A program made the translations under genes and the position numbers. Positions 1 to 64,000 of a stretch of 64,000 nucleotides of DNA are shown piece by piece. The notes beneath the pieces are model-generated. The model made no database searches, was not told the origin of the DNA, and saw only the letters and a program-made list of their open reading frames with translations. Position 1 is the stretch's first letter. Each line of letters begins with the position of its first letter. Source of the stretch: Terriglobia bacterium (GTDB lineage: Bacteria; Acidobacteriota; Terriglobia; 20CM-2-55-15). The stretch covers positions 96,001 to 160,000 of the forward strand of contig CBDCLE010000002.1 of the NCBI GenBank assembly GCA_965218585.1. Direction: 5' to 3'.

Positions 1-137
1 GCCCGCTAGGGCCTGTCGGACCTGCGGTTCCCCCCAGCCAGCGTCAAGCAGAACACTCCGGATTTCTTTTTCGTCCATAACCAGCCATATGAGTTACCCC
101 GTTGGTCGTGTAGGAATTATTCGCAAGAAAAGTCTCA

Positions 138-223
138 AATCCTCGCAAACGACATTGTCGGACTTTGAAAAAAGGCCTAAAAACGGGGGTTTTCAAGGTC
201 CGAGAACAGGATCTGATAGGGTC
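138..223. repeat. Inverted pair of 28-bp 11-6-11 palindromic sites (copy 1 at 138-165 reverse, copy 2 at 196-223 forward, 30-bp gap)
   Basis: Reverse complement of 138-165 is AAGTCCGACAA-TGTCGT-TTGCGAGGATT; 196-223 is AGGTCCGAGAA-CAGGAT-CTGATAGGGTC (degenerate). The pair at 5660-5745 has the same 30-bp spacing. Confidence 0.7.
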
Positions 224-329
224 GAGCACTGGTGAGGTGACCCGTAGGCAACTCCTTGGTTGTATCCGGCGCGTACTGACCCATCCACGAAAGCGGGGCG
301 ACTTCAATGATACTTTGGTGAGTGGGCTG

Positions 330-1694
330 GAGGTCGTTCCAATCGGTGTGTAAAAAGAGAAGGCGGTGTACGCTTTCAGTGAATTCGAAACCCTAAGCAA
401 TCCCGGCAGCAATCGGGAGAAAGGTACACCACCCATGAAGAAGAAGAACATACCGGCATCAGTGGCGTCAACGAACGCGTATGAAGGTTTGGAGGACTGG
501 GCGCGATCCCGGGTCCAAGTCTGGCTACAGGAGCTGCTCGAGGACGAAGTCACTCAATTTCTGGGTCGGGAAAAGTCGGAGCGGAGTCCGAATCGACGAG
601 GATACCGGAACGGTCACGGGAAACCGCGACGCTTCGCAATGGTGAACGGTACGATGGAGGTTCGACGACCTCGGGTTCGAAACACCGCCGAGCGGTTCGA
701 GAGTCAGATCCTGCCGTATTTTCGACGGAAATCGAAACAGCTGGGCGAGCTACTTCCCGATCTCTACCTCCACGGTCTGGCCACAGGGGACTTCGAGCAG
801 GCCATGCGCGGACTGCTTGGCGCTGGCGCTCCGTTGTCGCGAGCATCGATCCAACGACTGAAATCGACCTGGCAGTTGGAGTATGACGAGTGGGTCCAGC
901 AGGACCTGTCCGGCCTCGAGGTCGTGTACCAGTGGGCAGACGGCTTGTACGTGAAAGCGGGGATCGCGAAAGAGCGAGCGGCATTGCTGGTGATCATCGG
1001 AGCCTTGTCAGACGGGCGCAAAGTGCTGTTGGCCTGTGAGAGCGGGCAGCGGGAAAGCAAGGAGTCCTGGAGCCGCATTCTGCGCAATCTCCAGAGACGG
1101 GACCTGAAGCTGGGACGGCTGACTGTCGCGGACGGTCACCTGGGCATCTGGTCCGCGCTGGCCGAGCAACAGCCCCAGGGCCAGGAACAACGCTGCTGGA
1201 ACCACAAGTCGATCAACGTGGTCGATCATCTGCCGAAGACCGAGCAGCCCGCGGCCAGACAGCTGCTTCATGGGATGGCCTTCGCGAACTCCCGCGCGGC
1301 CTGCGAACGAAAGCGGGATCAGTTCGTCCGCCGATATGAGAAGAACTATCCCAAAGCGGGTGAGACGCTGTTGCGGGACTGGGACCGGATGATTACTTTC
1401 TATGAGTTCCCGAAACAACACTGGGTGCATCTGAGAACAACCAACATCGTCGAATCGCCCTTCGACATGGTTCGCCTCCGCACCAACGCCGCTCGCCGAT
1501 TCAAGCGTGTCGAGAATGCAACGGCAATGATCTGGAAGCTACTACGTGTCGCTGAGAAGGCTTGGCGACACTTAAAAGGATCCGAACTCTTACAAGAGGT
1601 CTATGATGGTCAGCAATTCGCTGACGGCATCAGAGTCGTGATGAAATCGAAGGCCGCCGCCTGATGACTTTTACACACCTTTTGTAATGACCTC
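330..1694 (+). mobile_element. IS256-family insertion sequence, copy 1 (1365 bp)
   Basis: Imperfect TIRs GAGGTCgTTcCAAtcGGTGTGTAAAA / TTTTACACACCttTTGtAAtGACCTC; 8-bp target duplication GTGGGCTG at 322-329 and 1695-1702. Confidence 0.95.
435..1664 (+). CDS. IS256 (Mutator) family transposase
   Basis: Motifs GYRNGH, WADGLYVK, VADGHLG, QRCWNHK, LRTTNIVES; lies between the TIRs. Confidence 0.95.
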   Translation: MKKKNIPASVASTNAYEGLEDWARSRVQVWLQELLEDEVTQFLGREKSERSPNRRGYRNGHGKPRRFAMVNGTMEVRRPRVRNTAERFESQILPYFRRKSKQLGELLPDLYLHGLATGDFEQAMRGLLGAGAPLSRASIQRLKSTWQLEYDEWVQQDLSGLEVVYQWADGLYVKAGIAKERAALLVIIGALSDGRKVLLACESGQRESKESWSRILRNLQRRDLKLGRLTVADGHLGIWSALAEQQPQGQEQRCWNHKSINVVDHLPKTEQPAARQLLHGMAFANSRAACERKRDQFVRRYEKNYPKAGETLLRDWDRMITFYEFPKQHWVHLRTTNIVESPFDMVRLRTNAARRFKRVENATAMIWKLLRVAEKAWRHLKGSELLQEVYDGQQFADGIRVVMKSKAAA

Positions 1695-1740
1695 GTGGGC
1701 TGTCCATTCGCCCCTAATTCAAAATCGAAACAGACTCAAA

Positions 1741-2403
1741 ATGATTAACCCGAATGAAGACCGCCCGACGGATTGGTTCGAAGAGTTGTACTCGGCGTCG
1801 GATGAACGTGGCGGCGGAATCCCGTGGGCCAACATGACAACCCACCCGGATTTTCGACACTGGTCGGAGCAAAACGAATTAAATGGCGCAGGTAAAACAG
1901 CACTCGTGATTGGCTGTGGCATGGGAGATGACGCCATGACACTGGCGTCCCTTGGTTTCAACGTCACCGCTTTTGACGTATCTCCCAGCGCCATTAACTA
2001 TTGCAAACAGCGCTTTTCCCAATCCAACGTCGATTTTGTAGTGGCTGATCTGTTTTCAGAGAACTTGCAATGGGATCGCCGATTTGATTTTGTGCTCGAG
2101 ATTTATACGATCCAGGCCTTGCCACCAAAGTATGAGGATGAAGTAATTGCCAAGATCGCCCGATATGTGGCCGTTGACGGTCAACTTCTAGTCATTGCCC
2201 TGGTGGATGAGACAGAGCGGTCTTTTCAGTCCGGCCCTCCTTGGCTGCTCACGCCAGGCCATCGAGAGTCCTTTGAAGCACATGGCCTGCGCATAGCGAA
2301 CCAATATGTAAGAAGAACCCCCGATGACGACGCCGCGACTTACGTCACAACGTTCATGAGGTTCGCATCTGGCCGACCTCGGCCGCGCCAGGTTGCTAAA
2401 TGA
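1741..2403 (+). CDS. Class I SAM-dependent methyltransferase (TPMT/TehB-like)
   Basis: WFEELY..IPW N-terminus, VIGCGMGDDA motif I, AFDVSPSAI, GPPW motif. Confidence 0.85.
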   Translation: MINPNEDRPTDWFEELYSASDERGGGIPWANMTTHPDFRHWSEQNELNGAGKTALVIGCGMGDDAMTLASLGFNVTAFDVSPSAINYCKQRFSQSNVDFVVADLFSENLQWDRRFDFVLEIYTIQALPPKYEDEVIAKIARYVAVDGQLLVIALVDETERSFQSGPPWLLTPGHRESFEAHGLRIANQYVRRTPDDDAATYVTTFMRFASGRPRPRQVAK

Positions 2404-2500
2404 ATCCAGGAATGAAACGAATACATTCGAGCGACGGCTTTACAAACGTGCTGAAGCATCGTCAGTCAAGACTCACCCGTTAGACAAGCGAGAAAACGTC

Positions 2501-3607
2501 ATGCTTACAGCCCGTGCCGACGTGGTCGGCTCCCTCCTTCGTCCTCCTGACCTCCTGGAAGCACGAAACGATTTCCTGTCGGGTGTCCTCTCTACCGAAG
2601 CATTCAAAGCCATCGAGGATAGCGCGGTTGATCGGGCCATCGCCCTGCAGGAGGAAGCTGGCCTGGAGGTAGTCACCGACGGGGAGCAGCGACGGCTCTC
2701 CTTCCAGAGCCAGATGACTGAAGCGGTGGAGGGTTTCGGAGAATGGGACTTGGACGCTTTTCTCTGGGGCGATTGGAAGGGGGACGTGCGGATCGGGAAC
2801 CAGCGGACTAAGCGGCCCCACTCGCTCGGCGTGGTCTCGAAGCTGAAAAGGAAGCGGTGGCTCTCCGTAGGAGAGTTCGTCTACCTCAAGGAGCGAACTA
2901 CGCGCATCCCAAAGGTCACTCTCCCGAGCCCAAGCCTCTTTTCTAACTTCTGGTCCAAGCAGAAGTCCTCGAACGCCTATGCCACGCTGGAGGCGTTCCT
3001 GGGGGACGTGACCGACATCCTCAAAGACGAAGTCGCCGAACTGGTGCGTTGCGGAGCGACCTACATCCAGCTTGACGCGCCGCACTATCCGCTTCTCCTC
3101 GATTCCAGGCTACGGCAGTTCTACGAATCACGTGGTTGGACGTCAGAGAAATGGCTGCAGGCGGGGATCGAGATGGACAACGCTGTGATTGGAAGCCACC
3201 CCGGTGTAACGTTTGGGTTCCACCTTTGCAGGGGCAACCAGGGCAGCCGGTGGCTCGTGGAAGGGGGCTACGATCTTATAGCTAAACAGATCTTCAAGAG
3301 GATCGGTGCCCAGCGCTTCCTGCTGGAATATGACGGTCCCCGCTCTGGATCCTTCGAACCGCTGAAGGAGGTGCCAGAAGACAAAACGGTGGTCCTCGGT
3401 CTCGTGACCACCAAGTCCCCACTCAGGGAAACCGTCAAAGATCTAACCGACCGTATCCGAGAAGCGTCACGCTTCGTCCCCAGAGAACGTCTCGCCATCA
3501 GTCCCCAATGCGGCTTCGGAACCTCGATCATCGGAAACGCCCTATCCTTTGAGGACCAAAAACGTAAACTCGAAACACTAACGGCGACTGCCCGTTTGTT
3601 CTGGTAG
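2501..3607 (+). CDS. Cobalamin-independent methionine synthase II family protein
   Basis: RADVVGSLLRP, TDGEQRR, HLCRGN, LEYD and SPQCGF Zn-ligand motifs. Confidence 0.9.
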   Translation: MLTARADVVGSLLRPPDLLEARNDFLSGVLSTEAFKAIEDSAVDRAIALQEEAGLEVVTDGEQRRLSFQSQMTEAVEGFGEWDLDAFLWGDWKGDVRIGNQRTKRPHSLGVVSKLKRKRWLSVGEFVYLKERTTRIPKVTLPSPSLFSNFWSKQKSSNAYATLEAFLGDVTDILKDEVAELVRCGATYIQLDAPHYPLLLDSRLRQFYESRGWTSEKWLQAGIEMDNAVIGSHPGVTFGFHLCRGNQGSRWLVEGGYDLIAKQIFKRIGAQRFLLEYDGPRSGSFEPLKEVPEDKTVVLGLVTTKSPLRETVKDLTDRIREASRFVPRERLAISPQCGFGTSIIGNALSFEDQKRKLETLTATARLFW

Positions 3608-3648
3608 CAGAGAACGGCGAAAAATCTGAATTCCAGAGAAAAGCCTCA

Positions 3649-3676
3649 ACGTCCGAGACGGGGATTTCCGAGGACC
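3649..3676 (+). repeat. 28-bp 11-6-11 site, copy 3
   Basis: ACGTCCGAGAC-GGGGAT-TTCCGAGGACC, flanked by CTCA / TGAG. Confidence 0.8.
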
Positions 3677-3761
3677 TGAGAATGGATTTCAGCGGCTGAA
3701 GGTGGAACAGCTCCGTTCCCCGGACCGCCGCCCTCACTTTAAAGGTTTGGCGTCGCGCGGA

Positions 3762-4523
3762 CTACTGACTACGGAGCAGTGGGACAAATCGGACCGGAGT
3801 GATGTCACGAATATCGACTCCACCTCCGGGCAATTTTTCAATCACCTTCAGGATCTGGATGGAGGCCGGTTCACCGACGGGAATGACCATCCGGGCTCCC
3901 GGCTTGAGCTGAGCAATCAGAGGTTGAGGAATCTCCTTGGCTCCGGCCGTGACGAGGATTCCATCGAAGGGACTGAACTCGGGCCATCCCAGGTACCCGT
4001 CACCTTCCCGTACCGAGACGTTCAAAATCCCGAGTCGTTCGAGTCGCTCTCCCGCGGAGCGGGCCAGCTCCGGAATGATCTCAATGCTATAGACTTCGGC
4101 CACCAGCTCGGCGGCGACGGCGGCCTGGTATCCCGATCCCGTTCCGACCTCGAGAAGACGGCCGTCCGGTTCCGTCTGAACGAGTTCAGTCATCAGAGCA
4201 ACAACGTAGGGCTGCGAGATAGTCTGATCCAATCCAATTGGTAGGGGCGCATCGTTGTAGGCCAAGGCTCTATAATCCGCGGGAACGAACTCGTGTCGGG
4301 GAACCCGTGCCATGGCTTCAAGAACCCGAGAGTCACGGATTCCTCGAGCTTCGATCTGCTGTTCGACCATCTGTTTGCGTGCCTGCCCAAAGTCTATGTT
4401 CTGGCGTGGTGACACCTGTGGTGAAATCGCTTCCACCGGGTCCGGACGGCAGGACACTACAACAGCAAACAAGAGCGCTAGAAACAAGGCCCGCGACCGT
4501 TGAGTGAGACAAGAAATATTCAT
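3762..4523 (-). CDS. pcm: Protein-L-isoaspartate O-methyltransferase
   Basis: VPRHEFVP, QTISQPYVVA, LEVGTGSGYQAA, VRFVPL; N-terminal extension resembles a lipoprotein signal (AVVVSC). Confidence 0.92.
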   Translation of the reverse strand: MNISCLTQRSRALFLALLFAVVVSCRPDPVEAISPQVSPRQNIDFGQARKQMVEQQIEARGIRDSRVLEAMARVPRHEFVPADYRALAYNDAPLPIGLDQTISQPYVVALMTELVQTEPDGRLLEVGTGSGYQAAVAAELVAEVYSIEIIPELARSAGERLERLGILNVSVREGDGYLGWPEFSPFDGILVTAGAKEIPQPLIAQLKPGARMVIPVGEPASIQILKVIEKLPGGGVDIRDITPVRFVPLLRSQ

Positions 4524-4558
4524 TTGCGCAATTCTAGTTTCCGTTGCTGAGATTCTCA

Positions 4559-4586
4559 AGGTCCGAGAAGGGGATTTCCGAGGACT
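4559..4586 (+). repeat. 28-bp 11-6-11 site, copy 4
   Basis: AGGTCCGAGAA-GGGGAT-TTCCGAGGACT. Confidence 0.8.
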
Positions 4587-4661
4587 TTTATCCGGAAGCT
4601 CCGGAGCCGAAGTTGAAGATGCTTATCCAAATTTCATTTCCAGCGTCGGGTACAGCGTAGT

Positions 4662-5465
4662 CTAGGGAGCGACGACCTCTGCGATCTCGAAGTGGATGCC
4701 TGCGGGCCCTTCGAAGAACATCAGGTCTGAGCCCGGCGGGTTGGGTCTAACCAGATAGGGCTCGTATCCGGAGGCTTCGAGAACTTCGCGGAACTCTTCC
4801 AGCGAGGGTACGCCAAAACCCATGTGATCGAGTGACCGGTAGCGGCTCGGCGCTGTATCACTCTCCGGAACCTGCGAAATCTGGACCCATAAGTCGCCGT
4901 ACAAGATGGTGTGAAACTGCCCCTTGCCGCGTGCCGGGATATCCTCGCCTCCGAACACTTCAAGGAACCACTCGTGAACGCCGTCCGCGTCGCTCGCCAT
5001 GAAATGGACGTGATTCACTCCCGTGTAGACAGGGTCCTCAAGTAGTTCGATTCGCGTTCCCCAGGGATCCTCGATAAACGCGATGGTTGATGCCGTGATA
5101 CCGACCCGCGGCTCGTCCCGGATCTGTGCGCCCATTTCCCTGGCGAGTGCCACGGTAGCGGCGACGTCTTCAACGGCTATGCCAAAGTGATCGATGACAC
5201 CGCCCTGGCTCGGTCGCGTCTCACCTTCGGTGGGCATTGTCATAACCATGCCGTTGCCGTAACGGACAGCCTGTCCAGGGCCACGCGCGACTACCTCGCC
5301 GCCGAGCAGCGCCTGATGCCACACCGCCGCTTCGGTTGTGTCCGGTACACGCATGTGTACGTGCGTAAAAACGCTCTGCGCGAGGACGGAACCAGGGAGC
5401 AGGAACACGCCCAGCGTCAAGCGAATGAGCTGGATTCGAAGCCGTGGATAATTCGTGTGAGACAT
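4662..5465 (-). CDS. Secreted VOC/glyoxalase family protein (two VOC domains)
   Basis: Signal peptide; HVHM..DHFG..DPWGTRIELLE repeated as HVHF..DHMG..GPAGIHFEIAE. Confidence 0.85.
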   Translation of the reverse strand: MSHTNYPRLRIQLIRLTLGVFLLPGSVLAQSVFTHVHMRVPDTTEAAVWHQALLGGEVVARGPGQAVRYGNGMVMTMPTEGETRPSQGGVIDHFGIAVEDVAATVALAREMGAQIRDEPRVGITASTIAFIEDPWGTRIELLEDPVYTGVNHVHFMASDADGVHEWFLEVFGGEDIPARGKGQFHTILYGDLWVQISQVPESDTAPSRYRSLDHMGFGVPSLEEFREVLEASGYEPYLVRPNPPGSDLMFFEGPAGIHFEIAEVVAP

Positions 5466-5619
5466 GGTGATCTCCTCGTATTCAGGTCGGTGTCGGTATC
5501 GCGAAACACCTCTCCCCTACCACCTCACCGATCTGGCTCGGATCTCGTAGGGACCGAGTCTTGTGCCCGATCGCATGGACTAAGTGTCCAGTTGAGCGGT
5601 CTACTGAAAAACTCGTTAA

Positions 5620-5648
5620 ACGATACTCGAGGTGGGTGTTAGACACAA
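5620..5648 (-). promoter_or_regulatory. Repeat-associated sigma70-type promoter (TTGTGT-N17-TATCGT)
   Basis: Homologous to the promoters at 6432, 9117, 12612 and 15645; points toward the VOC gene. Confidence 0.55.
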
Positions 5649-5659
5649 TCAGAAGGTCA

Positions 5660-5745
5660 GGTCCTCCAGAACGACTTTCCCGGACATTCAGAAAAGACCT
5701 CAAAAATGAGCGTTTCAACGTCCGAGAAGATGATTTATCAGAACT
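5660..5745. repeat. Inverted pair of 28-bp sites (copy 5 at 5660-5687 reverse, copy 6 at 5718-5745 forward, 30-bp gap)
   Basis: Reverse complement of copy 5 is ATGTCCGGGAA-AGTCGT-TCTGGAGGACC; copy 6 is ACGTCCGAGAA-GATGAT-TTATCAGAACT. Confidence 0.8.
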
Positions 5746-5760
5746 TGACCTCAAGTATCG

Positions 5761-5784
5761 GGGCACCGGCACCCGGTCTTTCAG
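5761..5784 (-). pseudogene. Very short Ser/Thr kinase C-terminal remnant (LKDRVPVP)
   Basis: Matches the tails at 7782, 9226, 12726 and 13309, in the same position relative to the 28-bp site. Confidence 0.55.
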
Positions 5785-5819
5785 CGACGTCTCCGCGAAT
5801 CTGTTCGGTACGCCAGTTT

Positions 5820-6329
5820 TCAGTCGCCGCCGACTACCTCCCGAAGTTGAGCGAGGAGCGCGTCGACGGGAATCAGCCGGCCCGTGACGTCCTTCCAGAG
5901 GATGGTGCCCTCTTCATCGAGGAGAAAATAGAAGCGGCTTGCCGCACCGCCTCCGCTCCCGGCTCCGTAACGGCCGATGATCGTTCCATCGGGGTCACTG
6001 ACGAATGGGTTGGGGGTGTTGACTGAAGCCGCGAATTCGCGCTGGCGGTCCGCTCTATCTGTGGAAATGCCGACGACTTCGATACCGAGTGTCTGGAACT
6101 CGGTGTACTTTTCACCGACCTCGGTGAACTCTCGCGTTCAACCGGGAGTGAAGGCGGCCGGGAAGAACGCCAGCAGCACTTTCGTCTGCCCTCGGAGTTC
6201 GTCGAGTCCGAACTCCGGAGCTGTCGAGCCAACCGCAGGCGTGTTGTCCTGTCGGGGAGCCTGGAGCTGAGCTAGGGCGATGCCGCTGGAGACGAACAGC
6301 CCGAGGGCGAGTAACATCAGCTTCTTCAT
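5820..6329 (-). CDS. Secreted peroxiredoxin (AhpC/TSA/BCP-like), probable selenoprotein with UGA at codon 64
   Basis: FFPAAFTPG-TGA-TREF puts UGA at the peroxidatic Cys of PxxxTxxC; the frame stays open (EVVGISTD, VSDPDG, FLLDEEG) to a stop at 5820; a hairpin follows the UGA. Confidence 0.85.
6111..6140 (-). promoter_or_regulatory. Putative bacterial SECIS hairpin
   Basis: UGA-ACGCGAGAG-TTCACCG-AGGT-CGGTGAA: perfect stem beginning 9 nt after the UGA, with a G-containing loop. Confidence 0.65.
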
Positions 6330-6431
6330 CGTCAATTGTCCTCCATATCTATTTACATCGATACACCAACCGGGGTGCCGGACGGGACCCTCCAAGCTGT
6401 GTGCCGGATTCCATTTTGAAAAGCTGGTTAA

Positions 6432-6460
6432 AGGATACGAAAGGCAGAAATTATGTGCAA
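6432..6460 (-). promoter_or_regulatory. Repeat-associated sigma70-type promoter (TTGCAC-N17-TATCCT)
   Basis: Upstream of the peroxiredoxin gene and next to site copy 7. Confidence 0.6.
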
Positions 6461-6485
6461 TGAATCTGTCACAGCGAAATTCTCA

Positions 6486-6513
6486 GCGTCCGAGAAGATG
6501 ATTTCCCAGGACC
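6486..6513 (+). repeat. 28-bp 11-6-11 site, copy 7
   Basis: GCGTCCGAGAA-GATGAT-TTCCCAGGACC within TCTCA...TGAGA. Confidence 0.85.
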
Positions 6514-6736
6514 TGAGACTCACTTTTCACGATCATCTCGGGCACCTCCTGTTTCTCTTGTACATGCCAGAGCTTTCCGCCAATAATAGGCATAATAGCG
6601 GCCGCGTCAGCAGGAGAGTCAAGCGCACGGCCGCGAGAGTTTTTCCGCACGTTCTTTCCGCGGAGCCACAGGGCTCCAAATATCCTGAACCGGCTCCGTT
6701 ATGGGACTGCTCGATCGAGGAGAAAGGAAGGTGCAA

Positions 6737-7689
6737 ATGGCGAAGGTGATCGGACTCGTGGGGCTGTCCGTTCTCATGGTGGCGGGGCTTACCACGCCCA
6801 TCTCTGCCCAGAGGGGCGCGCGTTTTCCCGGGATAATCGATTTTTCTGGCGAGTGGATCGACAACTCGTTTGAAGGAGACGATCGTGTTGGGCCCCCCAC
6901 GGCAGGTCCCCGAGCAAACGGGCTCCAGCACGATGCGTGGCTCGGCAACTACCTGGGCATACCGTACAACGATGCCGGAAGGCAGAAAGGCGCAGCCTTC
7001 GATCTTGCCATCTACTCCCACCCTGCCTGGACATTCCGTCCGCATCCTGTCCAGTATTCCATGCGTGGGGTCATCAACAATTGGAGGATGGCGAAGGAAA
7101 TACATCCGGTGACCGGGGAGCTTGTGGCATACCGAATTACGGGAGGGTACAACCTGGACCGGATCATCTGGATGGACGGTCGGGAGCGTCCTCCCGACTA
7201 TGCCGACACACCTACAATGGATTTTCGACCGGACGGTTCGAGCGTGGAATACTGGTGGTAACGACCACGCACATGAAACACGGATACCACAAGCGTAACG
7301 GCGCTCCGGCGAGTGACCAGGCGACGATGACCGAGCACTTCATACGCCACGGGGATCGGCTGACGATCGTCCAGTTCACCGAGGATCCGGTCTATCTCGA
7401 GGAGCCCTACGTCCGTACCGGGGACCATATCCTGGCACACAATCGGCATGCGAACACTCGTTTCAATGTTCCCACAGCCCCGGGCTGGAACGCAGCCGAA
7501 GAGGTCATCTGGGACGAGGGTTACCTTCCTCACCATCCGTTGGGAACACGTCATACACAGATTTCGGATTTTCTCGGGATTCCTTACGAATCAACGCAAG
7601 ACGGCAGCGAAACGCTCTATCCGGAGTATCGGGAGACCCTGAATCAATTGATGAGTCAGGAAGAAAACGCCCCAGGTGGTGGGAGGTAG
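6737..7689 (+). pseudogene. Secreted hypothetical protein (type often found beside DUF6152), frameshifted near 7205
   Basis: ORF 6701-7261 (..RIIWMDGRERPPDYA) continues in another frame as HTYNGFSTGRFE..TEHF..EDPVYLEEP; paralogous to 14055-14873 (VWMDGR..GYSRGRFE..TERY..LEDP). Confidence 0.75.
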
Positions 7690-7741
7690 AAGACACGATA
7701 GGCTGACCCCCAAAGTGTCGCCCGGAAAAGGAAACTTCTCA

Positions 7742-7769
7742 ACGTCCGAGAAGATGATTTCTCAGGACT
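7742..7769 (+). repeat. 28-bp 11-6-11 site, copy 8
   Basis: ACGTCCGAGAA-GATGAT-TTCTCAGGACT. Confidence 0.85.
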
Positions 7770-7781
7770 TGACCTCGAAAA

Positions 7782-7915
7782 TCAAGGAACCGGCACCCGT
7801 TCCTTCAGTTCTTCAAACCAGTCTAGGACGATCTTGACTTGGGATCGTTGCATCTCACCGTCGTTCTGGAAAGTACGTTTCAGCGCCGGGAATCGTCCAT
7901 CGGGGACACGTCATA
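7782..7915 (-). pseudogene. C-terminal remnant of an acidobacterial Ser/Thr kinase with TolB-like propeller
   Basis: YDVSP(frameshift)DGRF...QVKIVLDWFEELKERVPVP-stop. Confidence 0.75.
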
Positions 7916-7963
7916 ATATGTCACCTATGTCCTGACCGGTGGAGAGGTAGCGATAGGCGGACG

Positions 7964-8881
7964 TCAAGGCTCTGGACTGCTATCTACTACCTCGCGCGTG
8001 GCGTCGCGCCAAGCACCATCGCCCACGACCTTTCCGGGCAACTCCTCTCTCTCGACGCTGACCACAACCTCTGACCCCAGTTGCAGGCTCTCTACACTGT
8101 CTTTCCCCCGCGGCAAAAAGCGGGCGGCGACTTCTCCAAGAGGTGGCCCGTAGAAGTGAATGTCGATGGCATCCTGACCCGAGGTGTTCGAGACGGCATG
8201 AATGGTGTTCGGGCCATCCAACTCCATCAGCATACTCGGATGAATGACGTCTCGCTGGGTCAGTCGGAGCCGGTTCTCGCTCAGTCGATCGAAGTGCGTA
8301 ATCTCGAGCTGTCCCTCGACGGTCTTGCCCAACCCGACGCAATTGTGGGAGTGGATATGAGCGCGGGTACCCGCGGTCCACTGAATTCCGACCAACGAAC
8401 CGTTTCCTTTCTTGCTCTCCCAGTAGATGGCGCGTCGGTAGTTGATCGGAGGAAGAATCGCGCTCTTTCGTATTGGTTCGAGCTCTCCGATGACCGGGTA
8501 GACCTGCTTCAAGATCCTTTTCGCGACTGTTGGAGTGAGATCCTCTTCCAAGTCGTAGTACTCGAATAGGTCAACCGCCTCGCGTAACGACAGTGGCGCT
8601 CTCGAAGCGAGGCGATGCCTTAGCTGTGTCGTTTCCGGTAGGATGAGCCGTCCCAATCGGTAGAGACCAAAGGAAATAACGAGTGCGATGCCCCCGGAAG
8701 TGAGCACGAGCCACGGAGAGTTTCTGGCGAAAAACAGCAGCATGACGAGCGATACCCCGGCCATGCCGATCGAGCCGCAGGCACCCGCGACTACGGCCTT
8801 CCAACCAATCTCAACGATCGTGGCCAGGTTGATCCGGAGACCTATTCCCGCACACACGCAGACGATCAGAAACGATACCAC
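7964..8881 (-). pseudogene. 5'-truncated fusion: YeiH/putative sulfate exporter C-terminus plus cysteine dioxygenase-like cupin
   Basis: AGIGLRINLATIVEIGWKAVVAG resembles the YeiH C-terminal helices; WTAGTRAHIHSH..IHAVSN..IHFYGPP is a CDO-type cupin; the N-terminal transporter part is missing. Confidence 0.6.
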
Positions 8882-9038
8882 CTGGTCATTAATCGAGAGG
8901 GTCGTGGCCCAGGCTCCAGTACCGCCAAAGAACGCACGACAGCAGCGTCTCAGTTTTAGGAAATGGGCGGTGAGGCGGGGACAAAACCCGTATATCGGAT
9001 GTAGAAGGTATGCAGGTGGTCCGGAAACTTGGAAAAAG

Positions 9039-9074
9039 GACTTCGTACTGGCCGAGTTTGGTGCTGGATTCCAT
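9039..9074 (-). pseudogene. Ser/Thr kinase N-terminal remnant (MESSTKLGQYEV)
   Basis: Near-identical to the kinase start at 15593 ([12 protein letters not shown]); directly downstream of the repeat promoter. Confidence 0.7.
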
Positions 9075-9116
9075 GTTTAAAGTATGTCGCTGACAATACC
9101 GTGAAAATCTCGGCAA

Positions 9117-9145
9117 AGAATACTAAGGGAGGGGTTTGTAAGCAA
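9117..9145 (-). promoter_or_regulatory. Repeat-associated sigma70-type promoter (TTGCTT-N17-TATTCT)
   Basis: Identical to the copy at 12612-12640. Confidence 0.7.
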
Positions 9146-9175
9146 TCAGAAGGTCAACATCCGTATTAATTCTCA

Positions 9176-9203
9176 ACGTCCGACAAGATGATTTAACAGG
9201 CGT
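9176..9203 (+). repeat. 28-bp 11-6-11 site, copy 9
   Basis: ACGTCCGACAA-GATGAT-TTAACAGGCGT; outer arms extend to ATTCTCAACG / CGTTGAGAAT. Confidence 0.85.
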
Positions 9204-9225
9204 TGAGAATCATTTTCATGGTCGA

Positions 9226-9288
9226 TTAGGGGACCGGCACCCGTTCCCTCAGTTCTTCAAACCAGTCCAGGATGATATTGATCTGCTC
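9226..9288 (-). pseudogene. Ser/Thr kinase C-terminal remnant (EQINIILDWFEELRERVPVP-stop)
   Basis: Direct translation; abuts the stop codon of the MBL gene. Confidence 0.75.
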
Positions 9289-9291
9289 ATC

Positions 9292-10155
9292 CTACCGGCC
9301 TTCGGCCTCCTGAAGCATCGCGTCGAATCGGGTCTCGACGCCCTCCACGTAACCCCTCCACCCTTCCGCGTCAAAGCAGGTCACACACCCCGAATCGACA
9401 GGAAGAGCCGGGTCCAACTCGCGGGGCGGATTCTGCGGGTGGTTGTGGAGAAAGAGGTCGGGAGGTTCGAGATCCCTCAGCCGTAGAAGCGTCCTCTGCG
9501 TATCGGCCACAACCGTCGGGTGCCTGGGATTGTTGAAGAGCTGAACGCCAGCGTTCGGAATTTCGCCGCCACGGAAAGCGACGGAGTAGGCATTCCCACC
9601 CTGCTGGGCAGTTGTCATCCACATCGTTGCTCCTTGCGTGTGGCCACCTGTCCAGAGGGCGCGTAACGTTACCCCGCCCAACGCGACGGTGTCACCGTCC
9701 TCGATCACGCGATCCACCGTGACAGGCTCCCAGCCTCGGGCTCCGAGAGCCGAGTTGTCCTGGCCTGACTGGAGCGCCACCGCGTCGCCGCCGAGCGCGA
9801 CAACTTGCGCGCCGGTCACCCGCTTCATTGCCGCATGTCCCTCAACGTGGTCCCAATGCGCATGGCTCGAGATCATGATCCGAATGTCCCGGACGTTGAA
9901 CCCAAGTTTCTCGACGTTCGACACGATGAGCGCATGCATATCGGCGCTGCCCGTGTCGTGGAGAATGTGACCCTCTGGCGTGGTTATGAGATAGGAGCCA
10001 TATTGGCCGCCGACATAGTAGATATTGCCTATGACGCGGAACGGTTCCACGCCTTGGCTCTCCGCTTGACTCCGCTCGCCTCGCTCCGCTGCACCATACG
10101 GGGACACCGATAGCATCGCAGCACTCAGCAATACCAACGCACATATCAGACGCAT
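9292..10155 (-). CDS. Subclass B3 metallo-beta-lactamase-fold protein, secreted
   Basis: Signal peptide, EPFRVIGNIYYVG, SYLITTPEGHIL, SHAHWDH, GGHTQG, HNHP. Confidence 0.88.
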   Translation of the reverse strand: MRLICALVLLSAAMLSVSPYGAAERGERSQAESQGVEPFRVIGNIYYVGGQYGSYLITTPEGHILHDTGSADMHALIVSNVEKLGFNVRDIRIMISSHAHWDHVEGHAAMKRVTGAQVVALGGDAVALQSGQDNSALGARGWEPVTVDRVIEDGDTVALGGVTLRALWTGGHTQGATMWMTTAQQGGNAYSVAFRGGEIPNAGVQLFNNPRHPTVVADTQRTLLRLRDLEPPDLFLHNHPQNPPRELDPALPVDSGCVTCFDAEGWRGYVEGVETRFDAMLQEAEGR

Positions 10156-10468
10156 AACGGCCTCCTTAACAATAGTGCGTGTCGCAAGTCCGCTTCCGGA
10201 CGGTATGGAATGGAATTTCGATTCTTGGATGAGCTGGATCACGTTCTTGGTCCGGAGTTCGTTAGAATGCAGGAGAGCCTTGCCGAGATCCAGGCACTCA
10301 GTCGAATCTTGCAGGACTGAAAGTCCTCAACTCCTCCAAATTGTCTCGTTCCGATCGTCACTCTGGTCTGCCGTCATGCCGCGCAACTGCGATGATTCGT
10401 GATATCCGGGCGAAGTTCCGAGATGAACGGCAGTGCTCACGAACTCACTGAAGCCTGACTGTGGGTCA

Positions 10469-11104
10469 TCAGCGAAGCTCTGTGCCTCCCCTTCGGTCGT
10501 CAGTAACAAACTTGTCCCTGGCGGGCATCTCGACCCGTGGGAGCGTGTCGGCGTTCATCACCGCGTCCTCGCTGATAATGTCATTCAGATAGAGAAGATA
10601 AGCGGTCAGGCTGTAGACCTCGTTCGGTTCGAGTGTGCCTGGCGCGTCGAACGGCATCGCGCGGAAGGTGTAGTCGTACAGGGTAGTAGCAAACGGCCAG
10701 TAGTTACCGATCGTTCTTGCGAGCGAGGGCTCGTTGCCGAACGGAAATCCTTCACGTGGCTCTCGTCCGACGAGCTGATCGAACGGCTGGCCCTCGCCGT
10801 TCGGGCCGTGGCACATCCCACACTTTTCGATGTACAGCTGTTGACCCTGCTCGGCGGTGCCGCTGCCAGCCGGCAGGCCCCGGCCGTCTGGTGTGACGTC
10901 GATATCCCAGGCCGCGATCTCAGCTTCCGTGGCAGGGCGGCCGAAACCGAACCGCTGCGGCTGCTGTTCGGTGCCCTGCTGGGCCTGCATGTAGATCGGA
11001 ACTGCCAACAGCACGACACCCAATGCCCTCACCACGCTTACGCCGAAACCGACGCGTACAAGTCGATACCTTGACATCAATCCGTTACTCCATCCGGGTC
11101 GCAA
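10469..11104 (-). CDS. soxD: Monoheme cytochrome c, SoxD-like
   Basis: FGRPATEAEIAAWDIDVTPDGRGLPAGSG, CGMCHG, YWPFATTLYDY..AMP; directly downstream of soxC. Confidence 0.85.
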   Translation of the reverse strand: MRPGWSNGLMSRYRLVRVGFGVSVVRALGVVLLAVPIYMQAQQGTEQQPQRFGFGRPATEAEIAAWDIDVTPDGRGLPAGSGTAEQGQQLYIEKCGMCHGPNGEGQPFDQLVGREPREGFPFGNEPSLARTIGNYWPFATTLYDYTFRAMPFDAPGTLEPNEVYSLTAYLLYLNDIISEDAVMNADTLPRVEMPARDKFVTDDRRGGTELR

Positions 11105-11170
11105 TCTGCGGTGGTGAGGAAGCTCATTCAGTTTTCAGTTCTCAAGTGGCTGTGGCCCCGAGCTCCGCTC

Positions 11171-12436
11171 CTACCCATCCACCGCAAACACCGTCGACCC
11201 ATCCTGGCGCACACGGCACCCACGGATGTGGTTGTAGTGATAGCTCGTGCCGATACCGCGCACGGCAATCAGCTCGTCGAGCGTCGGCTGCACGTAGCCC
11301 GTCTCGTCAGTCGCGCGGCTCAGGATGACGGTTTCCTCTCCCTGCCAGTTGAACACCGCGCGAAACCGCGTGTGGCAGATCGGCAGCACCGGATCCTGTA
11401 GCTGGGCGTCCTGCCACGTACGGCCACCGTCGGTCGTGATCTCGACCCGCACGATCCTGCCGCGGCCGCTCCACGCCAGCCCGGAGATCTCCCACCACCC
11501 GCGCTCGGATAACGTATCGGGGTAGGCTGGGAATGTGATGATCGACTTTGCGTCCATCGTGAAGCTGAATTGACGCGCCGTGCCGTCCGGCAGCGGGTCG
11601 GTGTACTTGGACGTTTCCTCGCGCGTCATGAAGGCCTCGTCGCCGACTTCGATGCGACGGATCCACTTGATGCTGGAGTTGCCTTCCCAGCCCGGCAGGA
11701 ACAGGCGCACCGGATATCCCTGCTCCGGCCGCAGCGCCTCACCGTTCTGCCCATACGCAATCAGCGCGTCATCCATCACCTTGGACATCGGGATACTGCG
11801 CGTCATGACCGCTGCGTCGGCACCTTCCGCCAGGATCCACGTGGCTTCAGCAGGCACCCCAACCTCCTGCATGAGCGTCGCCAACGGCACGCCTATCCAT
11901 TCGCTGGTGCTCGTCAGGCCGTCGACCGCCTGGGGCGTGCGTTCCTCGGTCGCGCGGTCGCGATAGGAGCCGCCGCCGTTGCCGGAGCATTCCATGAAGT
12001 GGATGACCGAGCGTGAGGGGAACCGCCTCAGATCGGCCACCGTGAACATCGTCGGCCGATCGACCATACCGTGGATGAGCAACGTGTGTCTTTCCGGGTC
12101 GATGTCCGGGATGCCACCGTGATGCCGCTCGAAGTGCAGGTCGGACGGCGTGATGATGCCGTCGAGATCCTGGTGCGGCGTACGGGAGCTGGTCGGCCGC
12201 TCGCTGGAGTACAGCCGCCTAGGCTGCTCGAATGCTGACCTCGTGCCCAGCTCACTGGCGCCTCGCCCTTGGACCTTAGTTGGATCGTCGGGCACCGTCG
12301 GCTGCTCTTGCTGCCGGGCATGCGCCTTGCCGAACGGCATGGCAGCCGTACCCAGGACGCTAGCCGTGCCTACCAGCATGGCGCGGCGACTGATCGGTTG
12401 CCGGGGGGAGCTGCTCCGGGTGATCTGCTTAGCCAC
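11171..12436 (-). CDS. soxC: Sulfite dehydrogenase molybdopterin subunit SoxC, Tat-exported
   Basis: SRRAML Tat motif, ITPSDLHFERHH, ECSGN, QNGEALRPEQGYPVRL, SIKW; GTG start with GAGGAG RBS. Confidence 0.92.
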   Translation of the reverse strand: MAKQITRSSSPRQPISRRAMLVGTASVLGTAAMPFGKAHARQQEQPTVPDDPTKVQGRGASELGTRSAFEQPRRLYSSERPTSSRTPHQDLDGIITPSDLHFERHHGGIPDIDPERHTLLIHGMVDRPTMFTVADLRRFPSRSVIHFMECSGNGGGSYRDRATEERTPQAVDGLTSTSEWIGVPLATLMQEVGVPAEATWILAEGADAAVMTRSIPMSKVMDDALIAYGQNGEALRPEQGYPVRLFLPGWEGNSSIKWIRRIEVGDEAFMTREETSKYTDPLPDGTARQFSFTMDAKSIITFPAYPDTLSERGWWEISGLAWSGRGRIVRVEITTDGGRTWQDAQLQDPVLPICHTRFRAVFNWQGEETVILSRATDETGYVQPTLDELIAVRGIGTSYHYNHIRGCRVRQDGSTVFAVDG

Positions 12437-12611
12437 TGATGTCTCCTCAAGATTTACATTGGGTGATTCGCGTAGGATACCGGGAATATACCATGGAGCG
12501 CATGTGAGTGGCGAACCACCAGTGCTACTATCTGCTGGGTTCACTTCATGCTCACTCGGGCTCGGAGACACGGGTGGGACTGACAGGCAAGAAGACCTAA
12601 AAACTCGCTAA

Positions 12612-12640
12612 AGAATACTAAGGGAGGGGTTTGTAAGCAA
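12612..12640 (-). promoter_or_regulatory. Repeat-associated sigma70-type promoter (TTGCTT-N17-TATTCT) upstream of soxC
   Basis: Identical to 9117-9145. Confidence 0.7.
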
Positions 12641-12676
12641 TCAGAAGGTCAACGCTTGTATTTAGGCCAATTCTCA

Positions 12677-12704
12677 ACGTCCGACAAGATGATTTATCAG
12701 GCGT
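12677..12704 (+). repeat. 28-bp 11-6-11 site, copy 10
   Basis: ACGTCCGACAA-GATGAT-TTATCAGGCGT; the block at about 12604-12765 closely matches about 9109-9266. Confidence 0.85.
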
Positions 12705-12725
12705 TGAGAATCATTTCATGGTCGT

Positions 12726-12779
12726 TTAGGGAACCGGGACCCGCTCCCTCAGTTCTCCAAACCAGTTGAGAACAACGTA
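12726..12779 (-). pseudogene. Ser/Thr kinase C-terminal remnant (YVVLNWFGELRERVPVP-stop)
   Basis: Direct translation. Confidence 0.75.
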
Positions 12780-12843
12780 GGTCGAACGGCAACTCCCATC
12801 GCTCGTACGAAACACGTAAACGCTATTAGGCGGCAGGGAATGA

Positions 12844-13239
12844 CTATGTGGCAACCGGTTGCCACGTCACAAGCGCCACCTGCCACTCGCCGCCCGTCCT
12901 CCGTAGGATCCATAGATGCGTTCCCGCCGTAACCCTCACCTCGGAGCTTCCTGCAGCGGCATAGCGCGTGCTGTAAGTACTAGTCTTGTACGCGAACGAA
13001 TCGCTCCCACGAATCTGGATGTCGGCCGTCTGGATTTCTCGAATCTCGACACCCGGCTCTGCCAACAACTCTCTAGCCGCTACCTTGCCAACAAGTAGCT
13101 CCGAGTTAGGAACAAGCCACTGCACGTCGTCGGTGCATAGTTGCAGCACCCCCAGAACATCTCCGTCCAACTCCCTGGCGATCCACCGATCGTGAAGGTT
13201 TCTAATTTCCTGAAGATCTCGGTGGGATAGGTCGGACAT
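12844..13239 (-). CDS. NTF2/SnoaL-like (DUF4440/YybH) protein
   Basis: Small alpha/beta pattern: LCTDDV, VGK, C-terminal ILRRTGGEWQV. Confidence 0.8.
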   Translation of the reverse strand: MSDLSHRDLQEIRNLHDRWIARELDGDVLGVLQLCTDDVQWLVPNSELLVGKVAARELLAEPGVEIREIQTADIQIRGSDSFAYKTSTYSTRYAAAGSSEVRVTAGTHLWILRRTGGEWQVALVTWQPVAT

Positions 13240-13308
13240 GGCCTCACCCGTGACACATCCTACCGTTACGTGCAACACAAGCTGTCACGAACTGAACCTT
13301 TCGATGTT

Positions 13309-13347
13309 TCACTGCACCGGAACCCGTTCCTTCAGTTCTTCAAACCA
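13309..13347 (-). pseudogene. Ser/Thr kinase C-terminal remnant (WFEELKERVPVQ-stop)
   Basis: Direct translation (end of ORF 13309-13548). Confidence 0.7.
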
Positions 13348-13599
13348 GGGTCGAAAGTCGTTCCGAACCAGACTGGACTCCAGGCTGGTAAGTTCATGAC
13401 TTTCATAGCATTTCGCGGAGCTAAGCGAAGCGTGCAAAAAGTGGATGCCTGAACTCACTCCACCGGCACGCGCTCGCGCAGCTCTTGGAACCAGTTCTGG
13501 GCGATGTTGATTCGAGGTGTGGAGCAGCGGCACGGACTGCTCCGGCAACGTCGTTCCTCCAACTACAGAGGAACGATCTATCGCCCCGTTTTTCCGGCT

Positions 13600-13989
13600 T
13601 TACTGCCCGGGATTACGAATGTTGAAGACGCGGCCGTCCTCGGTGGTCACCTGATAAATGAGGACGCCTCTCATGCCGTTCGCATGCGGGGGATTACCCG
13701 AAACGGTAATTCGAGTGCCGGGCGCGATCGTGTCGTTGCCGGCGTAACCGGCTTCTCTCATGCCCTGTAGCGAAGCCGAGGTTCCTACCCACCGCTCGCC
13801 GTTTTCGTCGGTCCATGCGAGCTGCGAATGTGGGTTCATTATCCTAGCTCCCACCAGGGTTCCGGCTACCTCTATCTGAGCCTCGGTATTCCAAAACGTC
13901 GTAACCGAGTGGTGTGCGACGGCAGAGACACTCAGCGAAACAAGGATCCCCACCGCCCACAATGCTGAAACCCAAGTACGAATTCTCAT
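13600..13989 (-). CDS. DUF6152-like secreted protein
   Basis: Signal peptide then AHHS, NPHS, PG..ITVSGNP, DGR tail. Confidence 0.8.
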   Translation of the reverse strand: MRIRTWVSALWAVGILVSLSVSAVAHHSVTTFWNTEAQIEVAGTLVGARIMNPHSQLAWTDENGERWVGTSASLQGMREAGYAGNDTIAPGTRITVSGNPPHANGMRGVLIYQVTTEDGRVFNIRNPGQ

Positions 13990-14054
13990 GACCATTACTC
14001 CTAATGTTCTCATCAAGGTTGGTCTAGGACTCTTGAGCCCTCACCACATTCTCA

Positions 14055-14873
14055 CTACCGATTGATGGAAATGTCGGCACCATATGGATCCGGAACCGTC
14101 CCTTCCACTTCGAACAGGTTATATTCCGGATCGCAGTTATACACGCCCATCGGCACATGTTCAGCATCCCGCGTCATCATGTGGCTCCACGTAAAAGGCC
14201 TCAACAGCATGAGAGGATCCTCGAGCGTGATGGTCACTCTCATTGTGTCCTCGTCCAGCAACATATAACGCTCAGTGACCTTTTTCATGTCCGAACTGGG
14301 AATATGGAGATGGTCGTCGATTCCATCCACGTCGAATGTGAAATTCGTCGTCTCGATAACGAATTCGTTGTCTCCCTCGAAGCGACCTCTCGAATACCCC
14401 GTAAACCAGGAATCCCTGGGGTGTGGGGCATCTCGCCCGTCCATCCAGACGTGGCGGGTGTGCCAGTAGTAACTCTGTATGATCTGCAGTTCGACCTCGG
14501 ACACGAATCTCCACGTGTGGATCATCCCATCCAACGCGGCGGGTACCGTCGGCGGTTTGCAGTGCCATTTCGGTGAGAGGTATTCATCGCGGCGAAAGAT
14601 CTCCGTTAAGGCCAATGCCCGAGGGCTCAAGTAAGGTTCTAGGTCATTGTACGGAATCGAACACCGGATCACGGGGTTGCCCACTGTATTCGTAAGATGC
14701 CCACAGGCTTCAGACTGATTGAAATCGTTACCCATGATATTCCACGACCCGTGGAAGGCCGGCGGCCACGAATTTGCCTGGGCCTTGAGGTCCTCGGTGC
14801 CCACCAGCGTGACGGCGGTTAGCAAGGCAAGTGTTGCCAACAAACTCCACGCTTTTTGTGTCCATGAATGCAT
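14055..14873 (-). CDS. Secreted hypothetical protein associated with DUF6152
   Basis: Signal peptide; CxPxxxP, RHVWMDGR, GYSRGRFEGD, IETTNF, TERY, LEDP, YNC. Confidence 0.8.
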   Translation of the reverse strand: MHSWTQKAWSLLATLALLTAVTLVGTEDLKAQANSWPPAFHGSWNIMGNDFNQSEACGHLTNTVGNPVIRCSIPYNDLEPYLSPRALALTEIFRRDEYLSPKWHCKPPTVPAALDGMIHTWRFVSEVELQIIQSYYWHTRHVWMDGRDAPHPRDSWFTGYSRGRFEGDNEFVIETTNFTFDVDGIDDHLHIPSSDMKKVTERYMLLDEDTMRVTITLEDPLMLLRPFTWSHMMTRDAEHVPMGVYNCDPEYNLFEVEGTVPDPYGADISINR

Positions 14874-14964
14874 GGTTGCTGCTCCTTGTACTTGTTGCGG
14901 GTTCAGAGTTTGTATATCACCACAATGTCAAATATCCAGCATGAAATTGTGGGCCCGCGGCCTC

Positions 14965-15363
14965 CTACGGTGCCGGCTCCGGATCCGGCCCTCCGCCGTA
15001 TCTCCTCCCGTCGGGAAGAGTGATTGAGGACAACTGGCCCGCGAGGGCTTCCGTAACGGAAGGAAAAGCGACAACGGTCACTTCTTGACCGACCGGCAAG
15101 GTCACTGGGGTAAAACCCGTAAAGATGAAGCCGCGAATGGAACCGCCTTCGAGAGCCCAATTGAGCACTTCGCCCCCTTCGTCCTTCACGTCGATATAGA
15201 GTGACGCATGGGGACTCCGTAGGACGAACTCCGTGACGGTGCCGCGCAATGTGACCGGATTCCTCCTGTCAACCGATAGTGGTGTCGAGTGATGCCCGTC
15301 GAGCGATCCAGAGAAGATAGACAGGACGGCAAACAAGCCGAAAACCGTGGCCAACCTTTTCAA
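14965..15363 (-). CDS. DUF6152-like secreted protein
   Basis: GHHS, GTVTEF, SPHA, WALEG, LPDGR. Confidence 0.82.
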   Translation of the reverse strand: MKRLATVFGLFAVLSIFSGSLDGHHSTPLSVDRRNPVTLRGTVTEFVLRSPHASLYIDVKDEGGEVLNWALEGGSIRGFIFTGFTPVTLPVGQEVTVVAFPSVTEALAGQLSSITLPDGRRYGGGPDPEPAP

Positions 15364-15422
15364 CAGGTAGTCTCCAATTACCGCAGATTCCTCTCCGGTT
15401 TTCTCGTGAGTCTGTCTGTAGG

Positions 15423-15593
15423 ACGTTCAAATCGGGCAAGCCGATCAGCATCCTCGGCAAACTCCTCAGGCGTTGTCTTAATAGCCACCTCACGCCCGAG
15501 CTTCGTGTCCCGAGCACGCCACACCTCACCCATTCCACCCTTCCCTAAGAGCGTTGAGATCTCGTAGTGGCCGAGTTTGGTGCCGGATTCCAT
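15423..15593 (-). pseudogene. Ser/Thr protein kinase N-terminal fragment (Gly-rich loop and VAIK only)
   Basis: [47 protein letters not shown], after which homology stops. Confidence 0.9.
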
Positions 15594-15644
15594 GTCTTTA
15601 GAGTGTTGTGCGGTCACAGACCGCACCTACAGAAATTCCGGCTA

Positions 15645-15674
15645 AATATAACTACAGGTGGGAGTTATTCGCAA
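15645..15674 (-). promoter_or_regulatory. Repeat-associated sigma70-type promoter (TTGCGA-N18-TATATT) upstream of the kinase fragment
   Basis: Same position relative to the reverse 28-bp site as at 5620-5687. Confidence 0.55.
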
Positions 15675-15685
15675 GAAAAGTCTCA

Positions 15686-15713
15686 AGTCCTCGCAAACGA
15701 TCTTCTCGGACGT
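15686..15713 (-). repeat. 28-bp 11-6-11 site, copy 11 (reverse), right boundary of the array
   Basis: Reverse complement is ACGTCCGAGAA-GATCGT-TTGCGAGGACT; 15661-15717 closely matches about 113-169. Confidence 0.85.
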
Positions 15714-15890
15714 TGAACTTTGCTTGGATCCGACCAGAGTCCTTCAGGTCAATGTTTTCCTGGAGTTGAGGTACCCGGGGGTTCCTAGAATCGGTCAACT
15801 ATATATTCCCCCTCGAACACACGTTCCTGACCATCAGCGCAGGAAGTGAGGAGTTCACATGAGGTTCGGAGAGGGATCGGCCGCGGGGAT

Positions 15891-16151
15891 CTAAACTTCG
15901 GGAGAGCGGGTGAAGAGTTCGACCATATAGTCGTTGAGGTTCCCGTACAACAATCCCTGGAAACTCCATCTGAACTGAGGATGACCGATTTCTCGTTCTG
16001 TCAGAGTGAAATGATACTCAGTCGAATGAACCTCTCGGATCTTGGAGCGCACACACACATCGACACCGTCCGCTGATTCCTCTGCCGAAAACTCGAAAAA
16101 AGGATGCTCGTAGAGTTCTAATTCAAGCAGGACCTTTCTCTTCAAGTCCAT
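15891..16151 (-). CDS. Hypothetical protein (86 aa), coupled to the upstream exonuclease gene
   Basis: ATG overlaps the upstream stop codon; plausible composition. Confidence 0.65.
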   Translation of the reverse strand: MDLKRKVLLELELYEHPFFEFSAEESADGVDVCVRSKIREVHSTEYHFTLTEREIGHPQFRWSFQGLLYGNLNDYMVELFTRSPEV

Positions 16152-17497
16152 CAGCCAGCCACAAACCCTTCGCGTCTTTGCGCCTTTGCGGCAAAGATCT
16201 GCGCCTCTGCAAGTCTCGGTTCGGCATCTCTGATGACTCTTTGCATTTTCTTCTCGATTCGTTTCTTCCGGGCTTCTAAACGGGCGCGGCGGCGTTCCAT
16301 CCATGACAGGCCGGCGGTCCGGTCCAAAGCTTCATCGAGCACCTTTGACGCTGCCTCCAGGTCCTTACCATGATATTCGTGAAAGATAGAAGCGCCTTCG
16401 TACCCGACGATGCTGAACTCGGAACGCTGCATCAACTCCTCACACCTCTGGAAGGAACGGGTGTGTTCTCCCATTCGCCGGTAGAGTACAGACAGACGTT
16501 CTAAAATCCGGACCCGCACTTCGGGGGGCAGTGGCGAAGCCAACGCTATTTCAAAACAGCGAACGCTTTTGGAGCGATTTCTAGCCTTGTCGAACACCCT
16601 GCCCAGGGAATAAACGTCCAGGGCGTCGTCCAGTGGCGCCGGCTCACGAACAACCCCGTCTGCCGCATGAATAGCAAGCGCGGCCAGGGAGAGGATGTCG
16701 TAGACGTGATGGGAGAACACCCTTGTGAGGGTCGTCGCATCGGACGACTGCAAATAGTCAAAATAAGCTCTGGGGATCATCGAACCAGGAATGTCCGGAC
16801 CACGCCCGAACCCGACGAGCTTCTCTTCAAGCGCGGTCAACCGGCAGCTCCCGTGACCGGCCCGCCATAACCTGCGTGCTATGAACAGAAGATCGAAGTG
16901 AGACATGTGCTCGAAAGGACTTTCGAGACGTGACAGGACGCAGCGGTTCCGAACCAGCGGCAGGTCAAATGTCCGGCCGTTGTAGGTCACGATCAGTTCG
17001 AATCGCTCGAGGAACTCACCGAGGGCCAGTAACATCGACCCTTCCTCGTCGAAATCGCGTATGAAATATTGAACAACGTGAAACTGATCTCCGCTAAAGA
17101 AGCCCATTCCTATCAGAAACGGGCACATGCCCACACCACCGTGCACACCCGTCGTTTCCGTATCCAGAAAGACGATTCGCTCTCGGTCCAGGTTCTTATG
17201 CGAACAACCGGCAAGATCGAGCAACACAGAAAGGTCGTCGACCGACAATCGATCCAGACGGACGTTACCGTGAAAGTGAGGGTCGGGATATGAATTCGTA
17301 ATGACGTAGTGTTCGCCTTGAGCGGTCGATTCGATTCGGCCATCGGGCAAGGAACACATAGGTGGGCCAGAAATTCTCGCGCGAGAAGTTTCGGAACCGG
17401 GAGGGTCTTTGAGAAATTTGAGCTGATCGGAAATCGAAAACCGAGGCGAAGCAGTCTCACCTCTAAGACGGTTCAGCGCCTTTCGAAACTGGGTCAT
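16151..17497 (-). CDS. RNase H-like DEDD exonuclease with TPR-like tail (YprB/MrfB-like)
   Basis: FLDTETTG, VTYNGRTFDLP, HFDLL, DIPG..IP..YF, YDILSL; adjacent to the helicase. Confidence 0.88.
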   Translation of the reverse strand: MTQFRKALNRLRGETASPRFSISDQLKFLKDPPGSETSRARISGPPMCSLPDGRIESTAQGEHYVITNSYPDPHFHGNVRLDRLSVDDLSVLLDLAGCSHKNLDRERIVFLDTETTGVHGGVGMCPFLIGMGFFSGDQFHVVQYFIRDFDEEGSMLLALGEFLERFELIVTYNGRTFDLPLVRNRCVLSRLESPFEHMSHFDLLFIARRLWRAGHGSCRLTALEEKLVGFGRGPDIPGSMIPRAYFDYLQSSDATTLTRVFSHHVYDILSLAALAIHAADGVVREPAPLDDALDVYSLGRVFDKARNRSKSVRCFEIALASPLPPEVRVRILERLSVLYRRMGEHTRSFQRCEELMQRSEFSIVGYEGASIFHEYHGKDLEAASKVLDEALDRTAGLSWMERRRARLEARKKRIEKKMQRVIRDAEPRLAEAQIFAAKAQRREGFVAG

Positions 17498-19905
17498 TCC
17501 TCTCGAATGGAACCTGCTGAGGTCACCTGTGGAGCCTTTCCCTCACACAGAGCGTCCAGGATTAACAGTGAAGGTTCTTTTGCTCCCGGAAACGGACCCA
17601 CGCAGGACGGGCAGCCTTCGTCGCAGGCACAGGAACGAATCAACTGCCGGGTCTCGCCCAGGATGCGTTCTCGAATCTCGTAGAGCGGCCGACTCAACCC
17701 GATCCCTCCAGGATAATTGTCGTAGATGAAGATGGTGGGTTCATGTTCGACCTCAGACGTCTGTCGGAGGGCTTTCTCCGGGGTCGGTTGTGTTTCCTCG
17801 GCGCCGGTCTGAACGGACGATCCCAAGTCGCGACGATCGCACATCAGAAAGACCGAGGCGATTGCCGCCAGTGCATAGGCCACACCGTAGACTCCGTCCA
17901 AGCGCGCAGAAGCTGAAAACGGCAGGGGATCGTAGATACTTCGCGGGATCACGAGCCAATAGGCCGTTGTGTGCATCTCCTGGGTCGGCATGCTGAGCTC
18001 TCCCGAACCCACGTTTTCCATCGTGGTGAACTTCAGTTTCTTGAAGCCCACGACCTGGTGCGCCACGTGGACTTCACCATGCTGATGGATTCGGTCCGAT
18101 TCAGCCGTATCCAGTGCCCGGACATGAGTATAAGTAATCGCATCGGTGTAGTACTCCGACTCGACTCGTTTGACGTAAGCTCTCCGCTCGGGAATATCCA
18201 GCTGCTGAACATAATACTGCTGTCCCTGATGCAGATAGATAGCTTTTTCATGCAACGTCGTAAACGCGCTGGAATAGTCAACCTCACCAATAATTCGTGG
18301 TTCTCCAGTCGTTTCCACGACGAGGAAGTTGTCGGAACCGATACTCCTGAGCGAAATCGAATCGGCCGGATAGGACTCGCTCGTCCAGTGCCACTTCTGC
18401 CCGGCCTTGTGAATGAACTCTCTTTCGGACAGATACTCGAGGATCTCCCCGACATCGTGGCCCCCGAACAGTTCGTCCTCCGCAAAAGGCAACTCGAAGG
18501 TCGCACATTGGAGATGGCTGATCAGGATGTGAATGTTTTCAGGATTGATCAATCCCGATTCGGGCGGTTGCCGGAGGAAATACTCCGGATGGTTGGCAAT
18601 GTACTGATCCAGTGGCGCGCTCGAGGCCACCATGATACCGATGGCGCTCCCACTTCGGCGCCCCGCACGCCCCATGCGCTGCCAGGTGGATGCAACGGTT
18701 CCCGGGTATCCGGCCAGAATCGCCACATCTAGACTTCCGATGTCGATACCCAGTTCCAGAGCGTTGGTTGAAACCACACCCCGGATTGAGCCTTCCCTGA
18801 GTCCACGCTCGATTTCCCTGCGCTCGGTAGGCAGGTAACCCCCGCGGTAACCGACAACAACGTCGTCTTCACCGATCCCCGGACTCAGATCCTCTTTGAG
18901 ATAGCGAACCAGCACCTCTGTGATGAGCCGGCTGTTCGCAAAGACAATAGATCCCTTCGCCCGGCGAAGAAATCCGGCCGCGATCCGCCGGGTTTCCTGA
19001 ACATAGGAACGTCGAATGCCAAGATGCTGGTTAACGACCGGAGGGTTGTAGAAAAACATGTGCTTCTCGCCCTCCGGTGCTCCACTTTCCTGGATCAATT
19101 CGAATTCTTTTCCGGTAAGCCCCTGGGCCAGTTCCCTCGGATTGGCGATGGTCGCCGACGTGGCTATGAAGCGAGGGGTACTTCCATAGAAGCGGCAGAT
19201 CCGTTCCAGGCGACGGAACAGATTAGCGAGGTGGCTCCCGAAAACGCCCCGGTAGGTGTGGAGTTCGTCGATGACTATATATTCCAGGTTCTCGAACAGA
19301 CGCGTCCACTTGGTGTGGTGCGGGAGGATCCCCTTGTGGAGCATGTCCGGGTTTGTCAAAACGACATGTCCGGTGGAACGAATCGCCTGGCGGGCATCCT
19401 GGGGGGTATCTCCGTCGTAGGAATGGATTCGGATTTCACCTGGCAGAGCATCCGACCACTGTATGAGGTCGTCGAGTTGATCGTAGGTCAGCGCCTTGGT
19501 CGGAAACAGATACAGTGCGCGCCGGTCCGGGTTTTCAAGGATGCTCTGTAATACGGGAATGTTGTAGCAGAGGGTCTTGCCCGAAGCGGTCGGCGTCAGA
19601 ACGACTGAGTTTTCGCCCTGGCGCGCGTTTTCGTAACATTGAACCTGGTGCGAATACAGTCGGGAGACGCTTCGCTCCCCCAGAACGCGCTTGATTTCCG
19701 GATCCAGCGAAGCCGGCAGATCCACCCATTTAGCCTCGCGCGCCGGAATCCGGTGATAGCCCGTAACGCAAGGGTTGCTTTGTAGTTGAACGAGGGGGTC
19801 ACCCTGTTCTCCAGTAGGGGTCAACGCTTCTCTATTGAGTTGATCCTTCAGCCGCACCTGGAGTTCAGAGCGCATGAGGCCCAAGATCACCCTTTCCAGG
19901 GCCAA
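17494..19905 (-). CDS. DEAD/DEAH-box helicase with C-terminal 4-Cys DUF1998 domain (YprA/MrfA/Hrq1-like)
   Basis: TPTASGKT, PTKAL, DELH, SAT, TNALELGIDIG, QRMGRAGR, CACDEGCPSC. Confidence 0.93.
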   Translation of the reverse strand: MALERVILGLMRSELQVRLKDQLNREALTPTGEQGDPLVQLQSNPCVTGYHRIPAREAKWVDLPASLDPEIKRVLGERSVSRLYSHQVQCYENARQGENSVVLTPTASGKTLCYNIPVLQSILENPDRRALYLFPTKALTYDQLDDLIQWSDALPGEIRIHSYDGDTPQDARQAIRSTGHVVLTNPDMLHKGILPHHTKWTRLFENLEYIVIDELHTYRGVFGSHLANLFRRLERICRFYGSTPRFIATSATIANPRELAQGLTGKEFELIQESGAPEGEKHMFFYNPPVVNQHLGIRRSYVQETRRIAAGFLRRAKGSIVFANSRLITEVLVRYLKEDLSPGIGEDDVVVGYRGGYLPTERREIERGLREGSIRGVVSTNALELGIDIGSLDVAILAGYPGTVASTWQRMGRAGRRSGSAIGIMVASSAPLDQYIANHPEYFLRQPPESGLINPENIHILISHLQCATFELPFAEDELFGGHDVGEILEYLSEREFIHKAGQKWHWTSESYPADSISLRSIGSDNFLVVETTGEPRIIGEVDYSSAFTTLHEKAIYLHQGQQYYVQQLDIPERRAYVKRVESEYYTDAITYTHVRALDTAESDRIHQHGEVHVAHQVVGFKKLKFTTMENVGSGELSMPTQEMHTTAYWLVIPRSIYDPLPFSASARLDGVYGVAYALAAIASVFLMCDRRDLGSSVQTGAEETQPTPEKALRQTSEVEHEPTIFIYDNYPGGIGLSRPLYEIRERILGETRQLIRSCACDEGCPSCVGPFPGAKEPSLLILDALCEGKAPQVTSAGSIREE

Positions 19906-20006
19906 GACAGGTCCACAACTCGGCCACTAACATTGTCGGACAGGAGGTCTGCACGTATGATGGAGATCAGCCCTTCGAACACATAACTCTGGAGGATCCA
20001 AGCCTG

Positions 20007-21494
20007 ATGAAAGTTCAACTCCGCTACGAGAATCCACAGAAGGTCAAGACAGACCTCCTCGTAGTCATACTCGACAAAGATGCGCGCCTGCACGATCTGG
20101 GACGGTCTCCCTTGACGGAAACCGTCGATCGCCTCCGAAGAAATTTTAGATCGAAGCGACTGAAGCAACAGTACTTCGCCCCGCGTGCCGGTCGGAGTGC
20201 GTCTACCCACCTGGCCGTATATTCGACCTCACTCGATCCGGCATTCAACGTCTGGGAAAACCTGAAAAGCTATGTGGCAAGGGCGATACGCACGGCCCGC
20301 AATCACGGGTTGAAGCGGGTCTCGATCGTACTCAACACCGACGACGCGGCTCCCTTTGTTGGAAAGGCTGTGGAAGGGGCTCTTCTCGGCTCCTATTGCT
20401 TCTCGAGCTACAGGAAGGACAGCAAAGAGAAACAGGAATTCTTCGACAAGATGCGGGTGGATCTGATCGCCCTGAAATCGAACGATGAACAGAACCGGCG
20501 CTATCTGGATCGTTACACGACGGTTTCGGATGCGGTCAACTACGCCCGGGATCTGATCAACGAACCCGGCTCGGTCGTGACTCCTCGGCGGATGGCCGCC
20601 GACGCTCGCGAAATAGCCAAAGAATCCAAACTGGATGTCCGGATCTGGGACCCCAATCAACTCAAGAAAGAAGGCTTCAACGGCCTGGTCCAGGTTGGCC
20701 GGGGCAGTGCCAACAAGCCCAGGTTGATAAGCTTGTCCTACAGCGCGGAAGGATCACCCCATCGACTTGCGCTGGTCGGTAAGGGTGTGACATTCGACAC
20801 GGGGGGTATTTCCCTGAAGCCGGCTGACAGAATGTTCGAAATGAAAGGCGACATGTCGGGGGGCGCGGCTGTTCTGGCGGCCATGAAAGCGATCGGAAAA
20901 CTCAAACCCAACGTGAACGTCGTGGGTATCGTTCCGGCCGCCGAAAACACCCCGGACGCCGAAGCCCAGCGCCCCGGTGACATCTGGTTTGCCCGAAACG
21001 GTAAATCCATCATGGTGGACAATACCGATGCCGAAGGGCGTCTGATCCTGACCGACGGCCTGGGCCTGGCCGGCGACCTGGGTGCCACACACATCGTTGA
21101 TATCGCGACGCTCACTGGTGCCTGTGTCCGCGCGCTGGGACAGAGCATTGCCGGTGTGATGGGCAATTCACCGGACCTGATCAGAGCGGTGATCGCCTCG
21201 GGCGAAAACCATGGAGAGAGCTTCTGGGAGTTGCCACTTCCCGAAGAATACAAGGCTTTGCTCAAGACACCGTATGCGGACCTCAACAATATTGGTGGCC
21301 CGATGGCGGGGGCTTCCACAGCGGGCTTGTTCCTCCAGGAATTCGTTCCTCGGAAGACCCCGTGGGCTCATCTGGATATCGCCGGGCCGTTCATGAGAGA
21401 CAAGCCTTGGAAATACTACGAAGCCGGAGGAATCGGTTTCGGGGCCAAGACTCTGGTCGATCTGGCCGAGCGGTTTGGGAATTATTTCGACTGA
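20007..21494 (+). CDS. pepA: Leucyl aminopeptidase (M17)
   Basis: VGKGVTFDTGGISLK, MKGDMSG, NTDAEGRL, HLDIAG. Confidence 0.95.
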   Translation: MKVQLRYENPQKVKTDLLVVILDKDARLHDLGRSPLTETVDRLRRNFRSKRLKQQYFAPRAGRSASTHLAVYSTSLDPAFNVWENLKSYVARAIRTARNHGLKRVSIVLNTDDAAPFVGKAVEGALLGSYCFSSYRKDSKEKQEFFDKMRVDLIALKSNDEQNRRYLDRYTTVSDAVNYARDLINEPGSVVTPRRMAADAREIAKESKLDVRIWDPNQLKKEGFNGLVQVGRGSANKPRLISLSYSAEGSPHRLALVGKGVTFDTGGISLKPADRMFEMKGDMSGGAAVLAAMKAIGKLKPNVNVVGIVPAAENTPDAEAQRPGDIWFARNGKSIMVDNTDAEGRLILTDGLGLAGDLGATHIVDIATLTGACVRALGQSIAGVMGNSPDLIRAVIASGENHGESFWELPLPEEYKALLKTPYADLNNIGGPMAGASTAGLFLQEFVPRKTPWAHLDIAGPFMRDKPWKYYEAGGIGFGAKTLVDLAERFGNYFD

Positions 21495-21616
21495 ATAGCG
21501 TCGATTTCCGGACAGGCCAAGGAAAAAAGAACTTTACAAAAGGTATGTCCCCGAAACATAACAATGGCCGGATTTGATAACAATTGCCAGGAAGGCACAT
21601 CAGGAGGGCTAACAGG

Positions 21617-21769
21617 ATGGAACCGAAAAGCTTAATCGAAGGATTCGAACTCGAACTCGAAATCAAAGTAGAAGAATTAGAAGAGCGCATTGCTCCCGGT
21701 GAGTTGGTCTGGCCATTCCCTGGTGGTAAAGGCAAGGGCGGCGGAGGCGGAGGCCACGGCGGTCGCTAA
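21617..21769 (+). CDS. 50-aa RiPP-precursor-like peptide with acidic leader (EELEERIAP) and Gly-rich core
   Basis: AGGAGG RBS at 21602-21607 and its own terminator; MEPKSLIEGFELELEIKVEELEERIAP-GELVWPFPGGKGKGGGGGGHGGR. Confidence 0.7.
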   Translation: MEPKSLIEGFELELEIKVEELEERIAPGELVWPFPGGKGKGGGGGGHGGR

Positions 21770-21784
21770 AGAGTTTCGCTAGAG

Positions 21785-21818
21785 AAAGCCCCCGTTTCAG
21801 ACAACGGGGGCTTTTCTT
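21785..21818 (+). terminator. Rho-independent terminator
   Basis: AAAGCCCCCGTT-tcagac-AACGGGGGCTTT followed by a T-rich tract. Confidence 0.85.
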
Positions 21819-21984
21819 GTTTTCCTGCTCTTTTCTCGTTCCCTGGCCCCTAAATTCCGTAAAGAATTCAGGTATCTCAACCACGCGATTACGAAAGAAC
21901 GCCTTAAAACTATAATTCCTTTATTTAGCGTAAATTAATTAAATATTTTATGTATTTTTTTGCTTGCGCGTAATCGCGTCCCCC

Positions 21985-22074
21985 ATGATATGCTTCCGCT
22001 CAACGCAGAGTTCCTATGACGGGCAACTAGGCAAAGGCAAGGGCGGCGGAGGCGGAGGTCACGGCGGTCGCTAG
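21985..22074 (+). other. Second copy of the peptide tail: 29-aa ORF MICFRSTQSSYDGQLGKGKGGGGGGHGGR or a small RNA
   Basis: 22030-22074 repeats 21725-21769 with three differences, all synonymous; no RBS; extended -10-like TGaTATGCT at 21987-21995. Confidence 0.5.
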
Positions 22075-22082
22075 AACATTCT

Positions 22083-22152
22083 ACGAATCCCCTATCGTTT
22101 GATAGGGGATTCGTTTTTCCCTTCAAAATGCAGCTTCGGCTGCATTTTTTTT
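22083..22152 (+). terminator. Two tandem Rho-independent terminators
   Basis: ACGAATCCCCTATC-gttt-GATAGGGGATTCGT-TTTT and AAAATGCAGC-ttcg-GCTGCATTTT-TTTT. Confidence 0.85.
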
Positions 22153-22257
22153 GCCCACAAGACTATGAAACACACGATGATTTCCGCCAACTTTTTCTTC
22201 TCACCTCTGTGATCTCTGTGCCTCTGTGGTTAATATTTCTTTGGGAGTGAAAAGAAG

Positions 22258-22587
22258 TTGAAACTCGGTATCTCAGATCACATCGACTGCGCCCACTTCT
22301 TGCCCGGACATCCCAAGTGCGGAAAACTCCACGGACACACCTATAAGGTCGAGATTATTATCGAGGGAGAAACAGGCCCCAGCGGTATGCTCCTGGATTT
22401 CGATCAGATGAAGATCGATCTCCGTGCAGCCCTGGACACATACGACCACGCCTCTCTGAACGACTTTCTCGAATACCCGTCGGTCGAAAACATCTGCGAA
22501 CTTCTGCGAGGCAGACTGGGCGAAAAATTCGAATTCCCCTTCACGGTCCGAGTATGGGAGGGCGAGGGAAAGTGGGCGGAGCTTTAG
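22258..22587 (+). CDS. queD: 6-carboxytetrahydropterin synthase
   Basis: AHFL..KCGKLHGHTY, GMLLDF, DHASLN, PSVEN, VWE. Confidence 0.92.
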   Translation: MKLGISDHIDCAHFLPGHPKCGKLHGHTYKVEIIIEGETGPSGMLLDFDQMKIDLRAALDTYDHASLNDFLEYPSVENICELLRGRLGEKFEFPFTVRVWEGEGKWAEL

Positions 22588-22606
22588 CTGTCCGAGACAA
22601 AAACCA

Positions 22607-22924
22607 ATGTCAAGAATTGACGCCCTAAAGGGTTTTCTCGAGGAGAACCCGAACGATTCCTTTTCGCGCTATGCCCTGGCGATGGAGTACATAAAACTCG
22701 GCAACCCCGATCGAGGGATCTCGGAATTCAATACAGTCGTCGAACGGGATCCCGCCTACGTCGCCACGTATTACCAGCTTGGTAAAGCCTACGAGCGTGA
22801 AGGCCGAGCCGAGGAGGCCCTCCAGACCTACAAGAGTGGAATTGAGGTGGCAATTGAGGCTGGGGACGGCCACACACGGGACGAACTCAGAGAAGCTCTG
22901 ACGATGCTGGAAGGAAATGTTTAA
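22607..22924 (+). CDS. Tetratricopeptide repeat protein
   Basis: PNDSFSRYALAMEY and DPAYVATYYQLGK TPR pattern. Confidence 0.85.
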   Translation: MSRIDALKGFLEENPNDSFSRYALAMEYIKLGNPDRGISEFNTVVERDPAYVATYYQLGKAYEREGRAEEALQTYKSGIEVAIEAGDGHTRDELREALTMLEGNV

Positions 22925-25455
22925 CCGAGAGCATCTAGAAACGGTGCGATGTCCTGCCGGTCCTTCAGGACGGGCTCGAACAGATCCCCCGTCCGCTTCA
23001 GTCTCCTCAAGGTATTTCGGATCGTGAATTTTCCGGGATCGATCCGTCGACGGAGCTCTTCCCACCGGAGCGGCGTCGATACCGGAGCCCCCGGACGTGC
23101 CCGCGGCGAATAGACGGAAGCGACGGTCTTCCCCTTCACGTTCTGCAAGAAATCAATGTACACACCGTTGGGGCGACGGCCGACAGACCGCTCGATCGTC
23201 GCCAGATCCGGCAGTCGTTGAACGACTACAGAAGCGACGGCCTGGGCAAAGCTGCGAATCTCGGAATAAGTGAACCGGCTCTCCAGAAGCGGAAGATAAA
23301 TGTGGAGGCCGCTCGCACCGGATGTTTTAGGATAGGCGCGTAGCTCCAGTTCGTCCAGAACCTTCTTGATCTCTCTGGCAACTCTTTGAACCACCATGTA
23401 AGGTACATCAGCTGAGGGGTCCAGATCGAAAATCACGTAGTCGGGATGGTCCAGAGAGCCAAGTCGCGAACTCCAGGGGTTCTGAGTGATGGCTCCCATG
23501 TTAGCCAGATAGATCAACGTCTCCCGGTCGTCTCCGACAAAGTACCGGATGTACTTGTCCGTGTCTTCGCTCCACAGCCTTTCAGTGCGCACCCAGCCCG
23601 GCGTGTGGTCCGGTGCGTCCTTTTGGTAGAAATGCTCCCCGGTGATGCCGTCGGGATAACGTTTCAACACCAGGGGCCGTTCGTTCAAGTAAGGATTCAG
23701 AACGTCGGCGATTTCTCCGTAGTAGTGAACAAGATCTCCCTTGGTCAGTCCGTCCTTGGGCCAAAAGATCTTTCCAGAATTCGTCAGCTGGACCCGACCT
23801 GCGGCAGAGCCGGGAGGGGACTCCTCGGGAACGGGAGTGGCCTCGGCCACCGTTTCTACAGTTTCTCCGGGTTCCTCGCGAAGGACCGAGTCTCTGGGAT
23901 CGATATCTTCCCGAAAGCGAAGGAACACGGGAGCACGCAACTTACGCTCCCGTGTCCATTCGTTGAACCGAACCTCACACACAAGATCCGGCTTCACCCA
24001 TCTCGCCTGTGACAAATCGGAGGGTATGCTTCGAAGAGGCGCTTTCTTGCGTATCCGAGTTTTCAGCAAGGCATAGGTCGACGCCAGACCTTCGTCGTCG
24101 AAACCAGCTCCGACGCGTCCCACGTAGACCAGATTTCCCCGCGCCTCATACAGACCCAATGCCAGCGCCCCAAAATGTTTCCTGGATCCCGACGGAGGTG
24201 TAAACCCGATCACCACAAAATCTTCCGACTGAGTGGTTTTGACCTTGAGCCATTCCCGCGAACGACGCTGATGGTAGGTAGACTCGCGGCGTTTCGCTAC
24301 GATCCCTTCGAGATCATGAGATTCCGCCGCATCGAAGAACTCCCGCCCCCGACCTTCCACGTGGTCTGAAAAGCGAACCCAACCCATGTCATCGGGAATG
24401 AGCGCGCGAAGCAGAGCCTTTCGATCTTCAACGGAAAATCCCGTGACGGAATAACCGCTGATATAGAGCAGATCGAAGGCATAGAAAAATACAGGCGTTT
24501 CTCTTTCAGCCCTGTTCACATCAGCAGGGCCACTCAGATGGATTCTCGGTTGAATCAGGTTGAAGCGCGAACGTCCGTCCCGATCGAGAGCAACGATCTC
24601 TCCATCCAGGACTGCCGAATCGACCGGCAGCGACCGGATGGCGCTGACAATGCCGGGAAAGCGCCTTCCGATTGCCCTATCGTTCCGGCTCCTCAGGTCG
24701 ACGGCCCCTCCGTTCTTGAAGACCACTGCGCGAATACCATCCAACTTTATTTCGAACAGCCATTCGTCGTCATCGAACGGTTCCTTTGTCAGCGTGGCCA
24801 GCATCGGGGAGATTTTTTCCGGTATCGCTCTCTGACGTTCTTTCTTTACTCCGCGCGTTTCCAGTTCGCGCTCTAGGTCGGCGTTCCAGGTTCTGGTCTC
24901 GGAAAGAGCTTCGCCCACCTGTTCGACCCTCAGGCCGGATAAGACGGACTCGGGACGGGTCAGAGTAATGTCGTCCTTCGCCGCGAAGTCGTCACGGACT
25001 TTGAAGAACAACCATTCCTTTTCCGCGCGTCCGGTCTGGACGAGAACCCATTCCCCGGAAAGTTTCTCCCCCTGAAGAACGAAGTGGAACTTGCGGTTTT
25101 CCCAACCTTCTTCAGGCGTCGGGGGATCAACCATTTCGTAGTCGCCGCGGTCCCACACGATGACCTTGCCGGCCCCGTAGTTGCCTTCTGGAATAACACC
25201 TTCAAAACCCCCGTAGTCAACCGGATGGTCCTCGGTCTGGATGGCCAGGCGTTTCTCCCGAGGGTTCAGCGACGGGCCCTTGGGAACGGCCCAGGATCGT
25301 AAAACTCCCTCCATTTCCAGCCGAAGGTCGTAGTGGAGGCGTGAGGCGTGGTGTTTCTGAATGACGAAACTTCGTCCTCGGCGGCGCTTCGGTTTTCCCC
25401 CAGGCTCGGGCGTGCTGTCGAACCTGCGTTTCCGTTTGTATTCCTCAAGTGACAT
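22921..25455 (-). CDS. ligD: NHEJ DNA ligase D (phosphoesterase-ligase-polymerase)
   Basis: FVIQKHHASRLHYDLRLE, EIKLDGIR, EGIVAKR, RYPDG, FDLDP, KTSGASGLH. Confidence 0.95.
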   Translation of the reverse strand: MSLEEYKRKRRFDSTPEPGGKPKRRRGRSFVIQKHHASRLHYDLRLEMEGVLRSWAVPKGPSLNPREKRLAIQTEDHPVDYGGFEGVIPEGNYGAGKVIVWDRGDYEMVDPPTPEEGWENRKFHFVLQGEKLSGEWVLVQTGRAEKEWLFFKVRDDFAAKDDITLTRPESVLSGLRVEQVGEALSETRTWNADLERELETRGVKKERQRAIPEKISPMLATLTKEPFDDDEWLFEIKLDGIRAVVFKNGGAVDLRSRNDRAIGRRFPGIVSAIRSLPVDSAVLDGEIVALDRDGRSRFNLIQPRIHLSGPADVNRAERETPVFFYAFDLLYISGYSVTGFSVEDRKALLRALIPDDMGWVRFSDHVEGRGREFFDAAESHDLEGIVAKRRESTYHQRRSREWLKVKTTQSEDFVVIGFTPPSGSRKHFGALALGLYEARGNLVYVGRVGAGFDDEGLASTYALLKTRIRKKAPLRSIPSDLSQARWVKPDLVCEVRFNEWTRERKLRAPVFLRFREDIDPRDSVLREEPGETVETVAEATPVPEESPPGSAAGRVQLTNSGKIFWPKDGLTKGDLVHYYGEIADVLNPYLNERPLVLKRYPDGITGEHFYQKDAPDHTPGWVRTERLWSEDTDKYIRYFVGDDRETLIYLANMGAITQNPWSSRLGSLDHPDYVIFDLDPSADVPYMVVQRVAREIKKVLDELELRAYPKTSGASGLHIYLPLLESRFTYSEIRSFAQAVASVVVQRLPDLATIERSVGRRPNGVYIDFLQNVKGKTVASVYSPRARPGAPVSTPLRWEELRRRIDPGKFTIRNTLRRLKRTGDLFEPVLKDRQDIAPFLDALG

Positions 25456-25475
25456 GCCCGCGTATAATACGCGCC
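25456..25475. promoter_or_regulatory. Overlapping bidirectional -10 boxes, probable leaderless promoters
   Basis: CGCG-TATAATA-CGCG: TATAAT 7 nt before ATG 25476 (+) and TATTAT 8 nt before the ligD ATG (-). Confidence 0.55.
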
Positions 25476-25748
25476 ATGGGACGCAGGCGAATCAAAAAGA
25501 AGGAGGCTGTCCTTCCCTTTCGGCAGACCGTCGCCTACCGATTTATCATGGTTGTCGCAGCATTCATTCTGTTTCTTATTGCCTCGTTCCAGATCATCCG
25601 ATCGATCCAGCTTGGCAGCACGCCCGCCATAGTCGTTTCTTCAGTACTGGCGTTGATCACTGCAGCTTTCACTGTCTATAACCTCAACCAGATGAGGGAA
25701 GCGAAAGTACCCCGCCGCACAGCGCAGAGAATGAAGCGAAACCGTTAG
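25476..25748 (+). CDS. Small two-helix membrane protein
   Basis: Basic termini and two hydrophobic segments. Confidence 0.7.
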   Translation: MGRRRIKKKEAVLPFRQTVAYRFIMVVAAFILFLIASFQIIRSIQLGSTPAIVVSSVLALITAAFTVYNLNQMREAKVPRRTAQRMKRNR

Positions 25749-25750
25749 CT

Positions 25751-25816
25751 CTAGTGGCCTGTACCACCCAAAGACCCATCGGCGCTGGTCCCAATATGGG
25801 TCGTACAGGTCACTAC
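25751..25816. repeat. Short palindromic MITE/REP-like element, copy A
   Basis: CTAGTGgCCTGTA...TACAGGTCACTA; inner sequence is the reverse complement of 33743-33800; lies between convergent genes. Confidence 0.7.
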
Positions 25817-26991
25817 TAATGTTTCTCTGTTGGAACCTTCGTCGGCCCATCGTGATGACTACTGACAATTACACCTGGAAGATCGGGAACTGAACGCCGT
25901 AATTCGAACAACGTCAGCAGGAGAGCCATCGAGTGAGAGAAGAACCACAAGGGCGCAAACCAGGCGGCTGCCCCGAGGCGCCGAGAGTAGCAGAAGTAGG
26001 AAGTTGCCATGAGACTGTAGCTGAAAGCAGAAAAGTATAGGATTCCCGAACCAGAAAAACCGTCCTGCCCTGCAAGAATACCGAAAATAATCCCGATCAC
26101 GGAAACCACGGAGATGACTGCGCTGCCAAGAACAAATGCGACAACCCGCCCGACGCTCAGCCCTCCTGCATCGAGATTCGACATCATCGCGCGGATCGTG
26201 GCCTCTCGGGCGATCCAACCGGAACCATCGCCTTGAAACGTTTTAAGACCTTCAACCCTGTAACTCCAGAGAGTCCAACCGGATTCGTTCAGAATCCCGG
26301 GTAATCGGTTCATCTTGTTGATCACAGCGTGGGTCTGACCGTGAAGCAACAGGAAAGGGGCCGACAGGCTGAGGCGACTGGACTTCTCACGGCCCCGATC
26401 CACGACTGCGATCATTCGAACGAACCATTCCAGAGAAGGCGCCAGGAGTTTCTGCCAGAGCGACCGGCATTCGATGCCAGCAGACAGGGCGACAGCCTTT
26501 ATGCCTTCTGTTTCGGAAAATTCCATGGCGGATTCCGCAGCGTAAGGCTCGAGCGCCACATCCGAATCCAGCACAAGAATCCATGAACCCCGCAAGCTTG
26601 GCTGGGCATGGTCCAGAGCACGAATGCGGGTTGCCTCGTCTTCGATGGAGAATGTTATCGGGATGGGCCGGACGGGAATATGTGATCGGAGCGCGGAAAA
26701 CTCCCGCGCGAGGCTCGCTTGGCTGGTGTCTCTCTGATCGTAAACAATGAGTAACTCGATGAACGGATACGACTGATCGAGAACGGACTGCAGGCAGCGG
26801 CGCCGGGCCTCTGCCCTGCCCCGGAGAGGAACCAGCACTGAAATGACCCCCTCTGTTCGGGTCGAGCGAATTGTGGCCAGGCGAGACCCGCGTGTGAGCG
26901 CAAACCAGCTTTCAAGGAAGATGACCAGAGTGACCAGCGCTGATATCCAGGAAACGAACAACAGGGCGTATTGGAGAGAGACACCGGTCAT
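25816..26991 (-). CDS. Glycosyltransferase family 2 membrane protein (divergent)
   Basis: ISVLVP, SVLDQSYP, LVLDSDV (DxD); N- and C-terminal TM helices. Confidence 0.8.
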   Translation of the reverse strand: MTGVSLQYALLFVSWISALVTLVIFLESWFALTRGSRLATIRSTRTEGVISVLVPLRGRAEARRRCLQSVLDQSYPFIELLIVYDQRDTSQASLAREFSALRSHIPVRPIPITFSIEDEATRIRALDHAQPSLRGSWILVLDSDVALEPYAAESAMEFSETEGIKAVALSAGIECRSLWQKLLAPSLEWFVRMIAVVDRGREKSSRLSLSAPFLLLHGQTHAVINKMNRLPGILNESGWTLWSYRVEGLKTFQGDGSGWIAREATIRAMMSNLDAGGLSVGRVVAFVLGSAVISVVSVIGIIFGILAGQDGFSGSGILYFSAFSYSLMATSYFCYSRRLGAAAWFAPLWFFSHSMALLLTLFELRRSVPDLPGVIVSSHHDGPTKVPTEKH

Positions 26992-27061
26992 GCATCCTTT
27001 CTACGGCTCGTGTCGGTTCCATGTCAAGAAGGGAAAGAGGTTTCAGCCCCAGCCTTGAACT

Positions 27062-27688
27062 CTACCTATAATAATAGCGGAGTCTTTGATAGAGCTCGGC
27101 TGTGGCCTTGCAATCGGAAAGACAATAGTCAGCTATCTCGTCGATTCGTCCTTCCTTGAAATAGGCGCCCACTTTGCTCCCGTCGATACCGTTCTTGGGC
27201 GAAGGAACACCGAATATTTCACAGAAATAGTCCAGCGTTCCTTTTCGATAACGGTCGTAGTTGGTGAGCGCCTCCCGTACATCGAAGTGGCGGTCTGTGG
27301 AAAACCGGCGGGTGTCGAGCAGAACCTCCCTGGGAGCCATGACTCCCAGAATCGCGCTCCGAACGTTGATGTACGGAAAATCGAACGATTTCCCGTTGAA
27401 GGTCACAAACCGCGTCGGACGAATCTGAGCCAGGTCTGCCCAGAAATTAGACAGCAGCTCGCGTTCGTCGGCCTGGCAATACGCCCGCGAGCGATCTACC
27501 TCCAGCCAGTAGACACCGATGCAGATGATCTTTCCCGTACACGGATCCAGACCGAAACGATCTACGATTTCGATCTTTGCGTCCTCATCCTCCCTTCCAA
27601 TGAGGATCTCCAGTGCCCGCTCGGGAATGGTTTCCGGGTCCTGGCCAACGGTCTCGATATCGACGATAAGAGTGGTGTAACTGGCCAC
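27062..27688 (-). CDS. 3'-5' exonuclease (PolB exonuclease-like, RNase H fold)
   Basis: VDIETV, VTFNGKSFDFP, HFDV, YCLSD. Confidence 0.88.
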   Translation of the reverse strand: MASYTTLIVDIETVGQDPETIPERALEILIGREDEDAKIEIVDRFGLDPCTGKIICIGVYWLEVDRSRAYCQADERELLSNFWADLAQIRPTRFVTFNGKSFDFPYINVRSAILGVMAPREVLLDTRRFSTDRHFDVREALTNYDRYRKGTLDYFCEIFGVPSPKNGIDGSKVGAYFKEGRIDEIADYCLSDCKATAELYQRLRYYYR

Positions 27689-27761
27689 GCCTAATCCTAG
27701 CCTCGGAGATGGTCAGATCTGGTCGAGCTGCTGTCTGGAATGAATGGACGGATTCAGGCGG

Positions 27762-28517
27762 TCATTTGCGGGCGGTAAGTCCACCGTCGACGGTCAGCAC
27801 CTGACCTGTAAGGTAATTATCCGTTTCCAGGAAGAGACCGATGGCCCGGGCAATATCTAACGGATCTCCGAACCGTGTTACGACTTCCCTGTCGATGAAG
27901 GGATCGTACTTTCCACTGGCGACACTCTTTTCAGCCATTCCTGACGTTGTCACACCCGGGGCGATAACGTTGACGCGAATACGTTTTACACCGCCCCACT
28001 GGTGCGCCAGGATTCGCGCTGCGTGGATCAACGCCGCCTTGGGTGCGGCATAGGTCGTACTTCCCGGAAAAACCCCCACAGCCTGCATCGTAGACACAAA
28101 AACAACACTTGCATCGGTTCCGGCCACCCTGGAGGCGAAATCTCGTGCGAGAAGGACTGGCGCTACGAAATTGATTCGTGTCGCCGCCAGAAGGTCGTCC
28201 TCGGTGGCCTCCTCGATCGGCACCCTGGCAGGTTCACCCACAAGAGGAACGAGCCCGTAAAGGGGCCCTACCGAAGATGCTGCATCTATTAGCCGGGCGC
28301 GCGTTTCCGGATCTAAGACATCGCCCGTAACGATGGGCACCGTCATACCGTGGCGCGACTCGATATCGGCTGCGACGTTCTGGGCTCGCCGAACGTTTCT
28401 GAAACAACCCAGAACGGGCCGCGCACCACGTCTGGCAAGATAATCGGCCAACGTTCGGCCGAGGCCTCCGGAACCACCAGCGAGAATGACCGTCTTACCT
28501 TCCATCGCGAGTGCCAT
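27762..28517 (-). CDS. SDR family oxidoreductase
   Basis: GGSGGLG, YAAPK, IRVNVIAPG, TGQVLTVDGG. Confidence 0.92.
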   Translation of the reverse strand: MALAMEGKTVILAGGSGGLGRTLADYLARRGARPVLGCFRNVRRAQNVAADIESRHGMTVPIVTGDVLDPETRARLIDAASSVGPLYGLVPLVGEPARVPIEEATEDDLLAATRINFVAPVLLARDFASRVAGTDASVVFVSTMQAVGVFPGSTTYAAPKAALIHAARILAHQWGGVKRIRVNVIAPGVTTSGMAEKSVASGKYDPFIDREVVTRFGDPLDIARAIGLFLETDNYLTGQVLTVDGGLTARK

Positions 28518-28553
28518 CGATGCTTCGAAATTGAAAGGCTGGGCGATCGGCGT

Positions 28554-30139
28554 CTACAAACGCATCAACACCGTATCAATGAATCGGGGATCAATCGCCT
28601 TACCCTTCAGGGGTTCGAGTTCTTCCCTGAGCTGGTCGAGCCATCTCGTGGCCCTCGGCCGAAGCTCTTCCGGGAGATCCAGTTCGGGAAAAACGATCCC
28701 TTGAGAAACGAATTGCTCGAGGAGCTCAGCTTCCAACGGCCTCGGATCAAATTCTCCCGTTACCGCAAACCGGATGACCGCCGTGTTGAACGTCTTCCGG
28801 AGCGTCGTATCGGCGGCTGTGAAGATTCGAAGGAAACCCTCCGAAACGACACGAATGTCCTCCATTCGCTCTTGAGAGTTTTCCACGTCCGACATACTTC
28901 GAAAGTTGCGATACTGCCCTTCTTCCCAGAAAAGCGGTTTAAATCTAAGCAGGCCGTCGTAAAACTCCAGTTCGGGACTTTCGAGCAGGTCGGTAGTAAA
29001 AGACGGAAAGCGGGATAGTTGCTCGGCTGTGTCTCTCAAGCCGGCCAACTGGTCGAAACCAATCTTGAAAACACTCTGCACATGATTGGCCGTCAACACA
29101 GCAGGGGCGGCGCTCACTTCACCACCGGAGAGACACTCCAGGCCAATCGTCAGAAAATCCCGCATCTCTCCAAGCGCATCACTCACACCCTCGATCTCAC
29201 CCAGGTTGATGAGATTTGCAGACAGGATCCTGTTCCCCAACGCGGTCAATTCCTGGGCCAGGCGGTCCGATGCGCTCGCCGGAACCGCCCCAAGCGCAGC
29301 CAACAGGAACCCGCCTTCGGAAATCGAATCGGCAAAAACCGTGGGCAGAAATCCTGGGACATCCTCCTCGTCCAAGCCAGAGCTCACGGCTGCGCCAAGG
29401 CTCACGGTGTCTTCCGGGCTCAGGGCATCTTCCGGGCTCAGGGCTGTGTCCGTTCTCGGTCTGGCCAGCGTCTCACCGTTTACAGGTCCTGCATATATTG
29501 ACAGCGCGGTGTAGTAATCAACGAAACCCTGTACATCCAGGCGTCGTATTTTGTTTTGATACGCTGTTTCTTCGAGAACGGTTCGTGTCGTGTAGCGCAC
29601 TCGGCGCAGAAGACTGTATCCGAGGTCAGGGGCGTAGCGGAACAGCGAGTCGAGAATAAGCGACGCGACAGTTGACAGTTCTCCCTTCTCTTCCTGATGG
29701 ACGGCAAAGCGGTTGTCCGGCGAAAACATGAGTTCTGTCGCTGGAGGCGGCTCGTCGCGCTCGATTTCATAAACAGTGATCAAACCCTTCAGGAACAAAG
29801 CGACGACGTCCTCGTCGATTCCGGACAGGGCCCGCACCGTTTCTTCGGGGCCAACCTGGACGAAAGCAGTAACCCACTCCATGAAAGGTTTTCGAACGAA
29901 ACTATCCTTCCTCCAGCAATCCAGGTCGACGAAACCACGGACCTGATCCTCAGTTACATCCCCAATAGTTCTAACGAATCAGAAAGTCCCACGGTTTTGA
30001 CCGTAAAGAAGAGCTGCTCGAACGATGAGGAACGAATCGCATCCCGGGCAGTAGGAAGTGCAAGGAACTCCTCGAGTTCAGCCCTATCCTGTATGCGTAC
30101 GCTTGGACCGGTCAATGGAGAGAGAACATCATCCGACAT
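28554..30139 (-). pseudogene. DUF6178-like protein, frameshifted near 29957
   Basis: ..VKTVGLSDSLELLGM joins VTEDQVRGFVDLDCW..MEW if one G is restored; LEETAY..RRLDVQGF motif downstream. Confidence 0.7.
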
Positions 30140-30183
30140 CCATTCACTGTAGCACGGGCCGTCGCGTAAGATAGTAAGCCGCC

Positions 30184-32133
30184 ATGGAGCTAGACGGACA
30201 CATCGTTGAATTTCTCGAATCAGGCGCACTCCGTCTGGGATATGTCCGCAAACGGGAGCAGAGGAAGATGCAAGTCATCGACCAGAGGAGCCGTCAATCC
30301 TCGGTGCCCATGTCGCGTGTCGTGATCGTCCACCCTGCGGTTCCCGAAGACGAATTCAAGAGAACGGCTGAGTCCATCCGCCGACGAATCGATGCGATCT
30401 GCTCGGAAATCGACGTCGAACTGCTGTGGGAATCAGTCCAGACAGAGCCGAAGGAGTTCGACACGGAAGAGCTTTCGGAATCCTATTTCGGCCATTCTTC
30501 TCCTGAATCTCAATCTGCAGTATTTCGGAAGCTCACCGAAGGAGGATTGTTTTTCAAACGGAACGGGACGCGCTTCCAGCCCCGCCCCAGACTCCACGTC
30601 GATTCCCAACGGCTACGGATCGCACGAGAGCAGGAAAAAGACGATTTCAGAAAGCGCGTCAGCGAGATTCTGCACGGCGCGATTCAGACAGGTCCACCCA
30701 CCGAGGGTGATGAATGGGAACCGATTTCCGAACGGCTGGAAATATGGCTCCGTCGCAGGGAGCGCGACGAAATCGGAAGCATCCTCGAAGAGCTCGTTGG
30801 CGAAACACGTGCGAAAGAGATCGCTTACGACCTGCTGGCCAAGTCAGGGCGGATCCAGCCCGAAGAAGATCGATTCCTCGTTATGCATGGGATCCCCACC
30901 ATCTTCCCCCTCGAAGTCGTCAAAGCCTCAAACCAGATCGATCCGGATAGAGCCTTTAACGCTCGTGAGGACTGGAGTGGTCCTGTTACATTGGCCATCG
31001 ACGACGATGAAACCGTCGAAGTGGATGACGCTCTCACCGTTTCCGAAGACTCAGACTACGTGAAGATCGGCATTCACATCGCGGATGTAAGCTCATTCGT
31101 AGACAAAGGCGACGCGTTGGATCGTGAGGCATTCAGACGATCAGCAACGATATATCTGCCCAATATCTCGGTCACCATGTTTCCGGAGCGGCTCTCGACC
31201 GATCTAGCCAGTCTCGTCAGAGGAAACGCCAGGCCCGCCTTCAGCGTGGAGGCCCGTTTCAATAGCAACGACGAGCTTGTCGATTCCCGCGTTTTTCGAA
31301 CAACGATCACGGTAACGGATCGGCTTTCCTACGAATCAGCGGACCGCAGGCTGGAGGACGGTGATGCCGCGCTCAGACATCTCTATCGAATAGCCAACCG
31401 ACTTCGGAACGCCCGTTCTCGGGGCGGCGCCCAGACACATCACCGTCCCGAGATCAAGGTTCGTGTGAGGGAGGGAAACGTCAGCGTGCGCAGAATCGAA
31501 GTCGACACACCGTCCCGCCTCATCGTCAGCGAAATGATGATCCTCGCCAACCGACTCGCAGCGGACAGGGCTTCGACATCGGGCATTCCTATAATCTTTC
31601 GAACTCAGGAACGACCATCGGCTTCGCCGCCCGACATCGAAGGACTTCCCGAGCCGATTCAGTTTGAGCTGTTGCGGAGAAGCTTCAAACGTTCTCGACT
31701 GTCCCTATCACCCGGTGCCCATTCCGGGCTCGGCCTGGGAGCTTACACTCAAATGTCGTCGCCTATTCGCAGGTATGCCGATCTCGTCACTCAAAGACAG
31801 TTCGTTGCAGCACTCGGCCAGGATTCCCTGCCGTACGACAGAGAAGAACTGCTCGGTATCATAACGTCTGCAGAAGTGTCTGAATTGGAACTACGCAGAT
31901 TGGAACAAGCCTCGACGACGTATTGGATTCTGACGTATCTATCCAACAAAGCGATGGATAAACCGATGGCGGCGTTCGTCATCGATGGGAAAGGAACTGT
32001 GGAACTGAGTGACTTTCTGATCCGCGGTAAGATGTCCGGTAGAACCGAGCGGCAGATGGGAGACGAAGTTAAAGTAGAAATCGAGACCATCAATCCAGTC
32101 CACGCCGAAATTCGCTTTCGAGAATGTTCATGA
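30184..32133 (+). CDS. RNB-domain exoribonuclease (RNase II/R family)
   Basis: AIDDDETVEVDDAL, IHIADV, SEMMILAN, HSGLG..YTQMSSPIRRYADL. Confidence 0.93.
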   Translation: MELDGHIVEFLESGALRLGYVRKREQRKMQVIDQRSRQSSVPMSRVVIVHPAVPEDEFKRTAESIRRRIDAICSEIDVELLWESVQTEPKEFDTEELSESYFGHSSPESQSAVFRKLTEGGLFFKRNGTRFQPRPRLHVDSQRLRIAREQEKDDFRKRVSEILHGAIQTGPPTEGDEWEPISERLEIWLRRRERDEIGSILEELVGETRAKEIAYDLLAKSGRIQPEEDRFLVMHGIPTIFPLEVVKASNQIDPDRAFNAREDWSGPVTLAIDDDETVEVDDALTVSEDSDYVKIGIHIADVSSFVDKGDALDREAFRRSATIYLPNISVTMFPERLSTDLASLVRGNARPAFSVEARFNSNDELVDSRVFRTTITVTDRLSYESADRRLEDGDAALRHLYRIANRLRNARSRGGAQTHHRPEIKVRVREGNVSVRRIEVDTPSRLIVSEMMILANRLAADRASTSGIPIIFRTQERPSASPPDIEGLPEPIQFELLRRSFKRSRLSLSPGAHSGLGLGAYTQMSSPIRRYADLVTQRQFVAALGQDSLPYDREELLGIITSAEVSELELRRLEQASTTYWILTYLSNKAMDKPMAAFVIDGKGTVELSDFLIRGKMSGRTERQMGDEVKVEIETINPVHAEIRFRECS

Positions 32134-33728
32134 AGAAATCCGGGCGCAAGAATCGATTTCGTGCAGAAAGGGACTTCGACCGCGCAATGGTGGACAGTGT
32201 GGAACTGTTCGAGAACCTCGTCGAAAGTGTTCGATTCCCTATCGAATCGGATAATTTCCTCCTTCAGGAACTCGGACATCTGATCCAGGACGGAGACCCC
32301 TCGTACGAAGACGATGATTTCCACTTTGTTATTAAGCAGGGTATCCGTCTTTACGTCGACCCCGACGTCGATCTGCGTGCACAACTGGTCGGATCCCTTC
32401 GCCAGGCTTACGCTGGAATGAAAGGAGCCTCCGGCCGCGTTGCACATACCATCATTGGCGCAATCGAGGACGTCGATTTCTCTCTGGACGTGGTCGGTGC
32501 GGTGGTTCAAGGCTACACGAACCAACTCCTTAGAACGCTTGAAGACATGACCGAGGATGAGTCTGTCGAAGAAAACGCAAGGAAATGGATCGAGCTATGG
32601 ACGGAGGGTACACTTGAGGAACCCGCTTTGCTGGAACGGTTTCGTGGCATCGGGTCGGACGGCGTTCCTGCTGTTGCCGATCTGCTTTTCGATTCACTCG
32701 AAGACCCGATACGAAACAACACTGCTCTGAACCTGCTGTCTATGATTCACACGCCTGTTGCCGCACAGGTGCTCGCCTACACAATCTCAGAGCCGATTTT
32801 GGAAGAGAAGCAGGAAGAGATTGCTCGTAAAATTCTCAGGGAACTCTGGCCCATGGCTCTCCCCTACGTCCTTTACAACCTGCGACGACACGCGCACGAA
32901 GACATACCGTTTCGGTGGTTCGAACTCCTGATCGACACCGACAACACGCGGGCAGTGGATCGCATCCTGGAAGAAGTTGTTGCTCACGGACGGTCGGACA
33001 ACTATCGGGAAGACCTGCTGGCAATCCTGCCTCTCCTGGATCGATCGAACGATCCGGGCGTGGCGGGAAAACTGCTAAGGCTCATGACAGAAGATTCGCT
33101 GCCCAAGGAGTCGGTCGGACTGATTGAACAGTGGATTGAAACCTCCCGACTGGCTCTGCCCGTAGAAGAAGCGCTCGAGCGCTGGAAGGACGGTAAGATG
33201 ATTCTCGTCCGGCAGAGAGAAGACTTCAACTCTTTCGCTGCCGAACAAGCCGGGCAAAGTATTGCCGAACTGCGGAACGATTGGAACACTGCCTACCACG
33301 AGTCCCTGGGATGGCAACAGCGGAGCCAGTTCCCGAGAGGACCTATCGAAACTCAATACGAACAGAAACTTGAGGAAGCAATGATCAAACGGCTTTCCCT
33401 GAATCCTCGACTGGAAGAATCCGCCCTGAGAGAGCAAATCGAATTCTTCAGGGAGAGCTGGCTCGTAACACCACAGGACGATGTGATTCCTTTAGTCGCC
33501 ATCTGCCTGGAGCGGGAGAGAGACACGCCGTGGCTGGAAGAAATCTACTGGAACGAAATCAATGCATGGTACATCAAAGCTGCCCAGTACTTTGATGAGC
33601 GAGAGAAGGGCAAGGCCCGTCATTATCTCGACATCATCCTCAAGGTTGAACCTGAATACCCTCTGGCCCTCATGCTGGACGGAATAATGAAATCTAGCGA
33701 TATGGCGGTCGGCGAAGCTGACGGCTGA
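32130..33728 (+). CDS. Hypothetical acidic helical-repeat protein
   Basis: Long ORF overlapping the RNB stop (ATGA); HEAT/TPR-like helicity; no catalytic motif recognised. Confidence 0.75.
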   Translation: MKKSGRKNRFRAERDFDRAMVDSVELFENLVESVRFPIESDNFLLQELGHLIQDGDPSYEDDDFHFVIKQGIRLYVDPDVDLRAQLVGSLRQAYAGMKGASGRVAHTIIGAIEDVDFSLDVVGAVVQGYTNQLLRTLEDMTEDESVEENARKWIELWTEGTLEEPALLERFRGIGSDGVPAVADLLFDSLEDPIRNNTALNLLSMIHTPVAAQVLAYTISEPILEEKQEEIARKILRELWPMALPYVLYNLRRHAHEDIPFRWFELLIDTDNTRAVDRILEEVVAHGRSDNYREDLLAILPLLDRSNDPGVAGKLLRLMTEDSLPKESVGLIEQWIETSRLALPVEEALERWKDGKMILVRQREDFNSFAAEQAGQSIAELRNDWNTAYHESLGWQQRSQFPRGPIETQYEQKLEEAMIKRLSLNPRLEESALREQIEFFRESWLVTPQDDVIPLVAICLERERDTPWLEEIYWNEINAWYIKAAQYFDEREKGKARHYLDIILKVEPEYPLALMLDGIMKSSDMAVGEADG

Positions 33729-33742
33729 AAGTTGATTTTCTC

Positions 33743-33800
33743 CTAGTGACCTGTAACACCCATATTGGGACCATCGCCGATGGGTGTTACAGGTCACTAG
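33743..33800. repeat. Short palindromic MITE/REP-like element, copy B (58 bp)
   Basis: Perfect 21-bp inverted repeat CTAGTGACCTGTAACACCCAT / ATGGGTGTTACAGGTCACTAG. Confidence 0.8.
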
Positions 33801-33937
33801 AAGTCGCTGCACGACTTGAAATACCCGCACTTCGGGCACTTCAACTTACAGCTTTGGGAATCCATGCGAGAGTCGCAGTTGGGACAGGTACGCTCGATCA
33901 GCTCGAGCAGTAGTGCCGCGCTTTCTTCGTCTGTCAT
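33797..33937 (-). CDS. 46-aa zinc-finger microprotein (not in the ORF track)
   Basis: MTDEESAALLLELIERTCPNCDSRMDSQSCKLKCPKCGYFKSCSDF; two CPxC motifs plus CK and SCSD. Confidence 0.75.
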   Translation of the reverse strand: MTDEESAALLLELIERTCPNCDSRMDSQSCKLKCPKCGYFKSCSDF

Positions 33938-33955
33938 GATCTGCTTAATCCGAGT

Positions 33956-34588
33956 CTACAGGTAGCGGTCGTCCTGCTGCTGATCATCGGGCTGTTCTTT
34001 CCCGAAGTAGTCTGCAAGATGGCCCAGTATGGCTGCGGCGTCACCTGGACGCCCTTCAAAGGTCGTGATACAGCGTGAGCGACGCCAACCCTTACCGTGC
34101 TTAACGCCGATGATGATGTACTGATCGAAGAATCCCGTATCTTTGAGGAAGCGGACAGCGGATTCCGGGGTGAATTCGTTACTGCGAAATTCGCAGACGC
34201 TGATCAGGTCACGCAACCGCTCCGTCTGCTCAGGCTCGAAAGTCTCCATGAATGGCTCCAGCCCGTGGACTTCACACCTGACCGGGGGTAAGCCATCCGA
34301 AGAAAGTGCTTCCAGCTGAGCGCGCACAAACTCACCGAGAGCACAGTCAACGAAGCCTTCAATCACCGGCCCGTTGCGTGGATGTGACAGAGAGAACACC
34401 TGGTCTCGTGGGACCACTTTCCCTGATCCATCGACAACTGCAAGAAGAGCGGCTTCCTCGAGAGTCGGAAAGTGGAATGTGATCGGACGGATGGCAGTTC
34501 GACGGTTACCAAGGCCTCGGTTAAAGACTGTGTTTCGGATTCGGAACCCTAACTCAACCATCGGCTTCCTCCCATAGGATTTCTCCAT
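33956..34588 (-). CDS. Hypothetical protein
   Basis: 210-aa ORF co-oriented with its neighbours; no motif recognised. Confidence 0.7.
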   Translation of the reverse strand: MEKSYGRKPMVELGFRIRNTVFNRGLGNRRTAIRPITFHFPTLEEAALLAVVDGSGKVVPRDQVFSLSHPRNGPVIEGFVDCALGEFVRAQLEALSSDGLPPVRCEVHGLEPFMETFEPEQTERLRDLISVCEFRSNEFTPESAVRFLKDTGFFDQYIIIGVKHGKGWRRSRCITTFEGRPGDAAAILGHLADYFGKEQPDDQQQDDRYL

Positions 34589-34862
34589 TTATGAGGGACT
34601 AAGCGGACAGATGTGGTCCAAGCCATTGAATTTGAATGCCTGGAGTGATTCCGATAGGACAGACGGTAGCGGACCCCACACGCGTTTCATGCCACTCCGC
34701 GTGTATCCCGCTCCCGGTGTTTCGCGTCTACCGTGTTAGTGAAGACGAGTTCGAAGCCGAGTGGAACACCCACCACGACAAGGGTCCGAGACAGTCGTTC
34801 CTCTTTGCAGACTCAAGCTGAACATTTCAGGATCCGAGAGCCGGTAAGGTTTGCCTCGAAGG

Positions 34863-35705
34863 TCATTGGACGAGGTAGCCGTCCCTGGCACGCACGGTAA
34901 CGTCTCGACCCGGAACTTCTACTTCGATTGTATGGAAACCTTCTTCTGCCGACGCATGGTATCCGAGGTAGTACTGGTAGCCTAACTCTTCACGAATGGT
35001 TTTTAGCGCATCTGAAACGGACTGATCTTCGCCCAGCATCAGAACACTCCCGCCCGACATCGACGCCAGTCCATCCATCGTGTAGGTGTCGATTAGAATC
35101 CGGGGGCCGATGCCAACGAAGTACAGCAAGACCGTGTTCCTTTGCGCCTCACGAACGACTTCAAGGTAGGATTTCTGGCTGCGATTGTCATTGCCGTCAG
35201 ACAGTACGATCAGCGCTTTCCGCTCATGAACCCCTTGGGTTGCCTTGTTGATACCTTCCCACAGAGCGTCGTAGAACACGGACGTTCCCCATGACCTCAG
35301 CCGCCTCAACGCGTCGGGCAGTTCGTTCACATCTTCGTGTAAATCGTGCACCACCTCGGTTTCGATTGCGAAAGACATCACGAAAGTTTCGTCCTCGGGT
35401 CCCAGACTTGCCGAGAACTCTTCAACCCCTGACCTGATCGATCCAAGGATACTGGGCGTGCTCCCGCTATTGTCGATCAGAACACCAAGGCTGCTTGACA
35501 GGTTGCCCGTAGCCTCAAAGATTTCAATGGGGCGCTCCTCATCGTCTTCGATAACCCTGAAGTCATCGCGGCCGAGCCCGGTGACATAGCGTCCTTCCCT
35601 GTCCTGAACTGTCGCGAAGACGTTAACCAGGTTGACATCGACCGTGAGCACGGACTGGAGAGGAACAAGCAGGGACAGACTCAAGATGAAGACTGCACGT
35701 AACAT
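34863..35705 (-). CDS. VWA domain protein (acidobacterial type)
   Basis: VDVNLVNVFATV, DNSGS MIDAS motif, RKALIVLSDG, QYYLGY, VRARDGY. Confidence 0.9.
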   Translation of the reverse strand: MLRAVFILSLSLLVPLQSVLTVDVNLVNVFATVQDREGRYVTGLGRDDFRVIEDDEERPIEIFEATGNLSSSLGVLIDNSGSTPSILGSIRSGVEEFSASLGPEDETFVMSFAIETEVVHDLHEDVNELPDALRRLRSWGTSVFYDALWEGINKATQGVHERKALIVLSDGNDNRSQKSYLEVVREAQRNTVLLYFVGIGPRILIDTYTMDGLASMSGGSVLMLGEDQSVSDALKTIREELGYQYYLGYHASAEEGFHTIEVEVPGRDVTVRARDGYLVQ

Positions 35706-38700
35706 CAGTTTGTATACCCTTCGAGAGCCAACCTCTGTGTGTAGATGGTCGTGTCCGTCGGAAAGATTCGCGCGCCCTTGGCAAGAACCCGCCGGGCTTC
35801 GGACCCTCGGTCTGTCTCGGTATAGAGGTGGGCAAGGCGGGTGTAGATCCTGGCGTCTCTGTCGAGAGCATAGACACTGAGGAATTCGAGCAGATCAATC
35901 GCAACTTCGAACTCACCACGCCCCTCAAGAACTTCGGCAAGACGCAGGCGTGCCAGATAAGAATAGGGTTCCAGCTCCAACGCCCGATCAAACGCACTCA
36001 CCGCATCGGCTTCACGTCCTCCCGCCACCAGGTATTCACCCAACAGTTCCCAGTAAAATGAAACCGCGTAGGGACGGGTCTGTATGTAACGTTCCATCCA
36101 GAGAGCCGCATCATCCCATTGTCTGGAAAGAGCGTAGCGCTCGGCCAGTCTCCGGAGATAGCCGGATCGCGTCGGAGCAAGAACCGCAGCCCGGCGATAG
36201 CTCTCGATAACTTGATTCGCCTCGCCCATTTCTTCGTAGAACGACGCCCAAAGCTCTTCTCGTTCGGCCCCATATGTGTCCGGTCCGCCAGAGCTCAAGG
36301 CGAGTTGTTCAGCTGTCCGCAGAGACTCCTCGGCGTCTTCGAATTGCCTGGAGTTTATGCTGAGGCGGGCGGTCGCGATATACAAACTGATCGCACTGGA
36401 TTCCTCCATTTCAGCAAGCTCGCCGAGCCCCTGCACTGCATCGAGGACCTCTCCTCTGGCCAGCAAAGGCTCCATCAGTGCAACGTAGACACGTTCCCTG
36501 ACCGAAGCAGATAACCCTTCCGGCATCAAGGCAGACTTGTACTCGTTCAATAACCGTACATTCATATCCCGGGTATCCGAAAACAAGTTCCGGGGAGCAT
36601 TGAATTCAAGCAACGGCCTGTCATCTGTGTTCCGGACTGCACGCGCTGCAAATTGCTCGACTTCATCGCTCGACAAGGTGTATGTCGCGAAGATTCCCAG
36701 AGGATCATTCAGTTCGAGGTGCTCTGAGAAATCCCTCCTAACAGTTTCGTCGCTGGTGAAAAGACGTTCCATGCGGTCGGTGTCAAACCGGAGAGGCTGA
36801 CGACTTCCGAGTAAGACAAGGTCGCCCACGCCCATTTCCCACACCGAAACCTCGGGAAACTGCCTCTGAAATTCCCCCAAAACCATCCGGACGTCGTCGG
36901 GTGACAATTCATAGAGTTGCACCCACTGTGCAAAGACTCCATCCGGCTCCAGGGCGCTCGCTGCAAGCTCATAGAATTCAGCCGTGAAGAGGCTTCCGAT
37001 GCCTGCAATCCAAGGGTTGGACGGCTCGGAGATAATAATGTCGTAAGTTTCGGAAGTGACGTTCAGGAAGTTCCGGGCATCCCCTTCGATGATGTTGACC
37101 TTCGGGTCGTCGTAACTCCTCCGGTTCAGCTCATCAAACCAGGGAGCGGCTCCAAGAACAGCGGGCTCGATCTCCACACAATCCACACGCAACGTCTCCG
37201 GAAACGCCGCCGCCACTCCGGTCGTGATCCCCGCACCATACCCGATAACAAGAGTCTTCTCGGGAGCAGGGTGATGAAAACCCGGAAGATACCCGATCAG
37301 AAGCTGCGTGGTCATGTCATCACCATTGGATGCATCCACCTTGCCATTCGTCCGCAATCCAACATAGTTGGCGCCGCGCCGCACCGAGATGTTCGCGTTG
37401 TTCCCCTCTTCAAAATAGACCACGTCGGTGTCGGCATAGTGCTCAGACAACCGGAGCTGTGGTCGTGCTTCAAACTGACGGGCATAGATGAGTACCCCAC
37501 GATCCAATGACCCCGGGTCCCAGAACACCTCTCCCCTCATCGAGACGGTTGAGACGATCAACATCCCGACGGCCGCCCATCGGGTCAGAGCCACCCTCGG
37601 ATGTGCATCGGACAACAGAAGCAAGGCCAATGCCGAGTTCAGGAACATTCCCGTCAGAATCGTCCGTTCCGTCCCGATTACAGGCACAAGGACGAACCCG
37701 GCAGCCACCGAGCCGAAAATGGCACCGACTGTGTTGATGGAATAGATACTGCCGATTCTTTGGCCCAGCACCTGCAAATGGTTTGAATAGAGCTGGCCGC
37801 TGATAGGAAACGTGGCCCCCATGAAGAACGTCGCAAGGATCATCAAGGAGGAACAGACGATAAACTGGACCGTCAACACCGCAGGAAATGAATAAAAGAG
37901 CGCCCGTATCATCGAAACCAGCAAATAGGGAGCCCACAAGTAGCCCACCAGAAAGACAAGTCCGCCAACCGCGACTCCAAGTTGGAGCAGGCCGAGCATT
38001 CGAATACTCGCGGATGGTCTAAAGCGGCTGGCCCAGGTACTCCCCAAACCGATTCCAACCAGAAAGGTCACCAGCATGATCGCAAACGCATACGTTGAGC
38101 TGCCTATCATCGCAGAGAGAGCACGGGTCCATGCGACTTCGTAAATCAACGCGGCAAACCCGGACACCATCAACGTCACCGCGACCAGTCGGTCCCTCGA
38201 ACGAGCACTTCCGGAATGCTCACCCGGCGCGATCGTTCGAGTCTCGCCCCACACCGGCGTCGGCTCCTGCCCGATATCGATCCGTATGGCCAGCAGTCCC
38301 AGCCCTACGTTTAGGGAGGCGACCCATATTGTCGTAAGCTGGCTGCCGAACCCTGGAATCAATATGAGCGCCGCGACCAGGGTACCCAGAGCCGCGCCGA
38401 AGGTATTCAGGGCGTAAAGCGTCCCCAACTTCGATTCGACCTCGCTCGTACTCTTTACAAAGAAACGGGAAAGGACCGGGAGGGTGCCACCCATCAGGAA
38501 CGTCGGAACGACCATGATCGCGAAGGAAGATATGAAACGGACGAAAAGATCTGCACCTGCCACTGACGAAAGCGTCGGAGCAAGGTTCCAATAAATCCCC
38601 TCCATCGAACGGAACGCTATTGGAACCAGGACGGCCGAGATACCTATCAGAACTTCCAGGAGACCGTACATGCGCAACGGCCGCTCGTACCGGTCCGCCA

Positions 38701-38875
38701 TTCGACCCAGCAACCAACTTCCCAGCGCAAGGCCGGCCATGAACGCTCCCAGTACCGTTGCTATAGAAAAGGAAGTGTTGCCGAACACCAGACCGGTCAG
38801 TCGGACCCAGATAACCTCGTAAACCAGACCGGTTGCGCCGGATGCGAAGAAGATGAGGTAGAGAAGGCGTGTCAT
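35705..38875 (-). CDS. Fused MFS-like / spermidine synthase protein with C-terminal TPRs
   Basis: SGATGLVYEVIW TM repeats, NGKVDAS, VIGYGAGIT, VEIEP, DIIISEPSNPW. Confidence 0.92.
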   Translation of the reverse strand: MTRLLYLIFFASGATGLVYEVIWVRLTGLVFGNTSFSIATVLGAFMAGLALGSWLLGRMADRYERPLRMYGLLEVLIGISAVLVPIAFRSMEGIYWNLAPTLSSVAGADLFVRFISSFAIMVVPTFLMGGTLPVLSRFFVKSTSEVESKLGTLYALNTFGAALGTLVAALILIPGFGSQLTTIWVASLNVGLGLLAIRIDIGQEPTPVWGETRTIAPGEHSGSARSRDRLVAVTLMVSGFAALIYEVAWTRALSAMIGSSTYAFAIMLVTFLVGIGLGSTWASRFRPSASIRMLGLLQLGVAVGGLVFLVGYLWAPYLLVSMIRALFYSFPAVLTVQFIVCSSLMILATFFMGATFPISGQLYSNHLQVLGQRIGSIYSINTVGAIFGSVAAGFVLVPVIGTERTILTGMFLNSALALLLLSDAHPRVALTRWAAVGMLIVSTVSMRGEVFWDPGSLDRGVLIYARQFEARPQLRLSEHYADTDVVYFEEGNNANISVRRGANYVGLRTNGKVDASNGDDMTTQLLIGYLPGFHHPAPEKTLVIGYGAGITTGVAAAFPETLRVDCVEIEPAVLGAAPWFDELNRRSYDDPKVNIIEGDARNFLNVTSETYDIIISEPSNPWIAGIGSLFTAEFYELAASALEPDGVFAQWVQLYELSPDDVRMVLGEFQRQFPEVSVWEMGVGDLVLLGSRQPLRFDTDRMERLFTSDETVRRDFSEHLELNDPLGIFATYTLSSDEVEQFAARAVRNTDDRPLLEFNAPRNLFSDTRDMNVRLLNEYKSALMPEGLSASVRERVYVALMEPLLARGEVLDAVQGLGELAEMEESSAISLYIATARLSINSRQFEDAEESLRTAEQLALSSGGPDTYGAEREELWASFYEEMGEANQVIESYRRAAVLAPTRSGYLRRLAERYALSRQWDDAALWMERYIQTRPYAVSFYWELLGEYLVAGGREADAVSAFDRALELEPYSYLARLRLAEVLEGRGEFEVAIDLLEFLSVYALDRDARIYTRLAHLYTETDRGSEARRVLAKGARIFPTDTTIYTQRLALEGYTN

Positions 38876-39074
38876 GGTATTCGCAGTCGATGGTAGCGTC
38901 GTTCAGACACCGAACAGGAGGAGTCGGTAGGATTTTACACAGGTTAAAGGGTTTCAGCCTGTGTAAATTGATGTCAGGCGGTGGCTATCAGCCCTCAGCC
39001 ATCGTGTTAAAAACTGAACGATAGTCCAATCCGATCAAGTTGACAGCTGAAAGTTAACGGCTGATGGACAGATC

Positions 39075-39860
39075 TTAACCGACAGGGGCCGGCTCCATTG
39101 GGAGAGTAATGGCGAAGGTAGTCGAGTGCGGGCCATTCTGGGCCGTGATCGCGCCCTTTAACTCATCCATGACGATACGTTTGGCGATGTAGAGCCCGAG
39201 TCCCGTCCCGAGAACGCCTTTGGTAGTGAAAAACGGCTCGAAGACCCGACCCAGATCGGCGGTTGAGATTCCTTCTCCCGTATCTTCGACGTTGATCTGT
39301 AAACGATCATGGTCGGACGTAACAGAAACCCTCAGTTCCCGTTCGGGACGACCTACCATCGCGTCTGCAGCGTTCTGGAACAGGTTTACGAGAACTTGAA
39401 TCAGGAGATTTCGGTCGGCAGAAATCCGCTCGACGTTGGCTCCAGACTCGAACTCGAAAGAAACAGCCCTCATGTTGAGATACGGGCGTACAAACCGATG
39501 GGCGTCGGCGATCGCATCCGAAACGTCAAACGGACCTTCGTAGGACGGTTCCCTACGATTGAAATCGAGCATCCGAGCCGCCATGCTTCCGATGCGTTCG
39601 GCGGCTTCAACGGCCGCCCGAACATTGTCCAGATTCGGATCGTCGTCCGGCGTCTGTTCCTCGATCAATTGAAGGTGCCCCTGTACAAGCATCAAGGGAT
39701 TGGACACTTCATGGGCAAAGCAGGCGACCATCTCACCGATAAGCGCCAAACGCGAGAACCGTATCAGTTCTGAAGGCACGTTGGAACTTTCCGAAAAGTC
39801 CATGCCTGAGGATGCGGCCGATTCACTCAATGTGGAACTCCAAAGTTGCGGGTCATTCAT
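39075..39860 (-). CDS. Histidine kinase (HisKA + HATPase) lacking a sensor domain
   Basis: AHEVSNPL, QVLVNLFQNA, DTGEG, FEPFFTTK, GTGLGL. Confidence 0.92.
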   Translation of the reverse strand: MNDPQLWSSTLSESAASSGMDFSESSNVPSELIRFSRLALIGEMVACFAHEVSNPLMLVQGHLQLIEEQTPDDDPNLDNVRAAVEAAERIGSMAARMLDFNRREPSYEGPFDVSDAIADAHRFVRPYLNMRAVSFEFESGANVERISADRNLLIQVLVNLFQNAADAMVGRPERELRVSVTSDHDRLQINVEDTGEGISTADLGRVFEPFFTTKGVLGTGLGLYIAKRIVMDELKGAITAQNGPHSTTFAITLPMEPAPVG

Positions 39861-40483
39861 GGTCTGAGTCTTTTCCTGATCCGGTTTAGTACAGCCTCGA
39901 TGCCGGAAACGCTCAGGGAAAAACCCGGGAACTCCGCAAGCTCAGCGGCTGTAAAACCGTCAATGTAGTGGAGCTTGAATATCAGAAGATTGCGCGCCGC
40001 GTGGCGTCGATCCTCATCGTTCCTGAGAACGCGATCAACGTCTATCCAGGATAAAACCGCTCCAATTGTCTTTTCATCGAGATCCGCGCCCACAATGCGG
40101 GAATTCTCGACAACTTCTCTTGCGTGATCGATTGAAATCACTTGTGCCTGCCTTTTTTCTGCCATCTGGTACCGAAAATGGTCGGCGACGACACTCGTGG
40201 CAACACGTGCCAGAAACGCCTTGACTGCGAATTCAGTCTGTCCTCGAAAGGATCGCAGTATCCGGCCATCGTTCTGCACCAGACGCACATACACTTCCTG
40301 TGCCAGATCCAGGACAACCTCGCGAACTTCATCTTACTGTCCTCTAGAAACACGACACGCGCGGAGCAGGTATAAGAAAATCCGGCGTTGGAATCGCTTC
40401 TGAAACTCATCCCAGAGATCGATATCCGTCAGCCTGTGCCCGTATTCGCGCAGCAAGTCTGAAGACGAAACTTCTCCGTCAGA

Positions 40484-41848
40484 GAGGTCATTACAAAAGG
40501 TGTGTAAAAGTCATCAGGCGGCGGCCTTCGATTTCATCACGACTCTGATGCCGTCAGCGAATTGCTGACCATCATAGACCTCTTGTAAGAGTTCGGATCC
40601 TTTTAAGTGTCGCCAAGCCTTCTCAGCGACACGTAGTAGCTTCCAGATCATTGCCGTTGCATTCTCGACACGCTTGAATCGGCGAGCGGCGTTGGTGCGG
40701 AGACGAACCATGTCGAAGGGCGATTCGACGATGTTGGTCGTTCTCAGATGCACCCAGTGTTGTTTCGGGAACTCATAGAAAGTAATCATCCGGTCCCAGT
40801 CCCGCAACAGCGTCTCACCCGCTTTGGGATAGTTCTTCTCATATCGGCGGACGAACTGATCCCGCTTTCGTTCGCAGGCCGCGCGGGAGTTCGCGAAGGC
40901 CATCCCATGAAGCAGCTGTCTGGCCGCGGGCTGCTCGGTCTTCGGCAGATGATCGACCACGTTGATCGACTTGTGGTTCCAGCAGCGTTGTTCCTGGCCC
41001 TGGGGCTGTTGCTCGGCCAGCGCGGACCAGATGCCCAGGTGACCGTCCGCGACAGTCAGCCGTCCCAGCTTCAGGCCCCGTCTCTGGAGATTGCGCAGAA
41101 TGCGGCTCCAGGACTCCTTGTTTTTCCGCTGCCCGCTCTCACAGGCCAACACCACTTTGCGCCCGTCTGACAAGGCTCCGATGATCACCAGCAATGCCGC
41201 TCGCTCTTTCGCGATCCCCGCTTTCACGTACAAGCCGTCTGCCCACTGGTACACGACCTCGAGGCCGGACAGGTCCTGCTGGACCCACTCGTCATACTCC
41301 AACTGCCAGGTCGATTTCAGTCGTTGGATCGATGCTCGCGACAACGGAGCGCCAGCGCCAAGCAGTCCGCGCATGGCCTGCTCGAAGTCCCCTGTGGCCA
41401 GACCGTGGAGGTAGAGATCGGGAAGTAGCTCGCCCAGCTGTTTCGATTTCCGTCGAAAATACGGCAGGATCTGACTCTCGAACCGCTCGGCGGTGTTTCG
41501 AACCCGAGGTCGTCGAACCTCCATCGTACCGTTCATCATTGCGAAGCGTCGCGGCTTCCCGTGACCGTTCCGGTATCCTCGTCGATTCGGACTCCGCTCC
41601 GACTTTTCCCGACCCAGAAATTGAGTGACTTCGTCCTCGAGCAGCTCCTGTAGCCAGACTTGGACCCGGGATCGCGCCCAGTCCTCCAAACCTTCATACG
41701 CGTTCGTTGACGCCACTGATGCCGGTATGTTCTTCTTCTTCATGGGTGGTGTACCTTTCTCCCGGTTGCTGCCGGGATTGCTTAGGGTTTCGGATTCACC
41801 GAAAGCGTACACCGCCTTCTCTTTTTACACACCGATTGGAACGACCTC
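40484..41848 (-). mobile_element. IS256-family insertion sequence, copy 2 (1365 bp)
   Basis: Near-identical to 330-1694; 8-bp target duplication CCGTCAGA at 40476-40483 and 41849-41856. Confidence 0.95.
40514..41743 (-). CDS. IS256 family transposase
   Basis: Differs from copy 1 by a few substitutions. Confidence 0.95.
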   Translation of the reverse strand: MKKKNIPASVASTNAYEGLEDWARSRVQVWLQELLEDEVTQFLGREKSERSPNRRGYRNGHGKPRRFAMMNGTMEVRRPRVRNTAERFESQILPYFRRKSKQLGELLPDLYLHGLATGDFEQAMRGLLGAGAPLSRASIQRLKSTWQLEYDEWVQQDLSGLEVVYQWADGLYVKAGIAKERAALLVIIGALSDGRKVVLACESGQRKNKESWSRILRNLQRRGLKLGRLTVADGHLGIWSALAEQQPQGQEQRCWNHKSINVVDHLPKTEQPAARQLLHGMAFANSRAACERKRDQFVRRYEKNYPKAGETLLRDWDRMITFYEFPKQHWVHLRTTNIVESPFDMVRLRTNAARRFKRVENATAMIWKLLRVAEKAWRHLKGSELLQEVYDGQQFADGIRVVMKSKAAA

Positions 41849-41896
41849 CCGTCAGAAGACTTTCGAGATAACTCAGGGCGCACCGTTAAACTCCAC

Positions 41897-42802
41897 TCAA
41901 TTCAGGTCAGTCAACCTTCGGACTTCGTCTGCCCATTCGGACTCGGAATCCAGTTCCAGATACCTTGCCCGTTGCTCTCGCGCCTCCGCGTCCAAATCGA
42001 GCCGCAGAAACAGGAGCGCCAGGTTATACACGGCAGGTGCAAAATCCGAATCCTCGGCCAAAGCCAACTCAAACTGATTCCTCGCCCGGCTCAGGCTCAC
42101 GGCCAATTCTTCTGCAGAGGCTCCGCCTCTCTCCAGATAGGCAACCCCGAGGTCATTCTGAACGGCCACATCATCATCCAGTTGTTGGGCGGCCTGTTCG
42201 AGGTATCGGATCGCCGTCTCAAAATCGCGGTTGAGAAGATAAAACGTCCCCATCATGTGGTTATCCGCCGCCTGTCGCAACATTTCCGCTTCCAAGGGGT
42301 CCATCGGCAGGCCACTTGAGTTTTCGCCACGAGTGGCGAACAGCGGACGGTAAGGTTGTTGCGACAATCGAGCCTCGAACGGGCGGTCAGAGGACAGCAG
42401 CAAGTCGACGATTTCCACTGGAGTCGGCACCGGCGACCGGTTCACCGTAAAAAACAATCCGGCCGTGATCGCCACCAACATCGATGCCGCAATCGCCAAC
42501 CATTTCCGAGAAAGGGAGGACCGGCGCGCCTCAACAGGCGCCGGCTTTTCTTGCCACTGTTCCATAACTGCCGAAACGACCGATTCCTCCTCCTCTCGGA
42601 CATCTTCGTCCAATATCCGCATGTAGAAGACGAGCCGGTTCCGGCAGTCGTCACAACCTACAAGGTGTTGTTCGGTCGCGTTTCGAACCGGAGAATCGAG
42701 TAACCCTTCCAGGTAACCTGTTAATGTGTCGTCATTTAAGCATTTGTTTTGAACCACTGTTTTGTTCCCCCAAAGCAAACCGGCCGATTCCCCTGTTACC
42801 AT
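41897..42802 (-). CDS. zf-HC2 anti-sigma-like membrane protein with C-terminal TPR
   Basis: HLVGCDDC, one TM helix, QNDLGVAYLE, AVYNLAL. Confidence 0.85.
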   Translation of the reverse strand: MVTGESAGLLWGNKTVVQNKCLNDDTLTGYLEGLLDSPVRNATEQHLVGCDDCRNRLVFYMRILDEDVREEEESVVSAVMEQWQEKPAPVEARRSSLSRKWLAIAASMLVAITAGLFFTVNRSPVPTPVEIVDLLLSSDRPFEARLSQQPYRPLFATRGENSSGLPMDPLEAEMLRQAADNHMMGTFYLLNRDFETAIRYLEQAAQQLDDDVAVQNDLGVAYLERGGASAEELAVSLSRARNQFELALAEDSDFAPAVYNLALLFLRLDLDAEAREQRARYLELDSESEWADEVRRLTDLN

Positions 42803-42985
42803 GTCAATCAGTCCGGTTCGGTACTTATTTCCCCTGCTCTAATAAGACGCAAAACCTGCACGAAACCCCACAAAACTTTTTGAAAAAGTTTTTACGTGCG
42901 GTTTACGTCTCTTAAGTCAAACAGCCAAAAGTCTGTTCGATCGGATCGATCCAAATTTTATTTGATTAAGAAGGAGACAATAAAA

Positions 42986-43775
42986 ATGAAACGACGTGAA
43001 TTCATGTCAGTGGCCGGCGGCGCAGGCTATTTCGATGCTACCCACCTCTTCACTGTTCGCAGCAACCGACCAGACGACACCTTTCTACGTCCGGGGACTT
43101 GCAATGCTGTCTTTCAGCGACCCGCAGTATCTCCATATCGCGCTTCCAAAAGCGCCCCATCACGCTGCGACTCTCGCGGTAACTCCTGTGGGCGGCGGCG
43201 AACCCACTGAAACAAGGATTGAAGGTAACGGAACGCTTGAAGGCATAGTCGCAAGCGGAGTCAAGCCGGACATCCGCATGCCGGAACTGATCCACATTCG
43301 TGAGTTGTACAGGGACGCTGTGGCGAACCTGGATGAAAGTCCCTCGATCATTTCTATTCCCTGGTCGGCTGTGCGCTCGATGTCGACGAACGTAGTGAGT
43401 GAAGACCGGTGGACATTCGTGTTCAAAGAGACCGGAGAAGAAGTAAATTCCTTCCGTCCGCGAAAAATTGCGGAGTCCATCAAGATTGATTTAGTATCGA
43501 ATGCGACTCTGACTATGAATGGCGGGCGGGTTTCTGTACCGCTCGCCGGCGCCGAGGAGGTTTGGACGGACTTTACTCCGACCCGGGCCGACATGGGCGC
43601 TTTCGAGGAACACTTCACGCACTATATGCCGTATGTCGGCACTGACGAAGTGGCTGAGGTCGTTCCGAAGAAGCTGGGACGTCCGAGGCAGTCGGCTAGG
43701 CTTTCGGGATTCGGCAACGCGTTTGCGGCACCGATGTTCCCCTGGGCAGCCTGCTTCCTCGTTCAACTTGACTGA
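42986..43775 (+). pseudogene. Tat-signal secreted hypothetical protein, frameshifted near 43016
   Basis: AAGGAG RBS then MKRREFMSVA; the hydrophobic continuation AAQAISMLPTSSLFA lies in the frame of ORF 42996-43775 (one extra base). Confidence 0.7.
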
Positions 43776-44177
43776 TCGGGAGAAACTAAATGCTTCACAG
43801 GTTCGGAAGAACCTGGATCGTGGCGGCGTTCGCGATGTCGGTCGTGGTCGCCGCCACGGGAATTTCTGCCATCTCAAAATACCGGTCTGCGGAAGCGACT
43901 CTTGACCGTTCTCTTCGTGAAGTATTCCGTCTGTCTCGGCCGACATCAGGCCGCCTCTTCGGAGCGCCGTACGCCCCGCACATCTCCGAACCAACGACTT
44001 CGATTGCACTGAACCGCGCCCAATTGTTGTTTTTGACGCTGCCCGAAAAATCCCCCGCATCCGACACATTCGAGGCTCATGTGGAAATCGCCTCACATCA
44101 ATGGAAAAACGCGGCAGATACTTTGGAAAATCTTGTTTCTCGATCACCTCAGGACCCAGGACTCTTGAACGATCTAG

Positions 44178-44285
44178 GAGTCTGCGCGGCAGAACGATTT
44201 TGGGTCATTGTGACCACAGCATAGTGTGTGTGCGCAGCACTTAGCATCGACATGGAGTACCGAGTTTCTTCTGCCGCGCAGACTC
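44178..44285. mobile_element. 108-bp MITE
   Basis: Perfect 17-bp TIR GAGTCTGCGCGGCAGAA; CTAG duplicated at 44174-44177 and 44286-44289. Confidence 0.9.
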
Positions 44286-44538
44286 CTAGGTGTTGTCTAT
44301 CTGGAGCTCGGGATTCAGGACCCCTCTTACCTGATTCAAGCTTTCGCTCGGTTCGAGACGGCTTTGGAACTTGAACCCACGCTAGTCGAACCCGTCTTCA
44401 ATCTGGCCCTGACCTATCGACTCCTGCACCTCACAACTGATGAGAAAGTCGCGGTTGAAGAGTTTAGCGTGCTGGAACCAGAATCAGATTGGCTTATCGA
44501 GCTCACCCGTGAGGACCGACTTGGGATAGCAGATCTAG

Positions 44539-46275
44539 CCCGCATATTTCACCGATAGGACCAGAAAAGGCCGCCCTGTCTGGCATAAAGCGTTTTGAAA
44601 TAAACGTTTAACAAGCCAAACGGAGACGGCCCTTATGAGAACAGAGTGTAACCAAACGACGTTCGAATTTCACGGACTTCTTCAACGAAAAGTGAAGGCG
44701 CGTTTTGACGGCGGAAAGATCACCTCCGACGCTGGGGTTCTGCTGTTGAGGGAAGTGGAAAAGCGAACGGGTCTGATCGCCGGACTGGCCGAGTGTTTCA
44801 GGGATTACCGGGACGCGAGGTTGATCGAACACACGGTGAGCGAGTTATTGGGGCAGCGCGTCTACGGACTCTGTCTGGGCTACGAGGATCTGAACGATCA
44901 TGACCAACTGCGGACCGATCCGATGCTGGCCGTGGCGGTGGATAAGGCCGATCCACTGGGGGAGAAGCGGCGGCAGGCCCGAGACCGGGGAAAAGCGTTG
45001 GCGGGCAAGTGTACGCTGAACCGGTTGGAACTGACCGGGGAGCAAGTCGATGGGAAGGAGCGGTACAAGAAGATTGCCATGGACCCGGACAAGATCGACC
45101 GCTGGATGGTGGATGCATTTGTGGCGGCTCACGGATCGGCGCCCGAGGAGATTGTTCTGGACCTGGATGCGACCGATGATCCGATCCATGGCCATCAGGA
45201 AGGACGGTTCTTTCACGGCTACTACGGCAACTACTGTTATCTGCCGCTCTACATCTTTTCGGGAGAGCATCTGCTATGCGCCCGGTTGCGGTGCTCCAAT
45301 GTCGACGGTGCGGACGGCGCCGTCGAGGAATTGAACCGCATCATCGGCCAGATCCGGCAGAGCTGGCCGGAGGTGTCGATTATCATCCGGGCCGACTCGG
45401 GCTTTTGCCGGGATGAATTGCTGAGTTGGTGCGAGGCCCACCAGGTCGATTACGTGGTGGGTCTGGCCAAGAACGATCGGCTCAAGCGCGAGATCGCTGA
45501 ATCGATGAGTCAGGCCGAAGCCGAGTTTAACGACACCGGGAAACCGGCGCGGGTGTTTAACGATTTCCGGTATCGCACTCGGAAGAGCTGGACCTGCACC
45601 CGACGCGTCATCGGCAAGGCCGAGTTCCTGGAGAAAGGCGCCAATCCTCGATTCGTTGTGACCTCACTGTCGCCGGAACGCCTGGACGCCCGCGCCCTCT
45701 ATGAAGACTTTTACTGTGCGCGGGGCGACATGGAAAATCGCATCAAGGAACAGCAGTTGGATCTATTCGCCGACCGGACCAGCGCGGCAACCATGCGCGC
45801 CAATCAACTCCGGCTCTATCTGTCCTCGGCCGCCTACATGCTCCTGCACGCGTTACGCCGTCTGGGACTGAAGAATACCGATCTGGCCCGCGCTCAGTGC
45901 TAGACGATCCGCTTGAAGCTCCTCAAGATCGGAGCTCAAGTCCGTCTGACGGTTCGCAACATCTGGATCTCCATGTCGGAAGCCTATCCCTACGCCGAGG
46001 TCTTTGCCCTCGTCCATCGAAACCTGCAGGCGCTTCCTCTGCGCTGCTGAGAACCGACCCGATCCCCTGCGCCAAAATCGACTCGCTCTTTTCGGCTCCG
46101 CCGAGGTTTGTCTCAGTGCGTTTCGTCACCCTCTTCTGAACCCGAAAACGCAGCAACTCCCGCTTGTCGACACCGCCGAGTCACGCCACACATGCCCAAT
46201 TCGAACCCAGATCCTCCCGAATCCGATTCTTACTGCCCAAATCCCCCTGATCGCCGGACTGGTGAAACATGCGGG
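44539..46275 (+). mobile_element. IS1380-family insertion sequence
   Basis: TIR CCCGCATATTTCACC / GGTGAAACATGCGGG (1 mismatch); CTAG duplicated at 44535-44538 and 46276-46279. Confidence 0.93.
44635..46050 (+). pseudogene. IS1380 transposase with premature TAG at 45901-45903
   Basis: FDGGKITSDAG, LDLDATDD, RADSGF, RGDMENRIKE; the frame continues TIRLKLLKIGA.. to TGA at 46050. Confidence 0.9.
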
Positions 46276-46392
46276 CTAGTTCTTCGTCAGTGACTTCGAA
46301 GAACTTCAGAGTTTCGGTTCGCGTGTCTCAAGCTGGTCGATAAGATTCATTTCCTAGATACGCCCCCTGGTACCAGCACTGTGCCCAAACGA

Positions 46393-46920
46393 TCACCTGA
46401 ACGGACGGGGATCCTGGGACCGGATATACGTCACCGGCGGGGAGTGTCGTTTAAATTCCTTCCGGAGTTCAGGACTCACCTTTCGAAAAGCCGAAACTGA
46501 CAGAGCAACACCTGTCGATCTTAAGATCGCCGTCATGTTCACGTCCCGCCCGATCACGTCGTATCGCTTGACGTCCCCTTCGCCAAACGGACCCGCGACG
46601 GCGCTTCCGAAATGGGCCTTTGCCGTAAAACGACACTGCCAGCCACGCTGGTTCATCAGTCTATCGACAGCCTCCTTCAATTCCAGCAGCATTTTAACGC
46701 CCGCGTCGAGGGCGTCTTCCGGGAAAACGGCCAGCGTTGCGTCTCCTATGAATTTTACGACCCGTCCACCGGATGTCCGGACGGCCCTGCCGACAAGCTG
46801 GTAATAGTCGTCTACAACATCAGCCAGTTCGACATCGGTGACCCGCTGGCTCTCGGCTGAAAATCGGGTCAGGTCAATGAAGACGATGAGTAGAGAAGTT
46901 TCGATACGGGATTCAGGCAT
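46393..46920 (-). CDS. Adenylate/guanylate cyclase domain protein
   Basis: VFIDLTRFS, VVKFIGDA, YDVIGRDVN. Confidence 0.85.
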   Translation of the reverse strand: MPESRIETSLLIVFIDLTRFSAESQRVTDVELADVVDDYYQLVGRAVRTSGGRVVKFIGDATLAVFPEDALDAGVKMLLELKEAVDRLMNQRGWQCRFTAKAHFGSAVAGPFGEGDVKRYDVIGRDVNMTAILRSTGVALSVSAFRKVSPELRKEFKRHSPPVTYIRSQDPRPFR

Positions 46921-47111
46921 GCGATACCTCCAGGTTTGGTCGTCTGTCGTCGGCCCATGAGTCCGACAGTGATTGGAGTAACGCAGGTCCGTACGTCCTG
47001 CAGTGACTGGTAGTTTATTAAGTCTGGATTGGCGGGCGCAAGCGATTTTGGTCTGACGAAGGGATGGCCGCCGAGCCGCGAGCGGCCTAACCTCGAGGCG
47101 AAAAGGCCGGC

Positions 47112-47753
47112 TCAGACCGCGAGCTGTCTGATTCGGCGGCGAACCAGGAAGGACTGTAGGAGCCCCACCCATCCGGACGCGAACGTGTAGATGGCTATGC
47201 CGGAAGCCATGCGTAACAGGAAAAGAAGAGTCAGTCCAACGGGAATTACTGGGGTAGCGAAGCGCTGCTGCTCGGACACGTTCGCACCCATCGCTGCAGA
47301 CAACCCTGTTAACGCGGCGCAGATGAAGGCTAACGCCATGTCGGGTTTTGTCAGGTCTTTGATCCATAGAAACTGACCCGCTGTCGTAAGTCCACGCCGA
47401 ACTGCGGCAAAAACCCCAAGGAACAGCGGGAATTGCACAACAAGAGTGGCGAAACGCGTTCCATCGAGTAACCGGATCCCGTGCTTTCGATGCAATCGGG
47501 CCGTTCCCTTCCAGATCCGGCCGGGGTCGTCCTTATACTTCTTCCGGAGCCCGGACAACTGGGGTTCAAGTTTCCTGAGCGCAGCCTGAGTTTCGACAGA
47601 TCGATGAGCCATTCGCAACGTGAGTGGTAACAGGGCAACCCTGAACGTCACCGAGACGAATGCGATGGCCATTCCCATGTTGCCGCCAAATACCACCGAA
47701 AGGCTAAACAGGGCCGCATAGATAAGATCAACAAACTCAGTCCATAGTTCCAT
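47112..47753 (-). CDS. Short YidC/Oxa1-family membrane protein insertase
   Basis: GMAI..RVALLPL, KYKDDP, QFPLFLG, FLWIKDLTKPD. Confidence 0.85.
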   Translation of the reverse strand: MELWTEFVDLIYAALFSLSVVFGGNMGMAIAFVSVTFRVALLPLTLRMAHRSVETQAALRKLEPQLSGLRKKYKDDPGRIWKGTARLHRKHGIRLLDGTRFATLVVQFPLFLGVFAAVRRGLTTAGQFLWIKDLTKPDMALAFICAALTGLSAAMGANVSEQQRFATPVIPVGLTLLFLLRMASGIAIYTFASGWVGLLQSFLVRRRIRQLAV

Positions 47754-47850
47754 TGTTCCTCTCTCGATTCTTCAGAGTGCATCGTTTACGTCGTCTGCCG
47801 AGTCGAGGTCTGACCCCCTTGCCTGCCTGAAGGATCTGCGACCTAATCGC

Positions 47851-48411
47851 CTATTCAGCAAGCGCGTTCCACTCTTCCTTGAGCAAGCCGAAAACGAAAG
47901 TGTCATGAACGCCCGTAGCTGTTCGAGTATACCTCCGGAGCCGCCCTTCCAACCTGAAACCCACGCCGCCGATCACACGAATAGAGGCAGCGTTGAAATG
48001 AAGCGTGTGGGCGGTGATTCGATCCAATCCCAACGTGTCGAAAGCATATGGAATGAACGCACGCACCGCCTCGCGGGCGATCCCGTGGCCACGGTGCGCC
48101 GCACCCAACCAGACTCCGAGTTCGCCGTTGTGGGTCGTACCCGGAACAAGGTCGTCCACACCAACGCTCCCCACGAGCGATCCAGCTGGGTCTCGGATCA
48201 CGAAACAGATCTCTACCTCAGCCCTTTCAAGAAACATCAGTCGGTGCCGAATCCATGACTGAGCGGTCTCTTGAGTATAGGGTTGAGAGAGCGCAGGAAT
48301 CGTCTTCGCGATTTCGCCGTCCCCGAGGTATCTAACGTAGTCGTCTCTATCCTCTTTGCGCACACTCGTGAGGCTATGTCCGCCAGGTAGAGATAGTTGT
48401 GTTTTCGTCAT
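47851..48411 (-). CDS. GNAT N-acetyltransferase (RimJ/RimL-like)
   Basis: ELGVWL, HRGHGIA, NAASIRV, GFRLEG, FGLLKEEW. Confidence 0.9.
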   Translation of the reverse strand: MTKTQLSLPGGHSLTSVRKEDRDDYVRYLGDGEIAKTIPALSQPYTQETAQSWIRHRLMFLERAEVEICFVIRDPAGSLVGSVGVDDLVPGTTHNGELGVWLGAAHRGHGIAREAVRAFIPYAFDTLGLDRITAHTLHFNAASIRVIGGVGFRLEGRLRRYTRTATGVHDTFVFGLLKEEWNALAE

Positions 48412-48480
48412 ACGTCATCCTCTCGGTTATTTATCCAAACAGTTGTGGGAGAACTTTTGATCACCTGACCGCAGCGTCAG

Positions 48481-48663
48481 CTAACCGGAAAACATGATCC
48501 CCTGGTCCCATGCCAACTCGCGGAAGGTCGGTGACACTTCGGCGAGTTCTTCGAAGCTGTTCGCCACAGCCTGAATGCGGCCACCCTGGCCATCGACCCT
48601 GTCAATCAGCACGAACCGGTCGCAGATACGTCGAACCGTGTTCAGCCGATGGGTGACGATCAA
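48481..48663 (-). pseudogene. C-terminal remnant of an ABC ATPase
   Basis: IVTHRLNTVRRICDR H-loop only; no Walker motifs upstream. Confidence 0.6.
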
Positions 48664-48986
48664 TGCTCCGCACTGATGTAAGACTCGTCTCTTCTGCTTC
48701 GCTTCGTAGCAACAACTTCGGCGCGGTTCCCGGAGGCGGCTGACGCTTCAATCGAACCGTTGATGCCTTTTATTTGGGGATTATAAACTCTACTTGACTC
48801 CTTGATCCTGCCTAGTCTAGCGTATTCATCAGCCAAACAGTCTATTCGTGGCCCGTCCTCACCGGGTCGCCCTCCCAATACGATACCCCTTCCGGGGAAA
48901 CAGGCGGGATTCCATCAACACGGATGGACTGTTTGGCGACTGGCCCGGTGGCCCATTCTGGGTTCCGGGAATTCCCGGGAGGCGCC

Positions 48987-50345
48987 ATGCAGAAAATGCT
49001 CCTGACCCTGTTGCTTCTGATCGCTCCTGTACCTGTTCTTGGACAACTCACGCTAACCGTTCCGAAGTCGGCCAAGGCATTTGCGTACTTCCCTCACATT
49101 GTTGCTGGAGGAGGTTGGCAGACGACATTTACCTTATCCAACCCTGAGAAGAGGGGGCCGGTGGATGTCACTGTCTACTTTACAGGGGATGACGGGGAGG
49201 ATCTTCCCTTAGACATCGGTCAAGGCCTTTGGTCTGGAGTACGGTACAAGGAACTACCGAAACTTGGCACGGCGGAGTTCACGGTCGGTTTACCTGGGAC
49301 TGAGGGCTCTGAAGCTATCCAAACGGGATGGGCCAGACTTTTTGCGGACAACTTTGTTGTAGCCTCGGCCACCTATAGCTGGGCTCCGGGTGGAGTGCTC
49401 GCATATTCGGTGAGTGTTCCTGCCGTATGGTCTACCGTTGAATACTTTTCGTCGGCGACACCCAGCCTTGGAATTGCCGTTGGCAACACCCACCTATCCG
49501 AACTGACCATTGACGTTTTCGCTGGGGCCGCCAGCGGAGCATACAGTGGGACTATTGCGTTACCCGGAAAAGGGCACAAGGCGCTTCTGCTCAGGGAGGT
49601 CATACCAAGCCTTCCGTTAGATTTTATGGGAACGATCAGGATGTCAGCCAACGGGAATAGCTTCGCCGCTCTGGCGCTCAAGGACAACGGGAGCGGGATC
49701 TATTCCAGCCTTCCAAGCGGACAGGCTGCTCGGCCTCCCTCGCACTACGACCGTATATGGAACGTATTCGTCAGAATGGTGGCGACAGCGAAGCTCGTTG
49801 AGCCCGACCTAGATTGGGATGACGTGGAGCTGGATATCGGTTACGAGAAAACGATTAACGCATATGGAGGATGGGGCGGCATCAAGATCAACATGGCATT
49901 AGCGGAGTTGTTGTCCGACTCGGAGAGCGAGCTGGCGTTCACGGTCGCGCATGAAATCGGCCATGTCATCCAGTTCCGTACCAATAACGAGAAACTTGTG
50001 AACCCCAACTTGGAGCTGGACGCGGATTTCATGGGGTTGATGCTATCGCTGATCGCGGGTTACGACCCCTATGCGGGGGCGGGCACGTTAGCGAAGTTGG
50101 CGATGGCGAACGGGCAAACGTCATTGCGCACGCAATATACGCAGGATCTCACGCGGATTGCTGATAGGACAGGAACGGTGCACGGCTCGTTCAGCAACAG
50201 GCTGGATCAGCTATTCAACAGCATCCAGGAGCTGTGCCAGTTTCCCGGACTAGACGACTTTTGCACTGAATACCGCCGCAAATTTCACCCGCATCTGCCG
50301 GGTCAAGTGCTGCTGGATTCAAATGTGGGTTTCGTGCCAAAGTGA
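48987..50345 (+). CDS. Secreted M48-family metallopeptidase with N-terminal beta domain
   Basis: Signal peptide, INAY, ELAFTVAHEIGH, ELDAD, AGYDP. Confidence 0.85.
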   Translation: MQKMLLTLLLLIAPVPVLGQLTLTVPKSAKAFAYFPHIVAGGGWQTTFTLSNPEKRGPVDVTVYFTGDDGEDLPLDIGQGLWSGVRYKELPKLGTAEFTVGLPGTEGSEAIQTGWARLFADNFVVASATYSWAPGGVLAYSVSVPAVWSTVEYFSSATPSLGIAVGNTHLSELTIDVFAGAASGAYSGTIALPGKGHKALLLREVIPSLPLDFMGTIRMSANGNSFAALALKDNGSGIYSSLPSGQAARPPSHYDRIWNVFVRMVATAKLVEPDLDWDDVELDIGYEKTINAYGGWGGIKINMALAELLSDSESELAFTVAHEIGHVIQFRTNNEKLVNPNLELDADFMGLMLSLIAGYDPYAGAGTLAKLAMANGQTSLRTQYTQDLTRIADRTGTVHGSFSNRLDQLFNSIQELCQFPGLDDFCTEYRRKFHPHLPGQVLLDSNVGFVPK

Positions 50346-50351
50346 AGGTAT

Positions 50352-50377
50352 GTGGGCGGGGCCGTCACCCCGCCCAC
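50352..50377. terminator. GC-rich hairpin after the M48 gene
   Basis: GTGGGCGGGG-ccgtca-CCCCGCCCAC. Confidence 0.55.
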
Positions 50378-50533
50378 CGCTACGTATTTACAGTGTAGGC
50401 GTGGTACTGTAATCGCGAACATCGAGGAGGGAATTATGGGAGGCAGAAACGATAACGATTTCTCGACATAAGGCAACCTCCGATGATAATTTGTCGGATC
50501 TGTTTTGAGTTGGTTCAAGACAGGAGTGCTTGA

Positions 50534-51070
50534 ATGGAGTGGCTGATAAATAATCCGGTTGGGGTCGTTGCGATAATTGCGATCATCACCATTGCTTTCA
50601 AGGCGATCTATTGGATAGCTAGCGTTGACAAGGATCAAGCTAGCCTCAAAACATCCGCCGATAGCGACAGGTCTCTTCTGCGCGATTTTATGAAGGAAAT
50701 CAGGGACGATATTAAAAAAATATTTGAGCGGTTACCTTCTCCTACACTCTCGGAAAATAGTCCGCTTCAACTGAACGCTCTTGGCCAGTCAATATCGGGA
50801 AAGTTGAGAGCGCGAACATGGGCCGAACAGGTCGCGAAGCAGTTGGAGGGCACTGTGCAGGGAAAATCGTCTTACGAAATCCAGTCTCAGTGCTTCGACT
50901 TCGTGGACCAAGCTGAATTGGAACAGTCGATGCGCCAGGCAGTATTGGATTGTGCATATGAAAATGGGATTAGTGAAGATCAGGTGCTCGATGTTTTGGC
51001 CATCGAATTACGAGATATAGTACTGTCGCTCACTGGACATCATCCTGATGACATCCCGGATAAGCGGTAG
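50534..51070 (+). CDS. Hypothetical protein with N-terminal TM helix and coiled coil (passenger)
   Basis: AGGAG RBS; 178-aa ORF; more AT-rich than flanks. Confidence 0.75.
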   Translation: MEWLINNPVGVVAIIAIITIAFKAIYWIASVDKDQASLKTSADSDRSLLRDFMKEIRDDIKKIFERLPSPTLSENSPLQLNALGQSISGKLRARTWAEQVAKQLEGTVQGKSSYEIQSQCFDFVDQAELEQSMRQAVLDCAYENGISEDQVLDVLAIELRDIVLSLTGHHPDDIPDKR

Positions 51071-51094
51071 TCATTGTCATAGGGGGAACTGTTC

Positions 51095-51292
51095 ATGAAA
51101 CCGATGCTCGATCCAGAACGAGATCTGAAGGGCGCAACGCCAGAGAAGCTGGCCCGCGCCCTGTTCCGGCGCGTGGAACCGTTACGACCGTGCACCGGAA
51201 GCAAGGCCATTGGCCGCGATAAGGTCGCGGCGAAGAAGGTTCCGGCCAACAAGCCTCGCAACGGTGCTTCGCATCTGGACAAGCGTTCCTGA
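51095..51292 (+). CDS. Small hypothetical protein overlapping the transposase 3' end
   Basis: GGGGA RBS; MKPMLDPERDLKGATPEKLARALFRR. Confidence 0.45.
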   Translation: MKPMLDPERDLKGATPEKLARALFRRVEPLRPCTGSKAIGRDKVAAKKVPANKPRNGASHLDKRS

Positions 51293-52151
51293 CTCGCGGA
51301 TGTTGTGCTTCCCGGCGAACTCTTGGACATAGCGGTCCAGGTGCTTCGGGCTGATCTTGTGGAACGTTCCCTTGTGGGCACGTTTCAGCATTGACCAAAA
51401 CGATTCGATCCCGTTGGTATGGGCCATCCCGTTGACGTACTCGCCTACGGAGTGCTTCACGCTCCGATGCTGGAAGGGAAGGCCCTCGTAGGCACCGGCA
51501 TCATCGGTATAGACTGTCGCGCCTTCGTCGGCATGATCCATGACGAAGCCTTGCAGCGTCGGTACTCCGTACCACCTGGGCCGCGACTTTCTTAGTCGCT
51601 CTGTCTTTGATCCCGACCACAGCCGTCTTCCCGACCGATCCCCGCCCGGTAAGAGCTTCGCGCTTCGACTTGGGCATGTTCCGCCGTTTTCCCCCAAAGT
51701 AGCTCTCGTCCACTTCGACCGGGCCTGAGTAATCGCCGTCGCCGTTGTGCCCGGCCCACGCCTCACGGATGCGATGCAGCATGAACCAAGCGGTAGGCTG
51801 CGATACTCCAATGTCTCTGTGGAGCTTCATGCTCGATACGCTCTTCAGGCTCGTCAGGCAGAGGTAAATGGCTATCGCCCACTTGCGAAGAGGAACATTC
51901 GACCGGGCGATTGGTGTGCCTGTGCGGACGCTGAAGTAGCTTCGGCAATCGGCACACCAATAAGGCATGGGCTTACTGTTGGGAACTTCGCTTGTCTTTA
52001 CGCTTCCACACTTCCCACAGCAGCGCCCACTGCTCCACAGGACAGACTCAAACCACTTCGTCGCCGCTTCCTCTGTCGGAAACATATTCATCAGATCAAT
52101 GAGTGTCAGGCCCTTTCGGTGAGCTTTTCCGGGTGCGGTATAGTGTTTCAT
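51182..52151 (-). pseudogene. IS1595 family transposase, frameshifted near 51557
   Basis: Zn ribbon CGKC..CADC, HTH and VEVDESYFGG in one frame; TLQGFV..VYTDD..HTNGIESFWSMLKR in another. Confidence 0.9.
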
Positions 52152-52174
52152 GCGTCCCCCTGAGTGATGAGAAC

Positions 52175-52203
52175 AGTATGACAGGCAGACAGCATGCTGT
52201 CAA
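52175..52203 (-). promoter_or_regulatory. Transposase promoter with its -35 box overlapping the TIR
   Basis: TTGACA-N17-CATACT. Confidence 0.65.
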
Positions 52204-52221
52204 GTAAAGTTTATAATCCCT

Positions 52222-52524
52222 ATTACTTTCTATGAGTTCCCGAAACAACACTGGGTGCATCTGAGAACAACCAACATCGTCGAATCGCCCTTCGACATGG
52301 TTCGCCTCCGCACCAACGCCGCTCGCCGATTCAAGCGTGTCGAGAATGCAACGGCAATGATCTGGAAGCTACTACGTGTCGCTGAGAAGGCTTGGCGACA
52401 CTTAAAAGGATCCGAACTCTTACAAGAGGTCTATGATGGTCAGCAATTCGCTGACGGCATCAGAGTCGTGATGAAATCGAAGGCCGCCGCCTGATGACTT
52501 TTACACACCTTTTGTAATGACCTC
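52222..52524 (+). mobile_element. IS256 copy 3, 3' fragment with right TIR
   Basis: Matches 1392-1694; the 5' part is absent beyond the IS1595 end. Confidence 0.92.
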
Positions 52525-52556
52525 AGGATTGAATTGTCTTCGTCTTCCACTGGGAC

Positions 52557-53357
52557 TTACTCTCGGGTCCGGATGAAAATATCCCCGTTGACGGTCCGGA
52601 ATTCAAAAACGGGACCTCCCCCGTTGATCGCTCCCGTAAGGTCCCGCCCTATGTCGATTCGGTTACCCCTCCTGATAGCACCGTCATCTTCGATGGCATC
52701 AAGCTGGACCTCAAAATCAGTGTAGATATCACCGTTGACCGTGCTCATTCTCAAGTTCGCTCCTGTGTCGGCCGGGAGGGTAACGTCAACGTCTCCATTC
52801 ACTGAAGAAAAGCTCATGAGCTTGTCGGGGGTCAGGCGTGTCATCGTGACTCGAAGGTCGTCGTTCTGGGAATAGGCCACTACCGAACCTGCGACGTTCG
52901 TCAACGTGACGGCCTCGTTCATGGTCGTCACCTCGATGTCGCCGTCAACGCCTTCAACGTCAATTTCACCGTTGGTGGACTCGATCTGAAGGTTCGTTCC
53001 GGTTGGAACCTGGATGCTGATGTCACCTGTGTCCGAGCGGTCACCTCGAATCGACACAACGTTGTTGTCTTCTTCGACTGAAAATCGGCCCCCGGTCAAG
53101 CGACGCAATCCCCGAACGTCAGGATCGGGTCTGAAAGCGGCGGCGTTGACGGTAACGATCACGTCTCTTCCAGCATGGGCATTGATCGTAACGTCTCCCT
53201 GAAACATGCGCACATTCAGGGTTGCCGGGCGGTCAGGATCGCTCAACGTAATCGTCAGGAAATTCGGATCCGGATCCTGCTTGGCCGATACAGAGACGGT
53301 CGGTGCGGGCCCAATCACCATCGCAACTGCGAGCAATATGGACGCTGTCGTTTTCAT
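52557..53357 (-). CDS. DUF4097 beta-strand repeat secreted protein
   Basis: Signal peptide; repeated S/T-x-NG-D/E-I motifs. Confidence 0.85.
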   Translation of the reverse strand: MKTTASILLAVAMVIGPAPTVSVSAKQDPDPNFLTITLSDPDRPATLNVRMFQGDVTINAHAGRDVIVTVNAAAFRPDPDVRGLRRLTGGRFSVEEDNNVVSIRGDRSDTGDISIQVPTGTNLQIESTNGEIDVEGVDGDIEVTTMNEAVTLTNVAGSVVAYSQNDDLRVTMTRLTPDKLMSFSSVNGDVDVTLPADTGANLRMSTVNGDIYTDFEVQLDAIEDDGAIRRGNRIDIGRDLTGAINGGGPVFEFRTVNGDIFIRTRE

Positions 53358-53365
53358 GATTCTTC

Positions 53366-54181
53366 TCACTGCAATTGTTCCAGGCCCCATGCGGCACTCA
53401 GGCGAACGCCCTCGTTGAGGTTCGCGTCTTCGACGAACATGCGTAGCGTCTCCACCGACTCCCTTTGCCGTAAGGCGACCATGAAATCGACAAGGGCTGC
53501 CTGAACGAGGGGCGATTCCTCTTCCATCAACGCCCGCAGTGTGCCCTGCCGCACAACCTGGATTCCCCCAAACTTTTTCAGGGCGTCCACTGCCGCGAGC
53601 CGAACATTGACATTCGGATCGAGCATGAGCGTATCGATCAGAGCCACAAGCAGGTCGTTGCCGGGTCCTTCGATCCAATTACTCCAGCTCAAGCCTCGCA
53701 ACCGCTCGCTCGCGGACTGTTGCTGCATCAAAGACAGCGCCGCCAGTTGCCGCGTCTCTTCGAGTTCAGCGCGGAGCTGGCCCAGATCCTGCTCCTGGTC
53801 GGACGAAACTCGAGAATACTGACCAATGGCGATGCCGACGACGAGCAGGACCAGAGCAAATCCGAACTGCAAGACCGGCTGGCGCGGCCACCGCCTCCCG
53901 AACCAGAAGTTGACGTTTTCCCATACCGAGGGCCTTGGCGCCGCTTTCAGGCTGCGGCCATATGCCTCGATCATCATGTCGAAACGTGCCCGCATGGCGT
54001 CGGAATCAGGCTTTTCAGCCCGCAACGCGCCAAGTTGGCTCCAGACCCACCCGAGTCCTTCGGCCTCTTCACGACAGGATTGGCATGAGACCAAATGTTC
54101 TTCGACCAACCCACGGTCCAGCGGGTCCAGACCTTCGATCACATGCTCGGCAAGCTGGTTTCGGACTTCTTCGCAATGCAT
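53366..54181 (-). CDS. Anti-sigma factor (zf-HC2, TM, HEAT repeat)
   Basis: HLVSCQSC, SASERL, DPNVNVRLAAVDAL. Confidence 0.88.
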   Translation of the reverse strand: MHCEEVRNQLAEHVIEGLDPLDRGLVEEHLVSCQSCREEAEGLGWVWSQLGALRAEKPDSDAMRARFDMMIEAYGRSLKAAPRPSVWENVNFWFGRRWPRQPVLQFGFALVLLVVGIAIGQYSRVSSDQEQDLGQLRAELEETRQLAALSLMQQQSASERLRGLSWSNWIEGPGNDLLVALIDTLMLDPNVNVRLAAVDALKKFGGIQVVRQGTLRALMEEESPLVQAALVDFMVALRQRESVETLRMFVEDANLNEGVRLSAAWGLEQLQ

Positions 54182-54732
54182 GATTCTTCTCTGTTTGAAA
54201 GTTTCAAGAAAATGTTTCGGAGATCCTTAACGGCCCGATGCACCCGCACTTTGACCGCACCTACGCTGACCTCGAGTAATTCAGCGATCTCTTCGTACTT
54301 GAGCTCCTGATAGCGGGCCAGTACAAGAAGCTCGCGCTTCTCTTCAGGGAGTTGGGAAAGCACTCGCTCGAGGAGCGCACTGTTTTCGTCCCGTTCCAGT
54401 TGCTCGCCGGGAAACGGCGTATCGCTCGGGCGAAGTTCATCCACCTGTTCCTGCGGACCCCGTTTTCTGAAGTAGTCGACCCGGGCATTGCGTGCAATGT
54501 GAAACATCCATGCCCTGAAACGTCCCTCATCACGAAAAGTGCCCCGGTACTTCAATATCCGAAAAAACACGTCCTGCACAAGGTCATCCGCCGCCGTCCG
54601 ACTGCCCGTCACACGACAAAAAAACTGGAAGAGAGGCACGTGGTGGCGCTCAAACAAGGTCCCAAGCTCCCCTACGTTCCCGTTCCTGACAGCGCGCATC
54701 AGGGATTCATCTGTTTGGTCCATTCTCTCCAT
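54139..54732 (-). CDS. ECF RNA polymerase sigma factor
   Basis: DDLVQDVF, FRAWMFHIARN, YEEIAELL..VKVRVHRA. Confidence 0.93.
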   Translation of the reverse strand: MERMDQTDESLMRAVRNGNVGELGTLFERHHVPLFQFFCRVTGSRTAADDLVQDVFFRILKYRGTFRDEGRFRAWMFHIARNARVDYFRKRGPQEQVDELRPSDTPFPGEQLERDENSALLERVLSQLPEEKRELLVLARYQELKYEEIAELLEVSVGAVKVRVHRAVKDLRNIFLKLSNREESCIAKKSETSLPSM

Positions 54733-54821
54733 CTATGAAAACCGCCGTTCTGGCGAAAGGTACGCCCTGGCAGAATATTCTTTTCCCCACCTCTGTAACC
54801 TTTTCGTAGAAACAACGGTCG

Positions 54822-56317
54822 CCGACCTGGAACTGCCAATCGATATCCATGTTTTTGCGGCCGGTGTCGACGTCCAGCAAGCTCCAGTGCACCTGTTCGG
54901 CGCTTGACAGCCAATTCATCATCGGCATCGCGTCGTTCCATTCTATCGGCGGTGCGAAGAGCCCGGCCTCAAACTCCATGGCGCGCACGATCGAGAGCGG
55001 CAGGTTCTCAACGTCCAGTGTGAGTTCGAGGCGGTGGTCGACCGGACGATCGAAATATTGGCGGTAGTCGTCGATGTCGGAGGACACGTCAACGTTCTCG
55101 CGCAGGGCGAGGAAAGCGGAAGCGTGGTCGGTGGAAGTCGCATCCTCTCGGACCACCACCGTACCCAGCAGGTCGGTATGCGGATAGAACTCACCGCGAA
55201 ACTCGTCGATCGCCTGAATGGAGTTAGTGACGGGCACCTCGCCCGCCTCGTCGAACAGAACCTCGACGATATAGCGCTCCGCCGGTGCGATCACGACCGA
55301 GTTGACCCATTCCTCGCGCTCGTACTTGCTCACGTCGGAGCCGACGATCTTAATGGGTGCTCCGCCGAACACGACGTTGAACGTTCGCGTGTTTGCGACG
55401 TTTGTCAGGTGGAACCGTACGACGTCGCCTCTGTCCACATCCAGCCGGTAGTCGGTCGCGCCGTTGACGAGCATCACGTTTCCGAACCGGCCCATCAGAG
55501 CATGCGTGGCGGCCTGCTCGCCGTAAGGAATCGGCCCGAGATCGTCCATCAGAAGGTCGTCAAGAATCAGCGCCTCTTCATGGTTGACGGGGCTGTAGTA
55601 GGCGGGTTCCGGTGCCTCGACGAGCAGGTTGCCGTAAAGGCCGAGATCCTGCTGGATGTCTTCGCGCACGTGTGGGTGATACCAGTAGATCCCGGAGTCG
55701 CGGAAGAAGATCTCGTAACGGAACGATTCCCCGTAAGCAACCGGGGGTTGGGTCACGTTCGGAACGCCGTCGAAGCGGTTGTCCAGCCGGATGCCATGCC
55801 AGTGCACGGTCGTCTCGTCCGGAATATCGTTGTGGAAGTTGACTACGATCGTGGCGCCTCGGGGCGCCCGGATGAGCGGACCCGGATACATCCCGTTGTA
55901 GCCGTACATGACGAGCGTCTTGCCATTGATCGTACGCCGGACGAGCGACGCACGGATGTCGATCTCGTCACCGTCGGCCATGTCTACGATCGCCCCGGGC
56001 ACGGCTTCGGGCAGCGACATCAGATCGAGATCGCCTCCCGGCAGGAGCGGGTCGACAATCGGGGTCGTGCCTATCAGATCGGGCAGCATCGGCATCGGCC
56101 GATCCATAGGCGGCATGCGCCAGGCTGCGGGATCTGACGTCATCTGCATGCCCGGCATCTCTTGCCCGGCCTCGGGCATCGATGGCATCTCTTCGGATAC
56201 TGACGGGTTCTGTTGCGATTCGAGAGGCTGGGAGAGCCCTGCTGTGAGCAGGGTGGCGCCGGCAATCACGCCCAGGAGCGTGGGGAGGATGCCGATCCGC
56301 CGGCCTGGTGTTGTCAC
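54822..56317 (-). pseudogene. Multicopper oxidase, 3'-truncated
   Basis: VHWHG and YWYHPH present; homology stops at FQVGD, before the C-terminal HPxHxHG and HCH motifs. Confidence 0.85.
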
Positions 56318-56949
56318 TGGTTGCTGATCGACCGGCCCGGGTTGTCGCCAAAACCATACTTTGCGCACGGCTCACCCACATACGGTCCGTGACCGGCCAT
56401 GGTGTGCATCGCGCCGCTCCGGGACATGCCGCGCGACACGATCGGGCCGCTCCACTTTGTCGCCCCCGGATCGTCGGCGGACTCGAGAGTAAGCACGACG
56501 AGGTACTTGTTCCACTCGACCCGGCCGTTGACCAAACCGTTCGCATCGAGCACACCGAGCCGCTTTATGTTGTCGACCTCCGCAGTCGTGAGCCAGACGG
56601 TGTAATGGCCATCCTGCGCCTTCAGACCTTCGAAGCCGACGGTCAGGTCGTAGATGTAGCTGCCGTCGGGAGCGATCGAGACGCCGAACGGCGATCTGGC
56701 GAACGACGCCTGGCCAAGCCCGCGCGAGCGCCCCGTTCCCGGAACCCGCCCGGTCTTGACCATCTCAATGGCGTAATACGGCAGGTTCAGCGATGGAAGT
56801 TCGGTTATAGAACAAGGATTACCCGAAAGGCTCGGAACCGTGGCCGCGTGGACCTCGAGAGTTGCGACCGGTGGCACCAAAGGGAATTCGCACACGGCGA
56901 GAAGAAACAGGACGACCCCCGCGCCACCGAATCTCCGGAGCGTTGTCAT
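56314..56949 (-). CDS. Secreted hypothetical protein with a Met/His motif
   Basis: Signal-like N-terminus, MHTMAGHG near the C-terminus; translationally coupled to its neighbours. Confidence 0.75.
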   Translation of the reverse strand: MTTLRRFGGAGVVLFLLAVCEFPLVPPVATLEVHAATVPSLSGNPCSITELPSLNLPYYAIEMVKTGRVPGTGRSRGLGQASFARSPFGVSIAPDGSYIYDLTVGFEGLKAQDGHYTVWLTTAEVDNIKRLGVLDANGLVNGRVEWNKYLVVLTLESADDPGATKWSGPIVSRGMSRSGAMHTMAGHGPYVGEPCAKYGFGDNPGRSISNQ

Positions 56950-58289
56950 TGCAGGCCTTCCAAATTCTCTTCCCACTCCTGAGCACTGGAGATGTTGGGC
57001 ATACCCCAGTCCTCGCCCCTCCAGCCCAGAAATCCCTCCATCTTGAAGGTCCAGAAGCCGGTCGTCATGTCACTGACGACGATGAGGCCATCGGCGTTTC
57101 GCACATCCACGCCGAACGCCCCGTTAAACATCGAGTTGCGTCTCGTGTTCGGCGGCCCGACGTAGGTGTCGTAATATCCAACCGTCACCGGGTTTTTCGG
57201 GTCCAGCATGCTGAACACCTGGAGACCATCGAGGTAGCCCGAAACGAACACGTAGGGATAGCGCACCTCGTGGTTGTGCGTCAGGTTCTTCCAGTCCGCC
57301 GTCCATCCTGAGATGGGCCTGGAGATGTTCTCGACCTCTCCACTCAAACCCGGCTCGAGATCGAAAATACGCAGCGGGGCGTACTGATACTCGGTTTCGG
57401 CAATGACATAGCGGCCGTCCGGCGTCGGGGTGAAGGTATGACCGTTCTGAACACCGCTGATACCGGTCAAACTGACCAGTAGTTCGGGTTGTTCCAGATC
57501 CGTAATGTTGTAGACGTAGTAACCACCGGTGCCGCCGCCATAGAAACGGTCCTCGCCGTCGTCGGGCTGGTACCCTGCATAGAAGTCGTGGTAGCCGCGA
57601 CGGCCATCTGTTTCATCCGCAACCGGAATTCGGGCGATCATAGCCTGCTCGACACGACCCTCGACTACCAGGCCCAGGTCGTACACGGCCGCGTACGGGG
57701 CCCCGATCGTCGCGATCAGCAGCACCCGGCCGCTGCTGTGCTTGTAAACGAATATGTTGTGGAAGCCGCCGGGTGTTTCGGGCTCACGCAGCCGCGCCAC
57801 CTCCCGGACAGTGGTCGGATCCGGCAGACCCGTCACGTCGACGATCACCGCACCCAGGTCGCTGTCGGGACCACCCTGGCCGAACTGCAACGACTGGACG
57901 AAGTAATAGCGGCCGTCCCACTTGAAGTGCTTGACGTCCATGCCTCCATTGCCGAGGTGAAGATCCTGATCCTCGATCCGCCACCGGTAGATCACCTTCG
58001 GACTTGATGGGTCCGAGATATCGATCACGTCCGTACCCTTGTCGCCCTCGTCGCCATAGACCATGCGGGCCACATAGGCGAATGGCCGCGAGAGCTCCTG
58101 CTCCATATCGATATCGGCCACGCTGAGCCTGGGACCGAGTGGGATGTGGCCGAGCACTTCGATGTTATCGCTGCCCGGTTTCTCCGGTGTCCAGAGGGCC
58201 ACACCCTGGCCCAGCGCGCCCGGTACTACGATCGGAAGTGCTGCTGCCACTACGAACGCAATGACGAAAATGGATTGGCGTTTCTTCAA
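56946..58289 (-). CDS. LVIVD-repeat beta-propeller secreted protein
   Basis: VIDISDP, IVDVT, HNIF, HDFY, HTF, HNHEV, GYYDTY, GAFGV. Confidence 0.82.
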   Translation of the reverse strand: MKKRQSIFVIAFVVAAALPIVVPGALGQGVALWTPEKPGSDNIEVLGHIPLGPRLSVADIDMEQELSRPFAYVARMVYGDEGDKGTDVIDISDPSSPKVIYRWRIEDQDLHLGNGGMDVKHFKWDGRYYFVQSLQFGQGGPDSDLGAVIVDVTGLPDPTTVREVARLREPETPGGFHNIFVYKHSSGRVLLIATIGAPYAAVYDLGLVVEGRVEQAMIARIPVADETDGRRGYHDFYAGYQPDDGEDRFYGGGTGGYYVYNITDLEQPELLVSLTGISGVQNGHTFTPTPDGRYVIAETEYQYAPLRIFDLEPGLSGEVENISRPISGWTADWKNLTHNHEVRYPYVFVSGYLDGLQVFSMLDPKNPVTVGYYDTYVGPPNTRRNSMFNGAFGVDVRNADGLIVVSDMTTGFWTFKMEGFLGWRGEDWGMPNISSAQEWEENLEGLQ

Positions 58290-58349
58290 GGGTCACCTCG
58301 TGTGCAAAGGAATAGTGGGTGGATTATAACAAAGTTCAGGGGACGCGGT

Positions 58350-58856
58350 TCAGTACCCGGAGACACCGCGCCTTTCAGCAAGATAGAAAAGGATGTCCAC
58401 GTTACCCGGCACCTGCCCGAGCGTCCTAAGCAGAAGCGCGACCTGCCCCCGGTGATGAACGCCGTGATTGGCCCCGTGCTGCATCAACTCTCCCAAAGGC
58501 ATCGAATGCTTCGACTGTCCGATTGAGAATTCGACGACGCGATCCAGATCTTCGTCTTTCAAGCGGGACAGAAATTCGCGCACGCCCGTTTCGACTTCGC
58601 TCCACCTCTGGAGAACGGATTCAACCGTCTGGAAATCATCATGCTTGAGACGCGGGCCCCTCTTCGGACCGCCACAGCGATCGAGCCAACCCGCTTCGGC
58701 ACTCATTACGTGGACCAGCGTGTTCCTTATGGATCCGTAGCTTCCCGCAACAGCCTCGGTGAATTGCTCCGGTGCCAGCTGTTCAATCACGCCAAAGAGT
58801 TTTCTGTTGGCCCAGTAACCGTAATCGTAAAGGCTTTCCAGATCTTTAACGGTCAT
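58350..58856 (-). CDS. DinB family protein
   Basis: YGYWAN, GSIRNTLVH, NHGVHHRGQ. Confidence 0.92.
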   Translation of the reverse strand: MTVKDLESLYDYGYWANRKLFGVIEQLAPEQFTEAVAGSYGSIRNTLVHVMSAEAGWLDRCGGPKRGPRLKHDDFQTVESVLQRWSEVETGVREFLSRLKDEDLDRVVEFSIGQSKHSMPLGELMQHGANHGVHHRGQVALLLRTLGQVPGNVDILFYLAERRGVSGY

Positions 58857-59299
58857 CTGTTCCTCTCTTTCTGCTCTGACCCTCGACTGTCGGATGTCCG
58901 CCTTACATACGGGATCAGCCAGATCGCCGCGAGTACAGCCAAATCAAGAGCAGCATGGAAGAGCCTGAGGAGGGATTCTGACGGCGGCGCTACGGCACCG
59001 AGAACACGCTGCAGGTCCGCGCCTTCGTTGGGAACGAGCTGCGTCTCGGCGTGTGCGATCAAACCTTCTCGTTGACGACGAGCCGAATCGAGCGCCCAGA
59101 AGTTGGACGCTGCGAAAAGGAGAAAACCGATCGTCAGCACGGTCGGGACTATTTGAGTACGTCAGGCAAGTTTCGATGAGCCCAGAAAGCCCAATATCGC
59201 GGTCACGACTACAATGTACAGATTCCAGTACGCCTGCATCGCATCGGCCCTCGCGAAAACAAACTCGAGCGTCTGTTGCAAATTTAGCAGATCGTCCAT
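58853..59299 (-). pseudogene. Membrane protein with in-frame TGA at 59162-59164
   Basis: AAGGAG RBS, MDDLLNLQQ..YWNLYIVVVTAILGFLGSSKLA-TGA-RTQIVPTVLTIGFLLF, in frame with ORF 58853-59140. Confidence 0.7.
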
Positions 59300-59348
59300 G
59301 GTTCTCCTTGTCGCTTGCTGACAGCTAACGATTGTCGCCAACCCAGGC

Positions 59349-60833
59349 CTAAGCGTTCATTATGACTTCGATATCCGGTTTGATACGGGCCTCGGGACCG
59401 GCCAGCGAGATCCCAACAAAAAGGACAAGCGAAACCGCCAGTGACAGAGCTCCGACATCGATACCCAGCGGCGGCGTGATCCCGGTCACCTGGCTTCCCA
59501 CATTGATCAGAAGGCTGACTATAACGGCAGTGTTTGCAGCCGGCACCGAGGCACGCTTCCAGTTCAGGCCAATGGCCACCACGGGAACCAGCGCTGCCGC
59601 GAAGGTGCCCCATCCGAAAGCCCCCAACAGAGCGACCAGATCCCCTGTGTAGAGCGCGAACAAGGAGGCCGCAACGGCGATGGCGACGGTAGCGACTCGG
59701 GCCCACCACAATCGGTTGCCGGCCGGCCGGCCCAGGACAGCGGTCGGAATGTCGTGGACGAGGGCGGCAGTACCGATGTTCAGGAATCCGTCGGCCGTGG
59801 ACATGATGGCGGCCAGTAGCCCGGCGAAGACAACACCGGCCAGAAGCGGATGGGTGTAATTCTGAAGGAACTGGGGTGCAGCCGCATCAGGAGTCAGAAG
59901 CGCAGGATGGGCGCCGCTGACGACCAGGGCCCGCATCGCCAGGCCGATACCCAGCCACAGCAAGGCCGAAGCGATGTAGGCAAGGAACGTCAACGGTGCG
60001 ATGTATTTGATGTCGCGGATCCGCCGCATCATCATCGACTTGGTGATGACGTGAGGTTGCCCTACGGCTCCAACACCGAACATGAAGAACCACGACAGAC
60101 AGCCCATAATACCCAGAGTGCCCCAGGGCCCAATCGCCTCGGCGTCGTCCGCCATGATGATCTGGCTGATCTCGGTGAGGCCACCGTCGAAGGTCGTCAA
60201 GACCGTGACGAAAACCAGAACCGAAGCCGCGACCATGACGCCGCCCTGAATCAGATCCGTGTAAACGGAAGCCAGGATTCCTCCGGTAACCGTGTAAAAG
60301 AGCAGGACGGAGCACGATATGGCAACGCTCATGCCCAGGCTGATATCGGTCCAGACACCGGCGCCTTGAAGGATGTCCTGAAGAACGATGGCCATCGCGA
60401 GGATCTGCGTTGCGAGATAACCGATCACGCCGATAAGAATTACGACCGCCACCGACGCTCTCACGGAGTCGCTCTCATACCGGGCGGCCACGACATCAGG
60501 CAGCGAAATGCAATTGCGTAGCTCGGCGAAAAGACGAATCCGCTTCGCGATCAGAGCAAAGCTGATCACGCCACCAATCCCCGCAGCCACTACCATCCAC
60601 ATCGAGCTCATACCCATGAGGTAGACCAGTCCCGGTCCCCCCACAAACCCGAATCCGCTCAGGATGCTTGAAAAGAGGGCGAAAGCGGTCACGAGCACGC
60701 CCAGATTTCGACCCGCCATGAAAAAGTCTTCGGTGGTCCGGGTCCTCTTGTACGCCCAGAGCCCCATCGCGATGCATACGATGAAATAGATCGCTACCGA
60801 TATCAGTATGATGAGTGGTCTGGCCTGCTCCAT
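59349..60833 (-). CDS. Sodium:solute symporter family protein
   Basis: DFFMAGR, SGFGFVGGPG, YTVTGG..SVYTDLIQG, LAAIMSTAD. Confidence 0.93.
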   Translation of the reverse strand: MEQARPLIILISVAIYFIVCIAMGLWAYKRTRTTEDFFMAGRNLGVLVTAFALFSSILSGFGFVGGPGLVYLMGMSSMWMVVAAGIGGVISFALIAKRIRLFAELRNCISLPDVVAARYESDSVRASVAVVILIGVIGYLATQILAMAIVLQDILQGAGVWTDISLGMSVAISCSVLLFYTVTGGILASVYTDLIQGGVMVAASVLVFVTVLTTFDGGLTEISQIIMADDAEAIGPWGTLGIMGCLSWFFMFGVGAVGQPHVITKSMMMRRIRDIKYIAPLTFLAYIASALLWLGIGLAMRALVVSGAHPALLTPDAAAPQFLQNYTHPLLAGVVFAGLLAAIMSTADGFLNIGTAALVHDIPTAVLGRPAGNRLWWARVATVAIAVAASLFALYTGDLVALLGAFGWGTFAAALVPVVAIGLNWKRASVPAANTAVIVSLLINVGSQVTGITPPLGIDVGALSLAVSLVLFVGISLAGPEARIKPDIEVIMNA

Positions 60834-61357
60834 CACTCGGTTTCCTCTTCCCGCGTCTGGTTCGAGCGCATGAGTTCCTCGATCGAACGCTCGTCCTCTT
60901 CCGTGAAATACCAGCGGTCGAAGTGGAATGCGCACACCAGCAACATCAGCATGGGAAAGAGCCACACACCGTAGATCATCCAGGCCGTGGGCCGAGGAAG
61001 GCCGCCGAAGAAACTGTTCTGGTTCCCTGCCGCATAACTCGCATAGCTAGCGACCAGCCCGGTGAAGAGCAACGCCAGGCACGCGAAACCGGCAACCAGC
61101 GATCTAGCGAGCGCGCCACCCCGGCCGTCCTTGCCGACGCCCAGCAGGACCAGTGCAGTCATGACCGCGAGAATCGCGAGGGCCATTGAATAGCCCAGCC
61201 ATAGCGTGCCCTCGGACCCTCGATCGGCGATTTCCAACGACGTGTAGACACTGTGAAGCTGGGCAGCGGGCCTGGCCGAGGGAGACAGAAAGAAGCCACC
61301 GACGATGATGAGGAGCAAGGCTACCGAGCTCGCGAACAGGAGCCAGGACTGGCGCAT
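60833..61357 (-). CDS. Membrane protein, possible symporter accessory subunit
   Basis: Four hydrophobic segments, FFGGLP motif; coupled to the symporter gene. Confidence 0.75.
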   Translation of the reverse strand: MRQSWLLFASSVALLLIIVGGFFLSPSARPAAQLHSVYTSLEIADRGSEGTLWLGYSMALAILAVMTALVLLGVGKDGRGGALARSLVAGFACLALLFTGLVASYASYAAGNQNSFFGGLPRPTAWMIYGVWLFPMLMLLVCAFHFDRWYFTEEDERSIEELMRSNQTREEETE

Positions 61358-63978
61358 CAGTTGCTGCCGGACCCTGAAATCGTAACGGCCCGGAATAAGG
61401 GGTCTGCAGACTGAAGAACGATCTGCGTGAGGCGAAACGGGTAGTCCGGCCCCTGATCTGCCAGGAACTCGCGGACAATCTCCGCTGCCGCAGGTGTGTT
61501 GTGGCCCGAAAGGAGCGCGCTCGTCCAGCTCCGTGGGAAGAAGATGTCTCCCGTGTCCCGAACTTCCAACAGTTCGTCCAGAGCGGGACGGATCAGCTCC
61601 AGAGATTCCCCGGCGCGTAACGGATGGTTCAGGAACCGCAATCCGGCCAACACCCAGGGTTCGCGTCCCCGATTGCCCGGATCGCCAATCCGGACGAAGA
61701 AAGCGGATCGCTCGTCGGGATCTTCCGACAGTGCCGAGATCACAAACTGGAAACGTTCGCGCCTGTCAGGATTCTCGATTCGATCCAGCTGCTGGGCGAG
61801 GATCTCTGACGCGCGCGGAGGTGAACGCAGAGCGAGTTGCTCGGCCATCGTCGTCTCGTCGACTTCTGAAAGACGTAGTCCGGGTATCGATGTTTCCCGG
61901 CTCCATACGCGTTCGAGAAAGTCGATTCCGTCCTGTGTCGACACGAGGGAGTAAAAGGCCGAAAAGTAAGCCGACTTCAGGCTCGACGACTCCGACCGTT
62001 CGATTCCATCCCGAAGAACGCGCTCGAGCCTCGGCGCCAGCTCTTCTCTTTCCGACGCCGGCAAGTAGCGCCAGTAAAGGGATCGGACGCCGTTGAGCAA
62101 CAACTGGACGATCTGCTCTGTGTCTTCCTCGGTGATGACGTCCAGAGCGAGATCCATCAGCGCCTGTGGCGGGATGCGCCCTCCCAACATCTCTTCCCAG
62201 AGCGTGACCCACACTGCACCGCGCGTTACCGCGTCGTCGAATGCCCCGAGGTACTCCAGAAGATAGGCCCGGCTTGCCTCGTCGAGGACGATATCGCCGT
62301 ACGCCAGACCGCTTCCACTGGGCAGGACGAAATCCGGACGAATCGAGGAGGCCGGTGCCACATCCACACGTTCCCCGGCGAAATCCACGGGAATGGTCTC
62401 GATGCTCCCAAACGTACCCACCAAAACATCGATCTGCTGGGTCCACTCGAGGGACCGGCCTTCGGCCGGGTCCGACTGGACGAGGCCCAGTGTGGCAACG
62501 CTCCCATCGCTGTCAGTCTGAACCTCGGTTCGAATGACGGGTCGGCCCGACTCTTCCACCCAGGTACGGCTCCATACCGCAAGGTCCGTTTCACTCCGTT
62601 CGTCGAGGATCTCGATCAGATCCGACCAGGTTGCGTTGGAGAATCGGAACCTGTCCAGGTAAACCTGAATCCCCTCGCGAAAACTGTCCTCGCCGACGAT
62701 ACGTTCGAGTTGCCGCATGACGATAGGCGCCTTCTGGTAGATGATCGCCCCGTAGAGACTACCGGCCTCGTTCAGGTTCAGCAGCTCCTGCTGAATCGGA
62801 TGCGTGCCCGCTGTGCGGTCGACTCCGTAGGCCGCTGGATAATTATTCGTCAAGAAAATCAGATCGTGGTCGACCTCGGGGAACGAGGGATTGACGATCT
62901 TGGCGGCCATAAAGTTGGCAAAGACTTCTTTCATCCACACGTCGTTGAACCAGCGCATGGTAACCAGGTCGCCGAACCACATGTGGGAGGTCTCGTGCGA
63001 TATCAGGCTGGCGCGGCTGAGCCGTTGCTGCTCGGTGGCTGTCTCCTCGAGCAGGATTCCAGAGTCCCGATAGAAAACGGCGCCCGGATGCTCCATGCCA
63101 CCGAACTCAAAGGCAGGTATCAGCGCAAAATCAAACTTGCCGAATGGGTATGGGATACCCGTGTAGTCTTCGAGTTGTTCCAGCGCAGTCGCATGGAGGT
63201 CGAACACTGCGTCGCGGTTGCGCTCGAGCTTGGCGGTGTCGGTCTCCCGGTGGAACATCCGGAAGGTCCGACCGTCACGCTCGGCCTCTTCCACTTGAAA
63301 CAGACCCGCGGCAAAGGCAAACAGATACGTCGGAATCAGTTCGGTCTCCGCGTAGCTAATGCGGACACGGTCCCCTGTTTCCTCACGGGAGGTTTCAGCA
63401 CCGTTAGCAACGGCCTGCCATCCCTGTGGGATCGTCAATTCGAGTGAGTATCGCGCCTTGAGGTCAGGCTGGTCAAAAACAGGAAAGACAAGATGAGCAA
63501 GCGCAGGAACGAAAAGGGTGTACAGGAACTCCGGGTTCCGGGTCAATGAGCTCTCACCGGCACGAAAGACAATCTCGACAGTGTTCTCACCAGTTTCAAG
63601 GGCGGCGGCAGGTATAACAACATGTCCGTTTGCCAGTTGGAAGTCGGCGTCGGAGCCACCCACAACCACCGACTGAACAAACGAATCAACGGAAGCGCCC
63701 TCTGCCACGGCGGGCTCGAAATCGAACGCGAGCTGCGCTGACGTGTCCTCGAGATCGAAGCGGGCTATGACACGGCCGTTGATCGGTTCGGTGACCTCGT
63801 CCGGTATGTCGAACCTCACCTCGTAGCGTAGATTGGAAATCCTCCCCGCACGCTCCTCGGCCAGTGCGATCGGTATCCCTTGTTCCGGAATGTTCGAATC
63901 TCCCCCTTCGGACCCGCAGCCCGCCAGCAGCAGGGCCAAGCAGACCACAACCAGACCTGACATTAAACGACTCTGCAT
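61357..63978 (-). CDS. pepN: M1 family aminopeptidase lipoprotein
   Basis: LAGC lipobox, FDQPDLKA, GGMEH, HETSHMWFGDLVT..WMKE, YQK. Confidence 0.92.
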   Translation of the reverse strand: MQSRLMSGLVVVCLALLLAGCGSEGGDSNIPEQGIPIALAEERAGRISNLRYEVRFDIPDEVTEPINGRVIARFDLEDTSAQLAFDFEPAVAEGASVDSFVQSVVVGGSDADFQLANGHVVIPAAALETGENTVEIVFRAGESSLTRNPEFLYTLFVPALAHLVFPVFDQPDLKARYSLELTIPQGWQAVANGAETSREETGDRVRISYAETELIPTYLFAFAAGLFQVEEAERDGRTFRMFHRETDTAKLERNRDAVFDLHATALEQLEDYTGIPYPFGKFDFALIPAFEFGGMEHPGAVFYRDSGILLEETATEQQRLSRASLISHETSHMWFGDLVTMRWFNDVWMKEVFANFMAAKIVNPSFPEVDHDLIFLTNNYPAAYGVDRTAGTHPIQQELLNLNEAGSLYGAIIYQKAPIVMRQLERIVGEDSFREGIQVYLDRFRFSNATWSDLIEILDERSETDLAVWSRTWVEESGRPVIRTEVQTDSDGSVATLGLVQSDPAEGRSLEWTQQIDVLVGTFGSIETIPVDFAGERVDVAPASSIRPDFVLPSGSGLAYGDIVLDEASRAYLLEYLGAFDDAVTRGAVWVTLWEEMLGGRIPPQALMDLALDVITEEDTEQIVQLLLNGVRSLYWRYLPASEREELAPRLERVLRDGIERSESSSLKSAYFSAFYSLVSTQDGIDFLERVWSRETSIPGLRLSEVDETTMAEQLALRSPPRASEILAQQLDRIENPDRRERFQFVISALSEDPDERSAFFVRIGDPGNRGREPWVLAGLRFLNHPLRAGESLELIRPALDELLEVRDTGDIFFPRSWTSALLSGHNTPAAAEIVREFLADQGPDYPFRLTQIVLQSADPLFRAVTISGSGSN

Positions 63979-64000
63979 CGCGCGATTATTACTTATGCGG

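Follow-up and report, generated by a model that had tools for sequence, protein, structure and literature searches.

Modules delimited by repeated sites

The window analyzed here is a 64,000-nucleotide stretch of the genome of a Terriglobia bacterium (G000), an acidobacterium from soil, and its left end (132-15719) carries short repeated sites that delimit cassette-like modules of unrelated, partly truncated cargo genes, as first read from the sequence (Table 1). All eleven positions listed in the original prediction carry the motif, and all are intergenic, in agreement with the claim that they lie at gene boundaries. Seven of the eleven match the 28-mer with at most 3 mismatches (0 in 100 shuffles), and the other four (138 reverse, 196, 3649, and 5660 reverse) were found in repeat families D1 and D6 and in the register-aligned listing. 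A 40-nt weight matrix was built from the 11 window sites, which match it by construction; a scan of the remaining 48 kb of the window yielded zero additional copies, as the original prediction had stated. Synteny with congeners begins about 170 bp to the right of the last site.

Table 1. Features of the array at window positions 132-15719
Feature	Position	Strand	Remarks
B-class site	132..171	-	Heads neighboring unit on the left; dyad with site at 190
A-class site	190..229	+	Right arm degenerate, 33.8 bits (site 196 of the original prediction)
IS256-family insertion sequence	330..1694	+	Inverted repeats 330-355/1669-1694; transposase 366-1664; 67 genome copies
Cargo, SAM methyltransferase (TehB/TPMT-like)	1687-2403	+	
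Cargo, MetE-like Meth_synt_2 protein	2393-3607	+	
A-class site	3643..3682	+	
Cargo, protein-L-isoaspartate O-methyltransferase (PCMT)	3762..4559	-	
A-class site	4553..4592	+	Spacer variant GGGGAT
Cargo, glyoxalase-family protein	4662..5465	-	
Kinase gene start remnant	5545..5589	-	Repeat family D5
B-class site	5654..5693	-	Degenerate, 36 bits; heads unit 190-5693
A-class site	5712..5751	+	Dyad; 18 nt from B site 5654..5693
A-class site	6480..6519	+	
A-class site	7736..7775	+	Exact consensus
Kinase gene end remnant	7781..7837	-	Ends in DWFEELKERVPVP and stop; repeat family D3
Cargo, cysteine-dioxygenase-like cupin	7964..8881	-	
A-class site	9170..9209	+	Right-arm variant GGCGTTGAGAA
Cargo, metallo-beta-lactamase (MBL)-fold protein	9292-10242	-	
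Cargo, cytochrome c	10469-11104	-	
Cargo, molybdopterin oxidoreductase	11171-12571	-	
A-class site	12671..12710	+	Right-arm variant GGCGTTGAGAA
Three kinase-end remnants	12725-12781, 13308-13364, 13454-13510	-	Repeat family D3
DUF4440 gene	12844-13278	-	Among kinase-end remnants
Cargo, DUF6152	13600-14016	-	
Cargo, 272-aa protein without assigned function	14055-14873	-	
Cargo, DUF6152	14965-15363	-	
Truncated Ser/Thr kinase start	15378..15626	-	82-aa ORF, ~55 aa of kinase
Promoter-like TTGCGA-18-TATATT	15645..15674	-	Just downstream of B site; conserved after B sites
B-class site	15680..15719	-	Heads unit 5712-15719

A genus-wide family with two classes of site

Conservation extends over about 40 nt, exceeding the 28-34 bp initially assigned to an otherwise real motif, and the unit has the near-palindromic consensus TTCTCAA-C-GTCC-GAGAA/GATGAT/TTCTC-A-GGAC-TTGAGAA. 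Its core comprises two inverted 11-bp arms flanking an asymmetric 6-bp spacer, which fits the 11-6-11 architecture described from the sequence alone. The spacer is the best-conserved part (pairwise identity 0.93-0.98), and one arm, constant, forms with it a stretch of about 25 nt that hardly varies over 95 distinct A sites, drawn from three species. Relative to each other, the arms are shifted by a single base, which is unusual for a single protein binding both and counts against recognition by a recombinase. Class A sites have the spacer GATGAT. Class B sites, whose spacer ends in TCGT, are followed by a promoter and stand at array heads; the three reverse copies, previously taken for the same site, bear the motif but belong to this distinct class. 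Adjacent A sites are in direct repeat (33/33 pairs), and adjacent A and B sites are inverted (23/24).

Scanned with the weight matrix at a threshold of 30 bits or more, G000 contains 83 copies in 26 clusters on 18 of its 26 contigs, and two sister species contain more than 100 each. The motif is not confined to the array: it occurs throughout one genus of Terriglobia (55-144 copies per genome), with zero or one copy in the scanned genomes of other genera. Such a spread is, in part, what the original prediction had named as evidence against itself. Most copies (74/83) have a neighbor within 12 kb, versus 35% expected, and the clumps fall in accessory regions rather than across core intergenic regions.

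Association with a kinase gene family

Originally, the sites stood on either side of the genes of a Ser/Thr kinase family, with B upstream of the promoter and A right after the stop codon; the original interpretation holds only in part. Of the 18 kinase N-termini that were found, 7 have a B site at a fixed 77-88 nt upstream of the start and a promoter-like element in between, and by a strict test an A site lies just past a stop codon or kinase stump in 15/62 cases, compared with 5/2000 random places. In many arrays, kinase stumps are retained around unrelated cargo genes.

The position of B sites ahead of kinase starts would also suit an operator pair, at which a dimer of dimers of a transcription factor controls the adjacent promoters in a regulon of accessory genes. 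Each 17-nt half of the site (TTCTC-N7-GAGAA) is itself a small palindrome, the two halves being 23 bp apart center to center; sequence is conserved with no compensatory change; and at 4559-4531 the constant arm provides a TTGAGA -35 element, followed 17 nt further on by TAGAAT. Nonetheless, we regard this explanation as quite improbable. Only 2/62 A sites have a promoter arranged to read outward from the constant arm, most A sites follow stop codons or kinase stumps, 83 copies nearly identical over 25-40 nt do not resemble the degenerate operators of a regulon, and the junctions at sites would be left unexplained.

Alternatively, non-autonomous cargo elements could have the sites as their terminal inverted repeats, each element being a B...A unit moved by a transposase encoded elsewhere, with arrays arising as tandem or nested insertions. 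Each unit has B and A in inverted orientation, with the constant arms at its two outer ends, abutting units are joined by a fixed 18-nt linker (six inverted A/B dyads in all), and many copies have homologous right flanks, with unrelated DNA past the constant arm. We consider this improbable, given that no target-site duplications were seen at unit ends (by eye, few units), that polymorphisms in the constant arm track the outside flank rather than the unit interior, that direct internal A sites form the majority (33 A-A neighbors versus 17 B...A pairs), and that no matching transposase was found.

Shared cargo and junctions at sites

Cargo is 87-97% identical between species, compared with 71-82% for core genes and flanks of the same species. 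In comparisons of 106 non-redundant A sites, 374 pairs have a common right flank only, 15 pairs a common left flank only, and 4 pairs have both in common. Right-arm identity is raised in right-sharing pairs only (0.92 versus 0.80) and outer-left identity in left-sharing pairs only (0.99 versus 0.87), such that left and right half-sites each segregate with their own flank. Ordinary homologous recombination, acting in the 25 nt of identical core, would mimic this linkage, which hence is no proof of site-specific exchange.

Some cassettes reappear, site to site, in other arrays and species. For example, a DUF3024 cassette of C4 in G000 shares 92.6% identity with its copy in the congener G001, where its neighbors differ, and a 349-bp cassette is present in three G001 arrays. 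At C12 of G000, a two-site cassette stands between core genes whose spacing in four congeners is 0.5-1.2 kb; its counterpart in G003, where the second site ends within the spacer, shows 97% identity. In the window, the PCMT block, taken together with the constant arm of site 4553, shows 92% identity to its counterparts in G001 and G003, and the cupin block is conserved in G003 together with the kinase-start remnant at 9043-9087 and site 9170. The PCMT and DUF3024 blocks reach into the constant arm, with divergence setting in at the spacer or right arm, and meet a site at one end only. Several other recent blocks end away from sites, including a 423-aa amidohydrolase block (97% identical between C4 and C9) and the glyoxalase and MBL-fold gene blocks, the glyoxalase block being gene-sized and 88-90% identical in three congeners. 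The recurrence of cassettes supports the original interpretation for some modules, and the block ends away from sites count against it.

The array arrangement was identical in three runs from three studies (contigs only), and these contigs supported no spacer joint and showed no circle, inversion, or strain polymorphism, which counts against exchange at the spacer. An IS30-family element inserts exactly at the site center, and this element or its MITE at the center, rather than recombination with secondary sites, accounts for most half-sites in G000.

Extragenic palindromes as the main rival explanation

REP sequences are known hot spots for IS insertion (PMC1525189). The sites resemble REP/BIME and REPIN-RAYT systems in being imperfect palindromes of 35-40 nt outside genes, lineage-specific, transcription-oriented, arranged in inverted dyads, and hot spots for ISs. 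The main rival explanation is that they are such palindromes with a structural or transcript-level role (insulation, termination, or mRNA stabilization), spread with the kinase genes or via a putative transposase. Their 25-40 nt of identity would make them passive hot spots for homologous recombination, deletions, and IS insertion, and so produce mosaic arrays. The copy number and restriction to a single genus are consistent with this, as are the six dyads, the targeting by the IS30-family element, the proximity of IS256 copies (13/67 near sites versus ~4 expected), and the many block ends off sites. Orientation also follows transcription: the gene to the left is directed away from the site in 48/62 cases, and the gene to the right ends at it in 44/62. 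Two window copies have T-rich tails and score as terminator-like.

Other observations make this explanation doubtful, if still a serious one. The copies are far fewer than those of REPs, clump in accessory regions, and delimit gene-sized modules. Compensatory change is absent among the 95 distinct sites (pair 15-26 is paired in 32/95) and the loop is most conserved, which favors recognition of sequence over a mere hairpin. B sites, being upstream of promoters, fall outside the transcript of the gene they precede, and an Rfam search gave no family at E up to 1. Neither of the two Y1-transposase (RAYT-like) genes in G000 has the sites in its flanks, and a RAYT-linked REP identity was rejected.

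Recombinases and known recombination systems

The window holds an IS256-family transposase and no match in a tyrosine recombinase search, in keeping with the original prediction. The tyrosine recombinases of G000 consist of Xer-like genes and four others only, and none adjoins an array. No recombinase gene was found beside the arrays read, which counts against a recombinase, and no cognate enzyme was found for the predicted role of a tyrosine recombinase encoded elsewhere. Nor are the sites the chromosome-dimer (dif) site of the genome: the dif candidate lies elsewhere, and its arms match those of the sites at 7/11 and 5-6/11 positions (manual count).

One study of the Xer-dependent pdif modules in Acinetobacter plasmids describes crossover within the site, a need for matching spacers, retention of the host dif XerD arm, alternation of modules in C/D orientation, and variable spacers (PMC13141974). 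IS1202-family elements target pdif (PMC10132070). The pdif modules and the sites described here both have a 28-bp-type core of two 11-bp arms and a 6-bp spacer, bound accessory modules without a recombinase gene, and serve as IS targets. The sites described here differ in that the one constant arm is unlike the XerD-side arm of the host dif candidate (5-6/11, manual count), neighbors are direct, the spacer is invariant, and about 80-140 sites per genome are chromosomal and linked to the flanks of kinase genes.

In integron attC sites, which usually measure 57-141 nt, it is the structure that is conserved and not the sequence, and the folded single strand recombines at the outer R box. We consider it highly improbable that the arrays are integrase-less CALINs, remnants of a chromosomal integron dispersed by rearrangement, even though co-oriented imperfect palindromes lie between mostly single, diverse, co-oriented genes 0.35-3.5 kb apart, the outer boxes of the right-arm variants at 9170 and 12671 resemble R''/R', and three of four congeners encode a full integron integrase. 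IntI is absent from G000 (best score 83.7 bits versus a cut-off of 265), and no site occurs within 20 kb on either side of intI in G001, G002, and G003 (six 20-kb loci). The DNA beside the G001 intI instead carries classical attC-like sites of 70-100 nt that differ in sequence. Moreover, the 40-nt sites conserve sequence and not pairing, their junctions map to the center rather than the outer box, and the promoter-bearing inverted B class has no integron counterpart.

Proposed mechanism

Neisserial dRS3/RS mosaic elements and minimal mobile elements are likewise short repeats that bound variable segments, permit genes to be swapped by recombination within conserved surroundings, and are targets for the integration of mobile elements. 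Their segments between repeats are non-coding and 50-150 bp long, whereas those between the sites here are whole genes. The inverted arms and short asymmetric, directional spacer resemble those of lox and FRT, with the A and B classes resembling heterospecific spacers, although the resemblance is one of architecture only, a search found no cognate recombinase, and the arms are offset by one base.

As the best reading of these data, we tentatively favor lox/dif-style recombination sites of a putative enzyme. We infer that a site-specific recombinase acting in trans would recognize the sites and exchange DNA within the 6-bp spacer. Because A sites are in direct repeat, a segment between two of them could be excised as a circle and enter a different A site. 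The inverted, promoter-bearing B site heads each array, and its different spacer would prevent recombination with A sites. Arrays such as 132-15719 are read as strings of B/A units that carry cargo in place of the kinase, and the site, which in some 80 copies marks the borders of exchangeable gene modules, may serve for recombination.

A conserved 40-nt repeat occurs in clusters at gene boundaries

All eleven sites that the original prediction had placed in the gene array (window positions 132-15719) are present; seven match the proposed 28-mer at ≤3 mismatches (against 0 in 100 shuffles), and the remaining four were recovered via repeat families and a register-aligned listing. The 11-6-11 core held, with two 11-bp arms, inner AA/TT and a 6-bp spacer evident in the alignment and the per-column profile of 95 distinct class A sites (spacer GATGAT), but the conserved unit spans about 40 nt (TTCTCAA-C-GTCC-GAGAA / GATGAT / TTCTC-A-GGAC-TTGAGAA) rather than the 28-34 bp claimed. 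Its left arm is near-invariant (hereafter the constant arm) and its right arm is variable. In line with the original prediction, a 40-nt matrix derived from the eleven sites detected no extra copy in the other 48 kb of the window. Across the 4.55-Mb assembly of the genome under study (G000), the same matrix matched 95 places at ≥18 bits, with a bimodal score distribution (83 sites at ≥30 bits and just 21 further sites down to 15 bits).

The original prediction had named a genome-wide spread of the motif, upstream of ordinary genes, as evidence against a gene-capture system. The 83 copies lie on 18 contigs and are clumped into 26 clusters, and they are extragenic: only 5/62 A sites and 0/21 sites of the second class (B, spacer ending TCGT) fall inside a long naive ORF. 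REP/BIME elements, too, are short, imperfect palindromes that lie outside genes and are present in many copies (83 here), and REP-like repeats serving as a passive hot spot would account for much of the same data. Nonetheless, REP/BIME elements are spread through the intergenic regions of whole chromosomes, whereas 74/83 sites here have a neighbor within 12 kb, versus 35% expected. We regard this explanation as possible, if on the doubtful side. Its RAYT-associated form was rejected, as neither Y1 transposase gene (PF01797, C10:115768 and C3:160482) has a flanking site at ≥8 bits (the nearest is 2.2 kb away).

The sites conserve sequence rather than pairing. Among the 95 distinct sites, the spacer is the best-kept part, the pair 15-26 is formed in 32/95 and the pair 14-27 in 65/95, and compensatory pairing at 15-26 was not significant (Fisher P = 0.06 and 0.51). 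As a single strand, the 40-nt site would fold with a one-base bulge on either side, and the folding energies are modest (z from -1.5 to -4.3 in 7/8 folds; z = +0.3 for site 3643). An Rfam search of window 1-17000 at E up to 1 returned nothing relevant.

Copies of a 22-mer from the site (≤2 mismatches) numbered 55 in G000, 144 and 101 in two congeners and 8 and 1 in two further congeners. Single copies were found in each of three genomes from two other genera of the family, with none elsewhere among 41 genomes; reversed patterns gave 0 matches. Scans of sequence collections with a 21-mer matched one genome contig and two short metagenome contigs, too few to be informative.

Two site classes delimit ordered units linked to kinase genes

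Adjacent A-A pairs are direct in 33/33 cases, and the 24 adjacent A-B pairs comprise 17 convergent pairs, 6 divergent dyads (18-nt linker in at least 5/6; one with a 108-nt linker) and 1 direct pair. These orientations yield a unit order of B, genes and then at least one reverse-complemented A site. Two complete units lie in the window (190-5693 and 5712-15719), preceded by the terminal part of another (B at 132). The right arm of B sites is often TTGCGAGGAC. Directly outside the constant arm, the left flank of four B sites also carries a conserved stretch of ~60 nt (..GGCTATATCTCCCATTGTTTCAATGG..).

Downstream of B sites comes a conserved stretch with promoter-like hexamers and then the beginning of a Ser/Thr kinase gene, and reverse-complemented A sites occur ~16 nt past the kinase stop (..NWFEELKERVPVP up to the stop). 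Of 18 kinase N-termini found, nine have a site upstream (seven B at 77-88 nt and two A at 102 nt); of the six short fragments, five have one. In a strict test, remnants of a kinase tail were adjacent to 15/62 A sites versus 5/2000 random places. Kinase genes also flank the single sites of the other genera. Within the window the kinase bodies are gone, leaving stumps of 11-55 codons (start) and ~15 codons (end) around unrelated cargo. A fixed promoter position, as for an operator, applies to the seven B sites before kinase starts and to 2/62 A sites; with only these two, the constant arm was rejected as a general outward promoter.

Coordinates and contents of features associated with the sites (C, contig; L, fetched locus; G001, a congener)
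Feature	Location	Remarks
Window cargo		TehB-like methyltransferase, MetE-like protein, protein-L-isoaspartate O-methyltransferase (PCMT), glyoxalase, cysteine-dioxygenase-like cupin, metallo-beta-lactamase (MBL)-fold protein, cytochrome c, molybdopterin oxidoreductase, DUF4440, two DUF6152
Promoter-like TTGCGA-18-TATATT	window 15674-15645	after B site
B sites with ~60-nt left-flank stretch	G000 C9:66554, C9:142264, C2:547320, C4:202325	
Intact site-flanked kinase (example)	G000 C2:547320-553005	domains Pkinase + PD40
dif candidate	G000 C10:37495-37522	single-copy, classical Xer core
Xer-like genes	G000 C10:73428-74207, C3:185307-185993	
Classical integron	L025:15300-20000 + L026:1-550 (G001:C9:710300-715549)	intI over TIGR02249 cut-off, small cassettes
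IS30-family copies	G000 C3:347541-348770, C2:58387-59615, C13:7114-8342	
MITE-like IS30 derivative, ~75 nt	G000 C14:31853-31965	also at site centre
IS91-family element	L034:2880-5360 (G001:C1)	further copies L035-L039

The sites differ from dif modules and from integron attC sites

In build, the sites come closest to dif modules, in which, according to PMC13141974, the bounding sites are inversely oriented and alternate along the array; here, by contrast, all 33 adjacent A-A pairs are direct. The genome has a separate, single-copy dif candidate, which is kept at ≤3 mismatches in 6/25 related genomes searched (three genera). By our own count, an A site equals this candidate at 7/11 left-arm and 5-6/11 right-arm positions. 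With the XerD-side arm not close, the sites were rejected as the genome's dif, and given this unlike arm and the lack of alternating orientation, they do not belong to the Xer/dif family by these tests. One congener (G003) carries the dif candidate twice, at a distance of 11 kb, and the pair could be the signature of an integrated Xer-dependent element.

Integron attC sites are about 57-141 nt long and keep their structure while their sequence varies, whereas the sites here are 40 nt long with a conserved loop. Together with the lack of compensatory pairing and of an IntI in G000, this led us to reject an attC identity. In a profile search, the integron integrase (TIGR02249) was below the cut-off in G000 and above it in three of four congeners, where 0 sites lie within 20 kb either side of intI. 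The intI of G001 is followed by classical 70-100-nt attC-like sites; the same integrase is found in G002 and G003, and G004 has fragments only. A scan of window 1-17000 for R''/R' boxes (RYYYAAC / GTTRRRY) picked only the right-arm-variant sites 9171 and 12672, most sites reading CTTGA or CCTGA where an R' box would read GTTGA. No canonical attC was identified in the window by this crude scan, which found only 1 of the ~4 attC-like sites noticed by eye in the control.

Evidence for and against the sites as joints between modules

We compared the flanks of 106 non-redundant A sites from G000 and fetched loci of G001 and G003. Of the site pairs with a common flank, 374 have it on the right alone, 15 on the left alone and 4 on both sides; the right arms are more alike only in right-sharing pairs, and the outer-left positions only in left-sharing pairs. 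This co-variation of arms with flanks indicates that the halves have separate histories and meet near the spacer. Three junctions fall at the spacer or right arm, although homologous exchange in the identical core would give the same picture, and ordinary homologous recombination within these 25 nt would be expected to leave the same linkage of flank and arm.

Some cassettes recur from site to site. Copies of a DUF3024 cassette in G000 and G001 are 92.6% identical and have different neighbors, and a 349-bp cassette is present in three G001 arrays. A two-site cassette on G000 C12 is flanked by core genes that in four congeners are separated by a gap of 0.5-1.2 kb with no site in it. A 97% identical copy occurs in G003, where the second site ends within the spacer; overall, the ends of the C12 insertion are not at sites, and ~0.5 kb was lost. 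In three genomes, the PCMT block (window 3754-4585) includes part of site 4553, reaching into its constant arm. That the PCMT and DUF3024 blocks have a site at one end only counts against the sites as joints. Ends away from sites were found for a 423-aa amidohydrolase block (97% identical in two G000 arrays) and for the glyoxalase and MBL-fold blocks. The singleton sites C24:47637 and C19:83348 are surrounded by multicopy elements and provided no usable empty site.

The cargo of other arrays includes amidohydrolases, an esterase, an ankyrin protein and the DUF3024 gene. Gene-sized cargo blocks are 87-93% identical to their congener copies, whereas the core flanks show 74-77% identity at two loci and 71-82% at another, indicating recent movement of cargo between species. 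Two overlapping ORFs at window 6701-7689 (+) (186 and 250 aa, no Pfam match) resemble one frame-shifted gene and, by eye, an apparent relative of the 272-aa protein (14055-14873) encoded between the two DUF6152 genes.

In four congeners, the region starting at window 15890 is adjoined by the ortholog of G000 C24:362721-375646, and no sites occur within 20 kb. Synteny breaks at window 15890-16190, next to helicase/RNase H-like genes (16151-19905). Given this orthology, the window array lies at a rearrangement breakpoint. Among assembled contigs from four sequencing runs, the array arrangement is retained with 0-1 differences in three, each from a different study and one possibly being the source sample; the joints listed in the runs lie within repeat modules, with short sides (21-40 nt) and 90% likeness, and were not counted.

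Insertion sequences are associated with the sites

A 1.23-kb IS30-family element (HTH_38 + rve) is inserted exactly in the site centre, within the central spacer, in three G000 copies, the C3 copy having a frame-shifted transposase. This element is a target-specific IS. Of the half-sites (16 left-only and 9 right-only), most are explained by this element and its short derivative. In G001, a 2.5-kb IS91-family element encoding a 293-aa tyrosine recombinase and a Y2 transposase has at least six near-identical copies, inserted at ..CCGGTT| and located 21-30 nt beside sites in at least 5/6 cases; G002 shows ~25 matches to a related 311-aa recombinase. An IS91-type element was rejected as the mobilizer, as G000 is without it except for a 121-nt remnant. 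IS256-family elements in G000 (67 copies ≥600 nt, including window 330-1694) are roughly threefold enriched within 1 kb of sites (13/67 versus ~4 expected).

REPs are known IS targets, as described in PMC1525189, and the same is reported of pdif sites in PMC10132070; hence, IS targeting does not separate repeats acting as a passive hot spot from recombination sites. Typical transposon ends were rejected: inspection by eye of a few unit ends revealed no target duplications, and constant-arm variants track the outside flank. Transposon ends, an operator or attC share whatever probability those two readings leave. IS21-like istA/istB genes, together with a split phage-type integrase (132 + 233 aa), are located upstream of the array region at C2:77198-81321, 15-19 kb to the left of the window, and may represent the edge of a genomic island.

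Proposed mechanism and implications for gene gain

Sequence-specific protein recognition, with exchange at or near the spacer, is pointed to by the invariant asymmetric spacer and two oppositely oriented spacer classes, by the strictly direct A sites, and by half-sites that track their own flanks together with cassettes that recur from site to site. These features are near those of the gene-capture system originally proposed, although by our tests it belongs to neither the Xer/dif nor the integron family. That the repeats are recombination sites is, in our view, plausible but short of probable, and that they constitute an integron-free chromosomal gene-cassette system in Acidobacteriota is a tentative and rather unlikely proposition. 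In such a system, direct, lox/dif-like A sites would allow single genes to exit and enter arrays by exchange in the invariant 6-bp spacer, and the inverted B sites, with their promoter and heterospecific spacer, would form fixed heads of the arrays and drive expression of the captured genes. The putative enzyme would be a trans-acting recombinase of the host, for which Xer and four other tyrosine recombinases are possible candidates. Such a system might have originated from the sequences flanking a family of kinase genes and may now move cargo between species.

Acidobacteriota are abundant in soil, and to our knowledge little is known of how they gain genes. Here, a 40-bp site is found where gene modules meet in at least three species, and the identity of the shared cargo is far above that of the core genomes. 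The cargo consists mostly of enzymes (methyltransferases, glyoxalase, amidohydrolases, esterase and redox proteins). If no recombinase is involved, the sites would represent a clear REP-like family that structures accessory regions and attracts IS30-, IS91- and IS256-type elements. If a recombinase does act on them, they would constitute a second, integron-independent route to cassette arrays and a new orthogonal recombination site.

Follow-up and report, generated by a model that had tools for sequence, protein, structure and literature searches.

The question raised by this locus is how fragments of a single Ser/Thr kinase gene came to alternate with unrelated genes. The fragments lie between positions 3646 and 15716 of the window, the whole 64,000-nucleotide stretch of DNA that was analysed, from an uncultured, soil-type acidobacterium of the Terriglobia (Table 1). 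An earlier note suggested that an ancestral tandem kinase array serves as a landing scaffold, in which foreign genes replace kinase interiors while the kinase ends act as homology arms; its alternative was a recombination system whose original cassette was the kinase. The genome under study (G000) was compared with its four congeners (G001 to G004) and with other genera, among them that of G017. The reading that we favour, and to which we would give about an even chance, is that the region is one of approximately 17 arrays in which palindrome-bounded cassettes are shuffled by site recombination, with a kinase unit as the founding cassette.

All seven kinase remnants of the earlier note are present on the minus strand, although the one at 5761-5784 is only a partial tail that has lost its stop codon; a sixth tail and a weak third head can be added. 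The heads and tails are genuine and much too frequent to be accidental, given that the strict tail motif occurs 14 times and the head motif 15 times in the whole of G000, versus none for either in the same genome read backwards. All 14 strict tails and 10 of the 15 heads fall within the arrays, which make up 3.3% of the genome, so that the remnants are not equally dense elsewhere. The described order of promoter-like block, head, cargo, tail and site holds for 9167-7739, but not for the unit that starts at 15674, where the tails at 13455 and 13309 have no site and the next site, at 12674, lies past a further gene and a third tail. A sigma-70 scan made no call on the block at 9104-9167, and the sigma-70-like matches in the region are no more numerous than in shuffles.

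Table 1. Features of the array between 3646 and 15716 of the window.
Position	Strand	Feature	Basis
3646-3679	+	Site copy, matches the 22-nt conserved half with 3 mismatches	Pattern search, alignment
3762-4559	-	Cargo, PCMT (protein-L-isoaspartate O-methyltransferase)	Pfam PF01135, E 1.6e-66
4556-4589	+	Site copy, variable arm degenerate	Pattern search
4662-5465	-	Cargo, glyoxalase-fold protein	Pfam PF00903
5541-5576	-	Weak third kinase head remnant, MRSGTRLGPYEI	
5607-5670	-	Promoter-like block, degenerate copy	Repeat family D4, 63% identical to copy 9104-9167
5715-5748	+	Site copy, 0 mismatches	Pattern search
5761-5784	-	Partial kinase tail, LKDRVPVP	
5873-6395	-	Cargo, probably a single frameshifted gene split into two overlapping ORFs	No Pfam match
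6483-6516	+	Site copy	Pattern search
6701-7689	+	Cargo on opposite strand, two overlapping ORFs	Paralogue family with members elsewhere in genome
7739-7772	+	Site copy, 0 mismatches	Pattern search
7782-7837	-	Kinase tail remnant, KIVLDWFEELKERVPVP*	
7964-8881	-	Cargo, membrane protein with cysteine-dioxygenase-like (CDO-like) cupin domain	Pfam PF05995, E 8e-6
9039-9074	-	Kinase head remnant, 12 residues, MESSTKLGQYE	
9104-9167	-	Putative promoter block common to kinase 5' regions	Repeat family D4
9173-9206	+	Site copy, second variable-arm type	Pattern search
9226-9281	-	Kinase tail remnant	
9292-12571	-	Three-gene cargo	Profile matches of its genes
9292-10242	-	Metallo-beta-lactamase fold (MBL) gene, first of the three	
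10469-11104	-	Cytochrome c, in the same cargo	
11171-12571	-	Molybdopterin oxidoreductase, sulfite-oxidase type, in the same cargo	
12599-12662	-	Promoter-like block	Repeat family D4, 89%
12674-12707	+	Site copy	Pattern search
12726-12781	-	Kinase tail remnant	
12844-13278	-	Cargo, DUF4440/SnoaL-like protein	
13309-13364	-	Kinase tail remnant, no site behind	
13455-13510	-	Sixth kinase tail remnant, no site behind	
13600-15363	-	Cargo, three genes: DUF6152 (13600-14016), 272-aa protein (14055-14873), DUF6152 (14965-15363)	No Pfam match for the 272-aa protein
15384-15593	-	Kinase head remnant, ~70 residues, to glycine loop and VAIK lysine	Pkinase 1-41; matches intact kinase
15645-15674	-	Sigma-70-like promoter match between variant site and head	Consensus match only
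15683-15716	-	Variant site, different centre, inverted relative to the others, upstream array end	I1-I6

The 28-bp site of the earlier note is a real repeated site, but it is only the inner part of an imperfect palindrome of 34-40 bp. In gene direction this palindrome reads CTCAAGTCCTGAGAAATCATCTTCTCGGACGTTGAGAAT, with a variable arm followed by an invariant centre and then a nearly invariant arm. The window contains 8 matches, versus none in 100 shuffles. In an ungapped profile of 152 copies, conservation of at least 80-90% is confined to positions -13 to +26 relative to the centre and falls to background beyond. There are 64 copies in G000, 153 in G001, 109 in G003, 10 in G002 and 2 in G004, as well as single copies in three genomes of other genera, such that the palindrome is present in 8 of the 41 genomes searched; a reversed-pattern control gave zero. 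In G000 it delimits short cassettes in the ~17 arrays, each unit being a single gene or small operon between palindromes. Pair covariation within the palindrome is not above that of shuffles, and a folded single-strand substrate is therefore without support.

The intact genes show that the palindrome natively flanks the 3' end of kinase genes from a single Ser/Thr subfamily of Pkinase+PD40 type, and that a complete unit consists of a site, then the promoter-like block that these units have in common, then the kinase and a second site. All six intact kinases of the subfamily in G000 have the site or a variant of it, plus the promoter block, upstream, where their absence would have told against the earlier note, and those with a preserved 3' end have the tail and site downstream. 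Two clean site-kinase-site units are found in G001, where the intact unit encodes a Pkinase+PD40 Ser/Thr kinase. Tail and site are also present in G017, as is a succession of head, cargo, tail and site. Most units now carry non-kinase genes, and the sites that adjoin a tail number 31 of 72 (G000) and 44 of 94 (G001). Hollowed-out kinases are only a subset of this larger palindrome-cassette pattern.

The cargo of the arrays includes GNAT, glyoxalase, APH, MBL, cupin and DUF6152 proteins and many proteins without a family; the DUF6152 genes also recur in G001 arrays, and the cargo at 6701-7689 has 70-81% nucleotide identity to copies on contigs C9 and C24. For the core flank, mrfB/mrfA/pepA, nucleotide identity is 76-77% and third-codon-position identity is 0.47-0.60 to all four congeners, versus third-position values of 0.70-0.90 to G001 and G003 for the PCMT, glyoxalase, CDO-like and MBL genes (for glyoxalase and MBL, to G004 as well). 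Cargo genes are 85-93% identical between species with ~77% identical core genes. At the nucleotide level, PCMT is 92-93% identical to G001 and G003, with homology stopping at the upstream site; the glyoxalase gene is 88-90% identical to G001, G003 and G004, limited to the ORF; and the MBL gene is 85-88% identical to the same three genomes. The arrays of G000, G001 and G003 share 42 non-repetitive modules, many of them 92-98% identical.

These identities bear on the idea of pure decay, in which an old tandem kinase array amid ordinary genes lost its kinases by deletion and the palindrome is a kinase terminator or operator. Deletion alone leaves the difference in third-position identity between cargo and core unexplained, and does not account for neighbours that are split into different arrays elsewhere with the break on the site. 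Decay is consistent with the site following the kinase stop codon in other genera, with the frameshifted ORFs in two cassettes and with the IS256 copies that break up several heads. Two site copies are called terminator-like, but terminator-like matches in the region number 6 versus a shuffle mean of 10, and head remnants mostly bunch at 80 residues or fewer rather than being spread along the 850-890-residue gene. We consider pure decay very unlikely.

In those related modules that allow a comparison, the homology ends at the site, and each arm stays with its own flank. Among 168 module ends, 50 are no more than 120 bp from a site centre, versus ~11 expected, and 24 (counted from the module table) within 25 bp, versus ~2 expected; the expected counts are simple arithmetic from 228 sites in 849 kb, the enrichment is inflated because module ends and sites both sit in intergenic DNA, and the modules are not independent, as the same cassette is counted in several genome pairs. 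Only one homologous segment of at least 400 bp crosses a site by at least 100 bp, and it has an IS in that site. G001 and G003 both have a copy, from site to site, of a 460-bp G000 cassette (C4:188843-189302), which adjoins PCMT in G001 and sits in a different array in G000. In eight paired site alignments, identity switches inside the site or at its edge, with an unusual variable arm moving with the cassette interior and an unusual conserved-arm flank with the other side.

Foreign genes replacing the interiors of a kinase scaffold by homologous recombination, with head and tail as arms, would leave the switch in those arms, but where both sides can be traced it falls within the 34-40 bp site. 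Conservation does suit such arms, given that heads (with the promoter block) and tails are far better conserved than kinase interiors: the first ~40 residues of the kinase copies are near-identical, compared with identities of 55-67% for the kinase domains and 32-38% for the C-terminal domains, and tail-plus-site stretches are 90-96% identical across species. Units with both head and tail exist, also in another genus, but account for only 2 of 35 non-kinase intervals in G000 and 8 of 73 in G001, whereas 13 of 35 and 34 of 73 have neither head, promoter block nor tail. Moreover, the proposal predicts shared head/cargo and cargo/tail joints, and no compared cargo shares them between copies. The CDO-like gene (89% nucleotide identity between G000 and G003) shares only its ORF and ~50-100 bp, the orientation of the MBL gene to its junction differs among G000, G001 and G004, and a 96.8% identical C4/C9 duplicate within G000 has opposite orientation to the sites and unrelated flanks. 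Exchange through kinase ends is therefore quite unlikely. The same cargo with unrelated flanks and in either orientation indicates that something besides site-to-site exchange also moves or reshapes cargo. The other suggestion of the earlier note, the kinase as original cassette, fits best, and its interpretation is on the whole partly supported.

In the favoured cassette reading, the palindrome would act as a recombination site through which cassettes leave, enter and change order, much as they do in an integron, and the kinase unit would be the founding cassette. Contigs from public runs gave no excision or insertion variants, at a depth too shallow for such variants to show. New cassettes may arise by one-off illegitimate events, in which other DNA lands inside, or replaces the inside of, a resident cassette, usually that of a kinase. 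Such events would allow heads with their promoter and tails of varying length to persist next to sites, to be trimmed later.

The palindrome could instead be a self-multiplying, REP-like extragenic repeat, selfish or regulatory, that does no more than mark intergenic DNA and draw in IS elements, while IS-driven and illegitimate rearrangement in hypervariable islands mimics cassettes. We judge this unlikely, although less so than the other two rivals. Like the REP/BIME repeats associated with RAYTs, the site is an imperfect palindrome of 20-40 bp that lies outside genes, mostly downstream of them, is lineage-specific (here restricted largely to a genus) and reaches tens to hundreds of copies, and for the majority of module ends (118 of 168) the nearest site is over 120 bp away. 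IS elements abound in the genome: one of the IS256 family has ~70 copies, and there are many others, several of which adjoin sites; these elements could account for much of the shuffling. IS110-family elements interrupt three site copies at the same position, right where the invariant centre begins or ends, and of the six G001 copies of an IS91-type element that carries an integrase, five abut a site; elements of both types also target REPs and attC sites. Unlike REPs, however, the palindromes cluster in the array islands rather than being dispersed, as single copies 0.4-5 kb apart with no head-to-head or tail-to-tail dimers seen, and they have no GTAG or CGTC end tag, CGTC instead lying inside the conserved arm. 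Their arms co-segregate with flanks, and the segment comparison found no case of a site gained or lost within otherwise collinear sequence. Y1 (IS200-type) transposase genes are present but not flanked by sites, nor does their abundance track that of the sites, with one or two copies in G001, G003, G004 and G017 and 12 matches in site-poor G002. According to passages of PMC3733652, acidobacterial RAYT-like genes have long inverted repeats as flanks, not REPs.

No recombinase linked to the arrays was found in searches of G000 for integron integrases, of which none scored above the cut-off, and for tyrosine recombinases, whose 12 matches are XerC, XerD and phage-type integrases, none of them beside an array. 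The most likely of three candidates is an unrecognised dedicated site-specific recombinase. The second is IS110-family elements, copies of which could recombine and then excise cleanly, and the third is RecA acting on the 40-250 bp junction repeat.

Comparison with known systems gives partial likenesses. In Neisseria, dRS3 repeats, NIMEs and minimal mobile elements are short repeats that bound mosaic intergenic arrays; the inter-repeat units are non-coding blocks of 50-150 bp, and genes are exchanged via flanking core genes. The arrays described here share the short bounding repeats, their targeting by IS110/Piv-type recombinases and, as for minimal mobile elements, the swapping of gene-sized units between strains, but here the units are genes and the breaks are on the repeat. 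Passages of PMC3733652 also mention dRS3. The pdif (Xer) modules of Acinetobacter plasmids are short as well, and they likewise have no dedicated recombinase next to them and a bounding site with a 28-bp core, in which two arms, one of them better conserved, surround a 6-bp centre. In contrast to them, the site here has no likeness to the canonical dif candidate of its own genome, its copies are in direct rather than alternating orientation, and the arrays are chromosomal, at ~17 loci.

Sedentary chromosomal integrons and CALINs, which are clusters of attC sites without an integrase, likewise line up accessory genes, mostly one by one and with few promoters, and each gene has an imperfect palindrome specific to the lineage behind it. 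Further likenesses are the arrays without a nearby integrase, cassette order that varies between related genomes, cargo of GNAT, glyoxalase, APH, MBL-fold and unknown proteins, and insertion of IS110/IS1111-type elements into sites. Integrons differ in having an IntI, which was not found in G000, and in attC sites of at least 57 bp with an R''-L''/L'-R' layout, whereas the site here is 34-40 bp, with one strongly conserved half and an invariant centre, and derives from the flank of a kinase gene family. Many cassettes here also bring a promoter-like block, and only 120 of 207 ORFs near sites (58%) are co-oriented, a share far below that of integrons. The stretch resembles an integron in the way its genes appear to be shuffled, but without the enzyme typical of integrons, and its non-kinase cargo was exchanged among species of the genus well after they had diverged.

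For the kinase remnants of the window, the earlier note had offered two readings, either that foreign genes replaced the interiors of a tandem kinase array whose ends served as homology arms, or that the kinase was the original cassette. The remnants were confirmed, and the most likely role of the kinase is that of founding cassette in a shuffling system built on a site, rather than that of a scaffold with ends acting as homology arms. All five C-terminal remnants (tails) and both N-terminal remnants (heads) reported previously are present, together with a sixth tail and a weak third head (see the table of features). A six-frame translation of the source genome, G000, contains 14 matches to the strict tail motif and 15 to the head motif, and neither is found in the reversed genome. 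All 14 strict tails and 10 of the 15 heads are concentrated in about 17 arrays, which together account for 3.3% of the genome. The family is a Hanks-type Ser/Thr kinase with a PD40 (TolB-like) propeller, with both domains found in intact members and remnants that match both ends. Intact kinases of 850-890 residues consist of Pkinase and the PD40 propeller (E 2e-48 and E 1e-23, respectively, for an 889-aa kinase unit of the congener G001); the head in the window aligns to Pkinase positions 1-41, and tblastn places remnants at kinase residues 1-70.

The arrays are delimited by a site with a variable arm, an invariant centre and a conserved arm, and the intact kinases carry it as well: all six long members of the subfamily in G000 have a site, or a variant with a different centre, about 100 bp upstream. 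Kinases of G000 that keep the 3' end show the order tail, stop codon, site, two clean site-kinase-site units are found in G001, and a genome of another genus has the same tail-stop-site order and, consecutively, a head, an unrelated 343-residue ORF, a tail and a site. The association in G000, G001 and another genus points to the site as an old companion of the kinase gene. Intact kinases of the subfamily devoid of the site were not found in G000, nor are remnants equally dense elsewhere in the genome. The proposed unit order ending in a site fails for the tails at 13309 and 13455, neither of which has a site behind it.

Features and their coordinates
Feature	Location	Strand	Remarks
Array of the window	window 3646-15716	minus	about 11 genes in eight units
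Variant site at upstream array end	window 15683-15716		inverted
Promoter match	window 15674-15645		between variant site and head
Sixth tail	window 13455-13510
Weak third head	window 5541-5576
Overlapping ORF pair	window 5873-6395		different frames
Overlapping ORF pair	window 6701-7689		different frames
Paralogues of the 6701-7689 ORFs	G000 C9:16-37 kb		cluster of at least 7 copies
Second variant site	window 139-170	minus	points outward from window
Normal site	G000 C2:94792		just upstream of window start
IS256-family element	window 330-1694		Mutator-type transposase, 432 aa
End of synteny with congeners	window 15890-15901		exactly at array start
nth-folE block	G000 C24:362720		beside amidohydrolase genes, no adjoining site
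Half-site	G004, L041:3560-3645		behind tail remnant
460-bp cassette	C4:188843-189302
Segment with support for site-bounded movement	C12:18942-20118
dif-like 28-mer	G000 C10, about 37.5 kb	minus	palindromic inner arms
IS91-type element	L038:860-3400; L074-L078; L049:8084-10143; L067:9222-14549; L079, L080
IS110-family elements	G000 C10:600-2700; L052:16700-18200; G001 C9 around 1120400-1122530		transposase of 374-380 aa
Reverse-transcriptase ORFs (451 aa)	G000, e.g. C1:61828, C4:44195, C17:205853
Structured repeat	L040:3810-3930; L039:3514-3640; L073 around 10000-10200

Stretches were counted between consecutive co-oriented sites, in G000 and in the fetched arrays of G001. Hollowed-out kinases, in which cargo (non-kinase genes) sits between a head and a tail, do exist as described earlier, but they are a minority of the non-kinase stretches. 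The counts of remnants per stretch therefore make the site-bounded cassette the general unit, with kinase remains as frequent passengers. Among ORFs near sites in the G001 arrays, IS genes included, 120 of 207 are co-oriented with them.

Content of stretches between consecutive co-oriented sites
Class	G000	G001 (fetched arrays)
All stretches	38	77
Kinase, at least 600 residues	3	2
Partial kinase, 150-599 residues	0	2
Non-kinase	35	73
Non-kinase, head and tail	2/35	8/73
Non-kinase, promoter block and tail	4/35	1/73
Non-kinase, tail only	11/35	23/73
Non-kinase, head only	3/35	7/73
Non-kinase, promoter block only	2/35	0/73
Non-kinase, no remnant	13/35	34/73

Seven of the eight units in the window array are co-oriented. 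Pfam names a PCMT, a glyoxalase-fold protein, a cysteine-dioxygenase-like (CDO-like) cupin protein, a DUF4440 protein, two DUF6152 proteins, and a metallo-beta-lactamase-fold (MBL) protein with cytochrome c and a sulfite-oxidase-type molybdoenzyme; in three units there are ORFs that match no Pfam family. The array is flanked on the left by an IS256-family transposase, a methyltransferase and a MetE-like gene and on the right by mrfB- and mrfA-like genes. Two cassettes each contain an overlapping ORF pair that resembles one frameshift-split gene, and a short unit beyond the second variant site ends at a normal site. Parts of the stretch are contained in nine public sequencing runs, and contigs of four were compared with window 1-20000; own-strain depth is 2-3x with breaks at repeats, too shallow for excision or empty alleles. 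Every listed joint in these contigs runs from one repeat copy (tail, site, promoter block or head) to another, across unknown letters.

The 22-nt conserved half of the site is found seven times on the plus strand of the window and once inverted, and never in 100 shuffles; G000 holds 64 site copies against none in the control. The site is present in 8 of 41 genomes of the class searched, with 153, 109, 10 and 2 copies in the four congeners and one copy each in three genomes of other genera. Strong conservation in an ungapped profile of 152 copies is limited to about 40 bp; the element is an imperfect palindrome whose conserved unit spans 34-40 bp and has one bulge. Sites of one array are arranged as direct repeats, with the inverted variant at the upstream end as the one exception, and the copies are solitary, 0.4-5 kb apart. 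A 64-nt promoter-like block, known from kinase 5' regions, stands behind three window sites; one promoter match was located, and the numbers of promoter-like and terminator-like matches in the window region do not exceed those of shuffles. Single copies form bulged hairpins with z-scores of -1.1 to -2.8, a modest gain over shuffles; across 30 copies, pair covariation does not exceed that of shuffles, and one half and the centre are nearly invariant, with the other half variable. These properties agree better with protein binding to double-stranded DNA than with a folded strand. Larger folds that pair the tail with the promoter block are unsupported, and an Rfam scan of window 3000-16500 gave no family over threshold.

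Homology between arrays often ends at the site. Of 168 segment ends, 50 fall within 120 bp of a site centre, where about 11 are expected from site density, and 24 fall within 25 bp, where about 2 are expected from density, or by a rough estimate perhaps 8 if ends are confined to intergenic DNA. Among homologous segments of 400 bp or more, a single one continues for at least 100 bp beyond a site on both sides, and it has an IS inside the site. The 460-bp cassette recurs from site to site in G000, G001 and the congener G003; it adjoins PCMT in G001, and the two lie in separate arrays in G000. Site-bounded movement is supported for this cassette, for the PCMT upstream end and for the C12 segment. 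Eight paired site alignments show the change of identity inside the site, about four of them between the conserved and variable arms, that is, at the invariant centre, and three at the outer edge of the conserved arm. The variable arm thus belongs to the cassette on its own side, which accounts for the pairing of its two main types with two types of tail-side flank. In the site-poor congener G004, one tail remnant has just the variable half of a site behind it; at the centre, unrelated sequence stands in place of the conserved half, as a past exchange or insertion at that point would leave it.

The remaining 118 segment ends are not near any site, and site-bounded movement is unsupported for the CDO-like gene, the MBL gene and a C4/C9 duplicate. 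The CDO-like gene and its G003 copy have in common only the ORF and about 50-100 bp upstream, with unrelated tail spacers and tails of different lengths. The MBL gene has the same direction as the junction in the window and the opposite one in G001, and in G004 it is divergent from a tail and half-site. The 1447-bp duplicate of G000, 96.8% identical, has sites on either side in each of its two arrays, yet its orientation relative to those sites is opposite, and one copy is truncated within a small upstream ORF. The differing flanks and orientations of these copies argue against kinase ends as homology arms, and the non-site ends, ORF-only homology and mixed orientations indicate that imprecise events also place or reshape cargo. 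Such events may be those that create and trim cassettes.

The right-flank genes mrfB, mrfA and pepA are collinear in all four congeners at 76-77% nucleotide identity, with third-codon-position identity of 0.47-0.60. Copies of the PCMT, glyoxalase, CDO-like and MBL genes in G001, G003 and, for part of them, G004 are 85-93% identical to those of the window, with third-position identity of 0.70-0.90, and apparent true orthologues (PCMT in G004, glyoxalase in the congener G002) give 0.61-0.63. Some cargo genes have counterparts among ordinary chromosomal genes, such as a 78% PCMT copy in G004. Neighbouring cargo genes of the window are distant or on separate contigs in relatives, and homology ends 0-100 bp from each ORF. 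A comparison of array DNA from G000 (151 kb), G001 (362 kb fetched) and G003 (336 kb fetched) gave 42 shared non-repetitive segments, many of them 92-98% identical. By these identities, cargo has moved between species. The order mrfA, mrfB, small ORF, nth, folE is common to the four congeners, and synteny of G000 with all of them stops at the array start, the nth-folE block being on another contig. This was considered as an empty versus filled allele and rejected, given that the relocation of nth is a rearrangement and not a clean insertion. A further conserved structured repeat, whose two arms enclose GGCGAAACGG...CCGTTTGGCC, follows the glyoxalase gene in G003 and G004; in G002 it is found behind the ORF on the mrfB side.

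Several enzymes were considered for the site. A search of G000, which is 95% complete, for IntI (TIGR02249) gave XerD- and XerC-like ORFs as the best matches, which scored 84 and 71 bits and so stayed below the cut-off of 265, and its tyrosine recombinases comprise XerC-/XerD-like proteins and phage-type integrases distant from arrays. XerCD acting via dif was rejected, since the canonical dif-like 28-mer of G000, likely the chromosome dimer resolution site, is unrelated to the site. Y1/RAYT genes were also rejected: of two in G000, one has its nearest site about 1.8 kb off with two genes between and the other has none nearby, and Y1 copy numbers are similar or higher in site-poor genomes. Thirteen RVT_1 matches are scattered over G000, mostly in ORFs of group-II-intron size, some 3-20 kb from arrays; several of these places hold near-identical reverse-transcriptase ORFs, and two such ORFs lie within 3 kb of variant sites.

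Insertion sequences do approach the site. In an IS91-type element, a tyrosine recombinase (293-303 aa) precedes a Y2 transposase, and in five of six near-identical G001 copies the integrase-side end lies 27-34 bp from a site or degenerate site; diverged versions adjoin sites in G003 and in G017, a genome of another genus. The element is absent from G000 by tblastn (PF04986 also gave no match, with a control that matched nowhere). It is better seen as an IS that targets the site than as the enzyme of the system. Three copies of IS110-family elements, from two genomes, share one insertion point, where the invariant centre meets the variable arm, and this point falls inside the stretch where the central identity switches map. 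IS110-family genes recur in G001 arrays. If two site-inserted IS110 copies recombined and then excised cleanly, chimeric sites like those observed would result. A second IS110-type end is seen at the same point in two other G001 sites. The IS256-family element has about 70 copies of about 99% identity in G000, several of which have a site, promoter block or kinase head no more than 50-450 bp away.

The system resembles an integron array or Xer modules, yet it lacks defining features of integrons, dif modules and REPtrons. IntI, the integron integrase (a tyrosine recombinase with an additional IntI domain), was not found in G000. Integron cassettes are co-oriented, with every ORF ahead of a site of its own, and travel as units bounded by sites; here co-orientation holds for seven of eight window units but for only 120 of 207 ORFs in the G001 arrays, and some modules but not others support such travel. 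The attC site has the architecture R''-L''...L'-R' with extrahelical bases over 57-141 bp, whereas this site has 34-40 bp and a single bulge, and its outer arms CTCAAC...GTTGAG merely resemble R boxes. XerC-/XerD-like genes are present, but the site is unlike the host dif candidate, and Xer/dif modules have alternating sites whereas the arrays here have direct repeats. A REP is likewise a short, imperfect extragenic palindrome with many copies; in a REPtron, however, the RAYT gene is flanked by repeats, unlike the Y1 genes of G000, and REPs are dispersed genome-wide with frequent dimers (BIMEs), whereas these sites are single and array-clustered. Full-text searches of the literature, with passages from PMC3733652 and PMC3174227, yielded no description of the site or of kinase-flanked cassettes. 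Were the site merely a REP-like repeat, gene flow between species focused on about 3% of the genome would still be documented, as would three kinds of insertion sequence homing on one palindrome.

It is possible, albeit rather doubtful, that these arrays represent a new gene-capture system of Terriglobia. Its two-armed site of 34 bp would have arisen as the 3' flank of a PD40 kinase gene and would serve a putative recombinase, possibly of the IS110/Piv type rather than a tyrosine integrase, in the excision, insertion and exchange of cassettes, both inside one species and across species, with new cassettes overwriting the interior of the kinase cassette. If so, the arrays would be a natural record of the birth of cassettes in an integron-like system, an open question for integrons too. 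Should the site be a genuine recombination site, Acidobacteria would own a cassette-exchange system outside the integron family, by which small accessory enzymes, among them products of aminoglycoside-phosphotransferase-family, GNAT, glyoxalase and metallo-beta-lactamase-fold genes, would pass from one species to another. The arrays would then also give a rare view of cassette birth, since the remains of the overwritten cassette stay attached.
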